Shown: positions 1 through 64,000 of the stretch, in pieces
How the letters are laid out: each line of letters begins with the position of its first letter
How positions within the stretch are numbered: the first letter of the stretch is position 1
Source: Psammoneis japonica
Taxonomy: Eukaryota
Direction of reading: 5' to 3'
Assembly (NCBI GenBank): GCA_008632985.1
Contig: QPGO01000005.1
Location: 124,001 to 188,000, forward strand
Length of the DNA stretch: 64,000 nucleotides
Notes under the pieces: model-generated
The model's input: only the letters and a program-made list of their open reading frames with translations
Databases searched by the model: none
What the model was told of the DNA's origin: nothing
Program-made: the position numbers and the translations under genes

Positions 1-1406
1 CACCGATTCGGCAGGGAGTTCAAGGGATCCAGCATCAACAACTGCAGATGGCTCACCAACAGATTCCACAACAGACATGGTGGACTTGACAGTCAAGGAA
101 TTGGCATCCGCAGGATCCATCCGAGCATCCACAGTGAGTGCACCTGCAACATGAGACACAACAGCAGCATCAGTGTTGCATGCAGCAGACCCAGCAACTG
201 GGCCCAGCTTGGAGGCCTTAAATCCATGAGAGTGCGAAGGATGGGTCACAGATGCAGCAGGAAGCACAACAGCTTTCCCGCATCCGTGAGTGTCACCGGA
301 AGGGGAAGCATCCTGTTGGCCACAAGCTGGCACATCCTTGAGAAGTCCTTTAGGATGGGCAGTGTACAGAACACTGGTCGGAGGCAGAGTCATGTTTGAA
401 TCTTCAGCAGGAGGGTGAACACTCTTCAACGCATTGGTCACAGCTTGCTCAAACTGTTTTGGACCACCAGGTGAATGAGTGGCTGAGGCCTTGGCAAGGT
501 CTTCAGGAGCAGCACCTGCAGTGGCAGCCGGCCGAGGTGAAGAACTTGGAGCAGAAGAGGAATCCGGGAAAGGAGCATCAGACACATCATCCCAACAATC
601 ACAAGATTGAAAACCAGGACGAAAATGGAGATGAACAGTCCCTGCATGTGTCGTCATGGTGTCATGACCTTCCGAGATCGCTTTGATCACAGCCTTCTGA
701 AGAGTGCTGAGGTTCAGACAAACCAGAGAACCTTGAGGAGCAGCCACAAAGAGAGGAGCCTTGTCAAAGATCGGTCTGATTTGTGCAAGATCTGCAGTCA
801 GTGCAGCTTGAGGGATGATGAGGTTCTGAACGATCTCATGACGGAGAACAGCAACAGCATCGTTCTTTGGGCCTTGAGGGGCAAATCCATCCAAAAGATC
901 TTCAAGAGCAGGGTTCTTGTCTGAATGAAGGGTGTTCAGGAAAATGTGTGCATCGGGTGGGCAATCATGCGGTTTGAATTCAACCAGCATCGTCTTGATC
1001 TTGGTCAAATCAACGGCATTTGGGTTTTTGTTCACCATGGTTGCGAGGGAAAAAATCAAATTCCTGTGCAGAGCTCTGGCATGTGTTCTGCGGTGGTCAT
1101 GATGATCACAAATCAAGAGAGAAAAACAGCTGTGACAAAGATGACAATTTCAACAGAGAAACATCACCAAATCACACAAAGAACGTTGCGATGGATGAGC
1201 ACAGAGGAAGAGGAACAGTGTGCTGCTCCTCACAACCTTGCGGGCTAGTGGCATCGGGACAATCTGACGGACATCTAGGACAGATGACAATCGTGTGCCA
1301 GATGAGAAAGAAAGTGAGCAAAGGAGAGATCATCGGATCTCTCCATGCTGTCTGTGCCACTCTGTCTGACACAAGGGAGTGCACTCCCCATCTCGGATGT
1401 CTGTCA
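1..1406 (-). mobile_element. Copia-like small LTR element, copy A (5' part; runs off the window start)
   Basis: Reverse complement aligns to 11530-~12750, with ~200 bp extra at ~190-410. Has a 169-bp LTR at 1238-1406 followed on the minus strand by PBS-like GGTTGTGAG. Confidence 0.85.
1238..1406 (-). repeat. 169-bp 5' LTR of copy A
   Basis: Same length as, and aligns base-for-base to, 11530-11698 and 14197-14365. Confidence 0.9.
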
Positions 1407-3033
1407 CCTTGTTTTTTCCCTCTGAGACTGCAGGGCTCTGCCAGGCAGGGACGACTCAGAAGTGATGAAAGCTGAAGATGAAGGAAACAGGAGATGTGTT
1501 TTCAACCCAGGTGGGTCACTCGGGGACAATGCACAAGGTTTTCTGTGCATTTCTGCGTGACACGCACTTTTTGCACCACAATCGTGTGCAATTTTCAAGC
1601 TCCCACGCGATGCTGTCTTTTTTTCATGCCTCATCCACAAATCGCGCACACCAAAAATGGCACCATGCCGCTGCCATGAACTCGACCATCCTTGCACCAT
1701 CATCCGTGATGACAAAGAAGGCAAGAATGCCAAAAGAGGTCAACAAGACTGAGGTCAATGTGATGATGTGGTTGAAGTTTTGATTTTTGCCGTTTGTCAT
1801 GTCTTGTGGACAGCCTTTTTCCTCATGACATTTTTTATGCCAATTTTTCTCATCCTCAGATTGCAATGCGGCATTCTTCAACATGCAAGGCTCCACTGAC
1901 TTGATGCTTCACACACACAACAATGCACATCTTTGTGGCACGTCAGTGTGATTTTTGTGATGCATGTGTGGGAGGAACTCAAACAGAGCCACAAGCCAAG
2001 AAAGCAAACAAACCTTTGGGTGCAAAAACAGCAGCCCAACTGCAGCAATGAGCATTTCACAGTTCTTCATGCCAATGACACTGGCATGGCACAACCAAGT
2101 CTTCAAGCTGTTCTCTCCAAGACCAAGCAACCCCAGAAGCTGGCTCAAGCTTGGTGCTTCATCATCAAATGACCTTGGCCACCCAACTTGGGAAGCTGGA
2201 AATCCCTGTCCCATGGAAGTTGGGTTTTGCCCCCCCCCAACAAAAAGGCAGTGCTGCTGTTGTTGTGTGTCACTCGCAAGTCAAGTCCCCCCCCCGTTGC
2301 AGCAAAGGAGTTAAAAATGGCTTTTCATGCCCCCCGCACATTGTTGACATGACAAATGCAGAGCGGGACACTGAGAGACACTCAGCCACTCACCTGTGCA
2401 TGCCAAAGCCCTTTCACCACAAGAATTTGAAGATGAGGGTTGCAACTTTGAGAGCTTGGGTGACATTGATGCAAATGACTGGGGCAATTTGCCTGTGAAG
2501 AAGATGCCAGGAGCAGAGGATCAAAATGACCTTGCCATGCTTGGAGGTGATGGGCTTGACAATGATGCAATGGCGTCAGCTCAAAATGTGCACAGAGGCC
2601 AACAAGCTGGTGCACAACCTTCCTTGAAACAGCAGAAGAAAAAGGAAATTGTCCGCTGCTGGCAAGTTGGCCACCTGTGCTGTCAACCCCACCTCTGAGG
2701 CACAAGTGACAGAGAGAACAAGACAGAACCCACACAAAGTTGTGGCTCAAGTCCACAGACTCACAGCCTTTCTGTCAGATGACACCAATGCCAAAAATGT
2801 GCCCCATGGAGGAGATGATTGAAGCAACAAGCTGGTGGGTTTGCTTCTCCCAATGTGGTCAATCACACAAAAATCCTGTGACATTCAAAGATGATGCATC
2901 CTTCCAAAGTGGGCACAGAGTGGAGCTGCTGGCACAGCAACGAGACTTTGCAAAGTGCCCCCACCCAGCAGCATGTGGCCACACACCATGTGGCACGTGG
3001 AGGGGAGACTCAGAGAAGTCCTTTGAAGAGGTG

Positions 3034-3390
3034 TGCACTGTGCTCAAAGAACGAGTGCAAATGAAAGTAGAGCCAAGCATGAAAAAGTGAAAATCATGAG
3101 ATCAAATTTTGCTCTGTGATTTTTTGTTTCTCCGAACGAGTTCTCAATGGCCCAAAGCTTCTGCACTGCTTCTACAGACAAAAGGCCTTTTGGAGAACAA
3201 CAGATTGTCCAGATGCGATTGCTGTTGACACGTGAGATGTCAACATCATCAATCGATCGCATTTGCAATTTTCGACATCCGATCAAAGCTGTGTGATCGT
3301 TCTGTCCTTTGCACGCATCCACAACTGTGGTGCGATTGACGCACAAACAACACACAATTTTGAATGTGCACATGACAGTTGCACACTGCA
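3034..3390 (-). repeat. gypsy 3' LTR
   Basis: Direct repeat of 11125-11495; TG...CA termini; adjacent PPT. Confidence 0.9.
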
Positions 3391-3419
3391 CTCGCCTCCC
3401 CAATTGCACATTAGAGTCA

Positions 3420-3805
3420 TTCGTTAAGTGGAACAATTCAACGGACATTGACAGTGTCAACAATGTCTCCACATCAACTGCATTGTGCCACTGGCAATGA
3501 CTGTTGTTGTTTTACACATGTGGGCCAGCATGGGGCCATTCCATTTTCTGTGAGCCTTTCTCAAGCAGTGTCTTTTCTCCTGTTCTTTACGGTGCATGCA
3601 AGGAGCACATCGAGCATTTTCTTGAGCATTGTTTTTATTTGTGATTTTTTTGTTTTTGCACTGCTGGATGAATTTCCAGTCTGCGACATGTTGGGTGTCA
3701 AATGTCACATCTCTGAAGACCAATTGTCCAGGTGCAGCTTGCGCAGCAGTGTGATGCGCAGAACGCACTGCAAATGCTGCTGCTGATGACATTCCAGCAT
3801 GTCTT
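3420..3805 (-). pseudogene. gypsy integrase C-terminal fragment
   Basis: SAAAFAVRSAHHTAAQAAPGQLVFRDVTF...NKNNAQENAR...GP...GT...TVNVR matches the recalled gypsy integrase tail (AAFAVRSTYHTTLQATPGQLVFGRDM). Confidence 0.85.
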
Positions 3806-6800
3806 TTGAGAGTGCCTTGTTTGTCTCACGCTCCACACATGCATTTGTGGCATGGAGTGGCGCACTTTCCAAAAGTGCAGTGCACAGTGCTCATCTACAT
3901 GCGGACAAACAGCGCCAGACTCTGCGCACCGAACACAACAAGATTTCACTCATTGCGCACGACAACAGCATGGGAAGTCTGTCATGTCGGGTGTGTCGAT
4001 GTCATTGCACTTCTTGCACACAAAAAATGCATCAATCCACTAGAATGTTGCACACGCGAATTGGATGGGATGCAGGATCTTGCAAATCTGGTGAAAAAAT
4101 CGTCCCCCCGTGCTTCACCGTGTTAAAAACCCCGTGCTGATCCTCCACGATGAATGAAAATCCAACTTTTTGTCAAAATCTGTTGTCGCGTGCTCACTTC
4201 AGTGCTTCATCAATGCAACTGACCAAGAAAACACAAAATGCACCCCAAAAAAAGTGAAAAACAACAGCCCCACTGCGGCCAAAGCGTGATTTCAGTGCCA
4301 AGTTGTGCGCGCCAAAAACCCTTTGTCACCAATGGCTCAACCAGCTCCCAAAACAACTCGATCATTGTCATTTGACATTGACACCTCATTTCTTGTCACA
4401 TCAGTTGTTGTCTCAGTGCATCACAACCTCCCAGCCAATGTCGCGGCATCGTTGCCGTGATGTTTGTGTGTGAAGTGAATTCAAACAAACATCTCTATGA
4501 ATTTTGCAGCACATTTTTATTTGCATGTGTTTTGTGCAGATCAGGCATGTGCACCAAATTTTTGAAAGTGCGCCACTCCATTGCGTCGAGCATTCTCTCT
4601 GACATTCTTTTGTTCATGTGAACACAAGGGCCAACTGTCCTGCTGTTCTTTCATGGTGTCGATTGTACACAGCATTTTGCCCAGTGCTCGATGTGTGCTC
4701 TTAATTGGCGTTCACTCACTTGCTTGTGGATTTCGTGCAGTTTGGCGGGCTTGCTTCACATGCCATGTTGCTCTGCTGCACTGCCACGTTTCTTAACTCT
4801 TTGTTCACCACAGCGACATGCGCGCTTTTTTTTTTTTCGTGAAGCGCAATGCAGCGCACCCAACCAGAAGACAACCAACATGGCACGTCGCCGTTTTCCG
4901 AGTCATTGCAACAGACAGTTTCATTGACACGGCAAAGTGCATTGTGATGGCTTGGTTTGGTTTGTTGTTGCATTGGCGTTGTTTTTGCACGTCTTCACTT
5001 GCTGGCTGTCGTGTCGGCATTTCTTGCATCGCGACAGGTGCGACCGACGGTGACAAACAGAATCGGTGTTGTCGTTTTCGTCGTCCGCAGGATGGAATCT
5101 GGTGGAATGTCAAACTGATGGGCAAGCATGCATCACAATGCTGTTGTTCTGTTGCATTGGATTGTCCTCTTTTGCATTTCACATCCCCCCAGCCAACCCT
5201 TGCTTTTCGTGCCACTGTTTTTTGCTTGTCAGTGCAAAATCACGGTCGTTTGTGGCATGGGCATGGTGGACGTGGATGTTGGCAAGCATGTCTCTGTGCT
5301 TGCCTTCAGTTCCCTTGACACTGCCATGGAGGATGCCGATTTGGAGTCCTGGGTGGCTCCCACAGCTGCCAGTTTACCTGCAGTGCCATCAAAAATTTGT
5401 GACTGTTTCATCCGTCACTTCTCATTGCGCCAATCAGATCAAAGAAAACAAGGTGGGACGGAATCTGGTGGAATTTCAAACAAACAGGCAAGCATGAATC
5501 ACAATGCTGTTGTTTTGTTGTGTCAGATTGTCTTTTCCCGCATTTCACATTCCCTCAGCTGACCCTTGCTTTTTGTGCCACTGTTTCTTGCTTTTCATAA
5601 AGACAACAGAAAGGCACGTCGCCGTTCGGAGTCATTGCAATCAACTGCGCCCCGACACCATGCGGGGTGATTGTCAACATGGCAAGGTGCATTCTGATGG
5701 CTTTGACTGGGTTGTTGTTGTGCTTTTGATGCATTTTCAATTCATGGTTTCTCACCGGCTCTTGTCGGCATTTCTTGCATCACAACAGGTGCGACCGACC
5801 GAGGCTGACAGAATCCGCACTGTTGTTTTCGGCATCCTGCTGACAGAATCTGGTGGAATGTCAAACAAGCAGGTGAGCACACAACACTGTTGTTTTGTTG
5901 ATTGGGAAACCCAACAAGGAAACACTGGTTGTTGCAGTTGAGGATTCGAAAGCAGTCCGTCACCTGGCACCTGGCCAGAGGGCCCCACCTTTGACTTCAG
6001 AGACTCGAGTCCTGGAGCCAACTTGAAAGACGAAAGCTCGTGCATGATTGTGAAATGACAAATCCATGCAGCTAAAAATCACAGACCCAACACACTGCAT
6101 GCTGTTTGTTGTTGTTGACAAACCTGCGTTGGTGCGCAGTGCCGAGGCACAAAAAACATGCGTTAGCACGTGATGCCGAGGTGTGACATGAAATGCATTG
6201 AACAGCAAATGACAATGGAAGAGACAACAGCACAAACTTGCTTTAAGTTGAAAAAAGCGTGCATGCAACTGCCGGCATCGCTTTCACCCCCCATCCACAA
6301 TTCAAATCCAACAGTGCCAAACACAACAACCGTTGCCAAAAATGTTCTTTCCAAAGGAAGAGCGACTTCTTGACAGTGGTGTGCATCCTTGCCATTCCTG
6401 TGGCATCAGCACTGACACCTGAATCTGAGTGACAAGCATTGCTGTTACAGTCCACTGCCACGCCATCAACGGCACTGTGCTCTCCATGCAATTCTAACGC
6501 AACAAATGAGCGAAGCCAGAAACACGCGTCAGTGCGTCAGTGTGTGATGCCAAGGCATTGCATGAAATGTGTTGAGTGACAAACAATGACAATGCAAGAG
6601 ACAGCAATGTAACTTGCTTTGGTGCCGAAACAGAAGCTTGCCTGCCTCTCTTTCGCCCCCCTTCTGTTGTTCAAAGCACAACTCACACCTCCTCCAATGT
6701 CTCAAACAGCAGCAACAACAGCAACTTTGTGAATGCAGTCAAATTGCTGCAGCAGAAGAAGCGGCAAGAACAAGAAGCACATCATTGAAATCAAAAATGC

Positions 6801-8760
6801 AATTGGACGATGGAAGACATCACCTGCTGTGGTGATTCTGTCACATCAGCGAAGACAATCACATCATTGCGGCTTTTGGCGTTGGCGCCGATGTGCCTTG
6901 TGTGTGGCGCAGTGTTGTGAAAAAAATGTGCGTCTGCACGACCACGCGAAAAAATCAGTTCCAATCCGTTGCGGCAAACAAAGAGCCAAGCAGTGATTGA
7001 TGATGGTCAAGGACATGACCATTTCATCTTGATGATCAATCCTGCGATGGTTGTGAGTTCCATTGTGGATTTTTTGCACTTCAACCATCTGTCAGTTGGA
7101 CTCCAATCATTGTTTGGACGTTTCTTTTTGACATGCCGGTGTCATTTTGTCACTCCGAAGGCGCTGCTTTCATGCACTGGTGGACAAATGATGTCCATTT
7201 TTCTTTTCTTTTTTCTGAATCTTTTGCACATCTCGTGTGTCGACATGACAAGTCATTCATGTCTTGCCTCATACATTGTGCAGCACAGCCATGCGGGTGT
7301 TCTGAGATTGTCTTTTGCCAGTGTGAAGTGGATGCTGCAATGTCGTGTGCCAATCTGTCACAGAGTTTTTTTCTAACCGTCCTTTCACAAGGCGATTTTG
7401 TCCTCATGACATGAGCATTTTTTGATCTCCCTGGCCTCCACGAAAAGTGTTCGCATGATGTGTCGCGTCCGACAATTTGGAAGGAATGTCTTTGTCCCGT
7501 TTCAACTGCAGGACATTGTTGCAGGATTCAATTTTTTTTATAGCAAGTCGGCTGATCATGTCGATCGACAACATTTCGGGAGACCACGGGAAAACAGGGC
7601 GTCCGCCCAGACGGTGTGCAATTTTACCTTGTTTTCCGTTGAACAGTGTGTAACATAGAAGAGAAGGACATGTGCATTCAACGGTCGGCTGTCGCAAAAA
7701 CTTGCGCGCGCTTTTGCTCGGACGTCTGACGTGCCAGCAGTTCTTTTTTAACGGATCGCCGAAACGCGTGCCGTTCGAGCAGTCATTTTTTACCGGACGG
7801 TAAAAAAATAGCATTGTTTTTTACCGTACGGTAACGGAGACGTTAAACTTTTGCCGTTGAGGCAAATCAAAACCCTCTCGGTTTCAGCATGAGAGCCGAC
7901 GGACGTTTTCCATGCTGACGTTTGTCTTTGAGCGTTCCACATCCTCCGCCCTCCGCCAAGCATCCGATCATCATACGAAGCCCTAAGGGAAGAAAGAAGG
8001 ACTCAGTATAGGCCATGGTGGTTTTTTATGGCATCAGAGAGCGATCGCTGATGCTGTGTGCGAACAGTATTTTTACCGGACGACGCAAAGTTGAGCCGTT
8101 CAAGCTGTTTTTTTTTACCGCACGACTCAACGTCAAGCCGTTCTCGCCAATGTTATTTAGCGAAATCGCCAACACAAACTTTTTTAGCGATTGTTATTAC
8201 TGCCCACATACAAATTCTACATAAGCCCTTTAAAATATATTTAATAACTTCTTTTCACAAATGTCCGAAGAACAACAGCCATTCAATTTTCCCATGCTCT
8301 CCGGAATTTTATAAGTGTTTTCACTATGGACAGAAGTTCTTTTTTCCGTTGTAACGTATAATAAAGAAATTTGTGTATGATAACAACATAGTTTTTGATT
8401 TGATGCGCTCCACATTTTCGGAGACTTTTCGTTCCGTACTTGCACTTTTGCCGTTTGACCTTTATTGAGGTGAATCTGGCTAGCATTGTGCAGGAGATTG
8501 TTGAGACTGCATGTCTCGACAGTGTCAATGTATGACGATGAGTTGTCGCAGTGTTGTTTGCATTTTTCTCGTGTTGCGATTGCTTGAATCGCCTCCGTTT
8601 CCTTTGCAATCGAATGCATGTCGTTGCGCATGGAAGTCTTGACAGTTTATTTCAAGTTAAACAGTGAAGGACTTTCTGTTGTTAACCTTCAAAGCAACTG
8701 TTCTAGTCGTGTAAATGCCGTGTTAAGCTGTTGCTTGCACAGGTGATGTTTTGAAGTCAC
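3806..8760. mobile_element. Unidentified ~5-kb nested insertion(s) replacing gypsy RT C-terminus, RNase H and integrase core
   Basis: Lies between the truncated RT (~8770) and the integrase tail (~3805). No pol similarity; contains internal duplications. Confidence 0.55.
4866..5900. repeat. Diverged internal duplications (periods ~365 and ~735 bp)
   Basis: GAATCTGGTGGAAT(G/T)TCAAAC occurs at ~5095, ~5461 and ~5846; GGCACGTCGCCGTT...GAGTCATTGCAA at ~4882 and ~5613. Confidence 0.8.
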
Positions 8761-8769
8761 TTTTTGTCA

Positions 8770-11048
8770 GGAACAAACGATCATTTACAGTCGTTCCGAC
8801 AACTTCAAACCTGTCATGAGTTCACTCATGTGTTGCATAAAAATGTCTGGGGCTCTGTGGCTTCTCATGGGAAGTCCATGGCACTCATTTTCTCCCCATG
8901 GCATGAGTTTCGTGTTGGCACGACATGTGCTTTTTTTAATTTGATGCGACAGTGTCCCACATTCAAATCGAGCAAGGTTGTACACATGAACCCTTCTGGT
9001 TTCTGAAGCACACTCTGATCATTTGGCAGAGGATGCAGCACACGTGCTGGCCTCTCACTCAGTTCATGAAAGTCGGACAGAAACTGAGCTTCGACCATTT
9101 TTCTGTTTTTTCAAAGGTTGGAGCTGTCCATTCAGAACAGTTTGTTTTCCTTTGGGACTTTTAGCTTGCAGAGCCTTTCAATCTCCTTGCAAGTCGCCTC
9201 CAAGGCTTGTGGAAACAGGAAGCCTTTCGCGTGATGCCTTCGCTGTGAGGTTTTCTGAGGAGAGCCATCGAAAAGAGATTCAAATCTTTTCAAAGGGAAG
9301 ATCAATTGCTTCTGCTCCTCTGGAGTCAGATGAGTTGCCGCAGCTGTCACATTGTTGAGATTGTCAGCGTGACAATGTGAGTCAAGGACCGTTGGCTCCA
9401 TTGTTGACTCCATTCACGACGTCACATTTTTCAATGTGATTGGCACTCAGCTGGAAACATTGGTTTCGAAGAGTGGATCAACAATCTTCACAGATGCAGT
9501 TGCTTCCTCCTTTTTGATTTCTTCATTTGCACAGTCCACTGTGATTTCAAGACTGGACATTGAGTTGCATCTCATGATCATGTCATGTGGACTTGAAGAA
9601 GAATTCTCATTGTCAACATGCACTGTTTGAATGTCATCATGTCTTGAACTCGCATGGTGAGAACTGAATTTGGTGTCCACTGTCAGTCGTAAAGAGCTCA
9701 CCCAAGTTTTTGGTGGCGGATTCTTGTGTTCTCAACTTTTGCACAAATTTGCACAAAATTGTGGTTGACGATGTTCCGTTGTCGACAGGAACACGCAGAT
9801 GCTTTTTTCTCTCCTTTCCCAAGGAAGTGTTCACATGAATGATGACTCCTGGACCAGCGTGGATCATTTCTGCCTTTTTTCTGGGCTTCCTGACATCCAG
9901 CAAAGCATGTAATTTGTGAATGGACCAAAATTGTTCTTTGGATTCACGCTGGATCATCCAATCAAATTGGTGATTTTCTTCACTGAGGGCATCAGAGTCT
10001 GATTCTTTGCCCTTGTGCTCTTTTTCTTTGCTCGAGGAACTCGCTTTGAGTGTTTTTTTTTTTTGAACTGTCTGATCATTCATGACGTTCAACTCTTTTT
10101 TGCGAGTGGCATTTTCGTTGTTGCGACCCCACGTGCGATTGCCATTTGAACGGCGCCGTTTCGGATCACGCTCAATGTGTCCACGGCGTTCTTTCACTGG
10201 TTCATTTTCAGAACAGCTTCAATCCGTGATGTGGGTGTTCTTTTTTCAAAGATTGCACCTTTTGTTCACTTTGGATTGTTCAGGTGCCACATGGGAGACC
10301 ATTTTTGGAACCAAATTTGGAACCATTTTGGTTTTGGAATCAACTCCGCCATCAGAGCCTGATTTGATGTGGTTTGTTGTCACAGACGTCATGAACGACT
10401 TCCAGACGACTCAAAACTCAATCAGCTCGTCAAAGGCAAGTTCCAACAGTTCAGCATTTTGGACAGCAGGCTGATGCTGCCATCCTTGCGGTGCGAGTGA
10501 CAGCTGACAGCTCACAGCTTGGTTTCTCGCTAGATTCAACTTAGAATCGATTGAAGGGTCGCACAGACGCTCTTCATTGACCTCTTGGGTCCAACAGAGG
10601 CTTTCTTGCTGTCAAGCAGCTCTGGTTTCTTCAGATCGTCTTGAAAATGATGACTCTGATTCTGAAGTGCAACCCTTGGAAAGACATGAGACAAGAGACT
10701 CTTGAGGCACTTTCCAACGGTTCCATCTTGCTCTTTGGACTCGAGACTCGTTGATTCGGTCTCACAAAACTCTCCAACAGTCTCTCCTTGCATGCCAGAT
10801 GCATTTCTTGGACCTGATCAACTCAAGACTTGAAATTCTACCCAACCATGACTTGGTGTGGACATTTCAACAATGCTGTGTGCTTGTGGAGTCCTTGGTC
10901 CTGAGGCACTTGGAATGGATTGTGTTGGAATGAATCCTCTTGTCTTGCAGATGAAAAACAGGGTTCCATCTTGAGGTGCTGCTCGGATTGAGCTGCTTCT
11001 GCTCGGAAATAAATTCCAGCAGAACTGGGGCATTTTGTGCCTGCTCAT
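8770..11048 (-). pseudogene. gypsy gag-protease-reverse transcriptase (N-terminal half), heavily mutated
   Basis: Protease-like LRVPVDNGTSSTTIL; RT motifs FLSDFHEL...LHPLP, EGFMCTTLLDLNVGHCRIKL, PWGENECHGLPM...APDIFMQHMSELMTGL. Confidence 0.88.
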
Positions 11049-11124
11049 GGAAGAATTTACAAAGGCACATCAGTTAAAATTTTCATTTTCTGTGTTTTTT
11101 ACCTTCTGCAGTGTGTGTGCACAA

Positions 11125-11495
11125 TGCACTGTGCTCGAAGAACGAGCACAAATGAAAGTAGAATCAAGCATGAAAAAGTGAAAATTGTGAGATTAAATTT
11201 TGCTCTGTGATTTTTGGTTTCTCCGAACAAGTTCTTGATGGCCTGAAGCTTCTGCACTGCTTCTACAGACAAAAGGCCTTTCGGAGAATGTGGTCATGAC
11301 AACAGATTGTCCGGATGTGATTGCCATTGACACGCAAGATTTCAACATCGTCAATCGATCGCATTTGCAATTTTTGACATCCGGTCAACTCTGTGTGATC
11401 GTTCTGTCCTTTGCACGCATCCACGACTGTGGTGCGATTGACGTGCACCAAACAATGTGCAGTTTTGAACATGCATGCAACAGTCGCATGCTGCA
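11125..11495 (-). repeat. gypsy 5' LTR
   Basis: Direct repeat of 3034-3390; followed by TSD GGTG. Confidence 0.9.
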
Positions 11496-11529
11496 GGTGC
11501 CAGTGTGACACACCTGAGGCGACAAGGAC

Positions 11530-14365
11530 TGACAGACATCCGAGATGGGGAGTGCACTCCCTTGTGTCGGACAGACTGGCATGGACAGCATGGAGAGATC
11601 CGATGATCTCTCCTTTGCTCACTTTCTTTCTCATCCAGTGCGCGATTGTCATCTGTCCCAGACATCCGTTAGATTGTCCCGACGCCGCTAGTCTGCAAGG
11701 TTGTGAGCAGCAGTGCACTGTTTTCCTCTTCCTCTGTGCTCCTCTGTTGCAACACCCGTTGTGTGATTTGGCAATTTTTCTTCGTTGAAATCGTCATCAT
11801 TGTCACAGCCATTTTTTTGCCTCTCGATTTGTGATCAGATGACCACCGTAGAATGCATGCCAGCATTCCATGCAGGAATTTGATTTTTTCCCACGCAACC
11901 ATGATCATCCAAAATCAAAACGCCGTCGATTTGACCAAGATCAAGACGGCACGGGTTGAATTCAACCCACACAATCGCTTGCCCGATGCCCACATTTTCC
12001 TGAATGCCCTTTGTTCGGACGATCCCTGCTCCTGAAGATCTTTTGGATGGACTCACTCCTCAAGGCCTCAAGCGCAATGCTGTTGCCATCCTCCGTCACA
12101 AGATCGTTCAGAATCTTGTCATCCCTGAAGCTGCCTTGACCAAAGATCTTGCACGAATCGGGCCGATCATTGAAAAGGCTCCTCTCTGTGTGGCCACCCC
12201 TCAAGGATCCCCGGTTCGTCTGAACCTCAGCAGTCTTCAGAAGGCCATGATCGAAGCAATCACAGAGAACGACGACACCACAAAGGCATGTGTTGGCACT
12301 TTGCGTTTCCATTTCTGTCCTGGTTTCCAGCATTGTGATTGCTGGGATGACATTTCAGATGATCCGCATCCAGTCCCATGGTCTGCTTCAAGTTCTGCAT
12401 CTCCACTGGTTGCTGCTGCAGGCCCCACTCCTGAAGACTTTGCCAAGGCCTTGGCAACTCATTCACCTGGTCCAAACGAGTGTGGGCAAGCTGTGACCAA
12501 TGGATTGAAGAGCATTTTGAGTTCTCATGCATGCGCTGAGTCCAAGTTGTGCCCAGATCCCACCTCTGCCACCAGTGGCTGCAACACTGCTGTTGCATCT
12601 CGTGGCAAAGATGCGCTCACTGTGGACTCTCGGATGGACCCTGTGGATGACAGTTCCTTGAACATCAAGTCTGCTGTGTCTGTTGTGGAACCGGTGGGTG
12701 AGCCATCTGCAGATGTTGATGCTGGATCCCTTGAACTTCCTGCCGAATCCACAGTCCTTCCTGCTGACGTCCACTCCTGCCCACTTGAGACCCCGAAGTT
12801 TTTTGTTTCTGGCTGTTCCATTGTTCCACACAAAGATGGTCATGTTCACCTCCAGGATGGACTTCCCTCCATTGCCAAGGTCACACCAAAGCTGCTTGCC
12901 ACCTGTGTGCCACTGTCATCTGACACTTGCGGATGCCGCCAGTGCTCTGTTGGTTGTCAAGTTGATTCGCACTCGGATTTTTGGTTTGGCCGTCGTTGGT
13001 TTTGGACACACAGCGCTGCCATTCCTTCCATTGTCCGAACAAGACCAACAGGAGTGGGGCAGTTGTGAAAGAGGGCCACGGAGTCTTGCCACCTTCCGCC
13101 ACTCCATCTCTTTCCTCCATTGTCAGGACCATTGTCGTGTCTAAAAGTGCTTTTCATGGTGCTCCAGACCTGTCCACCATCGCTGACGATGATCCTTTGA
13201 TTCTTGATCAGGGGAGGGCGCATTGTGGCGCAGAGGAAGTGTGCAAGATTGATCAGTGCGCAACAGTCTCCACTGGAAAAATGTTGGGTGACCAAGATTC
13301 GCACGTCACGGAGAATTCCACGACCACACGTCGATCTTCTTCTGACAATGAAGCACTCCAGGCTGTGTTCTGTTTGCTCACTGAGCTTGGAAGCGGGGCA
13401 ACCCAGAAAGAGGGCAACCGCGTCTCGTTGCCTCCCACTGCATCACTTCTGTCCTTCGCCGTCAGGACCGTTGTTGCTTCAAACGGCATTTTTCCTGGCA
13501 CCCCCGACCCATCGACCATCCCTGATGATGACCCCACATTTTTTGATCAGGGGAGGGATCCCCACAGCACAGTGAAAGCATGCAAGGCTGCTGAGCATTC
13601 AGCATTCTTCCAAGATGCCTTCTGTGATGATCACATTTTGCACGCCGTGCGATGCTCACCTTTGATGCGTCACTGTTCTTCCGACGTTGAGCGATTTTAC
13701 GAAGCATTTTGTCTGTCCAATGTGTTTTTCAGGGGCAACACAAAATGTGGCAGATTTTTTGGTTTGTCAGGAGGGCCGCCATTGCTTCATTTTCACCGCA
13801 TCCTTCGCCATGGTGGATTTCCATTTTTTGGCCCCATCTCTTCCGATGATTTTTGGCGACAGCATGACTCGCCAGAATGTCCCGTTGTGGTCGATCATTT
13901 AGGAACTGACAAAATTGTTCTTTGGTGCACAACTCAATTTGTCCAAAAGATTTGTTGGGAGCTGACTTTGATGTTTTTTGTCGAAGACCGATGCATTGAA
14001 CGCGGGATGGATGTTTTAGTCCCGACATGCTTGTCGCTTGTTGGGGTGTTGTCGTTGATTGTTGTCGTGTTTGCGGATCAAGTCTTGGCCATTTCTTTTG
14101 GTTCTTTCTCTTTGTTCCTGCTGTTCTGGTCCTCTCTTTTTATTCGGATCGTCTCTTTCTTTCTTGTTGAGCATTGCATGGCTCATCAGGGGAGGGTGAC
14201 AGACATCCAAGATGGGGAGTGCACTCCCTTGTGTCGGACAGACTGGCACACACAGCATGGAGAGATCCGATGATCTCTCCTTTGCTCACTTTCTTTCTCA
14301 TCTAGTGCGCGATTGTCATCTGTCCTAGACATCCGTTAGATTGTCCCGATGCCGCTAGTCCGTAA
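11530..14365 (+). mobile_element. Complete 2.84-kb non-autonomous copia-like LTR element, copy B (gag-like ORFs, no pol)
   Basis: 169-bp LTRs at 11530-11698 and 14197-14365 (9 mismatches); PBS-like GGTTGTGAGC at 11699; PPT ATCAGGGGAGGG at 14185-14196; near-TSD AGGAC/ATGAC; no RT/INT motifs seen. Confidence 0.88.
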
Positions 14366-15539
14366 ATGACTGACAACAATGACAACGACAAAGGCCTCCC
14401 AGGCAAATTAAATGTTCTCAATGACACAGCCAAAGCAAAGGCTGCCTTTTTTGCCGCTCAAACAAAGTTCAATGACAAAGAACCAGTCAAATCCAACAAC
14501 TCCACCCACTCTCTTCTGGCCACATTCTGTGACAAGAATGTGCTCAAGGTGCCAGAAGTGATGGCAGCCAAGATGAGGAAGACAACATCCTCTTTCTGGA
14601 AACAGCAACTTGGGTGACAAGTGACTTGACCAGTTTGTTGCAAACACACCTTCAAATGACAGGAAAATGAGAGAAAAGTCAAGGCTGTGGTTTTGTCCAA
14701 CCAAGGCCAACAAGAGCCAAGACACAAGCCCCCTTTTGACCCAACACAAATGCCTTCTGGCTTTTCCACATCCTCTTCCAACTTTTCCTCCTTGTCAGAC
14801 TCCAGCATCTCAAGCAGCAGCACAGAGAAGTGCTTTGAACCCAAAGACACATGATGCTCACCTCCCTGTGACAGCAGCAACACTGGCCTGTGTGAGATTG
14901 CTGCTGAGGCAGAGCTCTCCTTCTGAGAAAGACCATCACCAGCCCCTTGTGCTTCCCAAAGATGAGCCCTCTAAAAAAAGAAAGCGTCAGCACTGCAAAA
15001 GTGTGAGAGCACTTTGTCAAGTCTGCTCAGCAAAAGCAGAAAGATTGTCATGAAGGAAGGTGCCTTGAGAGAAAAGCTTCCAACTCAGAAACACCACGTG
15101 GGGTGACCCAAATCAAGAAGAGTGCACACTGCCAAGACCCAACCCTCAAACAAAAACAACATGGCTTGAAATTACATGAGCAATGGGCTGGCATGGAGCA
15201 CCTTTCAAACTGGCACTTTGCTCCAACAGCAGGGACAAGAGTGGCGGCACACGCGCCACAGAGCATGCTGGTGGCTCCTCATCCTTCATCACCAGGAGCT
15301 CTGGACATGAAGTGAGGAGGTGTGGAACCCGTGTCAGATTGCATTGACATGCTCGCGAGCACCAAGTTTTGGAGTTTGCCCCCATGTAAAATCTGGCACA
15401 CTCAGTTTTGAACTCAGCACACATCGACATGGTCATGTCGCAAGGTCATGCCAAGTGCGCAGGCAGCTCAAAGCGAGCAAACGCAATGGAAGACCGTTGT
15501 TCATCAGCTGATGACAATTTTCCGTTCAGATCACCCCTG

Positions 15540-17725
15540 TGGTGGGGGAGCTGTGTGTGTGTTCGTGGTTGCGCACGCACGGCTTCGCCGTGCATTGAGT
15601 TTCAATGTCAATGTCCACATGCATGTGTGTGTTCCACAAGCAAAAATTCCTGTTCCACAGCTCCCCTGAAACTCTGACCACCAAAAACCGAGGGTGCGAA
15701 ACACACTTTTGGCAGCTCCTTTTCTCCGCACAAAAAACACGTGTTTTGATGACTCGACCATGACGATGCCTCGTGGTTCTTCCCCATTGCCTTCCCAGGA
15801 CACCAACCCCACTGATGCCATTGATGACAACACTGATGCAACAGGCAATGTCATTGTTCCGGTTCTCGTGGGTGCGATGCACACCAAATGAGATGCCACA
15901 AACTCACACTGTTGTTTGAACGCTCCACCGCCTCCCACAGATGCCATCACAAATTCCAATGCCACACCTGTGTTTTGGGCCCCCAGCATGCCCGACACTG
16001 TTGCTCCCACCCTTGCTGATGCAGGCACTGTTGACACTGTCATTGGCTTTTGCCAATGACGTCCACAAAGAAATGCCAACAACTCACACTTCTTTCATTC
16101 TCCCCCCACTGCCTGCCACAGATGCTGTCACGAATTCCAATGCCACACCTGCATTTTGGTCCCCCAGCATGCCCAGCACTGTTGCTCCCACCCTCACTGC
16201 TGCAGGCACTGTTGACACTGTTGTTGGCTTTTGCCAACAACGTCCACAATGAAATGCCAGCAACTCACACTTCTTTCATTCTCACCCCACCACCTGCCAC
16301 AGACACTGTCCCGAATTCCAATGCCGCACCTGCGTTTCGGTCCCCTGGCATGCCCGACACTGTCAATCCCACCCCCACTGCTGCAGGCACTGTTGACACT
16401 GTTGTTGTTTTTGCTTTGGAAGGAGCACAATGGATGACAGCGGACCAGGAAACTTGCGCAACCACGGCCTGCCAATGGATGAGTGTTGGTGTCATGGCTC
16501 TTGTGCTTTCTGTGTTTGTTCATGGTTTTCTGGTTTCGGTTCAAGGAAACTTGCAGCCCGTCAGGCAAAGACATGGCAATCAATTTTCAGACATTGCAAG
16601 CGTGAACACCCGTGTTGCACAAGTGTTCAGTGGGCTCTTTGCCTGCCCTTTGCTGGCCTGCAACATCAATGGACGTGAACAGTGCCTCTTGGTTGGCTCT
16701 CGAGTGCAGTCTGATCTTTAGAATGTGCAGACACATCATGCAGTTCTCTGTAAATTAGAAACCTGATGCAGAGCAACAATTAGATGGCAGGCATGCTTTC
16801 ACAGTTTTGTGCCATTTTTGTAAGTTGCTAAAACAGAGGCAGGTGGCAACATGCTTTTGGCAAATGCGCACTGTGTTTGTCACTGTTGGACCTTCAAAAC
16901 TGGTGCCATGCCGACAGCTGTGCTGCTGCTTTGCACACCGGCACCTTCTCTGCCCACATTCCATTGGCTGCATTCTCCTTCACTTGTTGCTGCGGTTCAT
17001 CTTGACACCGAGTCTCAATCACCTCCAGACAGAGGAGGTTCTGCTTGGGAGGCATCCTGAGAAAGCCATCGCCACACCTCCCAGATGCTCCTCTGCCACG
17101 CCCACACCCACGCCCATGCAAGGAGCATTGACCAGCACATTGCTGCTCGCGGAACCCGTGCCTTCGTTGTTTCTTTTGTTTTTTGACATGGTTCAGGAGC
17201 TGCACCCAAGATCGTTTGAGAGACGGCTCATCAGTGCCTTCCACAACACGACGACATGAACGAAAATCGAGTTTCTCCGGGAACGCAATTGCAGGAGCAG
17301 ACCAATCCCCGAGCTGCGTTTGTGTTTCAGGCACCGGATCCGGTGAACAGAAGCACAAATCTTTGTTTGGGTAACGACAGCGGGTGTGATGGCACCGGCC
17401 AATGCAGGAGGGACTGCCGCATCAGACATGGCAGGCGGGGATGCGTCAGGTGGTGCAGGGGACGAAGAACGGGAGGTCGTCATGGTCGAGTCGTCAAAAC
17501 GCGTGATGTTTTGGTGTGCGCAGTCTTCCCAAAAAGTGCGCTTCCGTACCCTCGGTTTTTGGTTGTTAGAGTTTTAGAGGAGAACATGGTTCAGGATTTT
17601 TCCTGCTACTATTAGCATCTGTGTACAAATGCATAAATAAATTTGAGCACATTTATATAAAAATATAATGAATAAGATATAAATCTGCCACGTAACCATG
17701 ACATCACCAGCCATATTCTCCCCTA
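15540..17725. mobile_element. Region bounded by diverged inverted ~130-230-bp sequences (long-TIR element, or two related elements facing each other)
   Basis: 15640-15775 aligns to the reverse complement of 17475-17605 (CCAAAAACCGAGGGT...GTTTTGA(T/C)GACTCGACCATGACGA). Each arm leads into an inward-pointing ATG ACG ORF. No TSD found. Confidence 0.55.
15885..16410 (+). repeat. Tandem repeat, ~3 x 181 bp
   Basis: AATTCCAATGCC at 15952, 16133 and 16314. Confidence 0.92.
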
Positions 17726-18240
17726 CAAGCTTATTACGCGCGCTTGTGGCTCAGAGTAGGCCTACGTAGGTTTTATACTGGGATTAACTCGACTAACCTG
17801 GCTCTTGACGCCAAAGCACGACAAAACAACACGTGAATCCTTTGCCGTCGTTTATTTGTCAACCACGAAGAATTACCAAGCCAATGAGACATATATGATC
17901 CGCAAGTACCTCATTGATATAGCTGTACCCAAATGGCTTGGTAACTATTCCGGGTGGGCCCGAACTCGTTCGACGGAACGTGTCATCGTGGTGGTGTCGC
18001 GTGCCAAAAATCGGTGGTTGTCAATTCGTAATGATATATGAATGACTATATAAATAATTAAAAATTCTGGTATGTAACGTAGAATGCTACTGGGGTCGGT
18101 ACGAAAAGCAGTAAGCTTGTACCAAAGGGGTGCCATAGGCTCTTTCTTGAACCTTGAACTTGAGCCTTATGGGGGTGCGTTCAGATTTCGAAAATGTAAT
18201 GTTCATCATCGGTGCCTTTGAACGTTTGATGTTCAGAGCA

Positions 18241-18523
18241 AAATCGAAAATTGAATTTCGAGCGTTGGGAGCTCACATTTTCGAAACAAATCTTGCAGAG
18301 AGGACGAAAATTTGTTCTCTAGAGGGCGTGGGTCTTGCGTTTACCCCATAAGCACTCCTTTCATGAAGAGCTCTTTAAATTCGAAAAATTGGATTTCGAG
18401 CGTTGGGACCTCACATTTTTTCGAAACAAATTTTGCAGACAGGACGAAAATTTTGTTTTAGGTCTCTAGTAGAGGGCGTGGGTCTTGCGTTTACCCCATA
18501 AGCACTCCTTTCATGAAGAGCTC
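18241..18523 (+). repeat. Tandem duplication, 2 x ~140 bp
   Basis: AGAGGGCGTGGGTCTTGCGTTTACCCCATAAGCACTCCTTTCATGAAGAGCTC is present twice, and the upstream halves also align. Confidence 0.9.
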
Positions 18524-18852
18524 GTTTAATAGGAAAATGTTTTTGCTACGAGATATTTTGGGTCCCTTTGAGGGTTCCTCGAAAAATCTGTTCTTGCCTG
18601 CAAAAGCCTCAAAAAGGAAGACGATGCTTATTCGTCTCACATTTTCTCTTGAGCAGGTTCTGAGAAGCCGTATCAATCCTCCATAAGAGCAAATCTCGCG
18701 ATGACCAAAACGGTAAGCCACTCTCGTGAATAAAAATAGAACACATGGTATCTCGGATGGTGTGCGTTGTCATGTTCGCTAACTTGCGTGAAATGCGGTA
18801 ACATACATCACATAACTCAGAACGCATCTCACACTCCTCATTTTCAAACCTA

Positions 18853-20143
18853 ATGCATTCTTACTACAAAGATCTACTTCTTCCTAGCGCTCGGTCTTCT
18901 TGGCTCGACAGCCCTGGCAGTCGATTTGCAATGTAACCCCAACTTCGTTAGCGATTCACGTCGCTTGGGTGGGAAAGGGGGCAGTGGCAAGAAGGGCTCC
19001 CCAACCAACCCATCACACTCCGGTGGAAAGAAGGGTGGATCGACCGAGTCATCAGTGTCCAATGGTAAGAAGGGAAAATCCACCAAGTCATCATCTTCCG
19101 GGGGGAAGAAGGGAAAAAAGGGAAGGAAGCGCCCACCTGTCCCGGTTTTTCCTGGACCTGAAGTTGAAAACCTCTCTTGTGTTCATTCTTGCATTGGTGA
19201 CGATGCCTGCGATTCCGACAAAGCTATGGTTGGCGTAGGCTCTTGCGTCTCGTATGAGTATGGCTGCTATGACGTGGTAGGCAGTGTTGGTGACCTCTCG
19301 TGCATTGGAGCCGATGATGAACCAGCATGCTACGAAGTGGTGGGAGACATTAGTGATTACTCATGCTATGGATCGCAAGCCTGTTACGATTTTCACGGTT
19401 CCGTTGGGTTTGACTCCTGCCATGGTTATGAAACCTGTAACGCTGTCCAAGGTACAAACACTTTTGGAGACCATTCTTGTCATGGAGAAGAAACCTGTTT
19501 ATCGTTCAAAGGAAATAACACAGTTGGAGACTATTGCTGTCATGGTTTAAATGCTTGTTACAACTTCGAAGACGTCACAGTCAAAGACCGCAGTTGTAAC
19601 AATTATCAAGGATGCTACACCGTCAAGCAAACAACAATTGGATTCGGAAGCTGCATTGGTGGATATGAAGTCTGTTACAGAGTGACAAATGCAACAATTG
19701 GTGATGCTAGTTGTGTTGGCGAAAATGCCTGCGAAGATGTCGTTTCTACTGTGATTGGCGATGGCTCCTGCTATGGCTACGAAGTCTGTGAAAGCGCTAG
19801 TAACGTCATGATTGGTGATCGCAGCTGCATTGGTAGTGCGACCGCATGCTATGATATCGAAGGCGATGTTGGGAATGATTCCTGCCAAGGCGAAGACGCA
19901 TGTAATTCAGCAACATCCCAGGTCGGGAATGGTTCGTGCCAGGGCTATGAAGCGTGCTACGACGCAACGGCCTCATCCATTGGTGATCGTAGCTGCATTG
20001 GCGATAAATCTTGTGAAGACATCTCCGTCAACGTTGGGAACGATTCTTGCCAGTGCGAGGAGTGCTGCAACTGCTTCGCGAGCGGTGGAACCGACATTTC
20101 GGACAACGCTTGCAACACTCCAGGCGAGTGCTGCCCCCCATGA
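18853..20143 (+). CDS. Secreted Cys-rich repeat protein with RRL motif and Lys/Gly/Ser-rich N-terminal segment
   Basis: Signal peptide IYFFLALGLLGSTALA in frame upstream of ORF 18926 (the ATG at 18853 is 1 nt out of frame, probable indel); many ~18-20-aa repeats (V/I)GxxSCxGxxAC. Confidence 0.85.
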
Positions 20144-20600
20144 GTGACGTAGCAGCAGTTGCTCGCTTTTTTTTTTCAGTTGCTCCCACGCTGTTTGCGA
20201 TTTTCGTTTAAAATGTTCTAGAGTATTTGTTTGTTTGCCACAAAGTTAGAGTGCGCTCGACTCGTGCCATTAGACTATACTCTACGGTACACTAGAGGGG
20301 CATTCCGATGGCCCGTTAGTTTTTCACATCGCTTGTCGGTTTGATTTATCAGCGAAAAGGCACCTCTCCAGAAATTGGGAAAGTTTCAAAACGCTCGTCA
20401 AGCGACTCCCATCATAATTCGAGCTGGTGCTTTTGTTCCAATGCCAACAGCGAAACGAGATATGTTGATCAACGCCACATTCTGTCATGCTTTAGTTGTT
20501 ACCCAGTGACATGTTCGAAATACAAAGCCCGGCACAAGAAATTTCACAAAGTCACTCCGACGAATTCCATTCCTGGTCACTTTTTCTTGTCAATGGCTGT

Positions 20601-21077
20601 CTATGCAGGCAAGACACTTGAGTACTCGCCGCTACTGCTGCTCCGGTTTGCCGGAATCTTATATAATTTATACGCCACTGTGCTCCACAAGAAAAGACTC
20701 GACACTATATAAAGCCGAAATACGTAGACCCAAACAATAGCAATAGGTTCGGTCGAGCCCTTGGCCGCCTCGGCAAAGTCCTTAACGCTCATGAAGAACG
20801 TCAGCACAACGGCATAGACATAGTTGGCCAACACCAACAGAGAGCCAATAATGCTCAACATGCGCCATTCGGAAAAGGACACCACCGCCATGATTCCCAT
20901 GCTGATGTGTCCCCACTCGTTCTCGTCGTGCAACACGATGCGGTTGTAAAGAGCCCACACACAGTAAAACAAGGCAATCTTCCAAACCGACGCATACAGC
21001 GGCCGACGCAAAACCAAGAACCAAGCTACCGCTTGAGATAGGGGCATAAGCAGCATCTTTAGTACGTTGACACTCAT
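20601..21077 (-). CDS. Small multi-pass membrane protein, unknown function
   Basis: 158-aa ATG ORF with several hydrophobic helices. Confidence 0.7.
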   Translation of the reverse strand: MSVNVLKMLLMPLSQAVAWFLVLRRPLYASVWKIALFYCVWALYNRIVLHDENEWGHISMGIMAVVSFSEWRMLSIIGSLLVLANYVYAVVLTFFMSVKDFAEAAKGSTEPIAIVWVYVFRLYIVSSLFLWSTVAYKLYKIPANRSSSSGEYSSVLPA

Positions 21078-21442
21078 AATGACACAAGATAGAACACAGC
21101 AACTGACAGCTGCAACACGGAACAGGTTTATTGGTGTGCCATTGCGCTTTCGCTCAGGTAGGCCTTTGGATAGCGGGGCGATTTTTGGAAAAAAGACGGC
21201 ACCCCCGCATGTGCGCGTGAACGAGTACTGTAAGTGCTTGGGCCATGGGTGTACATACTGCGTGCTACGTAGAGTCTACGTGGCATGATCACGGGAAAAA
21301 AGCCCCCCCCGCGCCCCGTCAAAGTCAAGCGAAGAATGGCAAGGCGCAAGGCAAGAGCGAAGAAAGCATAAAACTACAGTAACACTGCGAGCAATCTGGA
21401 AAATCAGCGATCCGAAGCAGTCATACACAACATGGATGAACC

Positions 21443-22792
21443 ATGGACCACCTTAAGACGAGCGAAGAACGTCGAGCTAGATGGTATTCGACTCTGTGGC
21501 CAAAGTGTGTTCCGGTCACGCCAGCCCGAGACTCCAAAGATTTTTTGCCTAATCATCATGACTCGGTGAAGAGCATCCCCTTTGACTGGTTGCAAGAGCG
21601 CCCAACCAAAATACATCCCATTATAGAAGCTGCCCTGGAGAAAAATGGCTTTGCCGTGGTTTCTGGTGTACTTTCTATGCTGGAATGTGAGGATGCTTTG
21701 TCCTTGGCGTGGGACTACCTTGAAGCTGCCAGCGTTGCGGAGCAGCAATTACACACCACCGGTGAAACAGCCGCTGCTACAGAAGCTCCAGTACGACGAT
21801 TCGACAAATCAACACATGGGTCGAAATATTTTCCACGAGCTGTTGAAGGAGGAATGTTACCGTTTTATGGATCAGGTCACTGTACCTTTGCGTGGAGCAT
21901 TCGATCGCATCAGAATGTGAAGCGAGTGTTTGAGAACGTTTACGGAACCACCAAGCTCGTTTCTTCCTTGGACGGAATTGTACTATGGCGCGGAGGTGAT
22001 CAGGTATGCCCCAAATTGGCGTTTACATAATCAATAAATTCTCAAACGACTGAGGAGAGTCTATCTCACTGTTTATGATCCTCCTCCCTTTTTCAGCATC
22101 GAACGGATGCAGGCTGGTTTCATATGGACCAAAACCCTAGACACAAACCGAACCAAGAATGCATACAGGGACTAGTGAATATGCTTCCAGTGGACAAGAC
22201 AACCGGTGGGAACGTCCTGGTGGCTCAATCTCACAAGCTCTTTCCTCAGCATTACACCAGCGACACAACGCACCCAGCGTCTGAATTTTATAACGACAGA
22301 CTAGATGAGCTTGGCACTGACGATTGGATGGAAATTGACCCTAACGACGAAATGTTATTGAGCGCTGATAATGTTCTCATGTGCCTACTGAATCCTGGTG
22401 ACATGGTTTTGTGGGACTCGAGAGTAGTGCATTGTTCCTATCCCGGAAAGACTAGTGTACCCGACAGCCCAAGGCCAACGGAAGTCAGCACCTTGGTGGA
22501 CGCAGCTCATGGTCTCTGTCGAGCTGGTGTTCTTGTATCCATGATGCCCATAGTACGCGTTGATGACAAGACTTTACAGCGTCGTAGAGAAGCAGTCGAT
22601 AAGGGCCGAACGCTCACGCACTGGGCCAATAAGGTTGCACCCTTGGGTGAAGAGCAACCGGACCAAGTGGCCATGGAGGCGTCCCGCGTTGAAGAGATCA
22701 AGAAATGGCAAAAAAGGACAGAGCAGAAGGTCTTGCTAGAGTACGATGATCTTGACAGTGCTCAGAAAGAATTAGTTGTGGGAGGTGATTGA
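21443..22792 (+). CDS. PhyH-like Fe(II)/2-oxoglutarate dioxygenase (intron 22004-22096)
   Basis: GFAVV..., GWFHMDQ (HxD), IQGLVN, GDMVLWDSRVVHC; the GT-AG intron joins the two ORFs in frame. Confidence 0.9.
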
Positions 22793-22975
22793 TTTTGATG
22801 AACCTCTGAGTTGTGTTGTACCAATCAAACAACAGACATTGATCGGTTCTTCCGCTTTTCCTACCTCTCGATATCAGTTGTGCCAATTCCAGTAAATCAC
22901 GTCCTGCAACGATCCATTATCACTCAGAGTGAAAACAGTTGCACAGCAGAGGACACGATAGGTTCACGCCATTTC

Positions 22976-24337
22976 TTACTTGTGCTCCTTCATCCAAGCG
23001 TTGTAATCCGATAATTGCTTTCTCAACGCTGCTTCATCGACACCGAGCTCTCTGAGAGATCTGTTTACTGTGTATTTTTTCGTTGTCTTTTGCAACGGAG
23101 TGAACTCGGGAGCTTCTCTTTCCAGCAATTGACGATAGATGAGCTTCATGGTGCGCTCGAAATCCTTAACAAATGAATCGAAACGAACCGCCAGGCTATG
23201 CTCATGATCGCCATTGTACCACTCCATTTCTCGTTCACAATAACGTTTTTCAATTTCCACAAATGAAGCAGTTAGCCAGTTCCAGTTAGGCTGCCTGCCC
23301 TGCCACAGCGTGGGATTTACAGCCATGTAATTTATGCCGCTTTGTATTCGGGAAAGAGGATCACGAAGGATTGCTAAGAACCGGGCGTCGGGGTATTTTT
23401 TCGTCAATGCTGGTGCACTCGACAAAAAGTGACCTTTCAGCAGAAATGTTTGATCAGGCGTTGCCTTGTAAAACATCAAGGTCTTTTTCGCGAGACGATC
23501 CACAAGGTTCACGAAACAGTCTTCAAACAAATGCCGATTGTGTGGAGCATACTCAGCTGCATTGAATTCCTTTACCGTGATGGAAGGACCCATTCGCAGA
23601 GCCAGTCCATTCAGGTGTGAACTCAAAAAGGATCCGTCAAACGTGTCAATTGCAAACGGATCATTGTCATGACGCTCCAGGCATTCTTTTGGAAAATTCT
23701 TCATGAGGCGTCCCTTTGCTTCCTCCTTGGTCAATCCATCCTCTGTTATCCACACAATTAAATTCCAAAACCACAAATAAGGAAAATTGCACATGGCTGC
23801 GTTTGGCGCCACCAAAAACTCATCCTGTACGAGGGAGCGAGCCATTTGTGTTGATGCACTTCGGTAGGCAGACACGACGAAAAGAGGTTTCTCAACAGCC
23901 AGTTCGTCCATTTGTCGGCCGTACAAGATTTCATCAAGCAACCAGCAGAAACCGGCGAAGGGAGATGTTACGGTATGCTGCATAATGATCATGGTAAATT
24001 CGAGCTTTGCTGTGAAAGAGAAGTCTTTGGACGACCACGTGTAGCGGAGGTAACGAACAGCTTGGCTAACGTACACCATTCTCGGAGGCCTTCCGTATAC
24101 AATCGAAAGCGAATAGGTAAGGATCCAAAAAGGGAGAGAAAGAAGCGCGAATAGTAGTAGCTTGAGCAGGGAAGATGTAAGCCTGAGGATCCCAACAGAT
24201 TCAGAAGGTTGAGATTCAACAGCATCTTGCGTGTTGCTGGACCTGCTAGTCGAAGATACCGTTCTGACGGCACCACCGCCTGCCGAGCTTTTAGACGATC
24301 TCTCCTTTTGTATCTTTCGTTGTTTTAGTTTACCCAT
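22976..24337 (-). CDS. Sulfotransferase family protein (P-loop type, N-terminal membrane anchor)
   Basis: PLFVVSAYRSAST (5'-PSB-like), LLKGH, YPDARFLAILRDPLSRIQS (3'-PB). Confidence 0.85.
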   Translation of the reverse strand: MGKLKQRKIQKERSSKSSAGGGAVRTVSSTSRSSNTQDAVESQPSESVGILRLTSSLLKLLLFALLSLPFWILTYSLSIVYGRPPRMVYVSQAVRYLRYTWSSKDFSFTAKLEFTMIIMQHTVTSPFAGFCWLLDEILYGRQMDELAVEKPLFVVSAYRSASTQMARSLVQDEFLVAPNAAMCNFPYLWFWNLIVWITEDGLTKEEAKGRLMKNFPKECLERHDNDPFAIDTFDGSFLSSHLNGLALRMGPSITVKEFNAAEYAPHNRHLFEDCFVNLVDRLAKKTLMFYKATPDQTFLLKGHFLSSAPALTKKYPDARFLAILRDPLSRIQSGINYMAVNPTLWQGRQPNWNWLTASFVEIEKRYCEREMEWYNGDHEHSLAVRFDSFVKDFERTMKLIYRQLLEREAPEFTPLQKTTKKYTVNRSLRELGVDEAALRKQLSDYNAWMKEHK

Positions 24338-24608
24338 CGCTCTCACTTGTGTTCTTAACGTGGGTTGCTTTTAATGCCTTTTGCGTTACGGCTGCGTCCC
24401 TTTCATTTTTTTTTCATTTTATCTCCGCCTGTCCGTGGACTCGCGTCGGAGGGAGAATTTTGAAATTTTGCACGTGGCAGTCTGAAAAACCACAACACGC
24501 CTACACCAACACACTAAACACAACACGACGAACCATCGAGTTCGAGAAGCGAGATAAAGGCAAACGTACGTTCGATAGCGAAACGGCTTCGGGTTGAATC
24601 AATCTACA

Positions 24609-25497
24609 ATGTACTTCGTTTCGCTTCTCATCACGTTGGGCATTCAGGTTGGTGGCTTCGCTATTGCGTACCCACTGCAGACTGAAAAGTTCTATGATAT
24701 TCTGGGTGGTGTGAACTACATCGTCCTCGCCGCATACTCCTTTCTGGCGTCTCGACAAGATAATGAATCTTGGGAGACAAGAAAATTTGCAATGACTCTG
24801 GTATTTGTGGTTTCTCGTCTCTGGCTTTGTTGTTCTTGACTTGGAGAGCTCACGAACGCAAAGGCGATGCAAGATTTGACAAGATCAAACCAAATTTCGC
24901 CTACTTTCTTGTTGTCTGGCTCGTTCAAGGAATGTGGGTGTTCTTCATATCGACACCGCTCCTCTATGTCAATGCGTCAACTAGCAAAACTGAGGAACCC
25001 TTGTCATTGTTTGAAATAGTATCTCTCGGAGGCTTTGCGTCTGGTGTCTCATCGAAATTGCAGGGGATATACAAAAGGCACGATGGGTAAAGGAAGGGCG
25101 TGTTGGTGGGTTCTGCACCCGAGGATTGTGGAATTTCTCTCGTCATCCAAATTACTTTGGCGAGATCTTTCAGTGGTGGTGCGCCTTTCTGTTCGCTTTT
25201 GGTTGTTCAGAGGATGGCCTAGCCGATCCCTTATGGTGGTGTTGTAGCGTCAGTCCTCTCTTTACTATGCAGGTCTTGCTATTCATGTCTGGAACCGGGG
25301 TATCAAATGCTGAAGGGAAGAATCTGAAGCGGTACTATGACAAGTGCCCTGAGGACTATGCTGCATATAGGGAAAGCACGTCAGTGTTGATCCCCATGGT
25401 TGGTTACCAAAAGGTTCCATTATTTTTGAAACGTACCATCTTTCTGGACTTTGAACGCTACGAATACAAGCCAAGGAGCGAATCAAAAACAGAGTAG
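24609..25497 (+). CDS. DUF1295 / steroid 5-alpha-reductase-like membrane protein (apparent frameshifts)
   Basis: EKFYDILG, GDARFDKIK, GLWNFSRHPNYFGEIFQWW spread over adjacent frames. Confidence 0.88.
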
Positions 25498-25751
25498 TTT
25501 GACACTAGGGAATGGTGCAGGATGGATAATCGAGATGCATGATGCAGCCATCAAAGGGTTGGAAAAGCGTCTACCATACACGTTGGTCGCAAACGAGACA
25601 TTCATGAAGTCATGCGAGCAAGGTGTTCAAAATCTTCTTGACGCCGCATCTACTTATTGGCAGGGAGAAGACTCAGTCTCATGCTAGCTAGTCGAAACGT
25701 AAATCTTGCGGAAAATAGGATTTAACTTTTTAAATGCGTCCGATAAGAAAT

Positions 25752-27511
25752 TTATGAGAGTGATGGTTGACTCTTGAGAACTGAACGCAATTTGAACATG
25801 CTTGCGGTTGCAAGTGCTAATGCACCGGTAGAGATGCCAAGAGCTCCGGAGAGTCCAAGGCGTTTGATTGACAGGAACACGGATACAACAAGAACATTCA
25901 AAGGGATTCCGAATAAGTTCATAATGACCGACCTGTGCGAGTCGGGGACGTACTTGCTTCGCAGAGTGCCGATGGATGGAAAGTACATACCTACACACGC
26001 TTCAAAAGCGAAGAATCCCGCGACCAAGGATGCAAGAGGCATTGCAGAGGAAGATGCTGCCATTGTGGCAACGCCCATGGCTAACGTAGCTGAAGTCAGC
26101 ATTAGCGAGGTAGACTTCTCTGTCGAAACCGACATTTTCACCAGCTGGCCAAAAAGAGTGGAACCCAAAAGACAACATGCCATGAAACACGAAAAAATAG
26201 TACCATACGGAGTCGTTGCACTTTCCCCAAAGTGAGCGGCAATGGCACGAGCAATCGCAGGAGGCCACTGCAGGACAAAAATATACATGGCAGCTTCAAA
26301 CAAGCTCTGCACTCCGCCCACCAACATGATTTTGGGATCATCTTTTACGACTTCAATTGCTTCTTTGATGGATGGCTTGGTTTCATCACCGTTGACCTTG
26401 GACGCTACATTTTCTTGCCACAGCAAGGCTGCCAAGACACCGCCGGCAGCCAAGAAGGCAATTGATAAGTCGAACGGTCCGGTTGGTCCATTTGCAGCAG
26501 CTGCGGCCCCGGCGAGCTGTCCAGCAAGAATGGCAACAATTGAATCACCAGCATATGCCTAACATAACAAGTGTCCGTAAACGATGAGTTTGTAGACCGA
26601 TTTGTGCGAGACAGGGCAGCGAACACCTGGTCTTGGCAAGCTACGGTGAAGATACTTACCATGCCAAAAGTCTCTCCCAAATAAGATCCATCCGGATCAT
26701 CTCCACTCTTCTGAGATTCCCCAACAAGCCAGGCTTCGGGTGCACTAAACAAGAGACTAGTACCAATGCCGCTCGCGATACGCCCGAGAAACAGAACCGC
26801 TAGGATTGGGCTCTTTGTGCTTGCAGCGCCGAGAGCGTACAGAATAGAAAATGCAAGGGTGCCCTTCTTGCGTCCATAAGTGTCTGCAGCACGTCCTACC
26901 AACGGACCAAAGATAGCGGTTGATGCGAAACCCGTCAAAAACAGTTTGCTGACAAGTCCTAGCGAAGCCTGGACCCCATTGAACACCTTGGAGGCGTATA
27001 CTTGGTAAAAGTACGGGCCCTGCAACCAATCCGCACAGCGCAACAACCAAAAGACACTCAGAAACCGCCACTGAAGAGATTTCACACTAGATGGCTTTTC
27101 AGTAGAGCTCTTTTTCGCTATATCCTTTCCACCAGAGGAACGTTGTATAATTTTTAGCGTGGTAGTGGCCAGAGCCAAGGAGATTAGGGCGGCGTTGAAC
27201 AACGAGGATGGTGTCTCAGAAGCTCCAGATATTTTGGAGATTAATCCTGATAGTGCATTCCCGGAGCCTGCTGCTTCAAGGGCACCGCCTCGGGCCATGT
27301 TCAGCGTCGTGGAGACACCGTGCTTACCCCGAACATCGAAACCAGGAGAAAAGGGGCGCAACCCAGGTCGTTTGAAAGGAATGTCAACATTAGCCCCATG
27401 ATGATAGGAATTTCCTGCAGGCAATTGTACCGTAGCGAATGCATCTACTGCAGACATTGTTTTCGATGCCAGGGCTGCCAGAGTTACAATAGCAATGTTG
27501 GAAACGACCAT
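25752..27511 (-). CDS. MFS molybdate-anion transporter (MOT2/MFSD5-like), intron 26559-26659, bipartite presequence
   Basis: ADWLQGPYFYQVY, GIGTSLLFSAPEAW, QSLFEAAMYIFVLQW, FEACVGMYFPSIGTLRSKYVP; N-terminus ...VDAFAT. Confidence 0.92.
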
Positions 27512-27877
27512 TGTCGATTCCTCTTTTGTTTTTGACGTCGTGTGACGTCTGGCTGATAGTTGTTGACCTTTGATACCTCCGCGATCTTGTCTCGGATGCA
27601 AGTTTTCGTGTGCGGAAGTCCTTCAAAGTTGTGTCTTGCAGTCGTCAGCTGGAGACGGCTGAAGGACAGACGAGACGCACCCACAAAAATTAAGAAATTG
27701 AAAATGACGCCGAAAGAACGCTGAAAGCCGTCGCTGTTCTCGCAATCTACTTCTTATCCACTATGCAGAGTCCATTATTTATGAAAGAGTTTAATATATG
27801 ATACAGATTGATATGAAATAGAAATGATGTGTGATATGAAAGAAACGACAACTTCGGACCAACTGCAACGTCGAAAA

Positions 27878-30162
27878 TCACGATCCCCAACAAAAGAGTG
27901 GGAGGATAAAGGAGAGGCAAAGAATTGCAGCAACCGCTGTACTCAAATGGAAGGTATCAAAAGCTTCGCTGCTATCCTCCGTCAAAGTGGTGCCACCACA
28001 CATGCCGCCTTGCTGTTCTTCGGGAAGCTCACCAACATGGTAGATTCGCATCATCTCGTGATCTTCGTGAGCTAGAATGTGACAATGCCAGTTGAAGCGT
28101 CCAGGCTTGTCAAACTTGGCGCGAATCGTTGTAATCTGGCCAGGGAGAGCCACGATAACGTCACGCGGGAAGTTTTCGACGTATTCGGGAAGCGTGGCTT
28201 CATCAATGGGGTCACCTACCGTCGGGTTCACCACACGATAGCCTTCACCCATGGAGCCGTCGTGTTGAACCAGCGGCATGTCGGTGGTGTAAGTCCCATC
28301 GCCAGCTGCCTCATCAAGTCGACTGGGTTCAATCTCTCCTTCAATAGAGCTAGTATCGTACTTGATTTCTGCCCTGCCTACGAGGACGAACTTGACCATA
28401 TGCAAATGAATGGGATGGGCATCCCCAGACAAGTTCCAGATTTCCCAGTCTTCAGTAGCACCGAGCTTGATGTTCTCTGTCGTGGGCGAATGCCACGCCG
28501 CTGTGCCATTCATTTGACCAATCAAGCCAGCATCTCGATATTTTTGGTTGTCGGGCCAACAAATAGGGTCACCATTCATGTCCGTAGCCGGGTCAACGGT
28601 GCCCAGCAGAGGCTGCAAACGCCTGAACTGGTCATGACCTTCAAACAGCCCCAGACGGCGCGTGTTATCGGCAACTTCTTGACTGCGTTGGGGCTGAGTC
28701 GGCGCGTCGGGTAGTTCGTAGTCATCCGGGACAGAGCTAAGCGGAAGGACCACATCAAAGGCCATTATCTTGTCGGTATGCTCGAAACCGACAGTGCCCG
28801 GGATGTCACCTCCAAAGGGCTCGTCACCACCGATATTCTTGAAGACCAAACGTCTACCTTCAAAATCCTTGAAGTTAACAATTACGTCATATCGCCCCGA
28901 CGGCTCAAAGACGAGGGTACTGACTTGGGTCGGTTCCGAGGCAAATCCCTGGTCGCCACCAATGACAAGAAAGGCACAGCCGTGGTGGCGTTGTCAAAGG
29001 ATTTTTCTCCCAAAGCAACGGAAAAGAGTTGAAGGACCATGAAGCGACTATCGCAGCCATTTAGCAACCGTAGGCGGTAGTTGCGAGGCTCGACATCAGC
29101 CTTTGGCCAAATCTTTCTGTACAAGTCGCAAGCAAGCAAGTTTTTACTATTTGTAAGTCCACATTACACTTCAAACGCATTTTAATGGCAATGTACAGAC
29201 AACATTACTCACCCATTGACCGTCATGAAGTCACCAAACATTTCCGCCAGTGCCGTGGGATCGTCATCGCTGATTTCGGCTTCCTCTTGGACGATGAAGT
29301 CATCATAAAATGGATCACCATTGAACGCCGGATAAAACAGTTCCCCGTTCTCCTTGAACATGCGATCTTGGACCACGAGAGGTAACTCATAGGGAAAGGC
29401 GGGCAGTTTCAATGGATTATCGGTTTTGCCCGTGTCTTGGTCGTCTCTGATAATGTAAAAACCGGCCATTCCGGCATACACGTTGAGTCGGGTGATGCCG
29501 AGTGCATGGTCATGGTACCAAATGCAGCTTGCCGATTGCTTATTATCGTAGAAATAGGCTTCTTGGTTCCACTGTGGTCCCTTGATGGCAAACTCGGGCG
29601 TGAAGAAGTACTCGGGGTTACCGTCGGAAGTATCATCTGTGTGGCCACCGTGCAAGTGGGGCACGATGGGGGTGCCGTCTTGCGGGATCGCGAAGCCTTC
29701 GTACCCTTCGAGGCTGTAGCACCAGTGAAAACTAGTGTCGACCACAGATTGACCAGAATAGTCGCCGAGGGCCCCGTTGTCCTTACCGGTCAAGAGGAAA
29801 CCATTTTCAATTGGGAGGCGATTGTGCCACGTGACACTCAAACCTTGATCTTTGAGCACCTGAAAAGTCTTTCCTGGCCAGGTGTAGACACCGTCCTGGC
29901 CATAACCCCAAATCTTGGTAATCAACGGAGCTGTGGCGTTCTTGGGATCAATGAGACTGGTCTCTGCTGTGCCTTCACCGACGGACACTTCGATGTCTTG
30001 GCTAGAAGCGGTGTCGTAGACAAAGCTCGGATCCAAGGGATTTGGCACATAAACCTCAAACCGGGGCTGCAAATCAGGATCCAATAAACCAACGCTTGCC
30101 GGAGTTGCCCTCGTAGAGCATATGAAAGAGCACAGAAGGGATCCTGGTAAGAACTTGCTCAT
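27878..30162 (-). CDS. Multicopper oxidase (CotA/bilirubin-oxidase-like); intron ~29119-29210, one apparent frameshift near 28950
   Basis: All four Cu motifs: HLHGGH, WYHDH, HPIHLH, HCHILAHEDHEMM; hydrophobic C-terminal tail. Confidence 0.93.
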
Positions 30163-30619
30163 CGTCGAAACCGCCATCAGCGTGAAAAAGTGAACCGATT
30201 GTGAGAGGGTGCTGTCAACTTGAGAAGGGTGCAGATCATGGTACATCATACATAGTGTAGAGCGCCTACGGCACTCTACTTAGCTATACTAATAGTACAT
30301 TTTGTACTACTGGTACATAACTCTACGTGGTATAAGTGTCAAGTTGAATTTCGGGATGTGCAATGAGAACCCTCGTATTTAATAATCGTGAATGGCACGT
30401 GTCATGATAGCTAATCGCTTTACTCATTCATTGGATAGTATTTCCCTCTCTTCATTTACACTATCGATTTTAAAGTACTTTTGAAAATATGCTGCCTGCC
30501 ACAAGCGTTATTCATACTTTTATCCAACCTCGCCATCATGATTCTTCTATTCTTCCCACATTGCTTCCCTAATGCATTCAAATTCCCGAATGTTTGTCAA
30601 CCTAAAGTCCCGCAAAATT

Positions 30620-33600
30620 TCACGCATGTCGCATGCTGCAGTCATGTCATGTGCAGACACAAAAATTCAAATTGATGTTCTCATGCACAAATGAACTCTT
30701 GGCCATGACACAAACTCTGCCCCCTGGATCTTCTTGTGCGTTGATGTTCCTCCACCTGAGCCCTGCTTCTTGCCCAGTCAATTCCCAAAATGCTGCCTTG
30801 GGAATCTGTGGTTGTGTGGTTCTCAGAGAAATGCAACAGCCACCCAATTTTTGTTTGCTCTCCGGGGAGAGGGGCCAAGTTTGGGTGCAACCCAGCTCCA
30901 TGTTGCCGCTGCCAACAAAAACACTTGGGAAGCTCGCACTTGTGAAAAAATGCTTGCCCTGCATCTGGGTGTCTTTTTTGGCAGCTCTCCTCTGGATCCT
31001 TTGTTTTGAGGGTTTCTTTGCCCACCCTTCCTTTTGCAGCTGTGTAAAAGGGGAGGAGAGCCTGCCTGTGCAGCACTGAAGATGTCTTCACAGCCACCTC
31101 TTCTTCACAGCACTGCCTCACTTTAGCCTTGTCCTTTTTTCATCACTCTTGATGATCAGCACTGGCACTTGTGTGTCTCTTCACTCATGTTGCTGCCCCC
31201 ACCCGCTGCACCAGCTTTTACAGCCCAGTGGCTGCCATCATTGTGGGCCTCCTGTCAGCGCTGCTGCACTCACCTTGTCAGAAGCAAGGTGTGCCCGCTG
31301 CTGAGGTGGAATCTGGCTGTTTTTCTCCGCTGCATGCACAGGCTCTGAGCATGAGCAACATTTCCTTGGCTGCCATTGATGCCCATCATGTCCTTGGCAT
31401 TGTTGTCTTCATTTAAGGAGTTTGCCACCTGCAGCGGGGGAAGCATGGGATGTTGTGCCCCAGATCACCAGGGAGCAGGTGCGTGCTTCTGAGCCAGAGA
31501 CAGAATTTGAAGCACATGCTGTGCTCAGCCATCATTGCAAGTTTGAACAATTTGGGGTTGAAATTGAGGGAATTGTGGTGCAATGGAAATTGCCTGGGTG
31601 TGGTGGAGGGTGGAAGGAGTGGTTTGTGATGATGGTGTGTAAAAGGGAGAGCCTGCAGTGCGCAGACAAGCCATCTGGGTGAGGAACAAGCAGTGGTGGG
31701 ACAGCAAAGGAGCAAAGATTGGCAGCAGGTGGACAGGTATTTGGAGAGGGTGAGGCCAATGTCAAGACTGAGAAGCTGGGCCACCACCCAGGATTGAGGA
31801 GCAGAAGAGAAACAGGACATCCAAAGTGGTTGTGGGAGAGTTGTCTCAAGGGCACCTTGGCCTGCGTGAGTGGGTCAAGTGGAGAAAGTGGAGAAGACTG
31901 GCACGCCAAGAAGGAATCCTGAGAGTTGAAAAAGTTGGGGGGAGTGCTCCAAAATTGCTTGGGAGGTGGGAGTGGGAGAGAAGCCAAGATGCTGGCAGAG
32001 TGACCAAATGAAACTGCATGAAAATGGTGCCCCATGCTGCCCAGACAATCAAGGGTGAAGGGGAGGAGGAAGATGCTGGCTTGATCAATGGCAGCAACAG
32101 CAGAAGAGATGTGAAAGGAGTGGGTGCTAAAGCCAAGAGCTTGTCCTGGGTGCTGCTGAGGCAAGCTTTGGAAAGAAGATTGAAAGGGGCAGGCCACAAG
32201 CTGGGTCAGGATGGGGAGGAGCAGGCAAAAAATCAATGGCAAGAAAAATGTGCACAGAAGGAGCACTGGGAGGGCTGGAGCCAGAGATGAACTGAGCACC
32301 AATGTTGGCGGGGAATGTTTGAGTGGGTGGTCTTTCTGCAAAATCTGGCTGTTCTTTGACTGTCACCACACATGACAATGACAAAAGGGGCAACAAAAGC
32401 AAAAACTCTCCTCATCAGCTTGGCCACAGCCTCAAAAATGAGCAGCTTCTTTGAAAGCTGGTCAATGTCCTGAAGCTGCTTTCTCAAAAACTCAAAATGT
32501 TTGTGTTTCCAGGCAGGGCACTGACCCACAATGCAGCCCATGCCTGCACACTGCCGCCACCATTCATGGCTCCTCTCTTTGAAAGCTGCAAGATTGACAA
32601 CAACACCGGATGTGGTGCAAGGTGCCAAGGGTTGTTCTGAGAACTGCTCTTTTTTTGTGAATGAGACTCAGACTTGAACTGGGTGCTGACCTGCAGCCAA
32701 TGGATGGGCCAAAAGCAGTGGCTGACTCTTTCCTGGAGGCATCCAGGGATTTCTCAACTCTGTTTTTAAATGCTCCTTTTAGGCTCCTCCACATGCACTG
32801 CTTTGGCTGCTCTCTCACCTGTCTGTGTGGAACAAACTCCCTCCCTGCCCCACCCACACTGCAAGAACTGCGATTGTGCACAGTGCAGTGATCTAACTGG
32901 CAAGGCACCACCAGCAGCAGCACCACTGCCCCCCTTGTTCTCAACCAAAGTTTGTGCTGCAGCACACAACACTGTTGGCCTGCCTTTGTGGTGCACAGGC
33001 ACTCAGCATGGTGTGCAGGCTGATTGTGGTGGGCTGCACAGAGGCATCCTCTTGACACAGGCCAGGGCATTGAAAGAAAGAGGGGGTGGGTGGGGTGGCA
33101 ATGCTGACTTCAAAGGCAGCAGAAGAGGCGCAGCTTGTGCTGTGGCAGCTCTGCTGACAGAGACATTGGAGCGTGCGTTGTAGCAATCCAGACCACGTTG
33201 CAGCACATCATTGTTTCAAACCTTGACAGTTGTGTGTGTGGTGATAAATTTTTGCATGAAAGACAAAAAAAAAACATTGCTGTTGCACCCCACCATGTCC
33301 CATGAGACAAAACCTTCAACCATGAAAATGCACCCCATTTCCCCTTCAGCATGCCTGCCTTTTTAACCTGCAGACTTCGACATTCAAAAGCCTTTTGACA
33401 AAAACAATTTGCACCGACACACATGATCAATGTCAATTCTGGAATGTGCAGCACAAGTTGTTTGTCATCAATGGCATGAATGGCTCTCAATGAACACAAA
33501 ATTCCTTTGTTCCTGGTTTGCAAATGTTTTTGATGAACTCTGACACATTGCTTTGCTGTTTTCCATTCCAGCATCAACAATGGGCTCTGCTCCCCCTCTG

Positions 33601-36600
33601 CACCAGAGTTTGCCCAATTTCTGCACCTTCTTCATCCTCGCTTCCTGCTCCACTTCCTTTTTCCTCATCTTTGCTGTCCTTCTTGCCCCTGTTCTTTTCC
33701 ATTTCCTCTTCCTTGTCCTCCTTGTCATCACCAGAAAGCTCTGTTGTTGTCCGTTTTCTTGCCTCCTCCTTCTCCACTGGCATTTTCTTCTTTTTTGCTC
33801 CCTTGCCCTTTTCATTGCTCTCCCTCTTCTTGCTGCCACTGCAACATGTGTGTCAAGCTTGCCCTGTCCTCCTTCACTTGCACAAGCAGGATGTTGAACC
33901 GCAATGTTTCCTTCATCATTCCATGAGTTGCGCTGTTGCCTTGGGTCCACGCACTTGGGTGCTGGTTTCAACTCCTCCTCCTCCTTGTTCCCTGTGTCTT
34001 CCCCCCTCCAACAGTTTTCTCATGCAGGGCCTTGTGCTCCCAATTCTTCCAGCAGTTTTCCAATGTCAAAAACCCCAGAGCCTCGTTGTTGCTTGCTGCA
34101 GTTAGATCTGGAGCCTTGGTCTCACCCAACTCCAGCTTCTTTCTCCACACTGCAGTGCTCTTCGTAAATTTTAGGACATTGTTGCAGAACCATGCACATG
34201 CTTCCTTTTGTCACTTTGCTTCTCCTCCACAATTGTGCCCACTGTCTGCTCCTCCCAAGTTGCCAGGAATGATTCTTCATCCGCCACTTGATCCTTCTTC
34301 TTCCTCTTCCCTCTTTGTTTTTTGGTGGCAGCTTTCTTGTTCTGACTGTGCAACTCCTTGACTTGCTGCTCTGGCATCACGACTGCACCAAAGAATGGCA
34401 CTGTCAAGTGTCGCCACACTCAACATGCCATGCATCACAAAACACTTGCCAGCCATCATGTTCTTCTGCATCGTCTAGGTGATGGTGTTCCTTTTTGCAT
34501 CAACTGCATTTGTGGTGCACTTCTTTGCCCAGTCTTCCCATGATGCTGCCCAGTTTTGCTTGCTGAAATTGCCACCAGCTGTCTTTTTCTGAATGAGCCG
34601 CAACACTTTGCCACTGCTGGCCATGTCTGCCTTGACAAGGAACTTTGCCTTTGGGGGTGGCTCTCTCCATGCCACCTCTTTAATCTCTTTCTTCATGGAC
34701 TGGTCATCATCATCCAAATTTCATTCCGGTGACAGGAACGACTGCCAATTCCTCTGTGATGATGGGTTGGCAGTGCTCCGATTCATCAAACCCATCAACG
34801 ACTTCATCAATTTAAGACTCCTTGGATGATGATTTGTGATGTGCGGGCTCTGATTCATCACTGTCATCGTTGATGGAGGATTCCTTCAACAGCAATTTTA
34901 ATTCATTGTTGGCAACAACTCCATGAGGTGCCAAGAATTTGTCACTGTCATCGTCAATGGCAGATTGTTCCTCAGACAATGAGTTTGGTTCATTGTCAGC
35001 AATTTGCCACTGTCGTCGTCAGTTGGAGTTTTCTCCAACATTGAGTTTGATTTGTTGTCAGCAACAACTCCATTGGCAACCAAATTTGACACATCTGAGG
35101 TGACAACTTGGCTGGTGCACACCTTGTAAAGGTTTGGGTCTGCATCAACACACTCTGCCATTTGATGCTCTGTGAATCCACATGCCTTGCACAGACACTG
35201 ACCAGAGGGAAGGAAGGTGAAGAGGTCTTGTCCAGAACAGGGACCACGGAACACATGATCGAACATGCAGGTGCAACGATTGTCAGCATTTTACAAAGCT
35301 TGTGCTCCGTTCCATTCCAATCATGCTCTTTGGTGCCAGTCTCTGAAGATGTGCATGTTGGTGCATGAGTGGCTGTTTTTCCAGTTGGATGTGCTCCATT
35401 TGTGCAGCAGCTCCGGAATTGAACACAGGATGCACCATGTCATTCAGACCTGGATGGTCCTTGACTGCAACAGTGGCTGGCACCAGACATTGCAGCACTG
35501 ACATGAGATGAATCTTGCTGAAATCTGCTCCCAGTGTGCCCAGACATTGCAGGCAGCCTTGCAGCATTGTTCCATCAAATTGGGACAGAACTCTTCTGTG
35601 CTTGCATTGTCGTTTGTCCAAAGCAGCAGTGCACAGATTTCATCCATGATGAGGTCCACCAGTGAAAACATGAAGACCGCATGTGGCCTTGGGTTTGGCT
35701 GATTTGGTGGAGCCGGGCTCCTTTGGATGATGCGACCACCCAGCACAACCAAACTTTGTTCTTCGTTTGTTGCCGGACTCAACTGCAACCCATCCAATGC
35801 GTTTTGGGTTTAACTCGCCCTTCAACAAAACAAAAAGCAGAAGGGCAGGAATGCACACACGAAGACACCCAAAGTGGGCTTTGTGCAGAGCATTTGCTTG
35901 TTGGGCAATGGAGATTTCCTCCAAGCAGTGTTCCAGGTTGGGAGGGTGCTTGGCTTGGACACGGGAGGCAGTGGTGGTTTCACTCGAGGGAGTTTTGTTG
36001 GAGAGTGTGTGCCAGTTTTCCCGCAAGTTGTCTGCCAGGTAAAAGTCAGCAGCAGAATGATGCAGCACACACTCAGTGTTGGTGGCCTTGTCAATGATGT
36101 GCAGGTGCAACACATGGGTGGCAACTTCCTCCGAGGTGACAGATCAACAAGGTTGGAAGGTTGGCGGTGAGAGTGTGGTTGGCCTCCCTGGACGATGGCA
36201 CATCACCAGACAATGAAGGAGGTGCCAGGTTTGAGCATGATGCGGTCTTGGCTTTCTTGTTGGGGATGGACAAGGAAGGCTCTGGTGGGGCACACAAAGT
36301 CAAGGGGGGAAAGGATCCATGAGACAAAAGATGCAGGCAGGCAATGAAGGCAAGGGGGGGCACTTGCCATCATGCAAACAGGTGCCATCTTTGCAGATCC
36401 TCCTGATTTTGCATTTGGTTTTGGATTTGTGCTCTTGTTTGTCATCGTCTTCCAGGTGGTTGGCCCTCTGACCATGCACTCTGCAATGAAGCATTGTGAG
36501 CTGCTTGCTGCACCCAGGTTGCACACCAGGTTGCTTCTTGGTTCAGTGCTTCCCAAATTCATGACTCGACATGGAATTGATTTTTTCTTCATGCACCTCC

Positions 36601-38315
36601 CAACATGCAAGGGAATTGCCTGCCATTGTCACAGAGTTCTCAATGTCACCAATTTTTTCTCTGAGGAACCCTTGATCTCATCCTCCTGGGAACCCGGTTC
36701 ACCAGAATTGCACATGACTAGAAAGCTGTTGATGAACATGTGCCACTCCTTTTGGGCATTGACATGGCAAAAAAATCTGCATGAACTGACAATCCATGTC
36801 CTTGGGTTTACACTGGATGTGACGCATGACAATGTTGGTGACAAAACATGCACTGTGAAGGTTGTGGGCTTGGTCGTTGATCAATGCTTGGAAATTTTTG
36901 CACTGCAAAAAACGGAAACAACAAGGCTCGCCAGAGACAGGATCATTCAGGTCATTGCTGGTGATGATTGCATGCTCCTTGATGTTGTGGTGAAGCAACA
37001 TGCGGTGACCCTCTTTTTTTCTGTCTCTGCAGGCATTTTGGAGAAACAGAGAGCTTCCTCCAAATTCCGATGTTGAAGAACATCATGTTCACCTTTCAGT
37101 GCCCAGGATTTCTGCATGGACCAACCACAAGTCATGATGCAGGACCAAATGTCAGGGCATCCAAGAGTTTTCCTGACAATGTCACTGGTGCGGATGACTT
37201 CTGCGACATGTGGAATGCAACAACACTTTGGCTTGTGACAAAGGAAGGGAAGGGCAAGGAAGTCTGGAGAGGAGGACCAATTTGTTGTCTCTAAAAACTG
37301 CTTTTTGCATGCATGCACTGAAGTTGTGCTTTTGAGCTTGGGTCCAAAGAGCTCCATTCCAAAACCCATTGGTGAAACATTCCATTTCATCAAAATCACA
37401 CTCATTGGGAAACTGGAAGGAAGGGTCGGGGTTGACCTCGTCGTGGGACTGGGCAAAGTCGTTGACCACCATTGCCAGCAGTCAGTTGTAATTCATGCAG
37501 AATGCACATGAATCACAACAGCACATGCTCCAGTCAAATGAAATTTGGGGAGAGGATGTGCAGTCATGAAACAGGTGGACAATCATGCGTGCAGAACATG
37601 TGCTAAAAATTGGGCAAGGAGCCACGCACTGAAATTCTGGTGGAAAGTGCGGAAGAACAATGAGGCAAGTGCGCATGGGGGATGACTTGGGCATGGAGGG
37701 GATGCCAGAAACCACAGTGGTGCATGTGCAGGGGTGGAGCCAGTGAAAACCACTTTCAAAGAGAACACATCAAAAGAAATGCGGCAATGTCATCAAAACG
37801 AAACGTTTTTTGACATTGAAGAAAAGGTGCACGTGGACCAAATTTGTAAAAACATTGAAAAAAAGCAACAAGAGATGTTGTGAAACACTTGAAACAAATG
37901 CAATGTTCAAACCACTTTGAAGTGCAAAAGCCACAAAACAAAGACAAACTCGCATGACATTCAATGCAACAAATCGGACAAAGGGAAGAGTGAGCACGGC
38001 TGCATTGTGGCCTCTGATGGATGAGACTTCAGCTCTCATGGTCTGTGTTTTTCAAAAATGACATGGCTGGAGAAGCCAAAAGCTGCAGCTGCCAGAGCAA
38101 CACATGATCTTGCCCTGACAAGAAAGAGAAAAACGTGCTGGCGCTTTTGTGCACTCTGAGCTGCCACGAGAAGAACATGCGCGAGCACAGCTGTTTGGAG
38201 AAGGACACACAATCTTTTGGAAATTGGAAAGCACTAACATTCTACTTTTTTTTTAAGCAGAGCTCAGAAAGACACACCTGCTCAACCATTGGTTGCAAGT
38301 GCAGAACAATGCTCT
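30620..38315. mobile_element. TpA- and CpG-depleted block 2; degenerate element(s) of undetermined class
   Basis: Manual count 1 TA and 3 CG in 31801-32400; fragmented Tyr-free ORFs; sharp return to normal composition at both ends. Confidence 0.75.
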
Positions 38316-38646
38316 AACATTGAGTCCCGTCGCTCAAAGTTGTCAATCGGTGGCGCTTTTCCGAGAAACGTGATTGGTTCAAAAGCCATCAAATAACGGC
38401 AATAACGGCAGCACATCCTCCTTCTTGCACGTCTCCCGCGCGACCCACCATGGCATGCCCATGCCACCCAAAAAGTTCGTCGTCTTCTTGATTGAGTGTA
38501 TCGTTGCTTCGTTGCAATCCGGTAACTACACATAGAGGGTATCGCAGCGTTGCACTCGTATCACCAACAAGAACAAGTGCATTCAGCCGGAATCTCAGCA
38601 TCACTCTCTTGACAAATACCGGTACCGCTCTTCCACAAGATTCAAC

Positions 38647-40362
38647 ATGGCAGGCCCTTCTTCTTCGTCTTCTTTATGGAACACTCCATCTCAGGCTCAC
38701 TTGAACAAATACAACCTCGTACCTTATCCCAAGGACTTTGAACCCACAGAGCAGGAAAAGGCAGTCATGGCCATGTACGAAGAAGTCAAAATGTATGAGA
38801 AAGAAGCAGCTCGGATTGCAGAACAAGCGGCTCGGGACAAACTCGCCGAAGCGGATGCAAAGTACAAGCAGTCGCTGGAGGAAGCAAACACGGCCAATTC
38901 GAAGCGAATGGGAGAGAAAACGAAAAAGACGTCTAGGAAACGAAAGCGTAAGCCACAGCCTGATACTATTACTGGGAACGATCTTCATGAGTCTGAGGAG
39001 GAGAGTGAATCTGAAGAGGAAGAGGAGGATCTATATGAACTACGCGAAGCGAAGTTGGCTGAAATGCGTGAAGAACTGCAAGAAGCTAAAGTTTCTGAGG
39101 AAGAAAAGCAGCTCGCCAAGGAGGAAGCCTTACGTGATGAGCACCTGGCTGTCAATGAAAAGGATGACATCGGATCTATCACACTGAAGCGGAAGAAGCC
39201 TGATCTTTCTGCGGCATCACTGGATAACGAGAAGTCCTCTCTCATTGCCAATCTCAGTGCTCAGCAGACACCGCCCCACGACTTTTCCAAAAATCTTGAC
39301 TTGAAAAAGCATAAAGGGAAGGTTGTATTCCCCGAATCCTTGGCTCAGGATACTGCTGCTATTCCAGCCAAGTGGTCTCCGCCGGAAGATGCTAGCCATC
39401 CGAACGAGAATGCCAAAATCATTCAACTGGAGGACTTTGATGCATCTCTAGCGGCTCGCGGTAAGGGGAACAACACGATTGCTATCAAGTTTATGTCCCC
39501 GAACGACTCGAATCGATTCAGCATCAATATTTGCAACCCGCAACACAACGATTTTATGGATGTGCTGTTTCACTTTAATCCTCGTCACTTTGAACGTGGC
39601 GGCCAAGTGGTTGTAAATGACAAACAGGACGGAATTTGGGGCCGGGGTATTAATGTTCCTCTTTCACAGGTGCCTTTAATATTTGGTCAAACTTCTTGCA
39701 CAATGGTCATTCAAATCAATGGCGAGGGTTTTGATGTCTTTCTCGAGCACCAGCATGTTGCTCGTCTTGAACACCGGACAGAATTACCTCCGAAAGCCGG
39801 CCCGCTCATTCTTCAGTTTCCAAGTACAGATGACTATGGAGCGCCGGAGAATTGGACAGTCTATAAGGTGCGTATGATAACCATGTTTTGCACTGGTCTA
39901 CCGGTACGCTTTTGCTTGCAGGTATTTTCTAGTTTCTAAAGTATTGTTGTTTTGTCGATCTAGGTGTGGTGGGGTCACAAACATATCATGGCATCAGGTG
40001 ACCTATCAGGTGTAGCAGGCGTGAATATCTTCAATACAATGCACCCCAGGAAACTATTCATCAGCGGATTACCACGAATCTCGACAGAGCAAGAGGTCGA
40101 TCTGCGACGAGCCGAGTTGGAACGAGCTTTTCGAAAATATGGCGGAGATCGTGGAGTTATATGTACAGTTCCTACGAATGTTACCTTTGCGTTTGTAGAG
40201 ATGGACACAGAACGACAAGCCGATCTGGCGCTAACGGAAATGGCAGATCAATACCGAATGAACCGTGCCTACCGCTCCCGATACGAAGCCTTGCAAGAAG
40301 AACGCGCTGCAGCTGAAGCTGCGGAACAGGGCCAATCACAAGAAAGTAGTGAATGGGATTAG
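38647..40362 (+). CDS. Coiled-coil + galectin-like domain + RRM protein (intron 39868-39963)
   Basis: VLFHFNPRH...VVVND...WG galectin signature; KLFISGL (RNP2) and TFAFVEM (RNP1); basic RKRKRK stretch. Confidence 0.85.
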
Positions 40363-40576
40363 AAGATGACACTACAAATTAGAATCTTTTAGGAAGACTA
40401 CCTTTACGATGTCCGTTTCAAAGCTTCGCGCCGTTTCGTCGATCGTCTCAACCACGTCTCAAAAAGCCGCCTCAGTAATGTTTCTACGTATTTCTACGGG
40501 AAAGCTCATTACCTACTATTGTCGCGCGAACACCTTCCATCAAGCCGCATGCTCACAAAATTCACTCCGACAAAAA

Positions 40577-42011
40577 ATGAGGTGGTCATCGGCAGCAGCT
40601 GCATTGGCAGCGTCCTTGTTGACATCATGCAACTCTTTCGCACCACTACCATCAATGAGACCACATGGAATACTGAAATCCAATATTCCGTTACAAATGT
40701 CGGCGACATCAGAAACAAAAAAAGCGCGACCACTGGGAAAGCCTGGAACTGCCGAGCTCGACGTTCCTTGGTCGGAGCTGGGATTCGAATTCCGTCCTAC
40801 CAATAGCCACGTACGTCTGACATGGAAGGACGGGGAATGGGGCGAACCGGAACTCGTCAAGGTGAGAAAATTTCAAACGCACCCACGACACACCTCCTTT
40901 TTTTTTTCCCTCCGAGGAGCTACACTCTCGTTTTTTTTTCACTAACCACTTCTTTCATGCTTTCAATTTTCTTAGGAATCGTACATTAACCTTCATATCG
41001 GAGCCACCGCACTTCATTATGGTCAGTCTTGCTTTGAGGGTCTCAAGGCCTTTGCCCATGAAGACGGAGGAGTCTACGTATTTCGCCCAGATGAAAATGC
41101 CAAGAGGTAAGAACCCAAGGACGAATCGTTCCTCTTGTTATGAGTTACCAATGAAACTTGCACTTGCCTTATACTTTTCTTGTGTTGTACACTGTTTTTA
41201 TTTTGTTTTCAGAATGCAGAGCAGTTGTGAGCGCACAATGATGCCGCCATTGCCCACAGAAAAGTTCATTGAGGCCGTGAATGAAGCTGTCCGTGATAAT
41301 ATTGAATATGTGCCTCCTTATGGATCTGGCGGTGCGCTTTACATCAGACCTCTTCTCTTTGGTTCGGGACCTCGCATTGGATTGCAACCAGCTGACGAGT
41401 ACCAATTTCTAGTCATGGTGATACCCGTTGGGGACTACTACAAGGGCGGCCTTGCGAGCCCTGTTGATGGGATTTTGATTGAAGACTTTGATCGAGCGGC
41501 ACCTCGTGGTGTCGGTAATGTAAAGGTTGCTGGTAACTATGCCGCAGACCTGTTGCCGAATATGCTTTCAAAGAAAAAGGGCTTCCCCATTGGACTCTAC
41601 TTGGATGCCAAGACACAAACAATGGTGGAAGAGTTTAGTACTAGCAACTTTGTGGGAGTCAACAACAAGGACAATACTTATGTGACACCAAAGTCTGGAT
41701 CCGTGTTGCCATCCATCACAAACAAGTCGCTCATGACGATCGCTGCTGATGAAGGCTTAAAGGTGGAGGAGCGAGATATTCCTGTGGAAGAACTCAGTAC
41801 ATTTGACGAAGTTCTTGCAATCGGAACGGCCGTCGTCGTGACACCTGTGGGGAGCATAACTCGATTCGGTGAGGATGGAGAAAGCACCAAGTATGAGTTT
41901 GGAGACAGCGACAAAGTCGGCGAAACAACACGGCGCCTGTACGATAAGGTGAGGGCTATTCAGAACGGCGAAGCGGAAGACAAGTACAACTGGAACTACA
42001 AGGTGTATTAA
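40577..42011 (+). CDS. ilvE: Branched-chain amino acid aminotransferase, plastid-type presequence (introns 40862-40975, 41107-41212)
   Basis: [47 protein letters not shown]-terminus ...CNSFAP. Confidence 0.95.
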
Positions 42012-42087
42012 AATAACAAGACCAATGAGCTTACATGGGACTTGATCTTCGTTCACTCTGTTTCGGACCTGCCGCTGGACATAAATT

Positions 42088-43104
42088 TCAACTCTGTGTT
42101 GATCTTCGATCGTGCAACGCCTCCAACGTGTCTTTTGTAAAGGTGAAGCAGGCAAATGAAAGTCCGGTGCCAACCATATTTTTCAGCACAGACGGTGCAA
42201 GGCCATTGTAGAGGCTTCTTACACCTTCTTCCCGCGCCATGGTGATGAGGCAATCCAGGGTTCCTTTGTAGTTTGTCCCTGATATAAATGCTGCTTGAGC
42301 TTGCAGACGCTTCTTTACCGTATCCAACGGGTATATCAGAAGTTTACTCACTCCTCCAGATACTATTCCTGCCAAGCCAGAACTTCCGAAACCATGTTTA
42401 TGCCACCTATTCATCAACTCGTCGTGAATCAAAAAGTTAAGGCCCATATATGGTATTATTTGAATAACCGCCGGTGTGCTTCCGGCAAAGAAACCTCGAA
42501 TGCCTTGTGTTCTATGCATGTTCAGGGCGAATTCGTAAATGGACTTTGGGGGGCGAAAGGAAGAATCGGTTCGTACCCCTTGCGCTGCAAAAATGGTACG
42601 GCAAATATCGAACGGATAAGTGGCAATCGTCGCACCTACGCCCGCAGTTGCCCCCGACACAAACGAAACTGCCATGTCATGGGATCCGAGTGCTTGAATC
42701 ACAGTCAGATTGGAATCTGACATTGTCAGGAAATCGCGAGTCGATGTGTACAAGGAAAATTGAACAGCCGAGTACCCAATCCACAAATATGTCGCAGCCA
42801 CGTTTCCTCGAAACAACGACGGTATCCCTCCCTCCGATCTAGCAATGCGGAGCAGCGATGAAACTATGGATTCTGGCTTTTGTTGGCTGGTGGGAGCGGC
42901 TAGTTGTCTCCGAATACGAAGCAAATCCAGAGGCGCAGTTACAATACGAGCGGCTCCTCCAGCTGTTGCTCCAGCTACAGCGCTATGCCAACGTGGGTAG
43001 GTGCTTGGACTGTGTTTGTCGACTGTGGTGGGCTTGTGCGTTGCAAGCTCTTTGTTGGAGGGAGAAGCGCCCAAACTCGATGATTTCACCATTTCTGCTG
43101 ACAT
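42088..43104 (-). CDS. Mitochondrial carrier family protein (thiamine-pyrophosphate-carrier-like)
   Basis: Three Px[DE]xx[KR] motifs (PLDLLR, PFDICR, PLDTVK); FRGNVAATYLWIGYSAVQF. Confidence 0.9.
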   Translation of the reverse strand: MSAEMVKSSSLGASPSNKELATHKPTTVDKHSPSTYPRWHSAVAGATAGGAARIVTAPLDLLRIRRQLAAPTSQQKPESIVSSLLRIARSEGGIPSLFRGNVAATYLWIGYSAVQFSLYTSTRDFLTMSDSNLTVIQALGSHDMAVSFVSGATAGVGATIATYPFDICRTIFAAQGVRTDSSFRPPKSIYEFALNMHRTQGIRGFFAGSTPAVIQIIPYMGLNFLIHDELMNRWHKHGFGSSGLAGIVSGGVSKLLIYPLDTVKKRLQAQAAFISGTNYKGTLDCLITMAREEGVRSLYNGLAPSVLKNMVGTGLSFACFTFTKDTLEALHDRRSTQS

Positions 43105-43670
43105 TGTACGTTATTCCGTTTTGGAACTTTTACTACGAAAGGGAATAGTACTCTCGCTTCTCGCTGCAACAACGTTTATGTATCCGTAGAAGCAACGCAA
43201 TGAGTTTTGATGTGAGAATAAATGACTGGCAGCTTGCAGCCGGCAGCAAGAAACTGCCAAACAACTGAAAATGCGGCGCATGCCGACGACGATACAGCCC
43301 TATCTTTCACTCTAACGAAAGTTATGATATACATAAACTAATTTATTCTAATTAATCAAAACGATAGAGAGTGACTTTATTTCAGGGTTTCCTGGTTTTG
43401 ACCTCTCTGACTCTCTAGCTACTAGATCATACTGTAGCAAGCTGACAAGAAAAATGCATAGGTATGAGTCGCTTCAAAACCATAGCTTCCCAATCAACGC
43501 AGAGTGGATCAACCCTAGAAGAGAATAGCATAGCTCTATTTCTATTCTTTTTACGGACCAGTGCTCTCTCCCTCTAGAGAGGGGATTTCGAACCTCGTCC
43601 CTCTAGAGAGCGTAGCTACAGTAAGAGCGTAACTTGCGCGGTTGGCAAAACAATTGACCAAATAACGGGA

Positions 43671-44772
43671 TCATGAATGTGATGCCATGAATTCATCAAA
43701 TGATGGAAATTGAGGGGACCAACTTAGTGCCTCGTTTGTCACGGAACCATCGTACACTTTACCCATTGGATCACTGTCGCCGCCTTTGAATGCGGGCATG
43801 GGTTTGCCTGAAAACATTTAGCCTTTAGCGCACTTTCACAAATCCCTAGTCTTGTGGTGGGATTACCGTCACTCACTAGAAAGATTTTGGATTTGACAAC
43901 CGACGGCCCTGCACGAAGAGCAGCCAAGCAAGATGATGCGGCATCATCGTAATGAAGTAGATTGACAATACCGTCAGGACGACCAGCGATTTCCTTTCCT
44001 TCTTGCTTTAGCCAATATCCGTGAGCGCCACGTTCCAACGTATACAAGCCAGCCAAGCGAATACAACATCCGCCATTTTCAAGACAAATACCTTCGGCCT
44101 TGACAAGTCGACCAACACGTGGATTCGTTTCTAAATCTGCGGTAGGGGAAGACTCATTCACAACCCCTCCACCTTGAGCATTGCCGTAGCTGAGACAAGA
44201 TTGTAATAAGACGGTGTAAGAAAGCTTCAAATCAAATCTGTCTTTGTTTCTCAACAAGAAATGGACTTACATGCCCCCACTAGACGTAAAAACAAACGCT
44301 CCACCGTCCTTTTGTCCCGCCCACACTTTGGTAATTGCGTCCTGCACTGCGGCGGGATAGTCGTCAAAGCCAGAAGGAGGAGCACAAAAGACAACGTCCT
44401 TGAATTTTCGACCTCCTAAATCTTCTGCAGTTGTGACTTGAAATCTATTACTCCTCCCGACTTGATCCAAGATGCTTTCGTGGCGATTTGTTGTCTTGGT
44501 GATACCAACCACTGGAAACAAAAAATGGTGCGCAAGTATTTTAGAGGAAAAATTAAATTTGGGTCATTCCAACTTCAAAACTCACCATTCCTTGAACTGA
44601 AATCAGATGCCTCAAGAATCTGTTTGCAGAGACTTGTGCCTAGGACGCCGCAACCAATCACAGCGACATCGATGATGCTTGACTGCTAGAAGCCAGTGCC
44701 ATGGAGGGACACGATAGGCTAAACAGCAAGACCAACACCAGAAAAATGACAAACCTGCTCTACTATCAACAT
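43671..44772 (-). CDS. Atypical SDR / NAD-dependent epimerase-like protein (introns, apparent frameshifts; start approximate)
   Basis: VAVIGCGVLG, VVFCAPPS, FVFTSSG, IRLAGLY, VNLLHYDDAA. Confidence 0.82.
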
Positions 44773-45184
44773 TCTTTATGTTCCTTCCGCAACAGCTACG
44801 TTCGTTGTAACTTCAATGTTCTGGTAGTTCAGCTTCAATGGTTTTGTTTGTGGACGTATCGTTGTCTCGTCTTTGATTTTTTGATTTCTCGCGGCATGCG
44901 TTTACATACTGTAGGGCCTATATTCTGTGGGCGGCTGTGTTGTATGTTGATTTATTCATTCATACGCGAATACGTATATACACACTTGCAGTACCTACAG
45001 CTCTGAATATCTGAATAGCACCCGACGTCACAATTTCGATCGGAGGCGACATCGACAATTGACAAATAATGGCCGATGGCCGATGGCCGATGATTTGTGC
45101 CTCCACCAACTACCCCTTTGTTATCACCGGTACTGGCTGTGATCTGTGATATCGGCTCTTATTTCAACTCAAGAGAAAGGTCCT

Positions 45185-47288
45185 ATGAGGATGAGTTGGA
45201 TACACCTAGTCACAGCACTGCTGACGGTGACCAACGTACTGGCGTTGAGTGCTCCTGCAACCATTCAATCGCAGTCCAGCGCTGAAACGCTCATCAAGAC
45301 ACCAGAAAAGATGATTATTGATCTAGGCAAACCATTTCGTGATACTGCGCCAGGCGAACTGAGCGTCGCTTCATACAATATTCTTTCTCCTACTCTTCAC
45401 GCCCTCTCACATCCATTTGATGGACGAGAAGAACACGAAGAAAAGACAGAAAAGAACGCGTTCCAATTGCGCTGCAAATGGCAAAGCATTTGAATGGTAC
45501 GTTGCTATCTGATTGTCTGAGGAATTCTATCACAGTTTTTTTTTTTACTCATGACGAACTGACAAGCATGCTTTTTCTTGAATTTTCTACTGATGCAGCT
45601 GATGTTTTGTGTTTGCAAGAAGTGGACGGAGCGCCAGAGCACTTGGAGGAGCTTGAGGCACTCTTGTCATCTCCAGAGGAGAACGCCAAAGGATACGACT
45701 CATACGTTTGGTCTCCTCTTCATCCAAATCGACAAGGTGACATTGTTGGCCTTTGTGTAGCATGGAGATCTGATCGTCATTCGGTAAGCAAGAACAGTGT
45801 ATTTGCGCTGACTACGTATTTGACGGGCTCTTGCCTCTTGGCTCACTCGTATTGTACAATCTTTTGTCGCTCATAGCTTGTATCTCGTCATCGATTCCGT
45901 AGAGGGCTTGTCGCACAATTGGAAGAGAACAATGGTGGTGCAACCTTTAGTGTTGCGAACCTCCACCTTCCAGCAAGACCTTCCGACATTTATGGCAGAC
46001 TCAGCTCGGTTGCTACCGCGTGTCGTCGAATTGAAGACAACCGTGTATCTTCGTCTGGAACACCACTGGACGGCGCTGCAGTCATGGTGGGCGATTTCAA
46101 CTGCAATACGGACTCGAGTGCAATCCAATTGTTAAAGAATGGTCTCGTACATCCCGGAATTCTGTTTGAACGGAATTACCGACACAAGCTGACAAAGACT
46201 CGTGCCTACCAGCTTCGACACGGAATGAAATTCCTTGACGCGTATGGGAGTGGCACTAGAAAAGCCGTTGCCTCGATAACGGTTTCCCTACATGGCCGCG
46301 GACCCGGATCAATGGATCATGTTTTATACATGCCTGGAAAATGGGGCAACACCAGAAAACGCAAAGGCCGATTGGAACTGAACAAAGAGGACAGAATATT
46401 GGCATCTTTTCTTGGCAGTGGTGGGAGGCGTAGTCGAAGACGACGTCGTGTGCAAGACAAAAAGACGTTTCGCGTTGACTCGGAGCCGCCAGCCCTGCTA
46501 AAACCTGAAGCCGTGTTGCGACTCTTGACCCAAACGACAATGAGAGAACATCCATCATTGCGTCTGGCCTGCCTCGAGTAGAGCACGGCTTTCCATCAGA
46601 TCACTTGCCAGTGGGAGTGTTGCTTTCGCCATGTGAAATCGAAGAGCCAACCCGAAATGTACAAAAGTCTGTCAACGGAGAGCAAATCAACGGAGAACAG
46701 AAAGGAGAAGTAGCAAACTCTGTCTCTGATCCCATTTCACCCATCAAACGCGGAGACGCTCACACAGTGCGTCAGAGACACAATGCTCTAGCTAGAGCAA
46801 TATCCGGTTGGTTAGTTCAACGCGGTGCAATTGACTTCATCAAGGATGAGCCTCTCTATATGTGGAAGTGGGTCGAAGGGTTGGACTATATAAAGAAAAA
46901 GATGAGAGCTCCGGATATTTGCTGTATCATACCAGCAAATGAATCTCCGAATGTTGTCACTGGTGGTACATTGCTCATGGTGGAAGTCACCGTTGCCACA
47001 CGACCAGCGATTGTCCGCAAGCAGAAGCAAAAGAAATATCATGACCTGGCTCCGACCCTCCTTTCCTCCCCAATGGTTCGAGACCAAGGTCTTTCTGTTC
47101 CTTCTCCTTCTGTAATCGTTGTTTCTGACAATGGGGGACTTCCTCTGGAGACAATAAAGACGTTAGAGTACTTGGCTTCACTGACAAGCGACTCCATGAG
47201 TACAGAAGCGGATGACCACAATGCGGCAAAAAGTCTTGGTGACGAGCTAATTCGGATACGAAACCATTGGACTCCCATTGTTTCATAG
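45185..47288 (+). CDS. EEP (CCR4/PDE12-like) phosphoesterase with C-terminal PD-(D/E)xK RLE-like domain (introns ~45497-45597, ~45784-45875; apparent frameshifts)
   Basis: SYNIL, LCLQEVD, NLHL, GDFN, DHVLY, FPSDHLP; tail RHN...RAPD...VEVTV...KQKKY. Confidence 0.82.
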
Positions 47289-47725
47289 GAGGCTTGACGG
47301 TGTTGCTTTGATCAGGCTGATGCAATACAGTCCGTACGGAACAAATACTTTCCTCCCAAATTTCCTTTCGAACCAAAATGTGAGCATCGAAAAGCCTGGG
47401 CGTGATGGAATGCGGATTCAGGAATTTGCATGTGTTTGATTGTTCTAAATAAATCGCACGGGGCAATCGTGTGGTTGTCCGCTGTCCAATCAAATCGCGC
47501 CATCGAAGCAAAAGGAAGAAAAAAGAGTGGCTACGAGGTTGATCACGTAGAAACGTGTAGAAATGATACGGGTTCATTCAAGCATTGCACCATAGTCCGA
47601 CCGATTTAACGGTCCTACGTATGTTTTGTACCAGTTGTACGTTGCGAACCCTGCCGCGAACCCCGCGCTGCACCCCAACGTTCACGCCGACAGCACAAAA
47701 CAGCACGTTTGCCGCCGCTACACCC

Positions 47726-50700
47726 ATGCATGATCCCCTTGAGACTCAACAACAACACAAAAACGAGAATGATGCAAGAGTAGATGTTGACGGGGAGGTG
47801 AATAGAGTGACTGTGGAGCAGGAGAAAGTTGGAGCGAAAACGGGGTGGATAGAAACGGGGAAACAAGCACCGGGTGAGACTAGTACGGGGAGTGCTACGG
47901 CAGGCGGCGTAGACAGCAATGGCGACGAGAGGGGCACTGTACCGATGGATGTAGAGCCTGAAAACGCAGAGAATACAACTAGTGATAATACGGATAAAAT
48001 GGACGTTGCTGCAGAAGAGAGAGGCCTTTCGTCAGAAAACGGCGGTGCTGAGAAAAATGGGGTGCTGGGGAGTCCCGTATGGGGCAGGCAGCTGCTTCGC
48101 CCGCTGTAGTTTCGGCAACAGAGAACGATACAATTGCAATGGAAAAAGAGCGCTTAGCAGGGAGTGCAGGGCATCATATGGGTGGTCTAGATGTCTTAAG
48201 TGCTCTAGCTGCTGCGACAGAGGCCAAGCCGACAACAGAACAAAAAGTGGGCGAATCACACGCAGAGGAACACAGCAAAGAAAGTACCGGCAATAATGAC
48301 AGAACTACGGATCAAAATCGAGTTTCTGACATCATTATGGGTAGAGAAACTGATACTAAGCCAGATACAGCTGATGTAGAAATGGAGAATGTCGAAACGG
48401 GGACCGCTGAAGGTGGTGGAGCTGACACTGTTGGTGCGGAACCTGAACGTGACACCCGACCCGCTTCGACGGAGGTGCAGTCTGAAGCAGATCCCGTAGA
48501 TGCCACGCAGATACTAGCACGAAAACGAATTCCTCTGGTGATCGCGCCTCTGAGGATGCGACGTTGTCGACAAACAGTGCACCTGTAGCGTCTGAAAAAC
48601 CCGACACAAAACCAAACACAGATGATACAGTCAACGCCAGGAACGAGACGTCTTCTGCTGCTACAGCGACAAACAATCCCAACCCAAAGCCGAAAACGGA
48701 TGATACACCAAAGACGAATGCGGATGGTGCTATACCGGCTGCAGCCCCCGCGCCTCCGCCCCCAGTGTTGAAGGGTACCTTGTCGTACAACGTGGAGCAG
48801 AAAAGGCACATCATTCGAGGCATGTGGAACTACGAAAACTCAAACGCGTTCCCTCCACAGCGATTCGAGTTGATTCGGAATCTCGATAATAACGAGGATG
48901 TGACGGTTCTTCCTAAAGACGGAGAGTTCCATGGTTCCTTTAGTCTCGCGTACTATCATACAACCTCCAAAGGCAAGCAGAAGGAACGCAGCAAAGTCAT
49001 CCCCGAAAGTGGAGTCAAAATTACCTTTACAAAGATCGAAGGAAAAGATAAGCAGTTTAAAGTGGACGGCGAGGGTACGAATCAGTTTGGAATTTTCTAT
49101 ATCAACGGAACGGCGTCTCAGAGTGAGCACGAGGGCGATCCCAGTTACAATATTGAGTTGAGGAAACGATACAAGCCGACTCCAGTTACTGCTCAACCTG
49201 CCGCTCCCGTGGGTATGGCATCCACCAGCGGACAGAAAAAGAGCAAGAAGAGCAAAAAGCGAAAACAGGATCTCGCTGGGTCGCAGCATGGTGACGAGGA
49301 TAGTGTTGCCACAGGACAGACTGACGCGGACGAAGGTCCTCTTCCACCTCCGTCGCAGTCGCATCCATCGCACGTCATTTGTCTGCGCGGAAAGCTAACA
49401 CGCGAGCAGTCTGATGATTTGGGGGTCACCGAGGTTGTTCACAGAATCAATGGCATGTGGTCTTCTGGTTTGGACTTGATTCTTGCCGATCCGCAAAACC
49501 TTCGCGGGTTGTGCAATCGATTTGAGTACGAACACAAAATGTCACTTTCTAGCGATGTGTTTCCGTTGTCGGGCAGGTACACGGGATGGTTTGACTTGAC
49601 GAATCAAGATGGTAGCCGTACGCGCATTTCGGAGCGAGATGTGACGCTCAAGTTCCGAAAGAACAACGCCGGGTACTACAATGTGGAAGGACGTGGTAGC
49701 AACTCCTTTGGAAAGTATCGAATTACAGGAACTTTGTCAAAAGAGAATATCCTTACGATTTTCCGCCATTTCCAGCCGTTGAAGCAAAAGAAGCAGGATG
49801 GCTCCTCGTCCAAGTCAAGTAAATCGGTTACCGCAGCTCCGCCTCCGCTTCAGACAGGTCGCGCGAGCAAGCAGCTTGCGGCGCAAACGCCAGCGCATCC
49901 TCGTTTGAAGCTAGAAGACGTCGTGATTCCTGATGACGGCAAATCTGGTGAGCTACCAACTCCGATCCCGCTCCCTGCGCACGGCACCTATTCAGCAGTG
50001 TCAAGGGGAGTCCTTCGACTAAACAGTGAAGACGGGGCACACACGTGCTCGGGCAAGTGGGCGATGACCAGAGAGCATTTCAACAATGGATCGACAAGTA
50101 GCTTCAATTTCCGTTTGGAGAAGCATTTTGCAGAGGAAGCTGCCAAGGCAATGATGGAAGCGAAGGGATCTGAAAGTGACGGTGAGAAAATATTCCCCGT
50201 CGACTCAGCCATGTACAAAGGCTCTTTTCAGATGCGTCGCGGAGCAACAAAGTACCAAACCGTCATTGACCAGCAGATTGTGTTGAAGTTCCGAAAGAAT
50301 GCAGCTGGTTCCTACAATGTCCACGGCAAAGGCATTAACAACATTGGTGTGTTTGCTCTTCTCGGTACTTTTGTCGAGAGCGGGAAGAATGGAGGGCACA
50401 TCGACTTGTATCGGATGTATCCAGTTGTCCCTAAGGCTACACCGGGGCCTGGAGCCGGGGGAGCAAGCAAGGCTTCGTCATCTGGGAAGTCCGGTGTCAC
50501 TCAGAAACGCTCTTCAGTAAAGGATGGAAGCGTTGCCGCTGCAGGGAAGACTGCCGACAGCAGCGCTTCTACTGGTGCTTCACTTTTGCCTGGACCTCCA
50601 CGTCCTAGCAATTTGCAGCGTAGAGAGTCGTCGAGACTCGTAAAGCTGCCATCAAGACTTGAAGATGACGACCCAGAAGCGCAGATGGTGAGAATAATGG

Positions 50701-52600
50701 AGAAGTGCGTCGGTATACTCAAGTTCATGCACGAGAGAGACGTTGCGTCTGGGGCTTTCTTCAGCGAACCGGTAGACCCGTTAGCACTGGGCATTCCAAC
50801 ATACTATGACATTATTTCTGAACCCATGGACTTGGGTACCATCAAGAAGAAGATGGATGCCAACGAGATCAAGTCTCCGGAGGAGTTTGCGCGTCTGGTT
50901 CGTCTAGTGTTTGAGAATGCCATGACCTTCAATGTTGAACCGACCCATGCTGTCCATCAAGCCGGGCGAAACCTGTTGATTCTTTTCAACCAGAAGTTTC
51001 GTGACGTGGAGAGAATGGTGGAGAACATACGACGATCTCAGAAACCGTCAGAAGCAGACCTTCGGAATGCCGAGAAAGAACGAAAGAAAAGAGAAAAGGA
51101 GGAAGCCAAGAGAATGAAGAAGAGAGCGAAAGACGACCGGAAAAGAAAACTCTCTGGGGGTTCTGATCTTAGAGCTCAAAGAGGACTAGGCTGGAAGAAG
51201 CCCAAGCCATGGCGGCTGCAAATGCAAGCTCCATGGCAGCGATCAGAGCTGCAGCTCCCCACAATGCCGGAAGTGTCACTCGTGCGGAATTTAGTATGAT
51301 GCTTCAAATGATGCAGCAGCTTCAAGGACAAGTGGTGCAGTTGCACACGCTGCTTGCAGATGCGGCAGGTGACGATCCTGGCGACGCCACAGGCATCGCT
51401 TCCGCAGATTCGTCATACGCGGCTTTGTCTGATACGCCTTATGTCGGTGCCCAAGAGAAGAAGAAGACCCCGAAGAAAAAGAGTGAACCGAAGGTTGCGG
51501 AACCGGTTGAAGTACCCGCTTTCGAGGAGGAGCTCAAGCCATTGACGTTGAAGGAGCAGGAAATACTAACAGAGACGATCAACGGACTAGAGCGGATCGC
51601 CTGCAGGGTGTGATTGATATCATCCGTGAGGCTGCGACACTAAATGGTGACGAAGATGAAATCGACCTTGAAATTGAAGAACTTGATACTGCTACGCAGA
51701 GGCGTCTCCAGAAGTTTGTTCAGCAGGTAAGCATGCAAATGCGTGCCATCGGTATTTCGAGTTTTTCATTATCTTTGCTTATCGCGCTTGTATGCGTCTC
51801 GCTGAAGAATGTTAAGCAGCCGCGGCGGTCAAAAGCAAAGTCGCCAAAGAAGTCAAAGACGGGAACAGGCTCTCGCCAATCGGCCCAGACAAAGAAAAGA
51901 GCGGCGCCACCCGCAAGCAAGGCGAAAAGCACGGCTCCCAAGGCGACGACAAATTCTTCTTTGCTTTGGAAGCAAAGGTGATAGCAGCGACTCAGATTCA
52001 GATAGCGATTCAGATGGAGGTGCTGCGACTCAGAACGCGAAAGTTTCTGCAGAGCCGAAGGAAGAGTTCAATCTTGGTGACGGATTCGGGGCGTCGTTAC
52101 AAGAAGACGAAGATGAGGAAATTGGAAATGGTGGGTTGGCAGCCAACTGGAACATCTCGAAGCCTGCCGCTCAGTCTGCTGCTTCGGACGGTGGCGACGA
52201 CGCATCTGACGGTGGTAAGGATCTTTGGGGAGCTGCTCGGGAAAAAGCCGCAGCTACGAAAGCTCGAGAGGCTGAGCGCAAAGCCCTCGAAGAGAAGAAA
52301 ATTGCCGACGCCGAGATCGCAAAGGATCGGCGTCTTGCCGAAGCAGCGGCTCGCGGGGATGAGATTCGTATGCAAAGAGAGGAGGAGGAAGCGAAAGAGG
52401 CTGCCCGTCGCGAACAACAAGAACAAGAGGCTGAGGAAGCACGGAAGGCTGCTCGAGATGCGGCTCGTGCCCAAGTGCAAGCGGTGGAACAGACGGTCGA
52501 TCTCGATGCGGAGCGAGTTATCATGCAACAGTACGAGCAGAGCTTTCTTGATAAGGAAATGGGCGGTAGTGCGAGTCCATCTTCTGACTTCGGTTTCTAG
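47726..52600 (+). CDS. Bromodomain + ET-domain (BET/GTE-like) protein with a triplicated unknown domain (apparent frameshifts, intron near 51727)
   Basis: FFSEPVDP..LGIPTYYDIISEPMDLGTIKKK...LVFENAMTFN; ET-like LTLKEQEIL...EIDLEIEELD; C-terminal coiled coil. Confidence 0.9.
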
Positions 52601-52909
52601 ATCGCTTGCGAGTTTCAAACGACTCGAGTAGAAGCAAGAGTCGTCCTTTATGTGAACGTATTATTTGACAAATTTTGTGTGGAGTGACAAGTGTGGTGAA
52701 CTCTAAAAGAAACAAGAGAATAAGACTTAAAAAAATATCATTCTGGGGCTAAAGGTTCAGTTTGTTCGTTTCGCATGTATCTCGCAGGTTGCCATGAACG
52801 CAAAGATTGATGGCTTTGCGACTATATAGGTTGGTTTCATTCACTTGCCGTCGTCACCGCTCCCAGACACACACTATGACAGATGTACGTATCGTCGTGC
52901 GCATCAACC

Positions 52910-53739
52910 ATGGCGCAGCGTCTAAACGACAAGCAACGTGAAGCGACCACAATGGAGGATAATACATCGAAGACTTCGCCACTGTTGAGATATAATCAAC
53001 TTCTTGCAGAGAAGCCCCTGGTTACCAAGGCGATTACCTCTGCAGCCGTCGCTGCTCTTGGTGCAGCAATTGGATCTTTTGTGTCAAGACGAACTGCGAA
53101 GAACAGTGCGTCGACCTTTCGCTTCAGCGCCCTGGATGTGTTGACGTTTGCCCTGCATGGCCTTCTAGTGGGTGGTCCCATCAATCATTATTGGTGAGTG
53201 GGTGGATCTCTTTCGGGTAGGAGCACCTGGGTGGCAGTCTCTATCTTGTAGCTCACTCCTCATTGCGGTGTCTCTTCTATCATTACAAAGGTCCGAGTGG
53301 CTAGAAGAGAACGGTCCAGAGTCTGCTTCGGGTGCCTTTCTGCTCGATCAGTTGGTCGTTCAGCCTCAGCTTCTTCTCTTAATGCATGTATTCTTGGACA
53401 CATCTCAAGCAGCATTGCGGGAATTCCCGCGCTCGCTCTACCGGACCTTGTCAACAATCGCACCCGCCGTTGCGAATAGTTGGAGATTCTGGCCCTTCAT
53501 GATATATTGCACGTAAGTGCTCGTTCCTTTCTACTGTTCTTCAACAATACCTTGGTTTCTTCTGACACTTTCGTTTGAACTTTGTCAACACATTGTCAAG
53601 ATTGAAGTTCCTGAAAAAGAAACACCACCCCATCTCCCTCAATGTATGCTCTTTAGTTTGGACAATATATCTTAGCAAGAGAAGGGCCTCGTTAGACGTG
53701 CCCAAGTATTTGTCGGCGAATGACCACATTGCAAAGTGA
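52910..53739 (+). CDS. Mpv17/PMP22 family membrane protein (2 introns)
   Basis: YNQLLAEKPLVTKAITSA, GGPINHYW, LLDQLVVQP, WRFWP. Confidence 0.88.
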
Positions 53740-53804
53740 GCAATCGCAAGCACTAGCTATGACAACCGGGATCTATGATACATTAACATGTTGTGATTAC
53801 CAGA

Positions 53805-55604
53805 TTACTTTTTGACAGACTCTTCGTGCCACTTGATAAACATTGAACATAGCTGCTTATGAATGCGTTTTGCTTCCTCTGCCTTATCCGAGGGAACCAA
53901 GAGTTTTTAGTGATAGCAACCGTCCTGAGTTGGCGCAATCACCGATGAAAACGTCCGCCCGAGTGGTAAAGGATGTGATGGATGACCATGAAAGCCACTT
54001 AGTTTGGATTGTGATTGGGAAGAAAACGAAATAGACCATAGCGGGAATTGCCCCCAAGAGGTTGTGGAGAAACTAGGACCAGATGCTGCTGCCATTGTCG
54101 ACTGAGGCTTTCCCATCCTTGAACTTGCAATGCGTTCTGGTACATCCGCAAGGCCATTGGTTAACGCGTTTCGGATCGCCATCGCTCCGGCAGCAATATC
54201 CTCTAGAAGAATAATACCAGGCTTTCTCTCACCATTGGATTGCGTTGTTGAAGGCAATGATGCAGTCACGTTTGTAATGCCATTTCCAAATACCCCCTTT
54301 GTGTGCTCATCGGTGTTGTTCATGTCAGTAAAGTCGTCGACCCCACAACGCCCTCGGAGATTTACCACCATGCTAATGCCCCATTCGTTGTTTCCTGAAA
54401 GTTCTCTTTTTATCATCCACCCAAACGCTGTCATCATATCGTTGGTAGAGACAAATCCAGATGGTGTAGCTCCACGTTCCATTCGGTTAGATTCATAGCA
54501 TACCTCCATGCCGTATGCCTTCATTGCGTTTAGGGCTTCCTTTGAAAACGGCAGAACGACGTACTCGTGATTCACGGGAAGATGTTCGTCGTTGCCATCC
54601 TCCGTTTGCATGCTAGGCTGTTTTTCTTCATAGTACTCAGGATCAAGGAAGCCCCCCGGAGCGAATACACCGGCCAAGCCGCTCCATTGAGTTTGAACAA
54701 AGCACGCAACGTCGTTGTACACGGAACTGACAGGAGCAAACATTGGTGTCTCATTCGTCGAGCCAGACGGTGCATCAAATCCCATGAGCTCCGTGAGCTC
54801 TTCCGTGAGCATTCCAGAGCATGTGGCGCTTGATCTGTCATTGGAAGCACCTCGAGGATATGCCTTCTTTCTCATTTCTCGTCCCCAGCATTGCACAAAT
54901 CTGATCATGGAGGACGCGTCGCCAAGAGCATGGTTCATGTTCACCCCGATCACTGTCCCACCGCCCTCACAGTGAGTCACCCGAATTTTTAGCAAATCCT
55001 CAAAGTCATCATTGTTTTGCTGATTATTCTTTGTCTCCGACTGTGAAGGCATAAAAAGCGGGTCAAAGAGAGGCATTAACTCTGGGTGTCCACCTCCTCC
55101 TTTGTAGCCGTGTCCCCTTCCTTCTTGAAGCCAATGAGCGAGAGGTTTGTTCGTCTTTGCGAATGACAGTGGTATTGTATCCCTGTCAGGGTTACATTCT
55201 ATTCGTCCCGCAGCCAAGTTGATGCTTCCACAAAGTACCGGGTACCATTGAAGTACGTCTCGCAGGGAAGAAGCTAGCAATTCAGCATCCAATGTTTCTT
55301 CAAAAAAGTATGCAAACGGCAGCTGTTCATGACGAAGCTGAACATCAATTACTGTAAGTGGAACATTATCACTCAATGACGGCGTTTTGGGGGATTGCGT
55401 CGCAGTCAACCTCTGACTGCTAGTCACCACAAAACTACCTCCAGACTGTTCGGTTTCGCGGTATTGCGCATTGGTCGAAAAGAACTGATGCTGCCGGCAA
55501 GCATCAAAAGCCGATGTACTTTGTATCAGTTTTGACGACTGATTCCTTACGAAGCTGTGACGCGCAATACGTCGCAATAATTCGACATGTCGAACAGATC
55601 TCAT
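53805..55604 (-). CDS. BAHD/transferase-family acyltransferase (frameshift near C-terminus)
   Basis: SLRDVLQWYPVLCG, HALGD (HxxxD), VSTND, VVNLRGR, FGNG, TSW. Confidence 0.85.
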
Positions 55605-55957
55605 GGTTCTCGAGGGGGGTGAACAACTAATGAACGCTTTGCCGAGGACGACCGAAATGCGTTGATCGCCAACGCGACACGAACACGTTGAAAAATGTGA
55701 GGGGAAACAATTTTGATGGTTCGCAAGGTTCTACGTGCGGGTCATACCAAGAAACCGTAGAGACCACTTGATGACGTCGGCTGATTTGATTCCCGTTTTT
55801 CGCTGACTCGCCATCAAAAATGTCGCATGACGTAATAAATTAACGACCTTCATATCGGAATAAGTAAATAAAGAGATCCAAACAAATCTTTCGTCGAGCG
55901 TCGTCCCGGCGGCCGGCCATCGGCCATCATTACTTTTCTTCTTCGTTGCTATCAGCC

Positions 55958-58900
55958 ATGATGCAAGAAGGAACGCCGCTGATTGGCCGGGGAGAGGATG
56001 AAGAAGGCGACGATCCTCAGTTTCTACCTCTAGTAGACAATACGGGCATTACGCTCTCTCGACGCCTGGCTCGGTATCTCTCTCGGTACAAGTGGTACAA
56101 CCCGGCGCAACACGATGCAGCTTCGTTGGACAAAGCCTGGGAGTATTTTGAGCACGTGACTCTTGCTCGATACGAAGTTCCAGACCAGGAAGACCCGAAC
56201 AGAAAGGATCGATTTCATAAGGCTGATGTGGGTGAGAAAGAGAAACCGACGAAATTATATCCATTCTGGTCGACCGAAGAGACGGACCTGGCAGACTTTG
56301 GCATTGGAGTTGGCATTTACTTCTTCACGTTACGCATTCTGGCCGGCATCATGTTTGTTGCTGGTCTCATCAACTTGCCTAATATCTTGTATTATTCGAG
56401 TGACCAATACAACCAGCACAGTGGGCGCACAATGTCCTTTTGGGCTCTGGAAAACAGTGCGATTTGCACGCACCAAAGTTGGGTCGCCTGTCCTACCTGC
56501 ACCAGAGAGCAGTGGGATAATTTCCCAGCTACTTTTAGTCGGTACGGTGAATTCAAAGCAGATGATGGGTCGATCCTTACATTCATTAAGCGTAACCACT
56601 GTGGCATTACCGGGAAGGCCGGAAAGGTTGGGCTTGTTTCGGTTATCTTTATTGCTGTCACGATCTTTCTCCTTCAGAAGTTCATCAAGCGCCGAGAAAG
56701 ACACCTTGACTTGTCTGCGCAAACTGCTTCGGATTATACAATCGAGATTGCAAATCCACCCCATGATGCCAAGGACGTCAACGAGTGGAAGACGTTTTTT
56801 GAAGAACGATTCGGTTTCGTCACCTGCGTGACTGTAGTCCTGGATAACGAGGAGTTGATTCGTGCTCTGATTTCTCGTCGCCGATTGGTTCATACTTTGG
56901 AGACACTCCAGCCCCCCAATGTTGACGTGGACCCCCATGATATTGCCAGTGCCGTTGTCAGAGTTCCCGAAATGGCATGGTACGAAAAGTTACTGTTTGG
57001 CAATGCAGAGACGATTGAGAAGCAAATTGCCAACTGGACGAAAAGATCAAGACCGATCTGGCGAAACGAGATTGTCCAGTATCAGAAGTCTTTATCACAT
57101 TCGAAGCTGAAACATCCCAGAAGCGAGCCCTGATGGAAATGTGTAGCCGAGGTATTGATGTGCACCAAAACAACACGTCGGCTGTTGATGCCAAGTATGT
57201 GTTTCGAGGAGAGCGTCTGCTTTCGATTTCTGAACCTCCAGAGCCATCCAGTGTTAGATGGCAAGATTTGGATGAGACCAAGGTGGTGAGTTACATTCAG
57301 CATCTCGAGATACTGGGAACTTCTTCGAATTATTCTCATGATGTCTTCTTACCATATTCTCGCTCCCGTTTCCGCAGACGAGATTTAAGCAGCGACTTGT
57401 GACTAACGCATTGACTGTAACTATCATTGTGGTCGGTTGCAGCTTAATCACATACACGAGTTATAAATTTGGAAGCGTCTGGGCGGCCATTATGGTTACG
57501 GTGAGTGCTGATCTATGTGTGACAGCGTGCGGGGGCAAACCCTGCTCCTACTTGTATCTAAAAAGTTGTGCTGTTGTATTAGTTCGTCAACTCTCTCGCC
57601 CCCATGTTTTGCCAAATTCTTACCGAATACGAATCACATCGGAGCGAAGGTTCGAAGCAAGCCTCACTCTACTGCAAGATTACGGCATGCATTTGGATTT
57701 TCACCACATTCGTTACCGCCATGATTACGCCGTTTGTCGACACGTTAAAGGATGAGAAAGATTCTTTGATACCGGCGATGTTTGCCATTTTCATTACCGA
57801 AATGTTGAAGGCGCCCGTCAAGCAGGTGCTTGACATTTCGGGTAATATCAAACGGCACGTTTTAGGACCAAGGTAAGTTGGGCGAGGTCTTCCCGCGAAT
57901 ACCATACTCTAGCCGCTGCTTGGTTCCTTACTTTGACTTGTCTCATTGCTTAGAGCCTGGGATCAGAAACGGATGAATTCTTGGTTTCAGGGAGCATCAT
58001 ATCAGCTGTCAGAGAGATACACTGTAAGTGACCTTCTCTCCTATACCCGAATTGTTACCCCTTGTCTAACAAAAACGCTCTGCTCATCTTCAATCTCAGG
58101 ACATGACCAACGTTTTGTTCTTAACGTTTTACTACGCCCTCATATTTCCAGCAGGATTCTTTTACGGCTCTGCTACTCTTGTTGTCCATTACTTTGCCGA
58201 CAAATTTTGGTAAGTCGTTGCGCAAAAGAGGTTCCGTGCGCTGGAGCAATTTGCACTCATGCTTGTCGCGTCTTGCGATTGAAATAGTCTGCTGAGAAAC
58301 TGGGCTCCGGCACCACTCCTGAATTCAAGGATTGCCGATCTGAGCCGTGACTACTTCTTCACAGCAGCGGTTGCTGTGTATGCTATTATCTCCGCGTTCA
58401 ACTATGCATCGTTCCCTTACGACAAAGCATGTGAGGCTACTAGTACAGTTTCTTCTGACTACGTCGGCACGTTTGGCGGTTTTGATGGTGAAGGTAATCC
58501 GATTAGCGTTACTATAACCGCAGACGACAAGAATTGGTATTATTGTGACCAAGATTTGATCCGTTATTGGCCTCCCGCGTTTCTTGCTGTGCTCAAACCT
58601 CACCACGAGGGCGCACCTTGGATGACTCCTGAACAGGAACGGGCGTCGTGGGTTTATGGTTGGACCAGCTTTGGAGTCTGTGTCGCGCTTGTGATCATTT
58701 TGATTGACATTCTCAAGAAGCGCATCCGATCGTTGCTATTCACGAAATACGAGGAAGAGGAGCGGAAGGCATTTTTCGAAAAGGCAACCACCCAAGTTCA
58801 CGAGAACTTTAGTCAGGTGCCGAGTATCTCCGCGTACGTACCCCAAGCAAGGGCACCTGGGTGGCACTATCCTGTGTTGCTGTGCCCTGTCAATAATATT

Positions 58901-59047
58901 GATATGGAGCTTATTGGCTGGGATGCCCCAAACAAAGACTACGACAAGTACAACGCCATTTTTGACGTTCCCGGTCTCGCCACCAAGGAAGACATCTTCA
59001 GCCGCGTTCAACATTATCATGTGATGGATGCAACTGCGGAAACCTAG
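55958..59047 (+). CDS. OSCA/TMEM63 (CSC1)/TMC-superfamily membrane channel-like protein, multi-exon
   Basis: DFGIGVGIYFFTLR, ASDYTIEIANPP, EPPEPSSVRWQDL, multiple TM helices, several GT-AG introns. Confidence 0.75.
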
Positions 59048-59282
59048 AGAATTGGTGGTACAATACCTCTCATCAATTGGCGAGACTTACGACGACGACT
59101 TCAACGGTTGACGATCTGTGCCTTAGTGAATTTTTATGTTTTAGAACCGATCGTCCATGTGCAGTGTGGTGTCTTGTCTCGCGAGTCTGCTGCTTCATAT
59201 TCAGCGACTCCTCTCAAAAGCTAGTAACTGTCTAGTCAACAGTTTCCCCAGTAAAGTTTCTTCTGCAAGCCATTCACCCTTC

Positions 59283-59650
59283 TTATCCCTGCGCTGCTTC
59301 CACACCTTCAGAACTTTCCGTGTTGTAGTTGAGTAGTTTTTCAATCAAATCAACGTGAGTCAACATCATACGCCTGCAGCAGTATCTCTTCAAACCGAGT
59401 TCATCCAAAGCATCACTGTGATTTATGGAGAAATTGGGCAGGAATATACAAATGTTTAGAATATGAACAAGAGAAAATGGTATAGTACAAGAAGTAGACT
59501 AACAAAAAGGCAAATAGCATTGCAGTCCACCGACACGTCTGACGCAAAAACATACCCTTCCGAAAAATCTGCTTGCAACAAACTCAGATATGTCTCCCAT
59601 TTATTTCCAATCACCTTGCCACAGGTAAAGCACCGCACCGGAATAATCAT
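59283..59650 (-). CDS. RPB10: RNA polymerase I/II/III common subunit RPABC5 (one intron ~59416-59556)
   Basis: [18 protein letters not shown]...[30 protein letters not shown]. Confidence 0.97.
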
Positions 59651-60100
59651 TGTGAGGTATCAATAGATAATAAAAGCGGACGTATCCCCTATCTCTGTTT
59701 GTTGCAAGAAATAATGTCGACGACATTGTGTGTCTACGGTACTGCCGAGAGCATCCCTGATGGCAGACAGGCGGCTAGCATTTTAGCGCGCATGAATCGC
59801 GCGCGTATCCACTTCTCCCGCCACTGATTTTGATTTTGACTTCTGCGTCGCGCGCGACGACTCGATCGCGACTCGAGACTCGCGACCACTACAACGACAA
59901 CAAAGAGCAAACGTCAAGATCGTTGTTGCCTCTTGCGTTCTCTCATATCTGAGCAAGTTCACACCAATACTTCTCTCTTTTTTTACTTGGGGGAAGTAGC
60001 AGATTGCCAGTTTCAAAATTTTAAGTCTCTGGTGCAAACGGCAAAAGTACCGAGCTAGTAGCAAGAAGTTTTTCACAGTGAAGACGAATCATCAATAATC

Positions 60101-60481
60101 ATGGTACAAGGCGGAGGTAAATTGACAGGAAAGAAAAGAGGCGGAAAGAAGAATTGGGCTGGAGCCAAGAAACGAAAACAAGCACAAAAAGCAAAACGAC
60201 CGCAAAAGGGTCGAAAGTTTTGTGCACCAAAGGGGCGAAAGGCGGGGCAAGCCAATGAGCAGCTGCAGACAACAAAAGCAATCAATAGAAAGAATGAAGC
60301 ACTTGTATCCGCCAAGGCGATTGGTGCTGGGGATAAATTCTTTTTGTCTGATATTAAGGAATCGGGAAAGAAAGTTTTAGGAGAGCAAGCCAAGGAGCGG
60401 TTCAAGAAGGAGAACAAGTCGAAAAATGTGAGCGATCGATTAAAAGATCAATTGCGGAAACTTGGCAGAGAAGATGTGTAA
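60101..60481 (+). CDS. Small basic protein (DUF2462/UPF0390-like)
   Basis: MVQG start, K-rich, APK...TKAINRKNE pattern. Confidence 0.7.
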   Translation: MVQGGGKLTGKKRGGKKNWAGAKKRKQAQKAKRPQKGRKFCAPKGRKAGQANEQLQTTKAINRKNEALVSAKAIGAGDKFFLSDIKESGKKVLGEQAKERFKKENKSKNVSDRLKDQLRKLGREDV

Positions 60482-60733
60482 GAACGTGCATGATAGAGAT
60501 TGAAACGTACGGCTTGCACGTGACTATGATCTGGAGAAGTTGCTTTGTGCGCGTCTCCTCGAAATAGTATGTTTCCTCCTGACAGGTGCTGAGTGTTGTT
60601 CTATTAAAAATAATATGCGACGACAACGTTTTCAGTTTTTCGTGTCTTGGCGAACTACATATGATATAAATAGTCAGACTACCACAAAAAAATCTCTATA
60701 CCAGCTCAAAACTTATACTGTAGTATGTCTTTC

Positions 60734-61933
60734 TTAGCCTACTACAGCTATGGGTCCTTCCTTGTTGTACATGGCTAACTCCCACGTATTGGAGTTGTCT
60801 TTGCGAGAAAACACCACTGGACTGTCGTAACCTCTACCAAACACATCGCTACACTTGACCTTGAGTAGAAACTGAAATGTCTTTCGTACATTGTCGCAAA
60901 AGTCGTCTTCCTCGAGTGTTGGTGAGGTTGACGTCTTGGGGAGTAACTGGTGATCCGCAAGTCTCAATAGTTTTCCAAATCGTGGCCTTGGTCGAAAGTA
61001 AAAGGGGCGAATCACAATGCAATCTGACAAGGATGAATGAATCATGAAGAGTTGATCGTTTGCTCCGGCCCATAGACGAGCCGAGCGCAGTTCCTGGCAT
61101 GGTCCAACGACGGTCCGATCCACCTTTGCCAAGGACACTTCTCCAGTACTCACATTGATTCCTAAGCCACGAGCAATGGGCTGGTTGTATCCCGTGTCAT
61201 TCATGCAGGTGATTGCGCACGTCTTGAGAGTCATTCTGATGTAATCTCGCTCTTCCGTTGCCACTTGCGTTAATGTATCCATCAAAAAGTTGGATAGCTC
61301 GCGGGACGACCCTTGTCCATCCTCAAAGCCGCCGACAATGTGAATATCCATTTCGATGATTCCAGAAGAACAGTCTTTGCCCAAGTGACGACGTTTGTGA
61401 TGCTGAATCATGCCTTCAATACACTCATGGTATCCTGTCCAGTCCACATGAGCCATCGACACCAGAGGCTCACTTTTCATATCGTCCTTGACGGTACTTC
61501 TCAAAGCCAAAATGTGGCAGGTTGTAGCTCTGTCACTGGCAACGACATCACACTGCGATGCAACCGCATGCGCTACTTCACCTTGTCCCACGTACAGTAA
61601 TCGTTCGGGAGACGTGGACGAAAAGAATCTCGTTGGTTTTCGAAAAAGATTCTGGGCGCTGTTCCACAGCTGCGGAACCAATCTCAAGTGCTTGTCGATC
61701 AGTATGCAAGGGGAAACGAAGAATGCAGACGGCAAATGCAGTCGCTCCTGAACTCCGTTCTTGCATGATGAGGCTATAGAGCTGATTCCATTGTGCTGTT
61801 CAAGCAAAATATTTGTCGGGACCGTCAATGCCGGCGTTGGTTTCGCACGTTTCAAAGATGAATGAGACTGTTTCGAACAAAATTGATCAAACCGTTCGAG
61901 AGAAGGATGATTCGCAACCAATGAGTTATCCAT
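60734..61933 (-). CDS. NTAN1: Protein N-terminal asparagine amidohydrolase
   Basis: LLYVGQGEVA, SDRATTCHILALR, MAHVD, HIVGGFED, STSPTLE. Confidence 0.88.
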   Translation of the reverse strand: MDNSLVANHPSLERFDQFCSKQSHSSLKRAKPTPALTVPTNILLEQHNGISSIASSCKNGVQERLHLPSAFFVSPCILIDKHLRLVPQLWNSAQNLFRKPTRFFSSTSPERLLYVGQGEVAHAVASQCDVVASDRATTCHILALRSTVKDDMKSEPLVSMAHVDWTGYHECIEGMIQHHKRRHLGKDCSSGIIEMDIHIVGGFEDGQGSSRELSNFLMDTLTQVATEERDYIRMTLKTCAITCMNDTGYNQPIARGLGINVSTGEVSLAKVDRTVVGPCQELRSARLWAGANDQLFMIHSSLSDCIVIRPFYFRPRPRFGKLLRLADHQLLPKTSTSPTLEEDDFCDNVRKTFQFLLKVKCSDVFGRGYDSPVVFSRKDNSNTWELAMYNKEGPIAVVG

Positions 61934-62262
61934 CTTTGCGCATCAACTAGGAACTTGGTTCTCAATTCCACAATGCTGGTATTCGTACAGTAGCAGAAAC
62001 TTTTGCAAGGAAAGGACGTCCCAATGCTGGTCCAATGGCAATGTTGCTTCCGTTCAAGAAGGAACAGAACAACATGCTTCGGCACTTCGGGCGCACGTCG
62101 GAGGGAGGCCACGTCATACAGAAAGTTCTACACAGCTGTCGTATGTGACGTTTTGCATGACGTGGTATTTTGCCCCAGTCCATCCGTCCTTCCATCCCCC
62201 TTTCCCGCTTTTTTTTGTTGGAAGTTTCAAGTTGCATCCAAAAGATACATATGAGATGAAAG

Positions 62263-62923
62263 ATGCGGTTCGTCAACATGTCAGTCACCACTACTGTTAG
62301 TACCTTTCTGCTTTTACTTGCATGCCCCCTTTCAACTCTTGCGTTAAATGTGTCATTGCCGGTGGGTCGGGTGAATTTGGTCGATTGCTGGCATCAAAAT
62401 TAGACGCAGCACGACACGACGTTACCATTTTGACACGAAATGCCTACTTGGCGTCTGCACCGAACCGTGTCACGGAAGCGTTTGGCTACGTTGGCCTACC
62501 CTTTTGGAGAAGCATCCTCGAGTCTCATTGCGTGACTGGGACGGTGGGGATTTGCTCGACATTGTGGGAAAAGATTGGGTCGGTTGGCAAGACGACACAC
62601 TCAAGAATGCTGATTGCGTTGTGAATATGGTGGGTGGGTATACTGAGCAACGCACCATGGCTACGGAACGGATTGTAAGAGAATCCTTACGAGTCAATCC
62701 GTCGGCACTACAAATCACAGTCAGTCCACGGGAGGAGGACTTGCCAATCATTTCACCTGGAATGCCGACAATGAAGCAACAAAGGCTGAACGAATGCGAA
62801 GACATGGTGAAAGCGAACTGCATGAACTCTATCTGTTTGAGATTGGAGTGCAATCTTTTTGAACAGAATTGCGATGAGATTGTAAAAGCTATTGAAAGTC
62901 AAGCAAGGGTGAAGGTAGAGTAG
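62263..62923 (+). CDS. Rossmann-fold NAD(P)-binding protein with signal peptide (apparent frameshifts)
   Basis: CVIAGGSGEFG, VTILTR, ADCVVNMVGG. Confidence 0.75.
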
Positions 62924-62986
62924 AGAGTAGGTGGTCAAAATACCGTCAAGATGTCAGAAATCTCCAATAAGAAAAGCTAACGCCGT

Positions 62987-64000
62987 TTACCATCTAGTAT
63001 CAATCACCATTGTACTGTTGCTGCTGGTATCAGTTTGTAGAGACGGCACAATGTGGTATCGAGTATGCAGTATTTGTTGCGCGTCGTTCCCGAACGGACC
63101 TCCTGTTGCAACAAGGTTGGGATTGTCGTAGAGTGCGGGCAACCTTTTGTTTTCAAAACTCATGGTCGCAGCACGAGACTGCTGTGTCTTTTTCATTACC
63201 TTTTGAGTCTCTTGAACGCGATGTCGTGTCTCGGTAGGTGTCTCTCGCTGTTGAGTCATGAGGGTTCCGGCACGCACTTGTCCGCCACCATTCGGACAAC
63301 CTGAAGGACACGCCATTGCCTCAATGTAATGATAAGGAGATTCATCGTCGTCAGTACTCTTGAAAGGCTGCAAAACTCGTTGAATGTTTTGCAACCCATA
63401 GGCGGTCGCGAAACGTAAAACAGCAGAGCTATCCGGTTGTTCCTCTTGACACGAATAGCTTCCGTCTGCATGTCGATAGAGGGCAGCTTCAAAAAAGTCA
63501 GCGTTTCGATTTTGGGAGGCGACAACCCGGGCGCTCTGAATTCGTGCCTTGCGTAACTGAGAAATGACGGGTTTCCAAGGGACAGTCGTCACATGATATC
63601 CAAAGAGTTCACGTGCGGCAAACCGAAAGACAAAGTCGGCGTATCCTCCAGAACCAAATGGATAAAACGCCGGCTTGGACGACTGAACACCATTCTCAAT
63701 AATAGATTCTCGGAATCGAAACACTTGAAGGTGTTCATATCTGAAACCAACAAAGGTCCCGTCTGGCCGTCCAGTTTAAAGTCCCAAACATTTTCGACGG
63801 GAGAGAGTGAGAATGTTTCTAGATATGCTCGAATCTCGTGCGGCAGAACGCCACTGCTTTCTTCGGCAACTGGATGAACCATCTTTTGCATTACGTCTTT
63901 TCCTTGAGCAGGTCCAACCACTCCTGTGTTGTAATGACAAGATCAGTATCCGGCACGTCGTCGTGTTGCGCCAAGTCCTTTCGGGAGGCTTCGAGTTTCT
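62987..64000 (-). CDS. NAR1: Cytosolic Fe-S assembly factor NAR1/NARF, C-terminal part
   Basis: GSGGYA, FATAYGLQNIQ, YIEAMACPSGCPNGGGQ, LHTRYH, terminal Trp. Confidence 0.92.

Follow-up and report, generated by a model that had tools for sequence, protein, structure and literature searches.

The window, a 64-kb stretch of Psammoneis japonica contig QPGO01000005.1 to which all results below apply, carries diatom-like (stramenopile) host genes and long blocks almost free of the dinucleotide TA (Table 1). For the gag-like ORF at its left end, 17 remote protein homologues were found with E-values from 2.1e-10 (best) to 9.4e-4, and the homology is gag-like alone. The Atlas lead for this ORF was Retrotrans_gag/zf-CCHC (0.87). 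In a metagenome relative, L001, an intact ORF of 725 aa precedes one that contains the gag_pre-integrase domain PF13976. The DNA of the second gag copy is 80% identical to positions 422-1412, inverted, and the two proteins are 61% identical; a homologous-protein search with this copy gave no match. It is bracketed by 170-nt direct repeats 2,667 nt apart. Searches of the window recovered no pol, and transposon Pfam domains were absent from eight block ORFs of at least 200 aa and from 105 further block ORFs of at least 90 aa. The preliminary description had spoken of transposon blocks, a name supported for part of their length, by the copia-type gag remnant and the high-copy family at ~33.6-37.5 kb. 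The bulk of the block sequence is without a recognisable transposon protein.

Table 1. Features of the window and the observations that define them.
Feature	Position	Strand	Basis or remark
Block 1a, TA-poor and CpG-poor	1-7400		TA rho 0.02-0.11 per kb to 7000; TG+CA rho 1.64-1.82
Degenerate gag-like ORF, putative Ty1/copia-type LTR retrotransposon	1-1149	-	Remote homologues; extends beyond window
LTR-like 170-nt repeat, copy 3	1238-1408	-	90-96% identity among three copies
Spared island within block 1	7400-9000		~1.6 kb; CpG normal, TA about half-normal
Block 1b, TA-poor and CpG-poor	9001-17480		TA rho 0.00-0.14 per kb
LTR-like 170-nt repeat, copy 1	11530-11698	+	90-96% identity among three copies
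Second degenerate gag-like copy	12004-13065	+	Similarity to first copy
LTR-like 170-nt repeat, copy 2	14197-14365	+	90-96% identity among three copies
181-nt tandem repeat, ~3 copies, TA-free	15925-16467	+	Repeat alignment
Block 2, TA-poor, CpG depletion strongest	30700-38250		TA rho 0.05-0.11; CG rho 0.06-0.37
Single-copy part of block 2	31168-33808		One Logan contig, unit depth; equally TA-free
High-copy repeat part of block 2	33600-37500		Summed word depth 845-2,706 in most bins vs ~58

Read support came from X1, a public run available as a k-mer assembly (Logan contigs), which may be the window's own sample and whose platform is not on record. On 30001-39000, 991 contigs were placed at 80% likeness or more, mainly short and diverged ones. 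The depth was 55-91 in bins 30001-33000, and the single-copy part is covered by one 2,650-nt contig (word depth 58; 20 substitutions and 11 gaps). As this unit-depth stretch is just as free of TA, the earlier statement that the depletion is restricted to repeats was too strong.

Dinucleotide composition and edges of the blocks

The three TA-poor segments (1-7400, 9001-17480 and 30700-38250) were pooled, giving 23,431 nt and 23,428 dinucleotides, and were compared with the flanking genes of the same window, in which the TA frequency is 0.0392. The pooled blocks contain 101 TA, while 918 are expected from the flanking-gene frequency (binomial p ~1e-266), and the TA rho is 0.07 in the blocks and 0.58 in the genes. 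In 1-kb windows TA observed/expected was 0.00-0.14 within 1-7000, 9001-17000 and 31001-38000, and 0.39-0.73 within 17001-31000 and 38001-64000. The local TA counts given earlier were reproduced exactly (3 in 1-600, 1 in 31801-32400 and 15 in 19201-19501).

The surplus of TG and CA reported earlier was also found, with rho values of 1.66 and 1.70 in the blocks compared to 1.18 and 1.14 in the genes. The blocks are also short of CpG, a point absent from the preliminary description, with a CG rho of 0.42 overall and 0.06-0.37 across 31-38 kb. The losses and gains balance: TA+CG falls from 0.0954 in genes to 0.0292 in blocks (about -0.066 of dinucleotides), against an increase in TG+CA from 0.1446 to 0.2097 (about +0.065). 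The sum of the four YR dinucleotides (TA, CG, TG and CA) is thus 0.2389 in blocks and 0.2400 in genes, and it is kept within ~13% for each flank pair, G..C excepted. GC content is 0.488 in blocks and 0.480 in genes, and the rho values of the remaining 12 dinucleotides shift by no more than 0.10, with AA, AT and TT almost constant. Loss of TpA accounts for ~53% (0.0349) of the TG/CA surplus and loss of CpG for ~47% (0.0314), so that the earlier attribution of the surplus to TpA stands for about half of it.

Translated in six frames, the blocks contain 0.11% Tyr (2.26% in genes), 5.84% Cys (3.60%) and 4.98% His (3.27%), and TAA+TAG make up 151 of 46,850 codons compared to 1,264 of 76,396 in genes, in agreement with the Cys/His-rich, Tyr-poor and stop-poor ORFs first noticed.

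The block edges are abrupt, spanning ~100-200 nt near 17.5, 30.65 and 38.25 kb. At the right edge of block 1 the last block TA lies at 17372 and dense TA resumes at 17547. The transitions of block 2 fall between 30603 and 31045 on the left, where the adjoining stretch is rich in TA (38 within 30242-30603), and between 37847 and 38235 on the right. The edges of the TA-poor domains match those of the CpG-decay domains. Several unrelated sequences share the TA loss within a common sharp boundary, as had been claimed for unrelated element families.

Change in place, strand pattern and sequence preference

Copies were compared in nine intra-window repeat alignments (2,718 columns) and in the one 170-nt three-copy family. 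The repeat alignments contain 313 transitions and 123 transversions. Of the transitions, 148 are taken up by 74 double differences in which one copy has TG and the other CA, while the other adjacent double-transition classes number 4-8 each and CG opposite TA does not occur. A model of independent CpG decay only, fitted to 44 sites with CG in both copies and 69 with CG in one, predicts 13.5 such TG-versus-CA doubles if a single CpG decay rate is assumed; strong rate heterogeneity would raise this value. For CpG decay to account for all 74, an ancestral CpG density about twice that of the genes is needed. The flanks of the doubles (A>G>C>T on the 5' side) are nearer to those of TA than of CG sites by an approximate chi-square. 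The copies also share states, with TG in both at 189 sites and CA in both at 216.

The three-copy LTR-like family has one site with CA, TA and TG and two sites with CA, TA and TA; its polarised events comprise four changes from TA to CA or TG and none in reverse. In the three-copy alignment of the 181-nt tandem repeat, two sites have CA, CG and TG, and six are mixed for TG and CA with no ancestor state left. The direction of change is TA to TG/CA, and the loss postdates the divergence of the copies; the process therefore worked on the DNA of this genome. As rough estimates from the copy comparisons, the TpA process runs at ~70 times the background rate and, per site, ~5 times faster than CpG decay. 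Two residual block TA that are CA in the X1 contigs may hint at recent change.

The proteins agree with this direction. Tyr makes up 0% of the gag-like ORF at 1-1149 and 1.6-3.8% of its homologues, and all 13 aligned homologues contain it. A Tyr column kept in 12 of the 13 is His in this ORF, and at the best-conserved Tyr columns the gag copies of the window have His, or Ser and His. The intact relative L001 has a normal TA rho of 0.61 across its gag ORF. The directional change of TpA to TpG/CpA, which affects the blocks and spares the genes beside them and was the core of the preliminary description, is thus borne out by the mass balance, the 74 doubles, the 4:0 polarity and the normal TA of L001. 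Of the checks it had named, one asked for an excess of TA to TG/CA changes between copies, which the intra-window repeats display (74 doubles vs 13.5), and another whether active elements are already free of TA, against which L001 speaks.

TG and CA follow each other without strand runs (runs test, z = -0.91, 0.59 and -0.89 in the three blocks), and they are likewise interleaved at the 74 double sites, which points to editing of DNA rather than RNA. The TA that remain in the blocks are located in TTAA, CTAA and CTAG. Observed over expected TA were 0/69 in ATAT, 2/143 in ATAC, 27/65 in CTAA and 17/32 in TTAA, figures that presume an ancestral tetranucleotide make-up like that of the flanking genes and ignore re-creation of TA. 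The data reject uniform loss (chi2 161, 9 df) and agree with an additive per-strand model (chi2 5.5, 6 df) whose rates are 2.92 for T, 1.58 for C, 0.83 for G and 0.19 for A. With the mutated base written as A, the survivors therefore give an extended preference of TAT>TAC>TAG>TAA. The loss of CpG is uniform across contexts (survival 0.44 on the same presumption, p = 0.066).

Comparison with known systems

Hypermutation of A/T to G/C at TpA only was described in a preprint on integrated NCLDV and virophage DNA of the chlorarachniophyte Bigelowiella natans (Mettrop et al., April 2026, bioRxiv 10.64898/2026.01.13.699255). According to its accessible text, de novo TpA-only mutations arose in real time in Illumina-sequenced mutation-accumulation lines at ~1000 times the background rate, TpA-poor clusters and genes are enriched for transposon domains, and an ADAT2-like deaminase was proposed as effector without a test. 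The word "diatom" is absent from that text, and literature searches for TpA hypermutation in diatoms found no report. The process, which had been thought undescribed, is therefore already known as a kind, so far from this one unrelated alga, and the diatom case appears to be new.

As far as the preprint's text goes, the likenesses are close. TpA is the sole target and becomes TpG or CpA according to strand; foreign or silent DNA is affected (silence being putative here) while neighbouring genes are normal; and single-copy DNA is hit too, leaving clusters poor in TpA and rich in CpA+TpG. When the preprint's cluster thresholds were applied with a combined rho of our own construction, 19 of 64 1-kb windows passed, every one inside the blocks: 7/7 in 1-7000 and 7/7 in 31001-38000, compared to 0/40 in 17001-31000 and 38001-64000. 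B. natans is a rhizarian in which giant-virus inserts are the targets, whereas here transposon or repeat blocks of a diatom-like stramenopile are affected. The depletion has almost reached saturation (rho 0.07, compared to 0.45 in the B. natans NCLDV region) and coincides with strong CpG decay, whereas "CpG" and "5mC" are absent from the preprint's main text. The preference TAT>TAC>TAG>TAA was derived here; the preprint's main text gives no flanking context. The present evidence is a historical footprint, that from B. natans real-time mutation.

Fungal RIP (Neurospora and others) changes C to T mainly at CpA in duplicated DNA (10.64898/2026.01.13.699255; PMC7296669), and therefore creates TpA and lowers GC. 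It resembles the present case as a mutational genome defence that uses one transition class in a preferred dinucleotide context and ruins the coding capacity of repeats. Here, in contrast, TpA is destroyed and GC is constant. RIP needs duplication, whereas 31168-33808 is at unit depth yet TA-free, although it may be an old repeat with relatives beyond 80% likeness.

In Cyclotella cryptica, large hypermethylated (CpG) repeat blocks lie beside unmethylated genic blocks (PMC5124317), and the block-wise CpG pattern of the window matches this binary pattern as there described. Decay of 5mC would be the second component here, judging from the CG rho of 0.42, the 69 copy differences of CG against TG or CA and the context-uniform loss. 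CpG decay is, however, unable to remove TpA.

APOBEC enzymes change C to U in strand-coordinated clusters, and ADAR works on dsRNA. The AID/APOBEC and ADAR systems of animals likewise disable invading nucleic acids by context-specific enzymatic transitions, but the change here is A:T to G:C at TpA, on DNA and without strand runs.

Candidate explanations

The blocks are most probably putatively silenced repeat or transposon DNA that has been worn down in the chromosome by two context-specific transition processes, one of them specific to TpA. In the first, CpG, presumed to be methylated, would decay to TpG/CpA. In the second, far faster, the A:T pair of TpA would be converted to G:C on each strand independently, giving TpG or CpA, and this would have eliminated ~90% of all TpA. 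The agent would be enzymatic and recognise a short motif in the DNA of silent chromatin that is probably methylated at CpG, the likeliest candidate being a TadA/ADAT-type nucleic-acid adenine deaminase acting on DNA, with A turned into inosine and read as G. The outcome would be the inactivation of invading DNA through lost Tyr codons and other missense changes.

Two candidates for the TpA conversion remain live, adenine deamination with a 5'-T preference and a mutagenic modified thymine, and they appear inseparable by sequence. Under the second, which we regard as rather unlikely, a T with A on both sides in silenced DNA would be modified, for example by TET/JBP-type oxidation, pair with G and change to C. 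Because TpA is its own reverse complement, this fits all the results equally well, the strand symmetry included, and the per-strand model then reads ATA > GTA > CTA > TTA. In dinoflagellates TpA and TpC are preferred sites of hydroxymethyluracil, and 5-formyluracil mispairs with G, both in favour of a modified thymine. Against this, the sequence gives it no advantage over adenine deamination, for which the B. natans preprint, in its accessible text, puts forward the ADAT2-like enzyme, itself a proposal.

It is very unlikely that the signature is an artefact in which a modified base at TpA, together with 5mC at CpG, is miscalled in repeats and the real DNA keeps TA. Symmetric modification could yield random site-wise TG or CA consensus calls, and in 14 of the 18 CpG-type differences listed between X1 and the window the window has TG/CA and X1 has CG, the direction of long-read 5mC miscalls. 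However, the unit-depth X1 contigs match the TA-free single-copy part at ~99% identity where ~100 TA would be expected, and among the listed differences there is no TG/CA site of the blocks at which X1 has TA; where the two disagree at a block TA (32894 and 33181), X1 has CA. X1 does not independently prove the base calls right, since it may be the source sample and its platform is not on record. The TG and CA states shared by diverged copies are not expected from random miscalling, and the Illumina data of B. natans, as described in the preprint, show the same signature as true mutations.

Slightly less probable still is that the DNA, whether of the elements or of a foreign donor (a virus, for example), was TA-free on entry and did not change in place. 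In favour of this, most block sequence has no recognisable homologue that could tell its original make-up. The 74 doubles and the CA/TA/TG site speak against native composition, as do the normal TA of L001 and the Tyr of all 13 homologues, and the trait is common to several unrelated sequences within one sharp boundary.

The least probable reading is A-to-I hyperediting of retrotransposon transcripts by ADAR- or ADAT-like enzymes, which prefer a 5' U, with fixation via reverse transcription: a gag of copia type is among the pieces identified, but editing of sense RNA predicts TG without CA, whereas the gag-containing 11501-14500 has 297 TG and 271 CA, interleaved; the changes are later than the divergence of the copies and LTR-like repeats; the single-copy stretch is hit equally; and the 3' preference of T>C>G>A is unlike the 3'-G preference of ADARs. 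The ADAR-like route of the preliminary description is thus disfavoured by strand-symmetric outcomes, and its Pol-eta candidate (WA to WG mutagenesis, with AA and TA both targets) does not match, as AA is not depleted (rho 1.22 in blocks and 1.16 in genes).

Returning to enzymatic conversion at TpA, it seems possible, if somewhat short of an even prospect, that diatoms own a motif-specific defence that changes A:T to G:C at TpA (TAT>TAC>TAG>TAA) on either strand of silent-marked chromatin, shares its boundaries with CpG methylation and is the same system as in B. natans. If so, it would be an "adenine RIP" of ancient origin in the SAR supergroup instead of a peculiarity of a single lineage, and the effector would be an enzyme that naturally edits adenine (or thymine) in DNA and has a defined preference among trinucleotides.

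The spared island, likewise absent from the preliminary description, was without match in Pfam, Rfam and tRNA searches. Within it TA climbs to 9-19 and CG to 15-24 per 250 nt (TA rho 0.24-0.51, CG rho 1.0-1.1). The island contains several short motifs of a T-run plus ACCG-NACGG-like type.

Depletion of TpA and CpG

Observed/expected TA ratios, computed per kb, fell to 0.00-0.14 in 1-7000, 9001-17000 and 31001-38000, compared with 0.39-0.73 where the genes lie (17001-31000 and 38001-64000). When the TA-poor block 1 (1-7400 and 9001-17480) and block 2 (30700-38250) were pooled (23,431 nt), 101 TA dinucleotides were counted versus 918 expected at the flanking frequency (p ~1e-266). The edges of the depletion are sharp, as given by the TA positions: at the right of block 1 a TA at 17372 is followed by a dense run starting at 17547, while block 2 has a dense run up to 30603 and the next TA at 31045 on its left, and a TA at 37847 and then others from 38235 onward on its right. 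The TA-rich stretch adjoining this left edge (30242-30603, 38 TA in ~360 nt) lies upstream of the multicopper-oxidase gene (minus strand); within it, a contig of X1, a public sequencing run read as Logan k-mer contigs, differed from the window at 5 sites, including TG versus TA and TA versus CA. In six-frame translation, Tyr made up 0.11% in the blocks versus 2.26% in genes, Cys 5.84% versus 3.60% and His 4.98% versus 3.27%. TAA and TAG together represented 151 of 46,850 codons in the blocks and 1,264 of 76,396 in genes, and the disappearance of these stops explains the long spurious ORFs in the blocks.

CpG was also depleted in the blocks, with an observed/expected ratio (rho) of 0.42 overall and as low as 0.06 in block 2. 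The ratios were 0.06-0.37 in block 2 (31-38 kb) versus 0.13-0.77 in block 1 (1-17 kb), whereas TA loss was alike in the two. This implies that saturation is reached earlier for TA, and the slower CpG loss may be usable as a clock. Both losses had common edges and a common spared island inside block 1. At least four short motifs occur in the island, each a T-run followed by ACCG-N-ACGG/ACGAC (e.g. near 7785, 7820, 8070 and 8108), and no Pfam, Rfam or tRNA match was found there; the island may be a promoter-like stretch that lacks methylation, or a recent insertion.

Summed over TA, CG, TG and CA (YR), dinucleotide frequencies were 0.2389 in the blocks versus 0.2400 in genes. TA+CG was down 0.0662 and TG+CA up 0.0651, with TpA loss (0.0349 of dinucleotides) and CpG loss (0.0314) taking near-equal shares. 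The other dinucleotide ratios shifted by no more than 0.10, and GC was 0.488 in the blocks versus 0.480 in genes. By flank pair, the YR balance held within ~13% with the exception of G..C: GTGC/GCAC were commoner in the blocks than the balance predicts (flank sum 181 vs 129 per 10^4), the one clear departure. The TA counts in the preliminary description (3 in 1-600, 1 in 31801-32400 and 15 in 19201-19501) were reproduced exactly, and its Cys/His-rich, Tyr-poor reading frames with few TAA/TAG were borne out by the recount. Its derivation of the TG/CA excess from TpA held for about half, the other half being plain CpG decay; the CpG loss and the spared island were absent from it.

Sequence content inside and outside the blocks

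The long ORFs of the flanking stretches are mostly uninterrupted and code for ordinary proteins of eukaryotes. The mitochondrial carrier had its best named relatives in the diatoms Fragilariopsis, Cylindrotheca and Nitzschia (48-51% identity; top unnamed relative 59%). These relationships place the window in a diatom or a near relative and not in Bigelowiella. Of the 19 ORFs of at least 200 aa, 8 lie within the blocks, and Pfam gave none of these 8 a family at E <= 0.001. It gave no transposon domain for 105 further block ORFs of at least 90 aa, among which only 6 chance-level matches were obtained, below gathering scores (E 0.0013-0.0074). Rfam and tRNA scans of the entire window returned nothing. 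The label "repeat or transposon" fits some of the block sequence, and 2.6 kb or more of it is single-copy at a likeness of at least 80%. A second public run, X2 (30 Mb of contigs, its kind guessed as DNA), matched the genic flanks alone (30001-30309 and 38457-39000), at full identity, and left the block uncovered. X2 resembles a transcriptome, and its lack of block coverage is no evidence of silence.

Features of the window. X1 depth is given relative to its unit depth.
Feature	Position	Strand	Remarks
Gag-like ORF	1-1149	-	Remote homologues
Spared island	~7400-9000		Within block 1; CpG normal, TA roughly half-normal
Second gag-like copy	12004-13065	+	80% identical to ORF 1-1149 and inverted relative to it
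Direct repeats	18240-18537		Two of 68 nt (94% identical), ~150 nt apart, upstream of DUF7640 gene
Tandem repeat	19004-19117		39 nt, 2.9 copies, in frame, within DUF7640 gene
Single-copy stretch	31168-33808		Spanned by one unit-depth X1 contig
High-copy family	~33.6-37.5 kb		X1 summed depth up to 2,706 vs unit ~58
Proteins from ORFs outside blocks			DUF7640, sulfotransferase, MFS_5 transporter, multicopper oxidase, galectin-domain protein, class IV aminotransferase, mitochondrial carrier, bromodomain protein, Transferase-family (PF02458), N-terminal asparagine amidohydrolase

An all-against-all HMMER search with the first gag-like ORF gave 17 remote homologues at E <= 1e-3 (best E 2.1e-10), and a separate homologous-protein search with the second copy gave no match. 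None of the 13 homologues (of 17) scanned against Pfam had a family. This family without a Pfam model has a conserved N-terminal domain of ~220 aa, and its full-length members (~650-715 aa) show in alignment a C-terminal Cys-Cys-His-Cys knuckle-like motif. In the Atlas, a family member was nearest to the Retrotrans_gag and zf-CCHC clusters (score 0.87, a lead only). A search of loci with a single homologous protein, P0134, returned one metagenome locus, L001, in which an intact 725-aa ORF (513-2690) precedes another ORF that carries a gag_pre-integrase domain; with an alignment of 10 proteins as query, the locus search gave no conserved stretch. When the L001 gag and pol were compared with the window by tblastn, gag matched only weakly (E 0.001 and 0.41) and pol had no match. 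Direct repeats of 170 nt, 2,667 nt apart, flank the gag piece. The homologues, the Cys-Cys-His-Cys motif, the Atlas lead and the downstream gag_pre-integrase of L001 together identify the two ORFs as the putative decayed gag of a Ty1/copia-type element.

Direction, strand and context of TpA loss

A sequencing or assembly artefact, by which TA would have been miscalled in the blocks, is unlikely. An X1 contig of 2,650 nt repeats the TA-free sequence with 20 substitutions and 11 gaps (X1 may be the window's own sample), and contigs of 1,160 and 1,506 nt showed 8 and 4 substitutions versus the window. Among the best-supported 40 of 831 X1-window differences, none restores TA at a TG/CA site of the block. 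The same 40 included 18 exchanges between CpG and TpG/CpA, one TG to CA double at 31880/31881, and 5 exchanges between TpA and TpG/CpA, 3 of them outside the block; at the two inside it (32894 and 33181) the window has TA and X1 has CA.

A native TA-free composition of the element family is contradicted by its relatives. The L001 gag ORF has a TA rho of 0.61, and Tyr represents 1.6-3.8% of the shared domain in 13 aligned homologues versus none in the window copies. One Tyr column kept in 12 of the 13 is His in the window copies, and a second (10 of 13) is Ser and His. The founders, by these measures, were not already TA-free.

Nine repeat alignments within the window (2,718 columns) contained 313 transitions and 123 transversions. 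Nearly half of the transitions (148) fell in 74 sites with TG in one copy against CA in its counterpart; the remaining adjacent double-transition classes numbered 4-8 each, and CG opposite TA 0. Such a TG:CA site implies an ancestral palindrome, TA or CG, resolved independently in each copy. An independent-decay model based on 44 CG:CG and 69 CG:x sites put the CpG loss per copy at 0.44 and predicted 13.5 TG:CA sites; with 74 observed, ~60 are best assigned to ancestral TA. For all 74 to come from CpG, the ancestral sequence would have to have been about twice as dense in CpG as the genes are. The three-copy 170-nt family has one site with CA, TA and TG, where only TA is possible as the ancestor, and two (CA,TA,TA) sites, giving 4 polarised TA to CA/TG events and 0 sites implying the reverse; its surviving TA all lie within CTAG or TTAG. 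The spectra between copies thus contain the excess of TA to TG/CA changes, and neither this check nor that of the founders' TA content, two of the refuting conditions set by the preliminary description, went against it. By a rough estimate, each lineage has lost ~94% of TA and ~44% of CpG since copy divergence, with ~3.9% change at other sites, and this comparison suggests per-site rates of roughly ~70 times background for TpA and ~15 times for CpG.

Along the blocks, TG and CA showed no runs (z = -0.91, 0.59 and -0.89; genes were mildly clustered, -1.5 to -2.6), an irregular alternation of states was seen over the 74 TG:CA sites, and the gag-bearing stretch had 297 TG and 271 CA. From the absence of runs and the irregular alternation, each TpA was resolved on either strand independently, as would be expected if the process acted in situ on double-stranded DNA. 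These outcomes speak against RNA editing confined to one strand and followed by reverse transcription, and likewise against a burst of a processive single-strand deaminase.

The surviving TA (n=101) were preceded by A in 4% of cases, versus 28% of genic TA, and by T in 48% versus 21%. Uniform loss across contexts was rejected (chi2 161, 9 df).

TA remaining in the blocks by flanking context, with the number expected without loss.
Context	Observed	Expected
ATAT	0	69
ATAC/GTAT	2	143
ATAG/CTAT	1	102
GTAC	2	78
ATAA/TTAT	7	125
CTAC/GTAG	9	132
CTAG	10	50
GTAA/TTAC	26	123
CTAA/TTAG	27	65
TTAA	17	32

A four-parameter model, in which the strands are additive and the rate is set by the 3' neighbour of the mutated A, fitted the counts (chi2 5.5, 6 df), with rates of 2.92 for T, 1.58 for C, 0.83 for G and 0.19 for A (TAT>TAC>TAG>TAA). 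CpG loss was independent of flanking context (survival 0.44, p 0.066). Because TpA loss depends on context and CpG loss is uniform, the two are distinct processes. Recognition by the TpA process extends over a trinucleotide or more, and this suggests an enzyme as its agent; in sequence, conversion of A to inosine on one strand looks the same as a lesion on the opposite strand that makes T mispair and turn into C.

GC-biased gene conversion should also lower AA, AT and TT, which are unchanged, and selection against UpA does not account for decayed non-coding repeats whose sites each went randomly to TG or to CA. A UV TA photoproduct would not stay within a domain, and fungal RIP, CpG decay, ADAR/APOBEC and Pol-eta, as explanations of the TpA loss, each fell short in one or more of the defining features tested.

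Comparison with Bigelowiella natans

Cells disarm invading DNA through mutation, as in RIP and APOBEC-type editing, and to our knowledge the well-studied mutational defences all attack cytosine. The direction, timing and context evidence in the window supports the core of the preliminary description, a domain-restricted process turning TpA into TpG/CpA. That description had called the process undescribed, a claim overtaken, on the available part of the text, by a 2026 preprint on B. natans (bioRxiv 10.64898/2026.01.13.699255). According to that part, 231 of 302 new nuclear substitutions in mutation-accumulation lines fell in integrated giant-virus and virophage regions, and 230 of the 231 are A to G or T to C, each at TpA, at a rate ~1000 times background and in some lines only. 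The B. natans genome has 124 TpA-poor, CpA+TpG-rich clusters, reverse-transcriptase and DDE domains are overrepresented among its TpA-poor genes, and an ADAT2-like deaminase is put forward as effector, as a proposal only. The words "diatom", "stramenopile", "CpG" and "context" do not occur in the same part of the preprint. Its cluster thresholds, as given there, were passed by 19 of our 64 1-kb windows, all within the blocks and including the runs 1-7000 and 31001-38000, with a combined CpA+TpG rho of our own construction in place of the preprint's formula.

The host here is diatom-like, whereas B. natans is a rhizarian (chlorarachniophyte), and the targets are transposon/repeat blocks, whereas the available text reports integrated viruses. 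A literature search, with subscription journals outside its coverage, found no report of TpA hypermutation in diatoms and, besides the preprint, no description of it elsewhere. A process of this kind is accordingly on record, though from 2026 only and from a rhizarian only. New here are the lineage of the host, the targeting of transposon blocks, the near-saturation, the edges common with CpG decay, and the strand-independent, additive TAT>TAC>TAG>TAA preference.

In the diatom Cyclotella cryptica, large CpG-hypermethylated repeat blocks lie beside unmethylated gene blocks, according to the part of that study available (PMC5124317). The TpA process would be directed to silent, CpG-methylated domains and not to duplication as such. 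The equally strong effect on 31168-33808, single-copy at a likeness of at least 80%, agrees with such targeting and makes the earlier term "repeat-restricted" too narrow.

The footprint reported in the available B. natans text thus recurs, near completion, in a diatom-like genome on transposon/repeat blocks. The process would then be widespread among ecologically dominant algae, would hit transposons as well as viruses, and would have its targeting in common with CpG methylation domains. A natural DNA adenine editor, if it is one, would be of interest to the base-editing field, and TAT>TAC>TAG>TAA is a concrete fingerprint for comparison with the B. natans mutations and with candidate deaminases. 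Divergence-based dating of repeats would be badly biased by the TpA process, and diatom transposon annotation will miss copies such as these, in which no Pfam domain is left.

Follow-up and report, generated by a model that had tools for sequence, protein, structure and literature searches.

Tyrosine codons of a Ty3/gypsy-type retrotransposon relic in Psammoneis japonica and the direction of mutation in its TpA-depleted surroundings

A 64,000-nucleotide stretch of a Psammoneis japonica contig (QPGO01000005.1; hereafter the window) contains peptides resembling a gypsy-type pol in which cysteine or histidine stands where tyrosine would be expected. This raises the question of whether these residues belong to the element or record a mutational process, and if the latter, in which direction and on what substrate that process acted. 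The initial annotation of this locus pointed to LHPLP, FMCTTLLDLNVGHCRI and WGENECHGLPM in the reverse transcriptase (RT) and RSAHH in the integrase, and proposed that ancestral TA had become TG or CA, destroying pol. All four peptides are indeed encoded on the minus strand, with LHPLP and FMCTTLLDLNVGHCRI in the stop-to-stop frame 8868-9110, WGENECHGLPM in the frame 8788-9018 and RSAHH in the frame 3460-3825 (codons 3768-3754).

A degenerate pol between two LTRs

General domain searches did not recover an RT or integrase from this region. Pfam families of either kind were absent from 90 ORFs located between 2.3 and 11.8 kb (E<=0.01) and, on repeating the search at E<=10, from 11 pol-region ORFs including the two RT pieces, while phmmer searches with these two pieces against PDB chains returned no RT, only chance matches (Notch EGF, PIT54). 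A read-through of the pol region with stops as X retrieved two RT fragments (E 7.7e-6 and 2.5e-5) from a set of 1.84 billion representatives, and a family profile that we built from 57 full-length relatives matched the minus strand, and nowhere else in the window, with scores of 76.5, 27.0 and 63.8 bits and its domains ordered PR-RT-INT. Pfam misses the relic because this copy is too degraded, and the family-specific profile alone detects pol. The full-length relatives carry PF00078, PF17919, PF17917, PF17921 and PF00665, which we take to be RVT_1, RT_RNaseH_2, RT_RNaseH, Integrase_H2C2 and rve, respectively. In tblastn their identity to the relic's RT part reaches only 26-38%, and a cluster look-up of eight RT relatives gave metagenome records without hosts.

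Judged from its sequence, the degenerate minus-strand element is a relic of a Ty3/gypsy-type LTR retrotransposon. Its upstream (5') LTR (11125..11495, minus strand) and downstream (3') LTR (3034..3390, minus strand) are direct repeats, 85-88% identical (88% over 357 aligned columns), with TG...CA ends (TGCACTG...CTGCA) and a 4-bp target-site duplication, GGTG, at 3030-3033 before the 3' LTR and at 11496-11499 after the 5' LTR; the direct LTRs, their termini and the short duplication are those of an LTR element. The remnants between them, all on the minus strand, run from 9891 down to 3367 in the order PR-RT-RNase H-INT, with the integrase last. A protease-region remnant (9631..9891) matches profile positions 11-100 weakly in hmmsearch (4.5-7.4 bits; tblastn HSPs 9906-9646), and is followed by the N-terminal half of the RT (8934..9641; positions 99-348, 76.5-79.6 bits), which contains LHPLP and FMCTTLLDLNVGHCRI; across 8934-9891 the observed/expected ratio (o/e) of TA is 0.06. 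The two RT pieces occupy different frames, the switch falling in a T7 homopolymer (sense-strand A7; 8931..8937), where the tblastn HSPs stop at 8937 and restart at 8931; two contigs of related copies from a public sequencing run are one base shorter at 8931. Beyond it lie the RT palm and the start of the thumb (8554..8934; positions 349-475, 27-30 bits), with WGENECHGLPM, the destroyed YxDD region and four in-frame stops. The catalytic YxDD itself is not recognizable, the 'ayiddl' of the profile being aligned to 'RLX--MIV' with a stop, and column 397, a tyrosine in 57/57 relatives, is Leu or Thr in the relic at low alignment confidence; the absence of this motif fits a dead copy. Together with the frameshifts, stops and transversions that the relic also bears, this agrees with the earlier claim that pol had been destroyed.

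Downstream of the RT, an RNase H remnant (8290..8400; positions 535-597), which includes KKELLSIVKTLIKFR, still has both TA and tyrosine, with 10 TA in about 110 bp and tyrosines retained at 8377 and 8360. The adjoining unstranded segment 7540..8270, in which TA and CpG are normal and 42-nt sub-repeats occur, is unrelated to pol, giving zero profile match between positions 597 and 699. It is multi-copy (summed depth 1880-4478, single-copy DNA being at about 60) and is probably a nested insertion. The integrase is represented by a weakly matching N-terminal/zinc-finger remnant (7173..7496; positions 699-805, 4.4-7.5 bits) and a C-terminal remnant containing RSAHH (3367..3798; positions 944-1085, 63.8-66.8 bits; tblastn 54-58% identity over 45-46 aa). 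Within the integrase region is extra, unstranded DNA (3834..6995), of which about 745 bp and about 2.2 kb are absent from other copies, the contigs of related copies joining 3833 to 4579, 4789 to 6996 and 4793 to 7016; it is TA-depleted as well (TA o/e 0.03-0.10). The data suggest that the family has hundreds of copies at a likeness of at least 90%. For 3000-12000, no RNA data set is recorded as containing the sequence.

Tyrosine columns and the direction of change

At the 22 well-aligned columns with conserved tyrosine, the relic has Tyr once, His (CAY) seven times and Cys (TGY) six times, and all 13 of these His/Cys codons are one transition off TAY. Retention of tyrosine (1/22) differs sharply from that of other residues (182/388; Fisher p 3e-5), as does the occurrence of His/Cys at tyrosine columns (13/22) from that at other columns (18/370; p 1e-10). 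None of the 18 columns with conserved His or Cys has turned into Tyr, so that the change runs one way. This supports the earlier proposal that TA would have been the ancestral state, with TA changing to TG or CA. In the RT, columns 106, 117, 189, 247, 332, 342 and 343 have become H, H, C, H, C, H and C, column 252 is F, column 364 is N (AAT, a transversion) and column 366 is C; in the integrase column 957 has changed from T to A (TCT|GCG) and column 958 from Y/F to H. The eight of 21 lost tyrosines that did not become Cys/His (Phe 3, Asn 2, stop 2, Trp 1) indicate that other decay is mixed in.

The replacements anticipated by the initial annotation on aligning the relic to its relatives were largely seen: besides Y to C/H, isoleucine columns (n=20) show three changes to Met and three to Thr, and leucine columns (n=53) five to Pro and three to Ser, with valine (n=17) giving Ala only once. 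Arginine columns (n=33) show changes to Gln (5), Cys (4) and His (2). The inferred transitions in pol fall in all four classes (G>A 29, A>G 27, T>C 21, C>T 15), with a pronounced neighbor effect: 15/27 unambiguous A>G changes have a 5' T and 15/21 T>C changes a 3' A, placing 30/48 of them in a TpA context, as against 2/29 G>A changes with a 5' T and 0/15 C>T changes with a 3' A in the control contexts. On removing the tyrosine codons the context is weaker (A>G with 5' T 9/21, p 0.07; T>C with 3' A 8/14, p 0.013). The coding DNA of five relatives has a TA o/e of 0.67-1.05 versus 0.06-0.28 in three segments of the relic, implying that the family is not inherently TA-poor. His and Cys derived from Tyr are expected of any transition-biased decay; the weight of the case lies in the near-total loss of tyrosine, its one-way direction, the neighbor context and the comparison of the LTRs.

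TpA-depleted islands and the timing of mutation

The element is part of sharply bounded islands that have 92 TA in 22.4 kb (4.1 per kb, a frequency of 0.004) versus 1539 in 38.9 kb elsewhere in the window (39.6 per kb). In this roughly tenfold depletion (TA o/e 0.02-0.2) AT, AA and TT are not depleted, TG and CA are in excess (o/e 1.4-2.2), and GC is 0.486 versus 0.479 elsewhere. GC-biased gene conversion was rejected as a cause, since the islands do not differ from the remaining DNA in GC and TA alone is lost. The left part of the first island (1..7500, unstranded) has 1-17 TA per kb (TA o/e 0.02-0.24; TG and CA o/e 1.2-2.2), with 1-8 per kb in six bins before 7001 and 17 in 7001-8000, a bin that extends past 7500; the right part (9000..16830, unstranded) has 0-10 per kb and ends near 16830-17372. 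A second, nearly CpG-free island (31000..38230, unstranded; CG o/e 0.06-0.37) has 3-7 TA per kb. Neighboring genes are at normal TA, and one island part is the retrotransposon. Nested inserts, flanks and non-retroelement repeats are depleted equally, as is the single-copy stretch 1835-3061, and a 1.2-kb stretch within the element (7539-8724) keeps its TA despite being multi-copy. In extended context ATAT, ATAG, ATAC and GTAC are erased, and TTAA, CTAA and CTAG often survive. CpG decay to TpG/CpA takes place in these islands too and contributes to their TG/CA excess: CG frequency is 0.025 in them versus 0.056 elsewhere, and 10/15 C>T changes in pol have a 3' G.

Beyond pol, the content of the islands gave little by homology. 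In Pfam searches of 105 long ORFs elsewhere and 78 shorter ORFs of other island parts only host genes were recovered, and no family matched the islands at 1-3 kb, 11.5-17 kb and 31-38 kb, including the ORFs of 31000..38230. No homologue of a 354-aa repeat ORF (12004-13065) was present at E<=0.001 among 5660 near-length candidates, and no deaminase family was detected by Pfam in the scanned ORFs of the window. Bigelowiella natans, an intron-rich alga, was weighed as a possible source of this DNA and rejected: the NTAN1 homologues with a named organism are all from diatoms (6 named organisms among at least 120 matches, best identity 51%), and the genes of the window show long uninterrupted domains. 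The mitochondrial carrier pointed to no informative taxon.

The two LTRs of the single insertion differ by 40 transitions and 4 transversions, and among these differences are 13 double mismatches with TG in one LTR and CA in the other, where 20,000 simulated trials averaged 0.97 and never exceeded 7. From these double mismatches, the change postdates integration and affected both strands. Such doubles number 29, 5, 9, 4 and 1 in further repeat pairs within the islands, and zero in a repeat pair in normal DNA. In keeping with the earlier claim of both strand outcomes and with the near parity of His (7) and Cys (6), the islands hold 2335 TG versus 2279 CA; 500-bp bins show no heterogeneity (p 0.27), nor are there strand-coordinated runs of TG or CA at that scale. 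The LTRs share 10 CG and 2 TA and have 9 sites with CG in one and TG/CA in the other, counts that by themselves do not separate a TA from a CpG ancestor of the doubles; the flanks of 47 doubles are likewise non-discriminating. A polarization of three copies (1201-1420, 11516-11735, 14181-14400) by two versus one is too small, and in part too non-homologous, to yield a spectrum, but has one site that is TA, TG and CA across the copies.

Several other explanations bear on these observations. That Cys and His are native to this element lineage, or that the consensus was misstated, has a vanishingly small chance of being right. In its favor, the FMY column has C or H in single relatives, and PYPLP is a minority state: of the 57 relatives, 45 have Phe at the LHPLP column and 12 have Tyr, which makes that motif ambiguous. 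However, both tyrosines of GYY (columns 342/343) and of KYEY (364/366) are present in 57/57 full-length relatives, and among 122 fetched relatives GYY has YY in 114/114 matched (8 unmatched) and KYEY in 116/118 matched (one HY and one YC; 4 unmatched). This part of the proposed consensus stands, and the closest relatives do not carry Cys/His at these positions; the bearer is, moreover, a relic with stops and frameshifts and without a recognizable YxDD. In WGENECHGLPM the second tyrosine of KYEY did become Cys, but the transversion of the first to Asn had been overlooked. Generic, transition-biased decay with age and no TA-specific process could account for the predominance of transitions between the LTRs (40/44) and for all four transition classes in pol. 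It is nonetheless a very unlikely account of tyrosine lost at 21/22 columns without reverse change, of TA reduced to a tenth at unchanged GC, and of TG-versus-CA doubles far above simulation. CpG methylation-deamination alone, in which Cys/His would come from Arg CGY codons and TA would never have been present, draws on the lowered CG frequency of the islands, the Arg replacements, the 3' G of most C>T changes and the nine CG-versus-TG/CA sites of the LTR pair. We regard it as extremely improbable, given that Cys/His sit at columns that are Tyr, not Arg, in 57/57 relatives, that TA rather than AT, AA or TT is depleted, and that the LTRs share 10 CpG yet only 2 TA in a family whose relatives have normal TA.

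Two further alternatives place the change outside the integrated genomic DNA. Retroelement editing before insertion is known in animals, and an ADAR-like or APOBEC-like activity on the RNA or cDNA could have delivered an already mutated copy; the 5' U favored by ADAR (bioRxiv 10.64898/2026.01.13.699255, in its available text) would suit the TpA context. Such editing should leave the same edits in both LTRs and on one strand only. This is not what we found: the LTRs, copied from one template, have 13 TG-versus-CA sites, the two strand outcomes are equally common, and nested inserts, flanks, non-retroelement repeats and the single-copy 1835-3061 are depleted alike, making editing prior to integration very improbable as the source. 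There is also a slim chance of a base-calling or assembly artefact, in which heavily modified TA in silenced DNA was miscalled, giving TG from one strand and CA from the other, since TG or CA but never CG is the pattern expected of strand-specific miscalls. The k-mer contigs of the public run match island stretches exactly at depths of 59.6-69.9 versus 62.6 for a gene stretch, and one covering 8849-9107 at single-copy depth has 0 differences to the relic, although this sole run with sequence has no platform on record and may be the assembly's own source; strand-split miscalls should have halved or broken the depth. The frameshifts, stops and transversions of the relic also speak against miscalling.

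A TpA-directed process and its known counterparts

In light of the above, we consider it quite probable that the Cys and His residues record, at the coding level, a TpA-specific A:T->G:C transition process acting on the genomic copy after integration. TpA being self-complementary, alteration of the A on one strand would give TpG and on the other CpA; either outcome would remove the target, leaving TG or CA at a site and hardly ever CG. Within sharp-edged islands of transposon and further non-genic DNA, the process would have come close to saturation, with adjoining genes keeping their usual TA. In the RT and integrase it would have converted TAY (Tyr) to TGY (Cys) or CAY (His), and altered ATA, TTA, CTA and codon-boundary T|A sites too, killing pol. 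Ordinary CpG decay to TpG/CpA, as expected for methylated transposons, would have proceeded alongside in the same islands. Of these elements, the data show the direction of change, its TA context, its post-integration timing, the involvement of both strands and the confinement to islands. By analogy with the chlorarachniophyte Bigelowiella natans, the chemistry may be adenine deamination in DNA by a tRNA-A34-deaminase-like enzyme (ADAT2/3); A34 of tRNA, the natural target of the deaminase, is, as far as is known, always preceded by U33. The same analogy suggests defense against mobile or foreign DNA as a potential function.

Targeted A:T->G:C hypermutation at TpA is a newly described means for a cell to disable invading DNA, and its near-saturated footprint in a diatom retrotransposon suggests a greater age or a wider distribution of the process than the report from B. 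natans indicates, affecting transposons besides giant-virus inserts. The footprint holds its own clock in the LTR pair and its own ancestor in the conserved tyrosine codons. Such islands also conceal transposon or viral genes from Pfam-type annotation, which recognized none of the RT pieces here, and the erasure of TAA and TAG inflates spurious ORFs within them.

The closest counterpart is found in mutation-accumulation lines of B. natans, for which 230/231 mutations in two viral inserts are reported to be A>G or T>C, each of them at TpA (bioRxiv 10.64898/2026.01.13.699255). According to the available text of that preprint, reverse-transcriptase Pfams are enriched among its TpA-depleted CDS, and Mettrop et al. 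propose an ADAT2-type enzyme, itself a hypothesis there. The present case shares A>G/T>C change at TpA in integrated DNA on either strand, with the same target dinucleotide, the same two products and transitions only. Further, as far as that text describes them, both have bounded foreign or mobile regions beside normal genes, affected single-copy DNA, clusters of 1-kb windows poor in TpA and rich in CpA+TpG, and RT domains among the depleted sequences. In contrast to B. natans, a rhizarian in which new mutations were observed, the present host is most probably a diatom, i.e. a stramenopile, and the evidence is a fossil signature in one window. Depletion has nearly reached saturation in these islands (TA frequency 0.004) versus 3.3% TpA in the NCLDV region and 9.2% in the virophage region of B. 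natans, and it co-occurs with strong CpG loss, CpG going unmentioned for that alga in the preprint's available text. We found no report in the literature of TpA->TpG/CpA hypermutation in a diatom; it is known from one preprint and one alga.

Fungal RIP is similar in being a post-integration, DNA-level, transition-only and dinucleotide-specific process that ruins transposon copies on both strands of bounded regions and leaves a signature in dinucleotide indices. However, RIP is described as changing C:G to T:A, mostly CpA to TpA, thereby enriching TpA and depleting CpA/TpG (PMC2621366), and the pattern here is the opposite, with TpA erased, CpA/TpG enriched and GC unchanged. Duplication, too, does not look to be required, given the depleted single-copy 1835-3061, or sufficient, given the spared multi-copy 7540-8270, unlike in RIP. 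Diatom transposons are reported to be CpG-methylated (PMC9998398), and methylation-deamination decay, which also operates in these islands, likewise raises TpG/CpA in silenced transposons, but it can neither remove TpA nor make Cys/His from Tyr codons. A-to-I editing by ADAR/ADAT, including the ADAT2-type enzymes reported to act on DNA, resembles the present process in its A->G change and its preference for a 5' U/T, as far as the available accounts go; unlike in ADAR-type RNA editing, the LTR differences point to integrated DNA rather than element RNA as the substrate. The broader reading, to which we would give even chances, is that a diatom TpA-directed DNA mutator of the same kind as that of B. 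natans nearly wipes TpA from islands of transposon and foreign DNA, an adenine-directed 'reverse RIP' defense either common to distant SAR lineages or arisen twice. To such a system this window would add joint action with CpG decay, the capacity to spare a segment inside a target, and a wider sequence preference.

The pol relic and the fate of its conserved tyrosines

The peptides that the initial annotation had attributed to RT and integrase were all located on the minus strand of the window, with RVLHPLPNDQSVLQKPEGFMCTTLLDLNVGHCRIKLKK in the stop-to-stop frame 8868-9110, KLMPWGENECHGLPMRSHRAPDIFMQHMSELM in the frame 8788-9018 and RSAHH in the frame 3460-3825. The two RT pieces lie in different frames, the switch falling inside a T7 run at 8931-8937: tblastn segments stop at 8937 and restart at 8931, and one base is missing at 8931 in two contigs of related copies from a public sequencing run. 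Searches with the RT pieces recovered nothing in Pfam, even at E<=10, and chance matches only among PDB chains (phmmer). The RT frame 9018-8233, read through its four stops as X and searched against 1.84 billion representative proteins, gave two matches at E<=0.001. One of these, the RT-fragment protein P0002, contains FMYATSLDLNMGYYH and LPWGKYEYLRLPMGLCNSPDIFQEKMSELM, indicating that the consensus cited in the initial annotation belongs to an existing family. Among longer proteins, 1877 are related to P0002 at E<=1e-10; many of these are about 1100 aa in length, with PF00078, PF17919, PF17917, PF17921 and PF00665. A pol profile built from 57 fetched relatives, each of at least 900 aa, matched the minus strand of the window at 8934-9641 (profile 99-348, 76.5 bits), 8554-8934 (349-475, 27.0 bits) and 3367-3798 (944-1085, 63.8 bits), with weak matches for the protease and the integrase N-terminal in the expected order and no further match in the whole window outside the relic.

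For each profile position we took the best-aligned window codon (posterior of at least 8) and kept columns that are covered by 40 relatives or more and in which 70% or more of these have the same residue. This filter retained 410 of 774 aligned positions, 183 of them unchanged in the relic. Tyrosine is retained at a single one of 22 Tyr columns, as against 182 of 388 other columns that keep their residue (Fisher p 3e-5); the remaining Tyr columns now read His (7), Cys (6), Phe (3), Asn (2), stop (2) and Trp (1), and the His and Cys codons are CAY or TGY in 13 of 13 cases. His or Cys is thus present at 13/22 Tyr columns versus 18/370 others (Fisher p 1e-10), and the reverse change, Tyr where the family conserves His or Cys, is seen at 0/18 columns, so that proteins do polarize the mutation, with TA as the ancestral state. 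In the GYY motif (columns 342 and 343, Tyr in 57/57 relatives) the relic has H and C; in FMY (column 332; Tyr 40, Trp 8, Phe 4 of 57) it has C; and in the integrase TYH (column 958; Tyr 33, Phe 20 of 55) it has H, with the preceding Thr (55/55) changed to Ala via TCT|ACN to TCT|GCG, where the TA spans the codon boundary. Among 122 fetched relatives G(xx)H reads YY in all 114 matched (8 unmatched) and WGK(x)E(x) reads YY in 116, HY in 1 and YC in 1 (4 unmatched), and hence Cys and His are not the usual state of the family at these positions.

The expectation of Tyr to Cys/His changes does not extend to the eight Tyr columns that became Phe, Asn, stop or Trp, among them the first Tyr of KYEY (columns 364 and 366, Tyr in 57/57; relic N and C), and the LHPLP motif is ambiguous, column 315 being Phe in 45 and Tyr in 12 of 57 relatives. 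The other replacements predicted for TA-containing codons do appear, though unevenly: Ile to Met 3 and Ile to Thr 3 of 20, Leu to Pro 5 and Leu to Ser 3 of 53, and Val to Ala at only 1 of 17.

Where one unambiguous base change accounts for the replacement at a conserved column, we counted A>G 27, T>C 21, G>A 29, C>T 15 and 45 transversions in total; a further 63 columns require two changes, 14 require three and 13 are ambiguous. A 5' T precedes 15/27 of the A>G and a 3' A follows 15/21 of the T>C changes, making 30 changes at TpA, while 9/29 G>A with 5' C and 10/15 C>T with 3' G make 19 at CpG. Without Tyr codons the TpA share is 9/21 for A>G (p 0.07) and 8/14 for T>C (p 0.013). Hence, pol records both TpA to TpG/CpA, which is close to complete, and CpG to TpG/CpA. 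The initial observation is therefore confirmed, and its interpretation as TpA to TpG/CpA change from an ancestral TA stands once LHPLP and the first Tyr of KYEY are set aside and CpG decay is added.

TpA-depleted islands in the window

The values for the whole window (TA o/e 0.39, TG/CA o/e 1.35) are the mean of two states with sharp regional limits. The islands (1-7500, 9000-16700 and 31000-38200; 22.4 kb) hold 92 TA, or 4.1 per kb, with frequencies of 0.004 for TA, 0.210 for CA+TG and 0.025 for CG at a GC of 0.486; the gene-bearing remainder (38.9 kb) holds 1539 TA, or 39.6 per kb, with 0.040, 0.145 and 0.056 respectively at a GC of 0.479. Ten host ORFs have TA o/e of 0.44-0.66, and none of AT, AA or TT is depleted in the islands. 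Three relic segments have TA o/e of 0.06, 0.28 and 0.16 versus 0.67-1.05 in the coding DNA of five intact relatives, indicating that the family is not naturally TA-poor. In four of these five (metagenome loci L001-L004) the coding DNA has a CG o/e of 0.06-0.16 with ordinary TA; hence, their hosts seem to methylate CpG and to lack the TA process.

In the islands CpG is lost together with TpA (31000-38200, also 1-3000 and 12000-17000), most extremely at 31-38 kb (CG o/e 0.06-0.37), TG/CA being the sink common to both self-complementary YR dinucleotides. These three stretches contain no Pfam family, and their 354-aa repeat ORF is without a homologue. Among the 92 surviving island TA, the contexts TTAA, CTAA/TTAG, CTAG and GTAA/TTAC are enriched 1.9- to 5.3-fold relative to the rest of the window, and ATAT (0), ATAG/CTAT (1), ATAC/GTAT (2) and GTAC (2) are nearly absent. 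They give a hint of a target preference that is wider, with a 3' A or a T at -2 disfavoured, given small numbers and original contexts assumed to be like those of normal DNA. Long spurious ORFs crowd the islands in all six frames because TAA and TAG were erased; the window as a whole has 258 stop-to-stop frames of at least 90 aa. In normal-TA DNA, a weak Exo_endo_phos match at 45421-45873 (+) (E 3e-4; 21 bits against a Pfam cut-off of 24.5) may represent a LINE-type endonuclease remnant or a host gene.

Timing, strands and limits of the process

The direct repeats at 3034-3390 and 11125-11495 begin with TG, end with CA and carry GGTG on both outer flanks; they are the LTRs of a single retrotransposon insertion that duplicated 4 bp of its target. 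Its interior exceeds the expected length by about 3 kb: contigs from other copies run directly from 3833 to 4579 and from 4789 to 6996, which makes the intervening stretches extra in this copy. The stretch 7540-8270 consists of 42-nt sub-repeats (TTTTTACCGGACG) and is unrelated to pol, having no match in the profile. Summed contig depth across the element is 160 to 16,600 versus about 60 for single-copy DNA, implying an abundant family.

The LTRs, identical when inserted, are now 40 transitions and 4 transversions apart. At 13 sites one LTR has TG and the other CA, against a mean of 0.97 and a maximum of 7 when the same numbers of changes were simulated 20,000 times. Five further island repeat pairs show 29, 5, 9, 4 and 1 such doubles (for the pair with 29, simulated mean 3.6, maximum 12) and a pair in normal DNA shows 0. 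Each copy therefore resolved the dinucleotide independently, after integration, to either strand's product, and the main cause can thus not be editing at the level of element RNA or cDNA. With 2335 TG against 2279 CA, the islands are balanced between the two products, and 500-bp bins show no heterogeneity (p 0.27). The LTRs still share 10 CpG and 2 TpA, and differ as CG versus TG/CA at 9 sites; alone they cannot separate a TA from a CG ancestor, and hence the protein-based polarization proposed in the initial annotation is needed.

A second, inverted repeat family flanks the element (5-1412 versus 11522-12749; also 1238-1408, 11530-11693 and 14197-14360). It contains long ORFs of 383 and 354 aa, which lack homologues and probably arose artefactually through the loss of TAA/TAG stops; one aligned position is TA in one of the three copies, TG in another and CA in the third. 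Tandem or dispersed sub-repeats occur in the islands at 4927-5905 (period about 366/750 bp) and 15887-16414 (about 180 bp), whose copies diverge mainly as TG-versus-CA doubles (4 and 9, respectively).

Within the relic, 7539-8724 is multi-copy by depth and has kept about 55 TA in 1.2 kb, a normal density, along with a normal CpG content. The RNase H remnant at 8290-8400, next to the 42-nt sub-repeats, keeps its tyrosines; 8400-8724 is intermediate, with Tyr lost at 4/4 columns. A later insertion, a conversion tract or a targeting boundary could account for this sparing. The stretch 1835-3061 is represented by one contig with 0 differences at a single-copy depth of 59.6, yet has a TA o/e of 0.02-0.04, so that present-day repetition at a likeness of at least 90% is not required; conversely, 7540-8270 is multi-copy, yet its TA and CpG are normal. 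Both stretches argue against recognition triggered purely by repetition, as in RIP. Strand-split miscalls of modified bases could in principle mimic the pattern, but these should break or halve k-mer contigs, whereas those of a public run (X1), which contains half of the sampled words, match island stretches at 0-2 differences (8849-9107 at 0) with a depth of 58-70, against 62.6 for a gene stretch. As X1 may derive from the very sample that was assembled and its sequencing platform is not recorded, we retain a small probability for such an artefact.

Relation to known systems

The window encodes an N-terminal asparagine amidohydrolase whose organism-named homologues are all from diatoms (Coscinodiscus, Seminavis twice, Cylindrotheca, a Bacillariaceae MAG and Fistulifera). 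The highest identity among all homologues is 51%, and none of them is the protein of the window itself, so that the host is most likely a diatom to which no closely related species is represented in the collection searched. Diatom transposons are CpG-methylated according to PMC9998398, which fits the accompanying CpG loss in the islands. We found no diatom report in a literature search combining diatoms with TpA, hypermutation, repeat-induced point mutation or transposable elements, and a search on the TpA signature returned one paper (bioRxiv 10.64898/2026.01.13.699255). This preprint describes mutation-accumulation lines of Bigelowiella natans in which two viral inserts received 231 of the 302 nuclear mutations, 230 of these being A>G or T>C changes, without exception at TpA; 124 clusters of TpA-poor, CpA+TpG-rich windows in that genome; and an enrichment of reverse-transcriptase and DDE domains in TpA-poor CDS. 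Its authors suggest that an ADAT2-like deaminase acts on adenine in DNA, and they compare the process with RIP. By analogy, the lesion in the Psammoneis relic would be adenine deamination in DNA, an ADAT2/3-type enzyme might carry it out, and the process may serve as a defence. The phenomenon is not categorically new, having been demonstrated by experiment in another alga in the preprint; its occurrence, close to saturation, in a diatom retrotransposon is nevertheless a new instance of the TpA process, and merits genome-wide follow-up.
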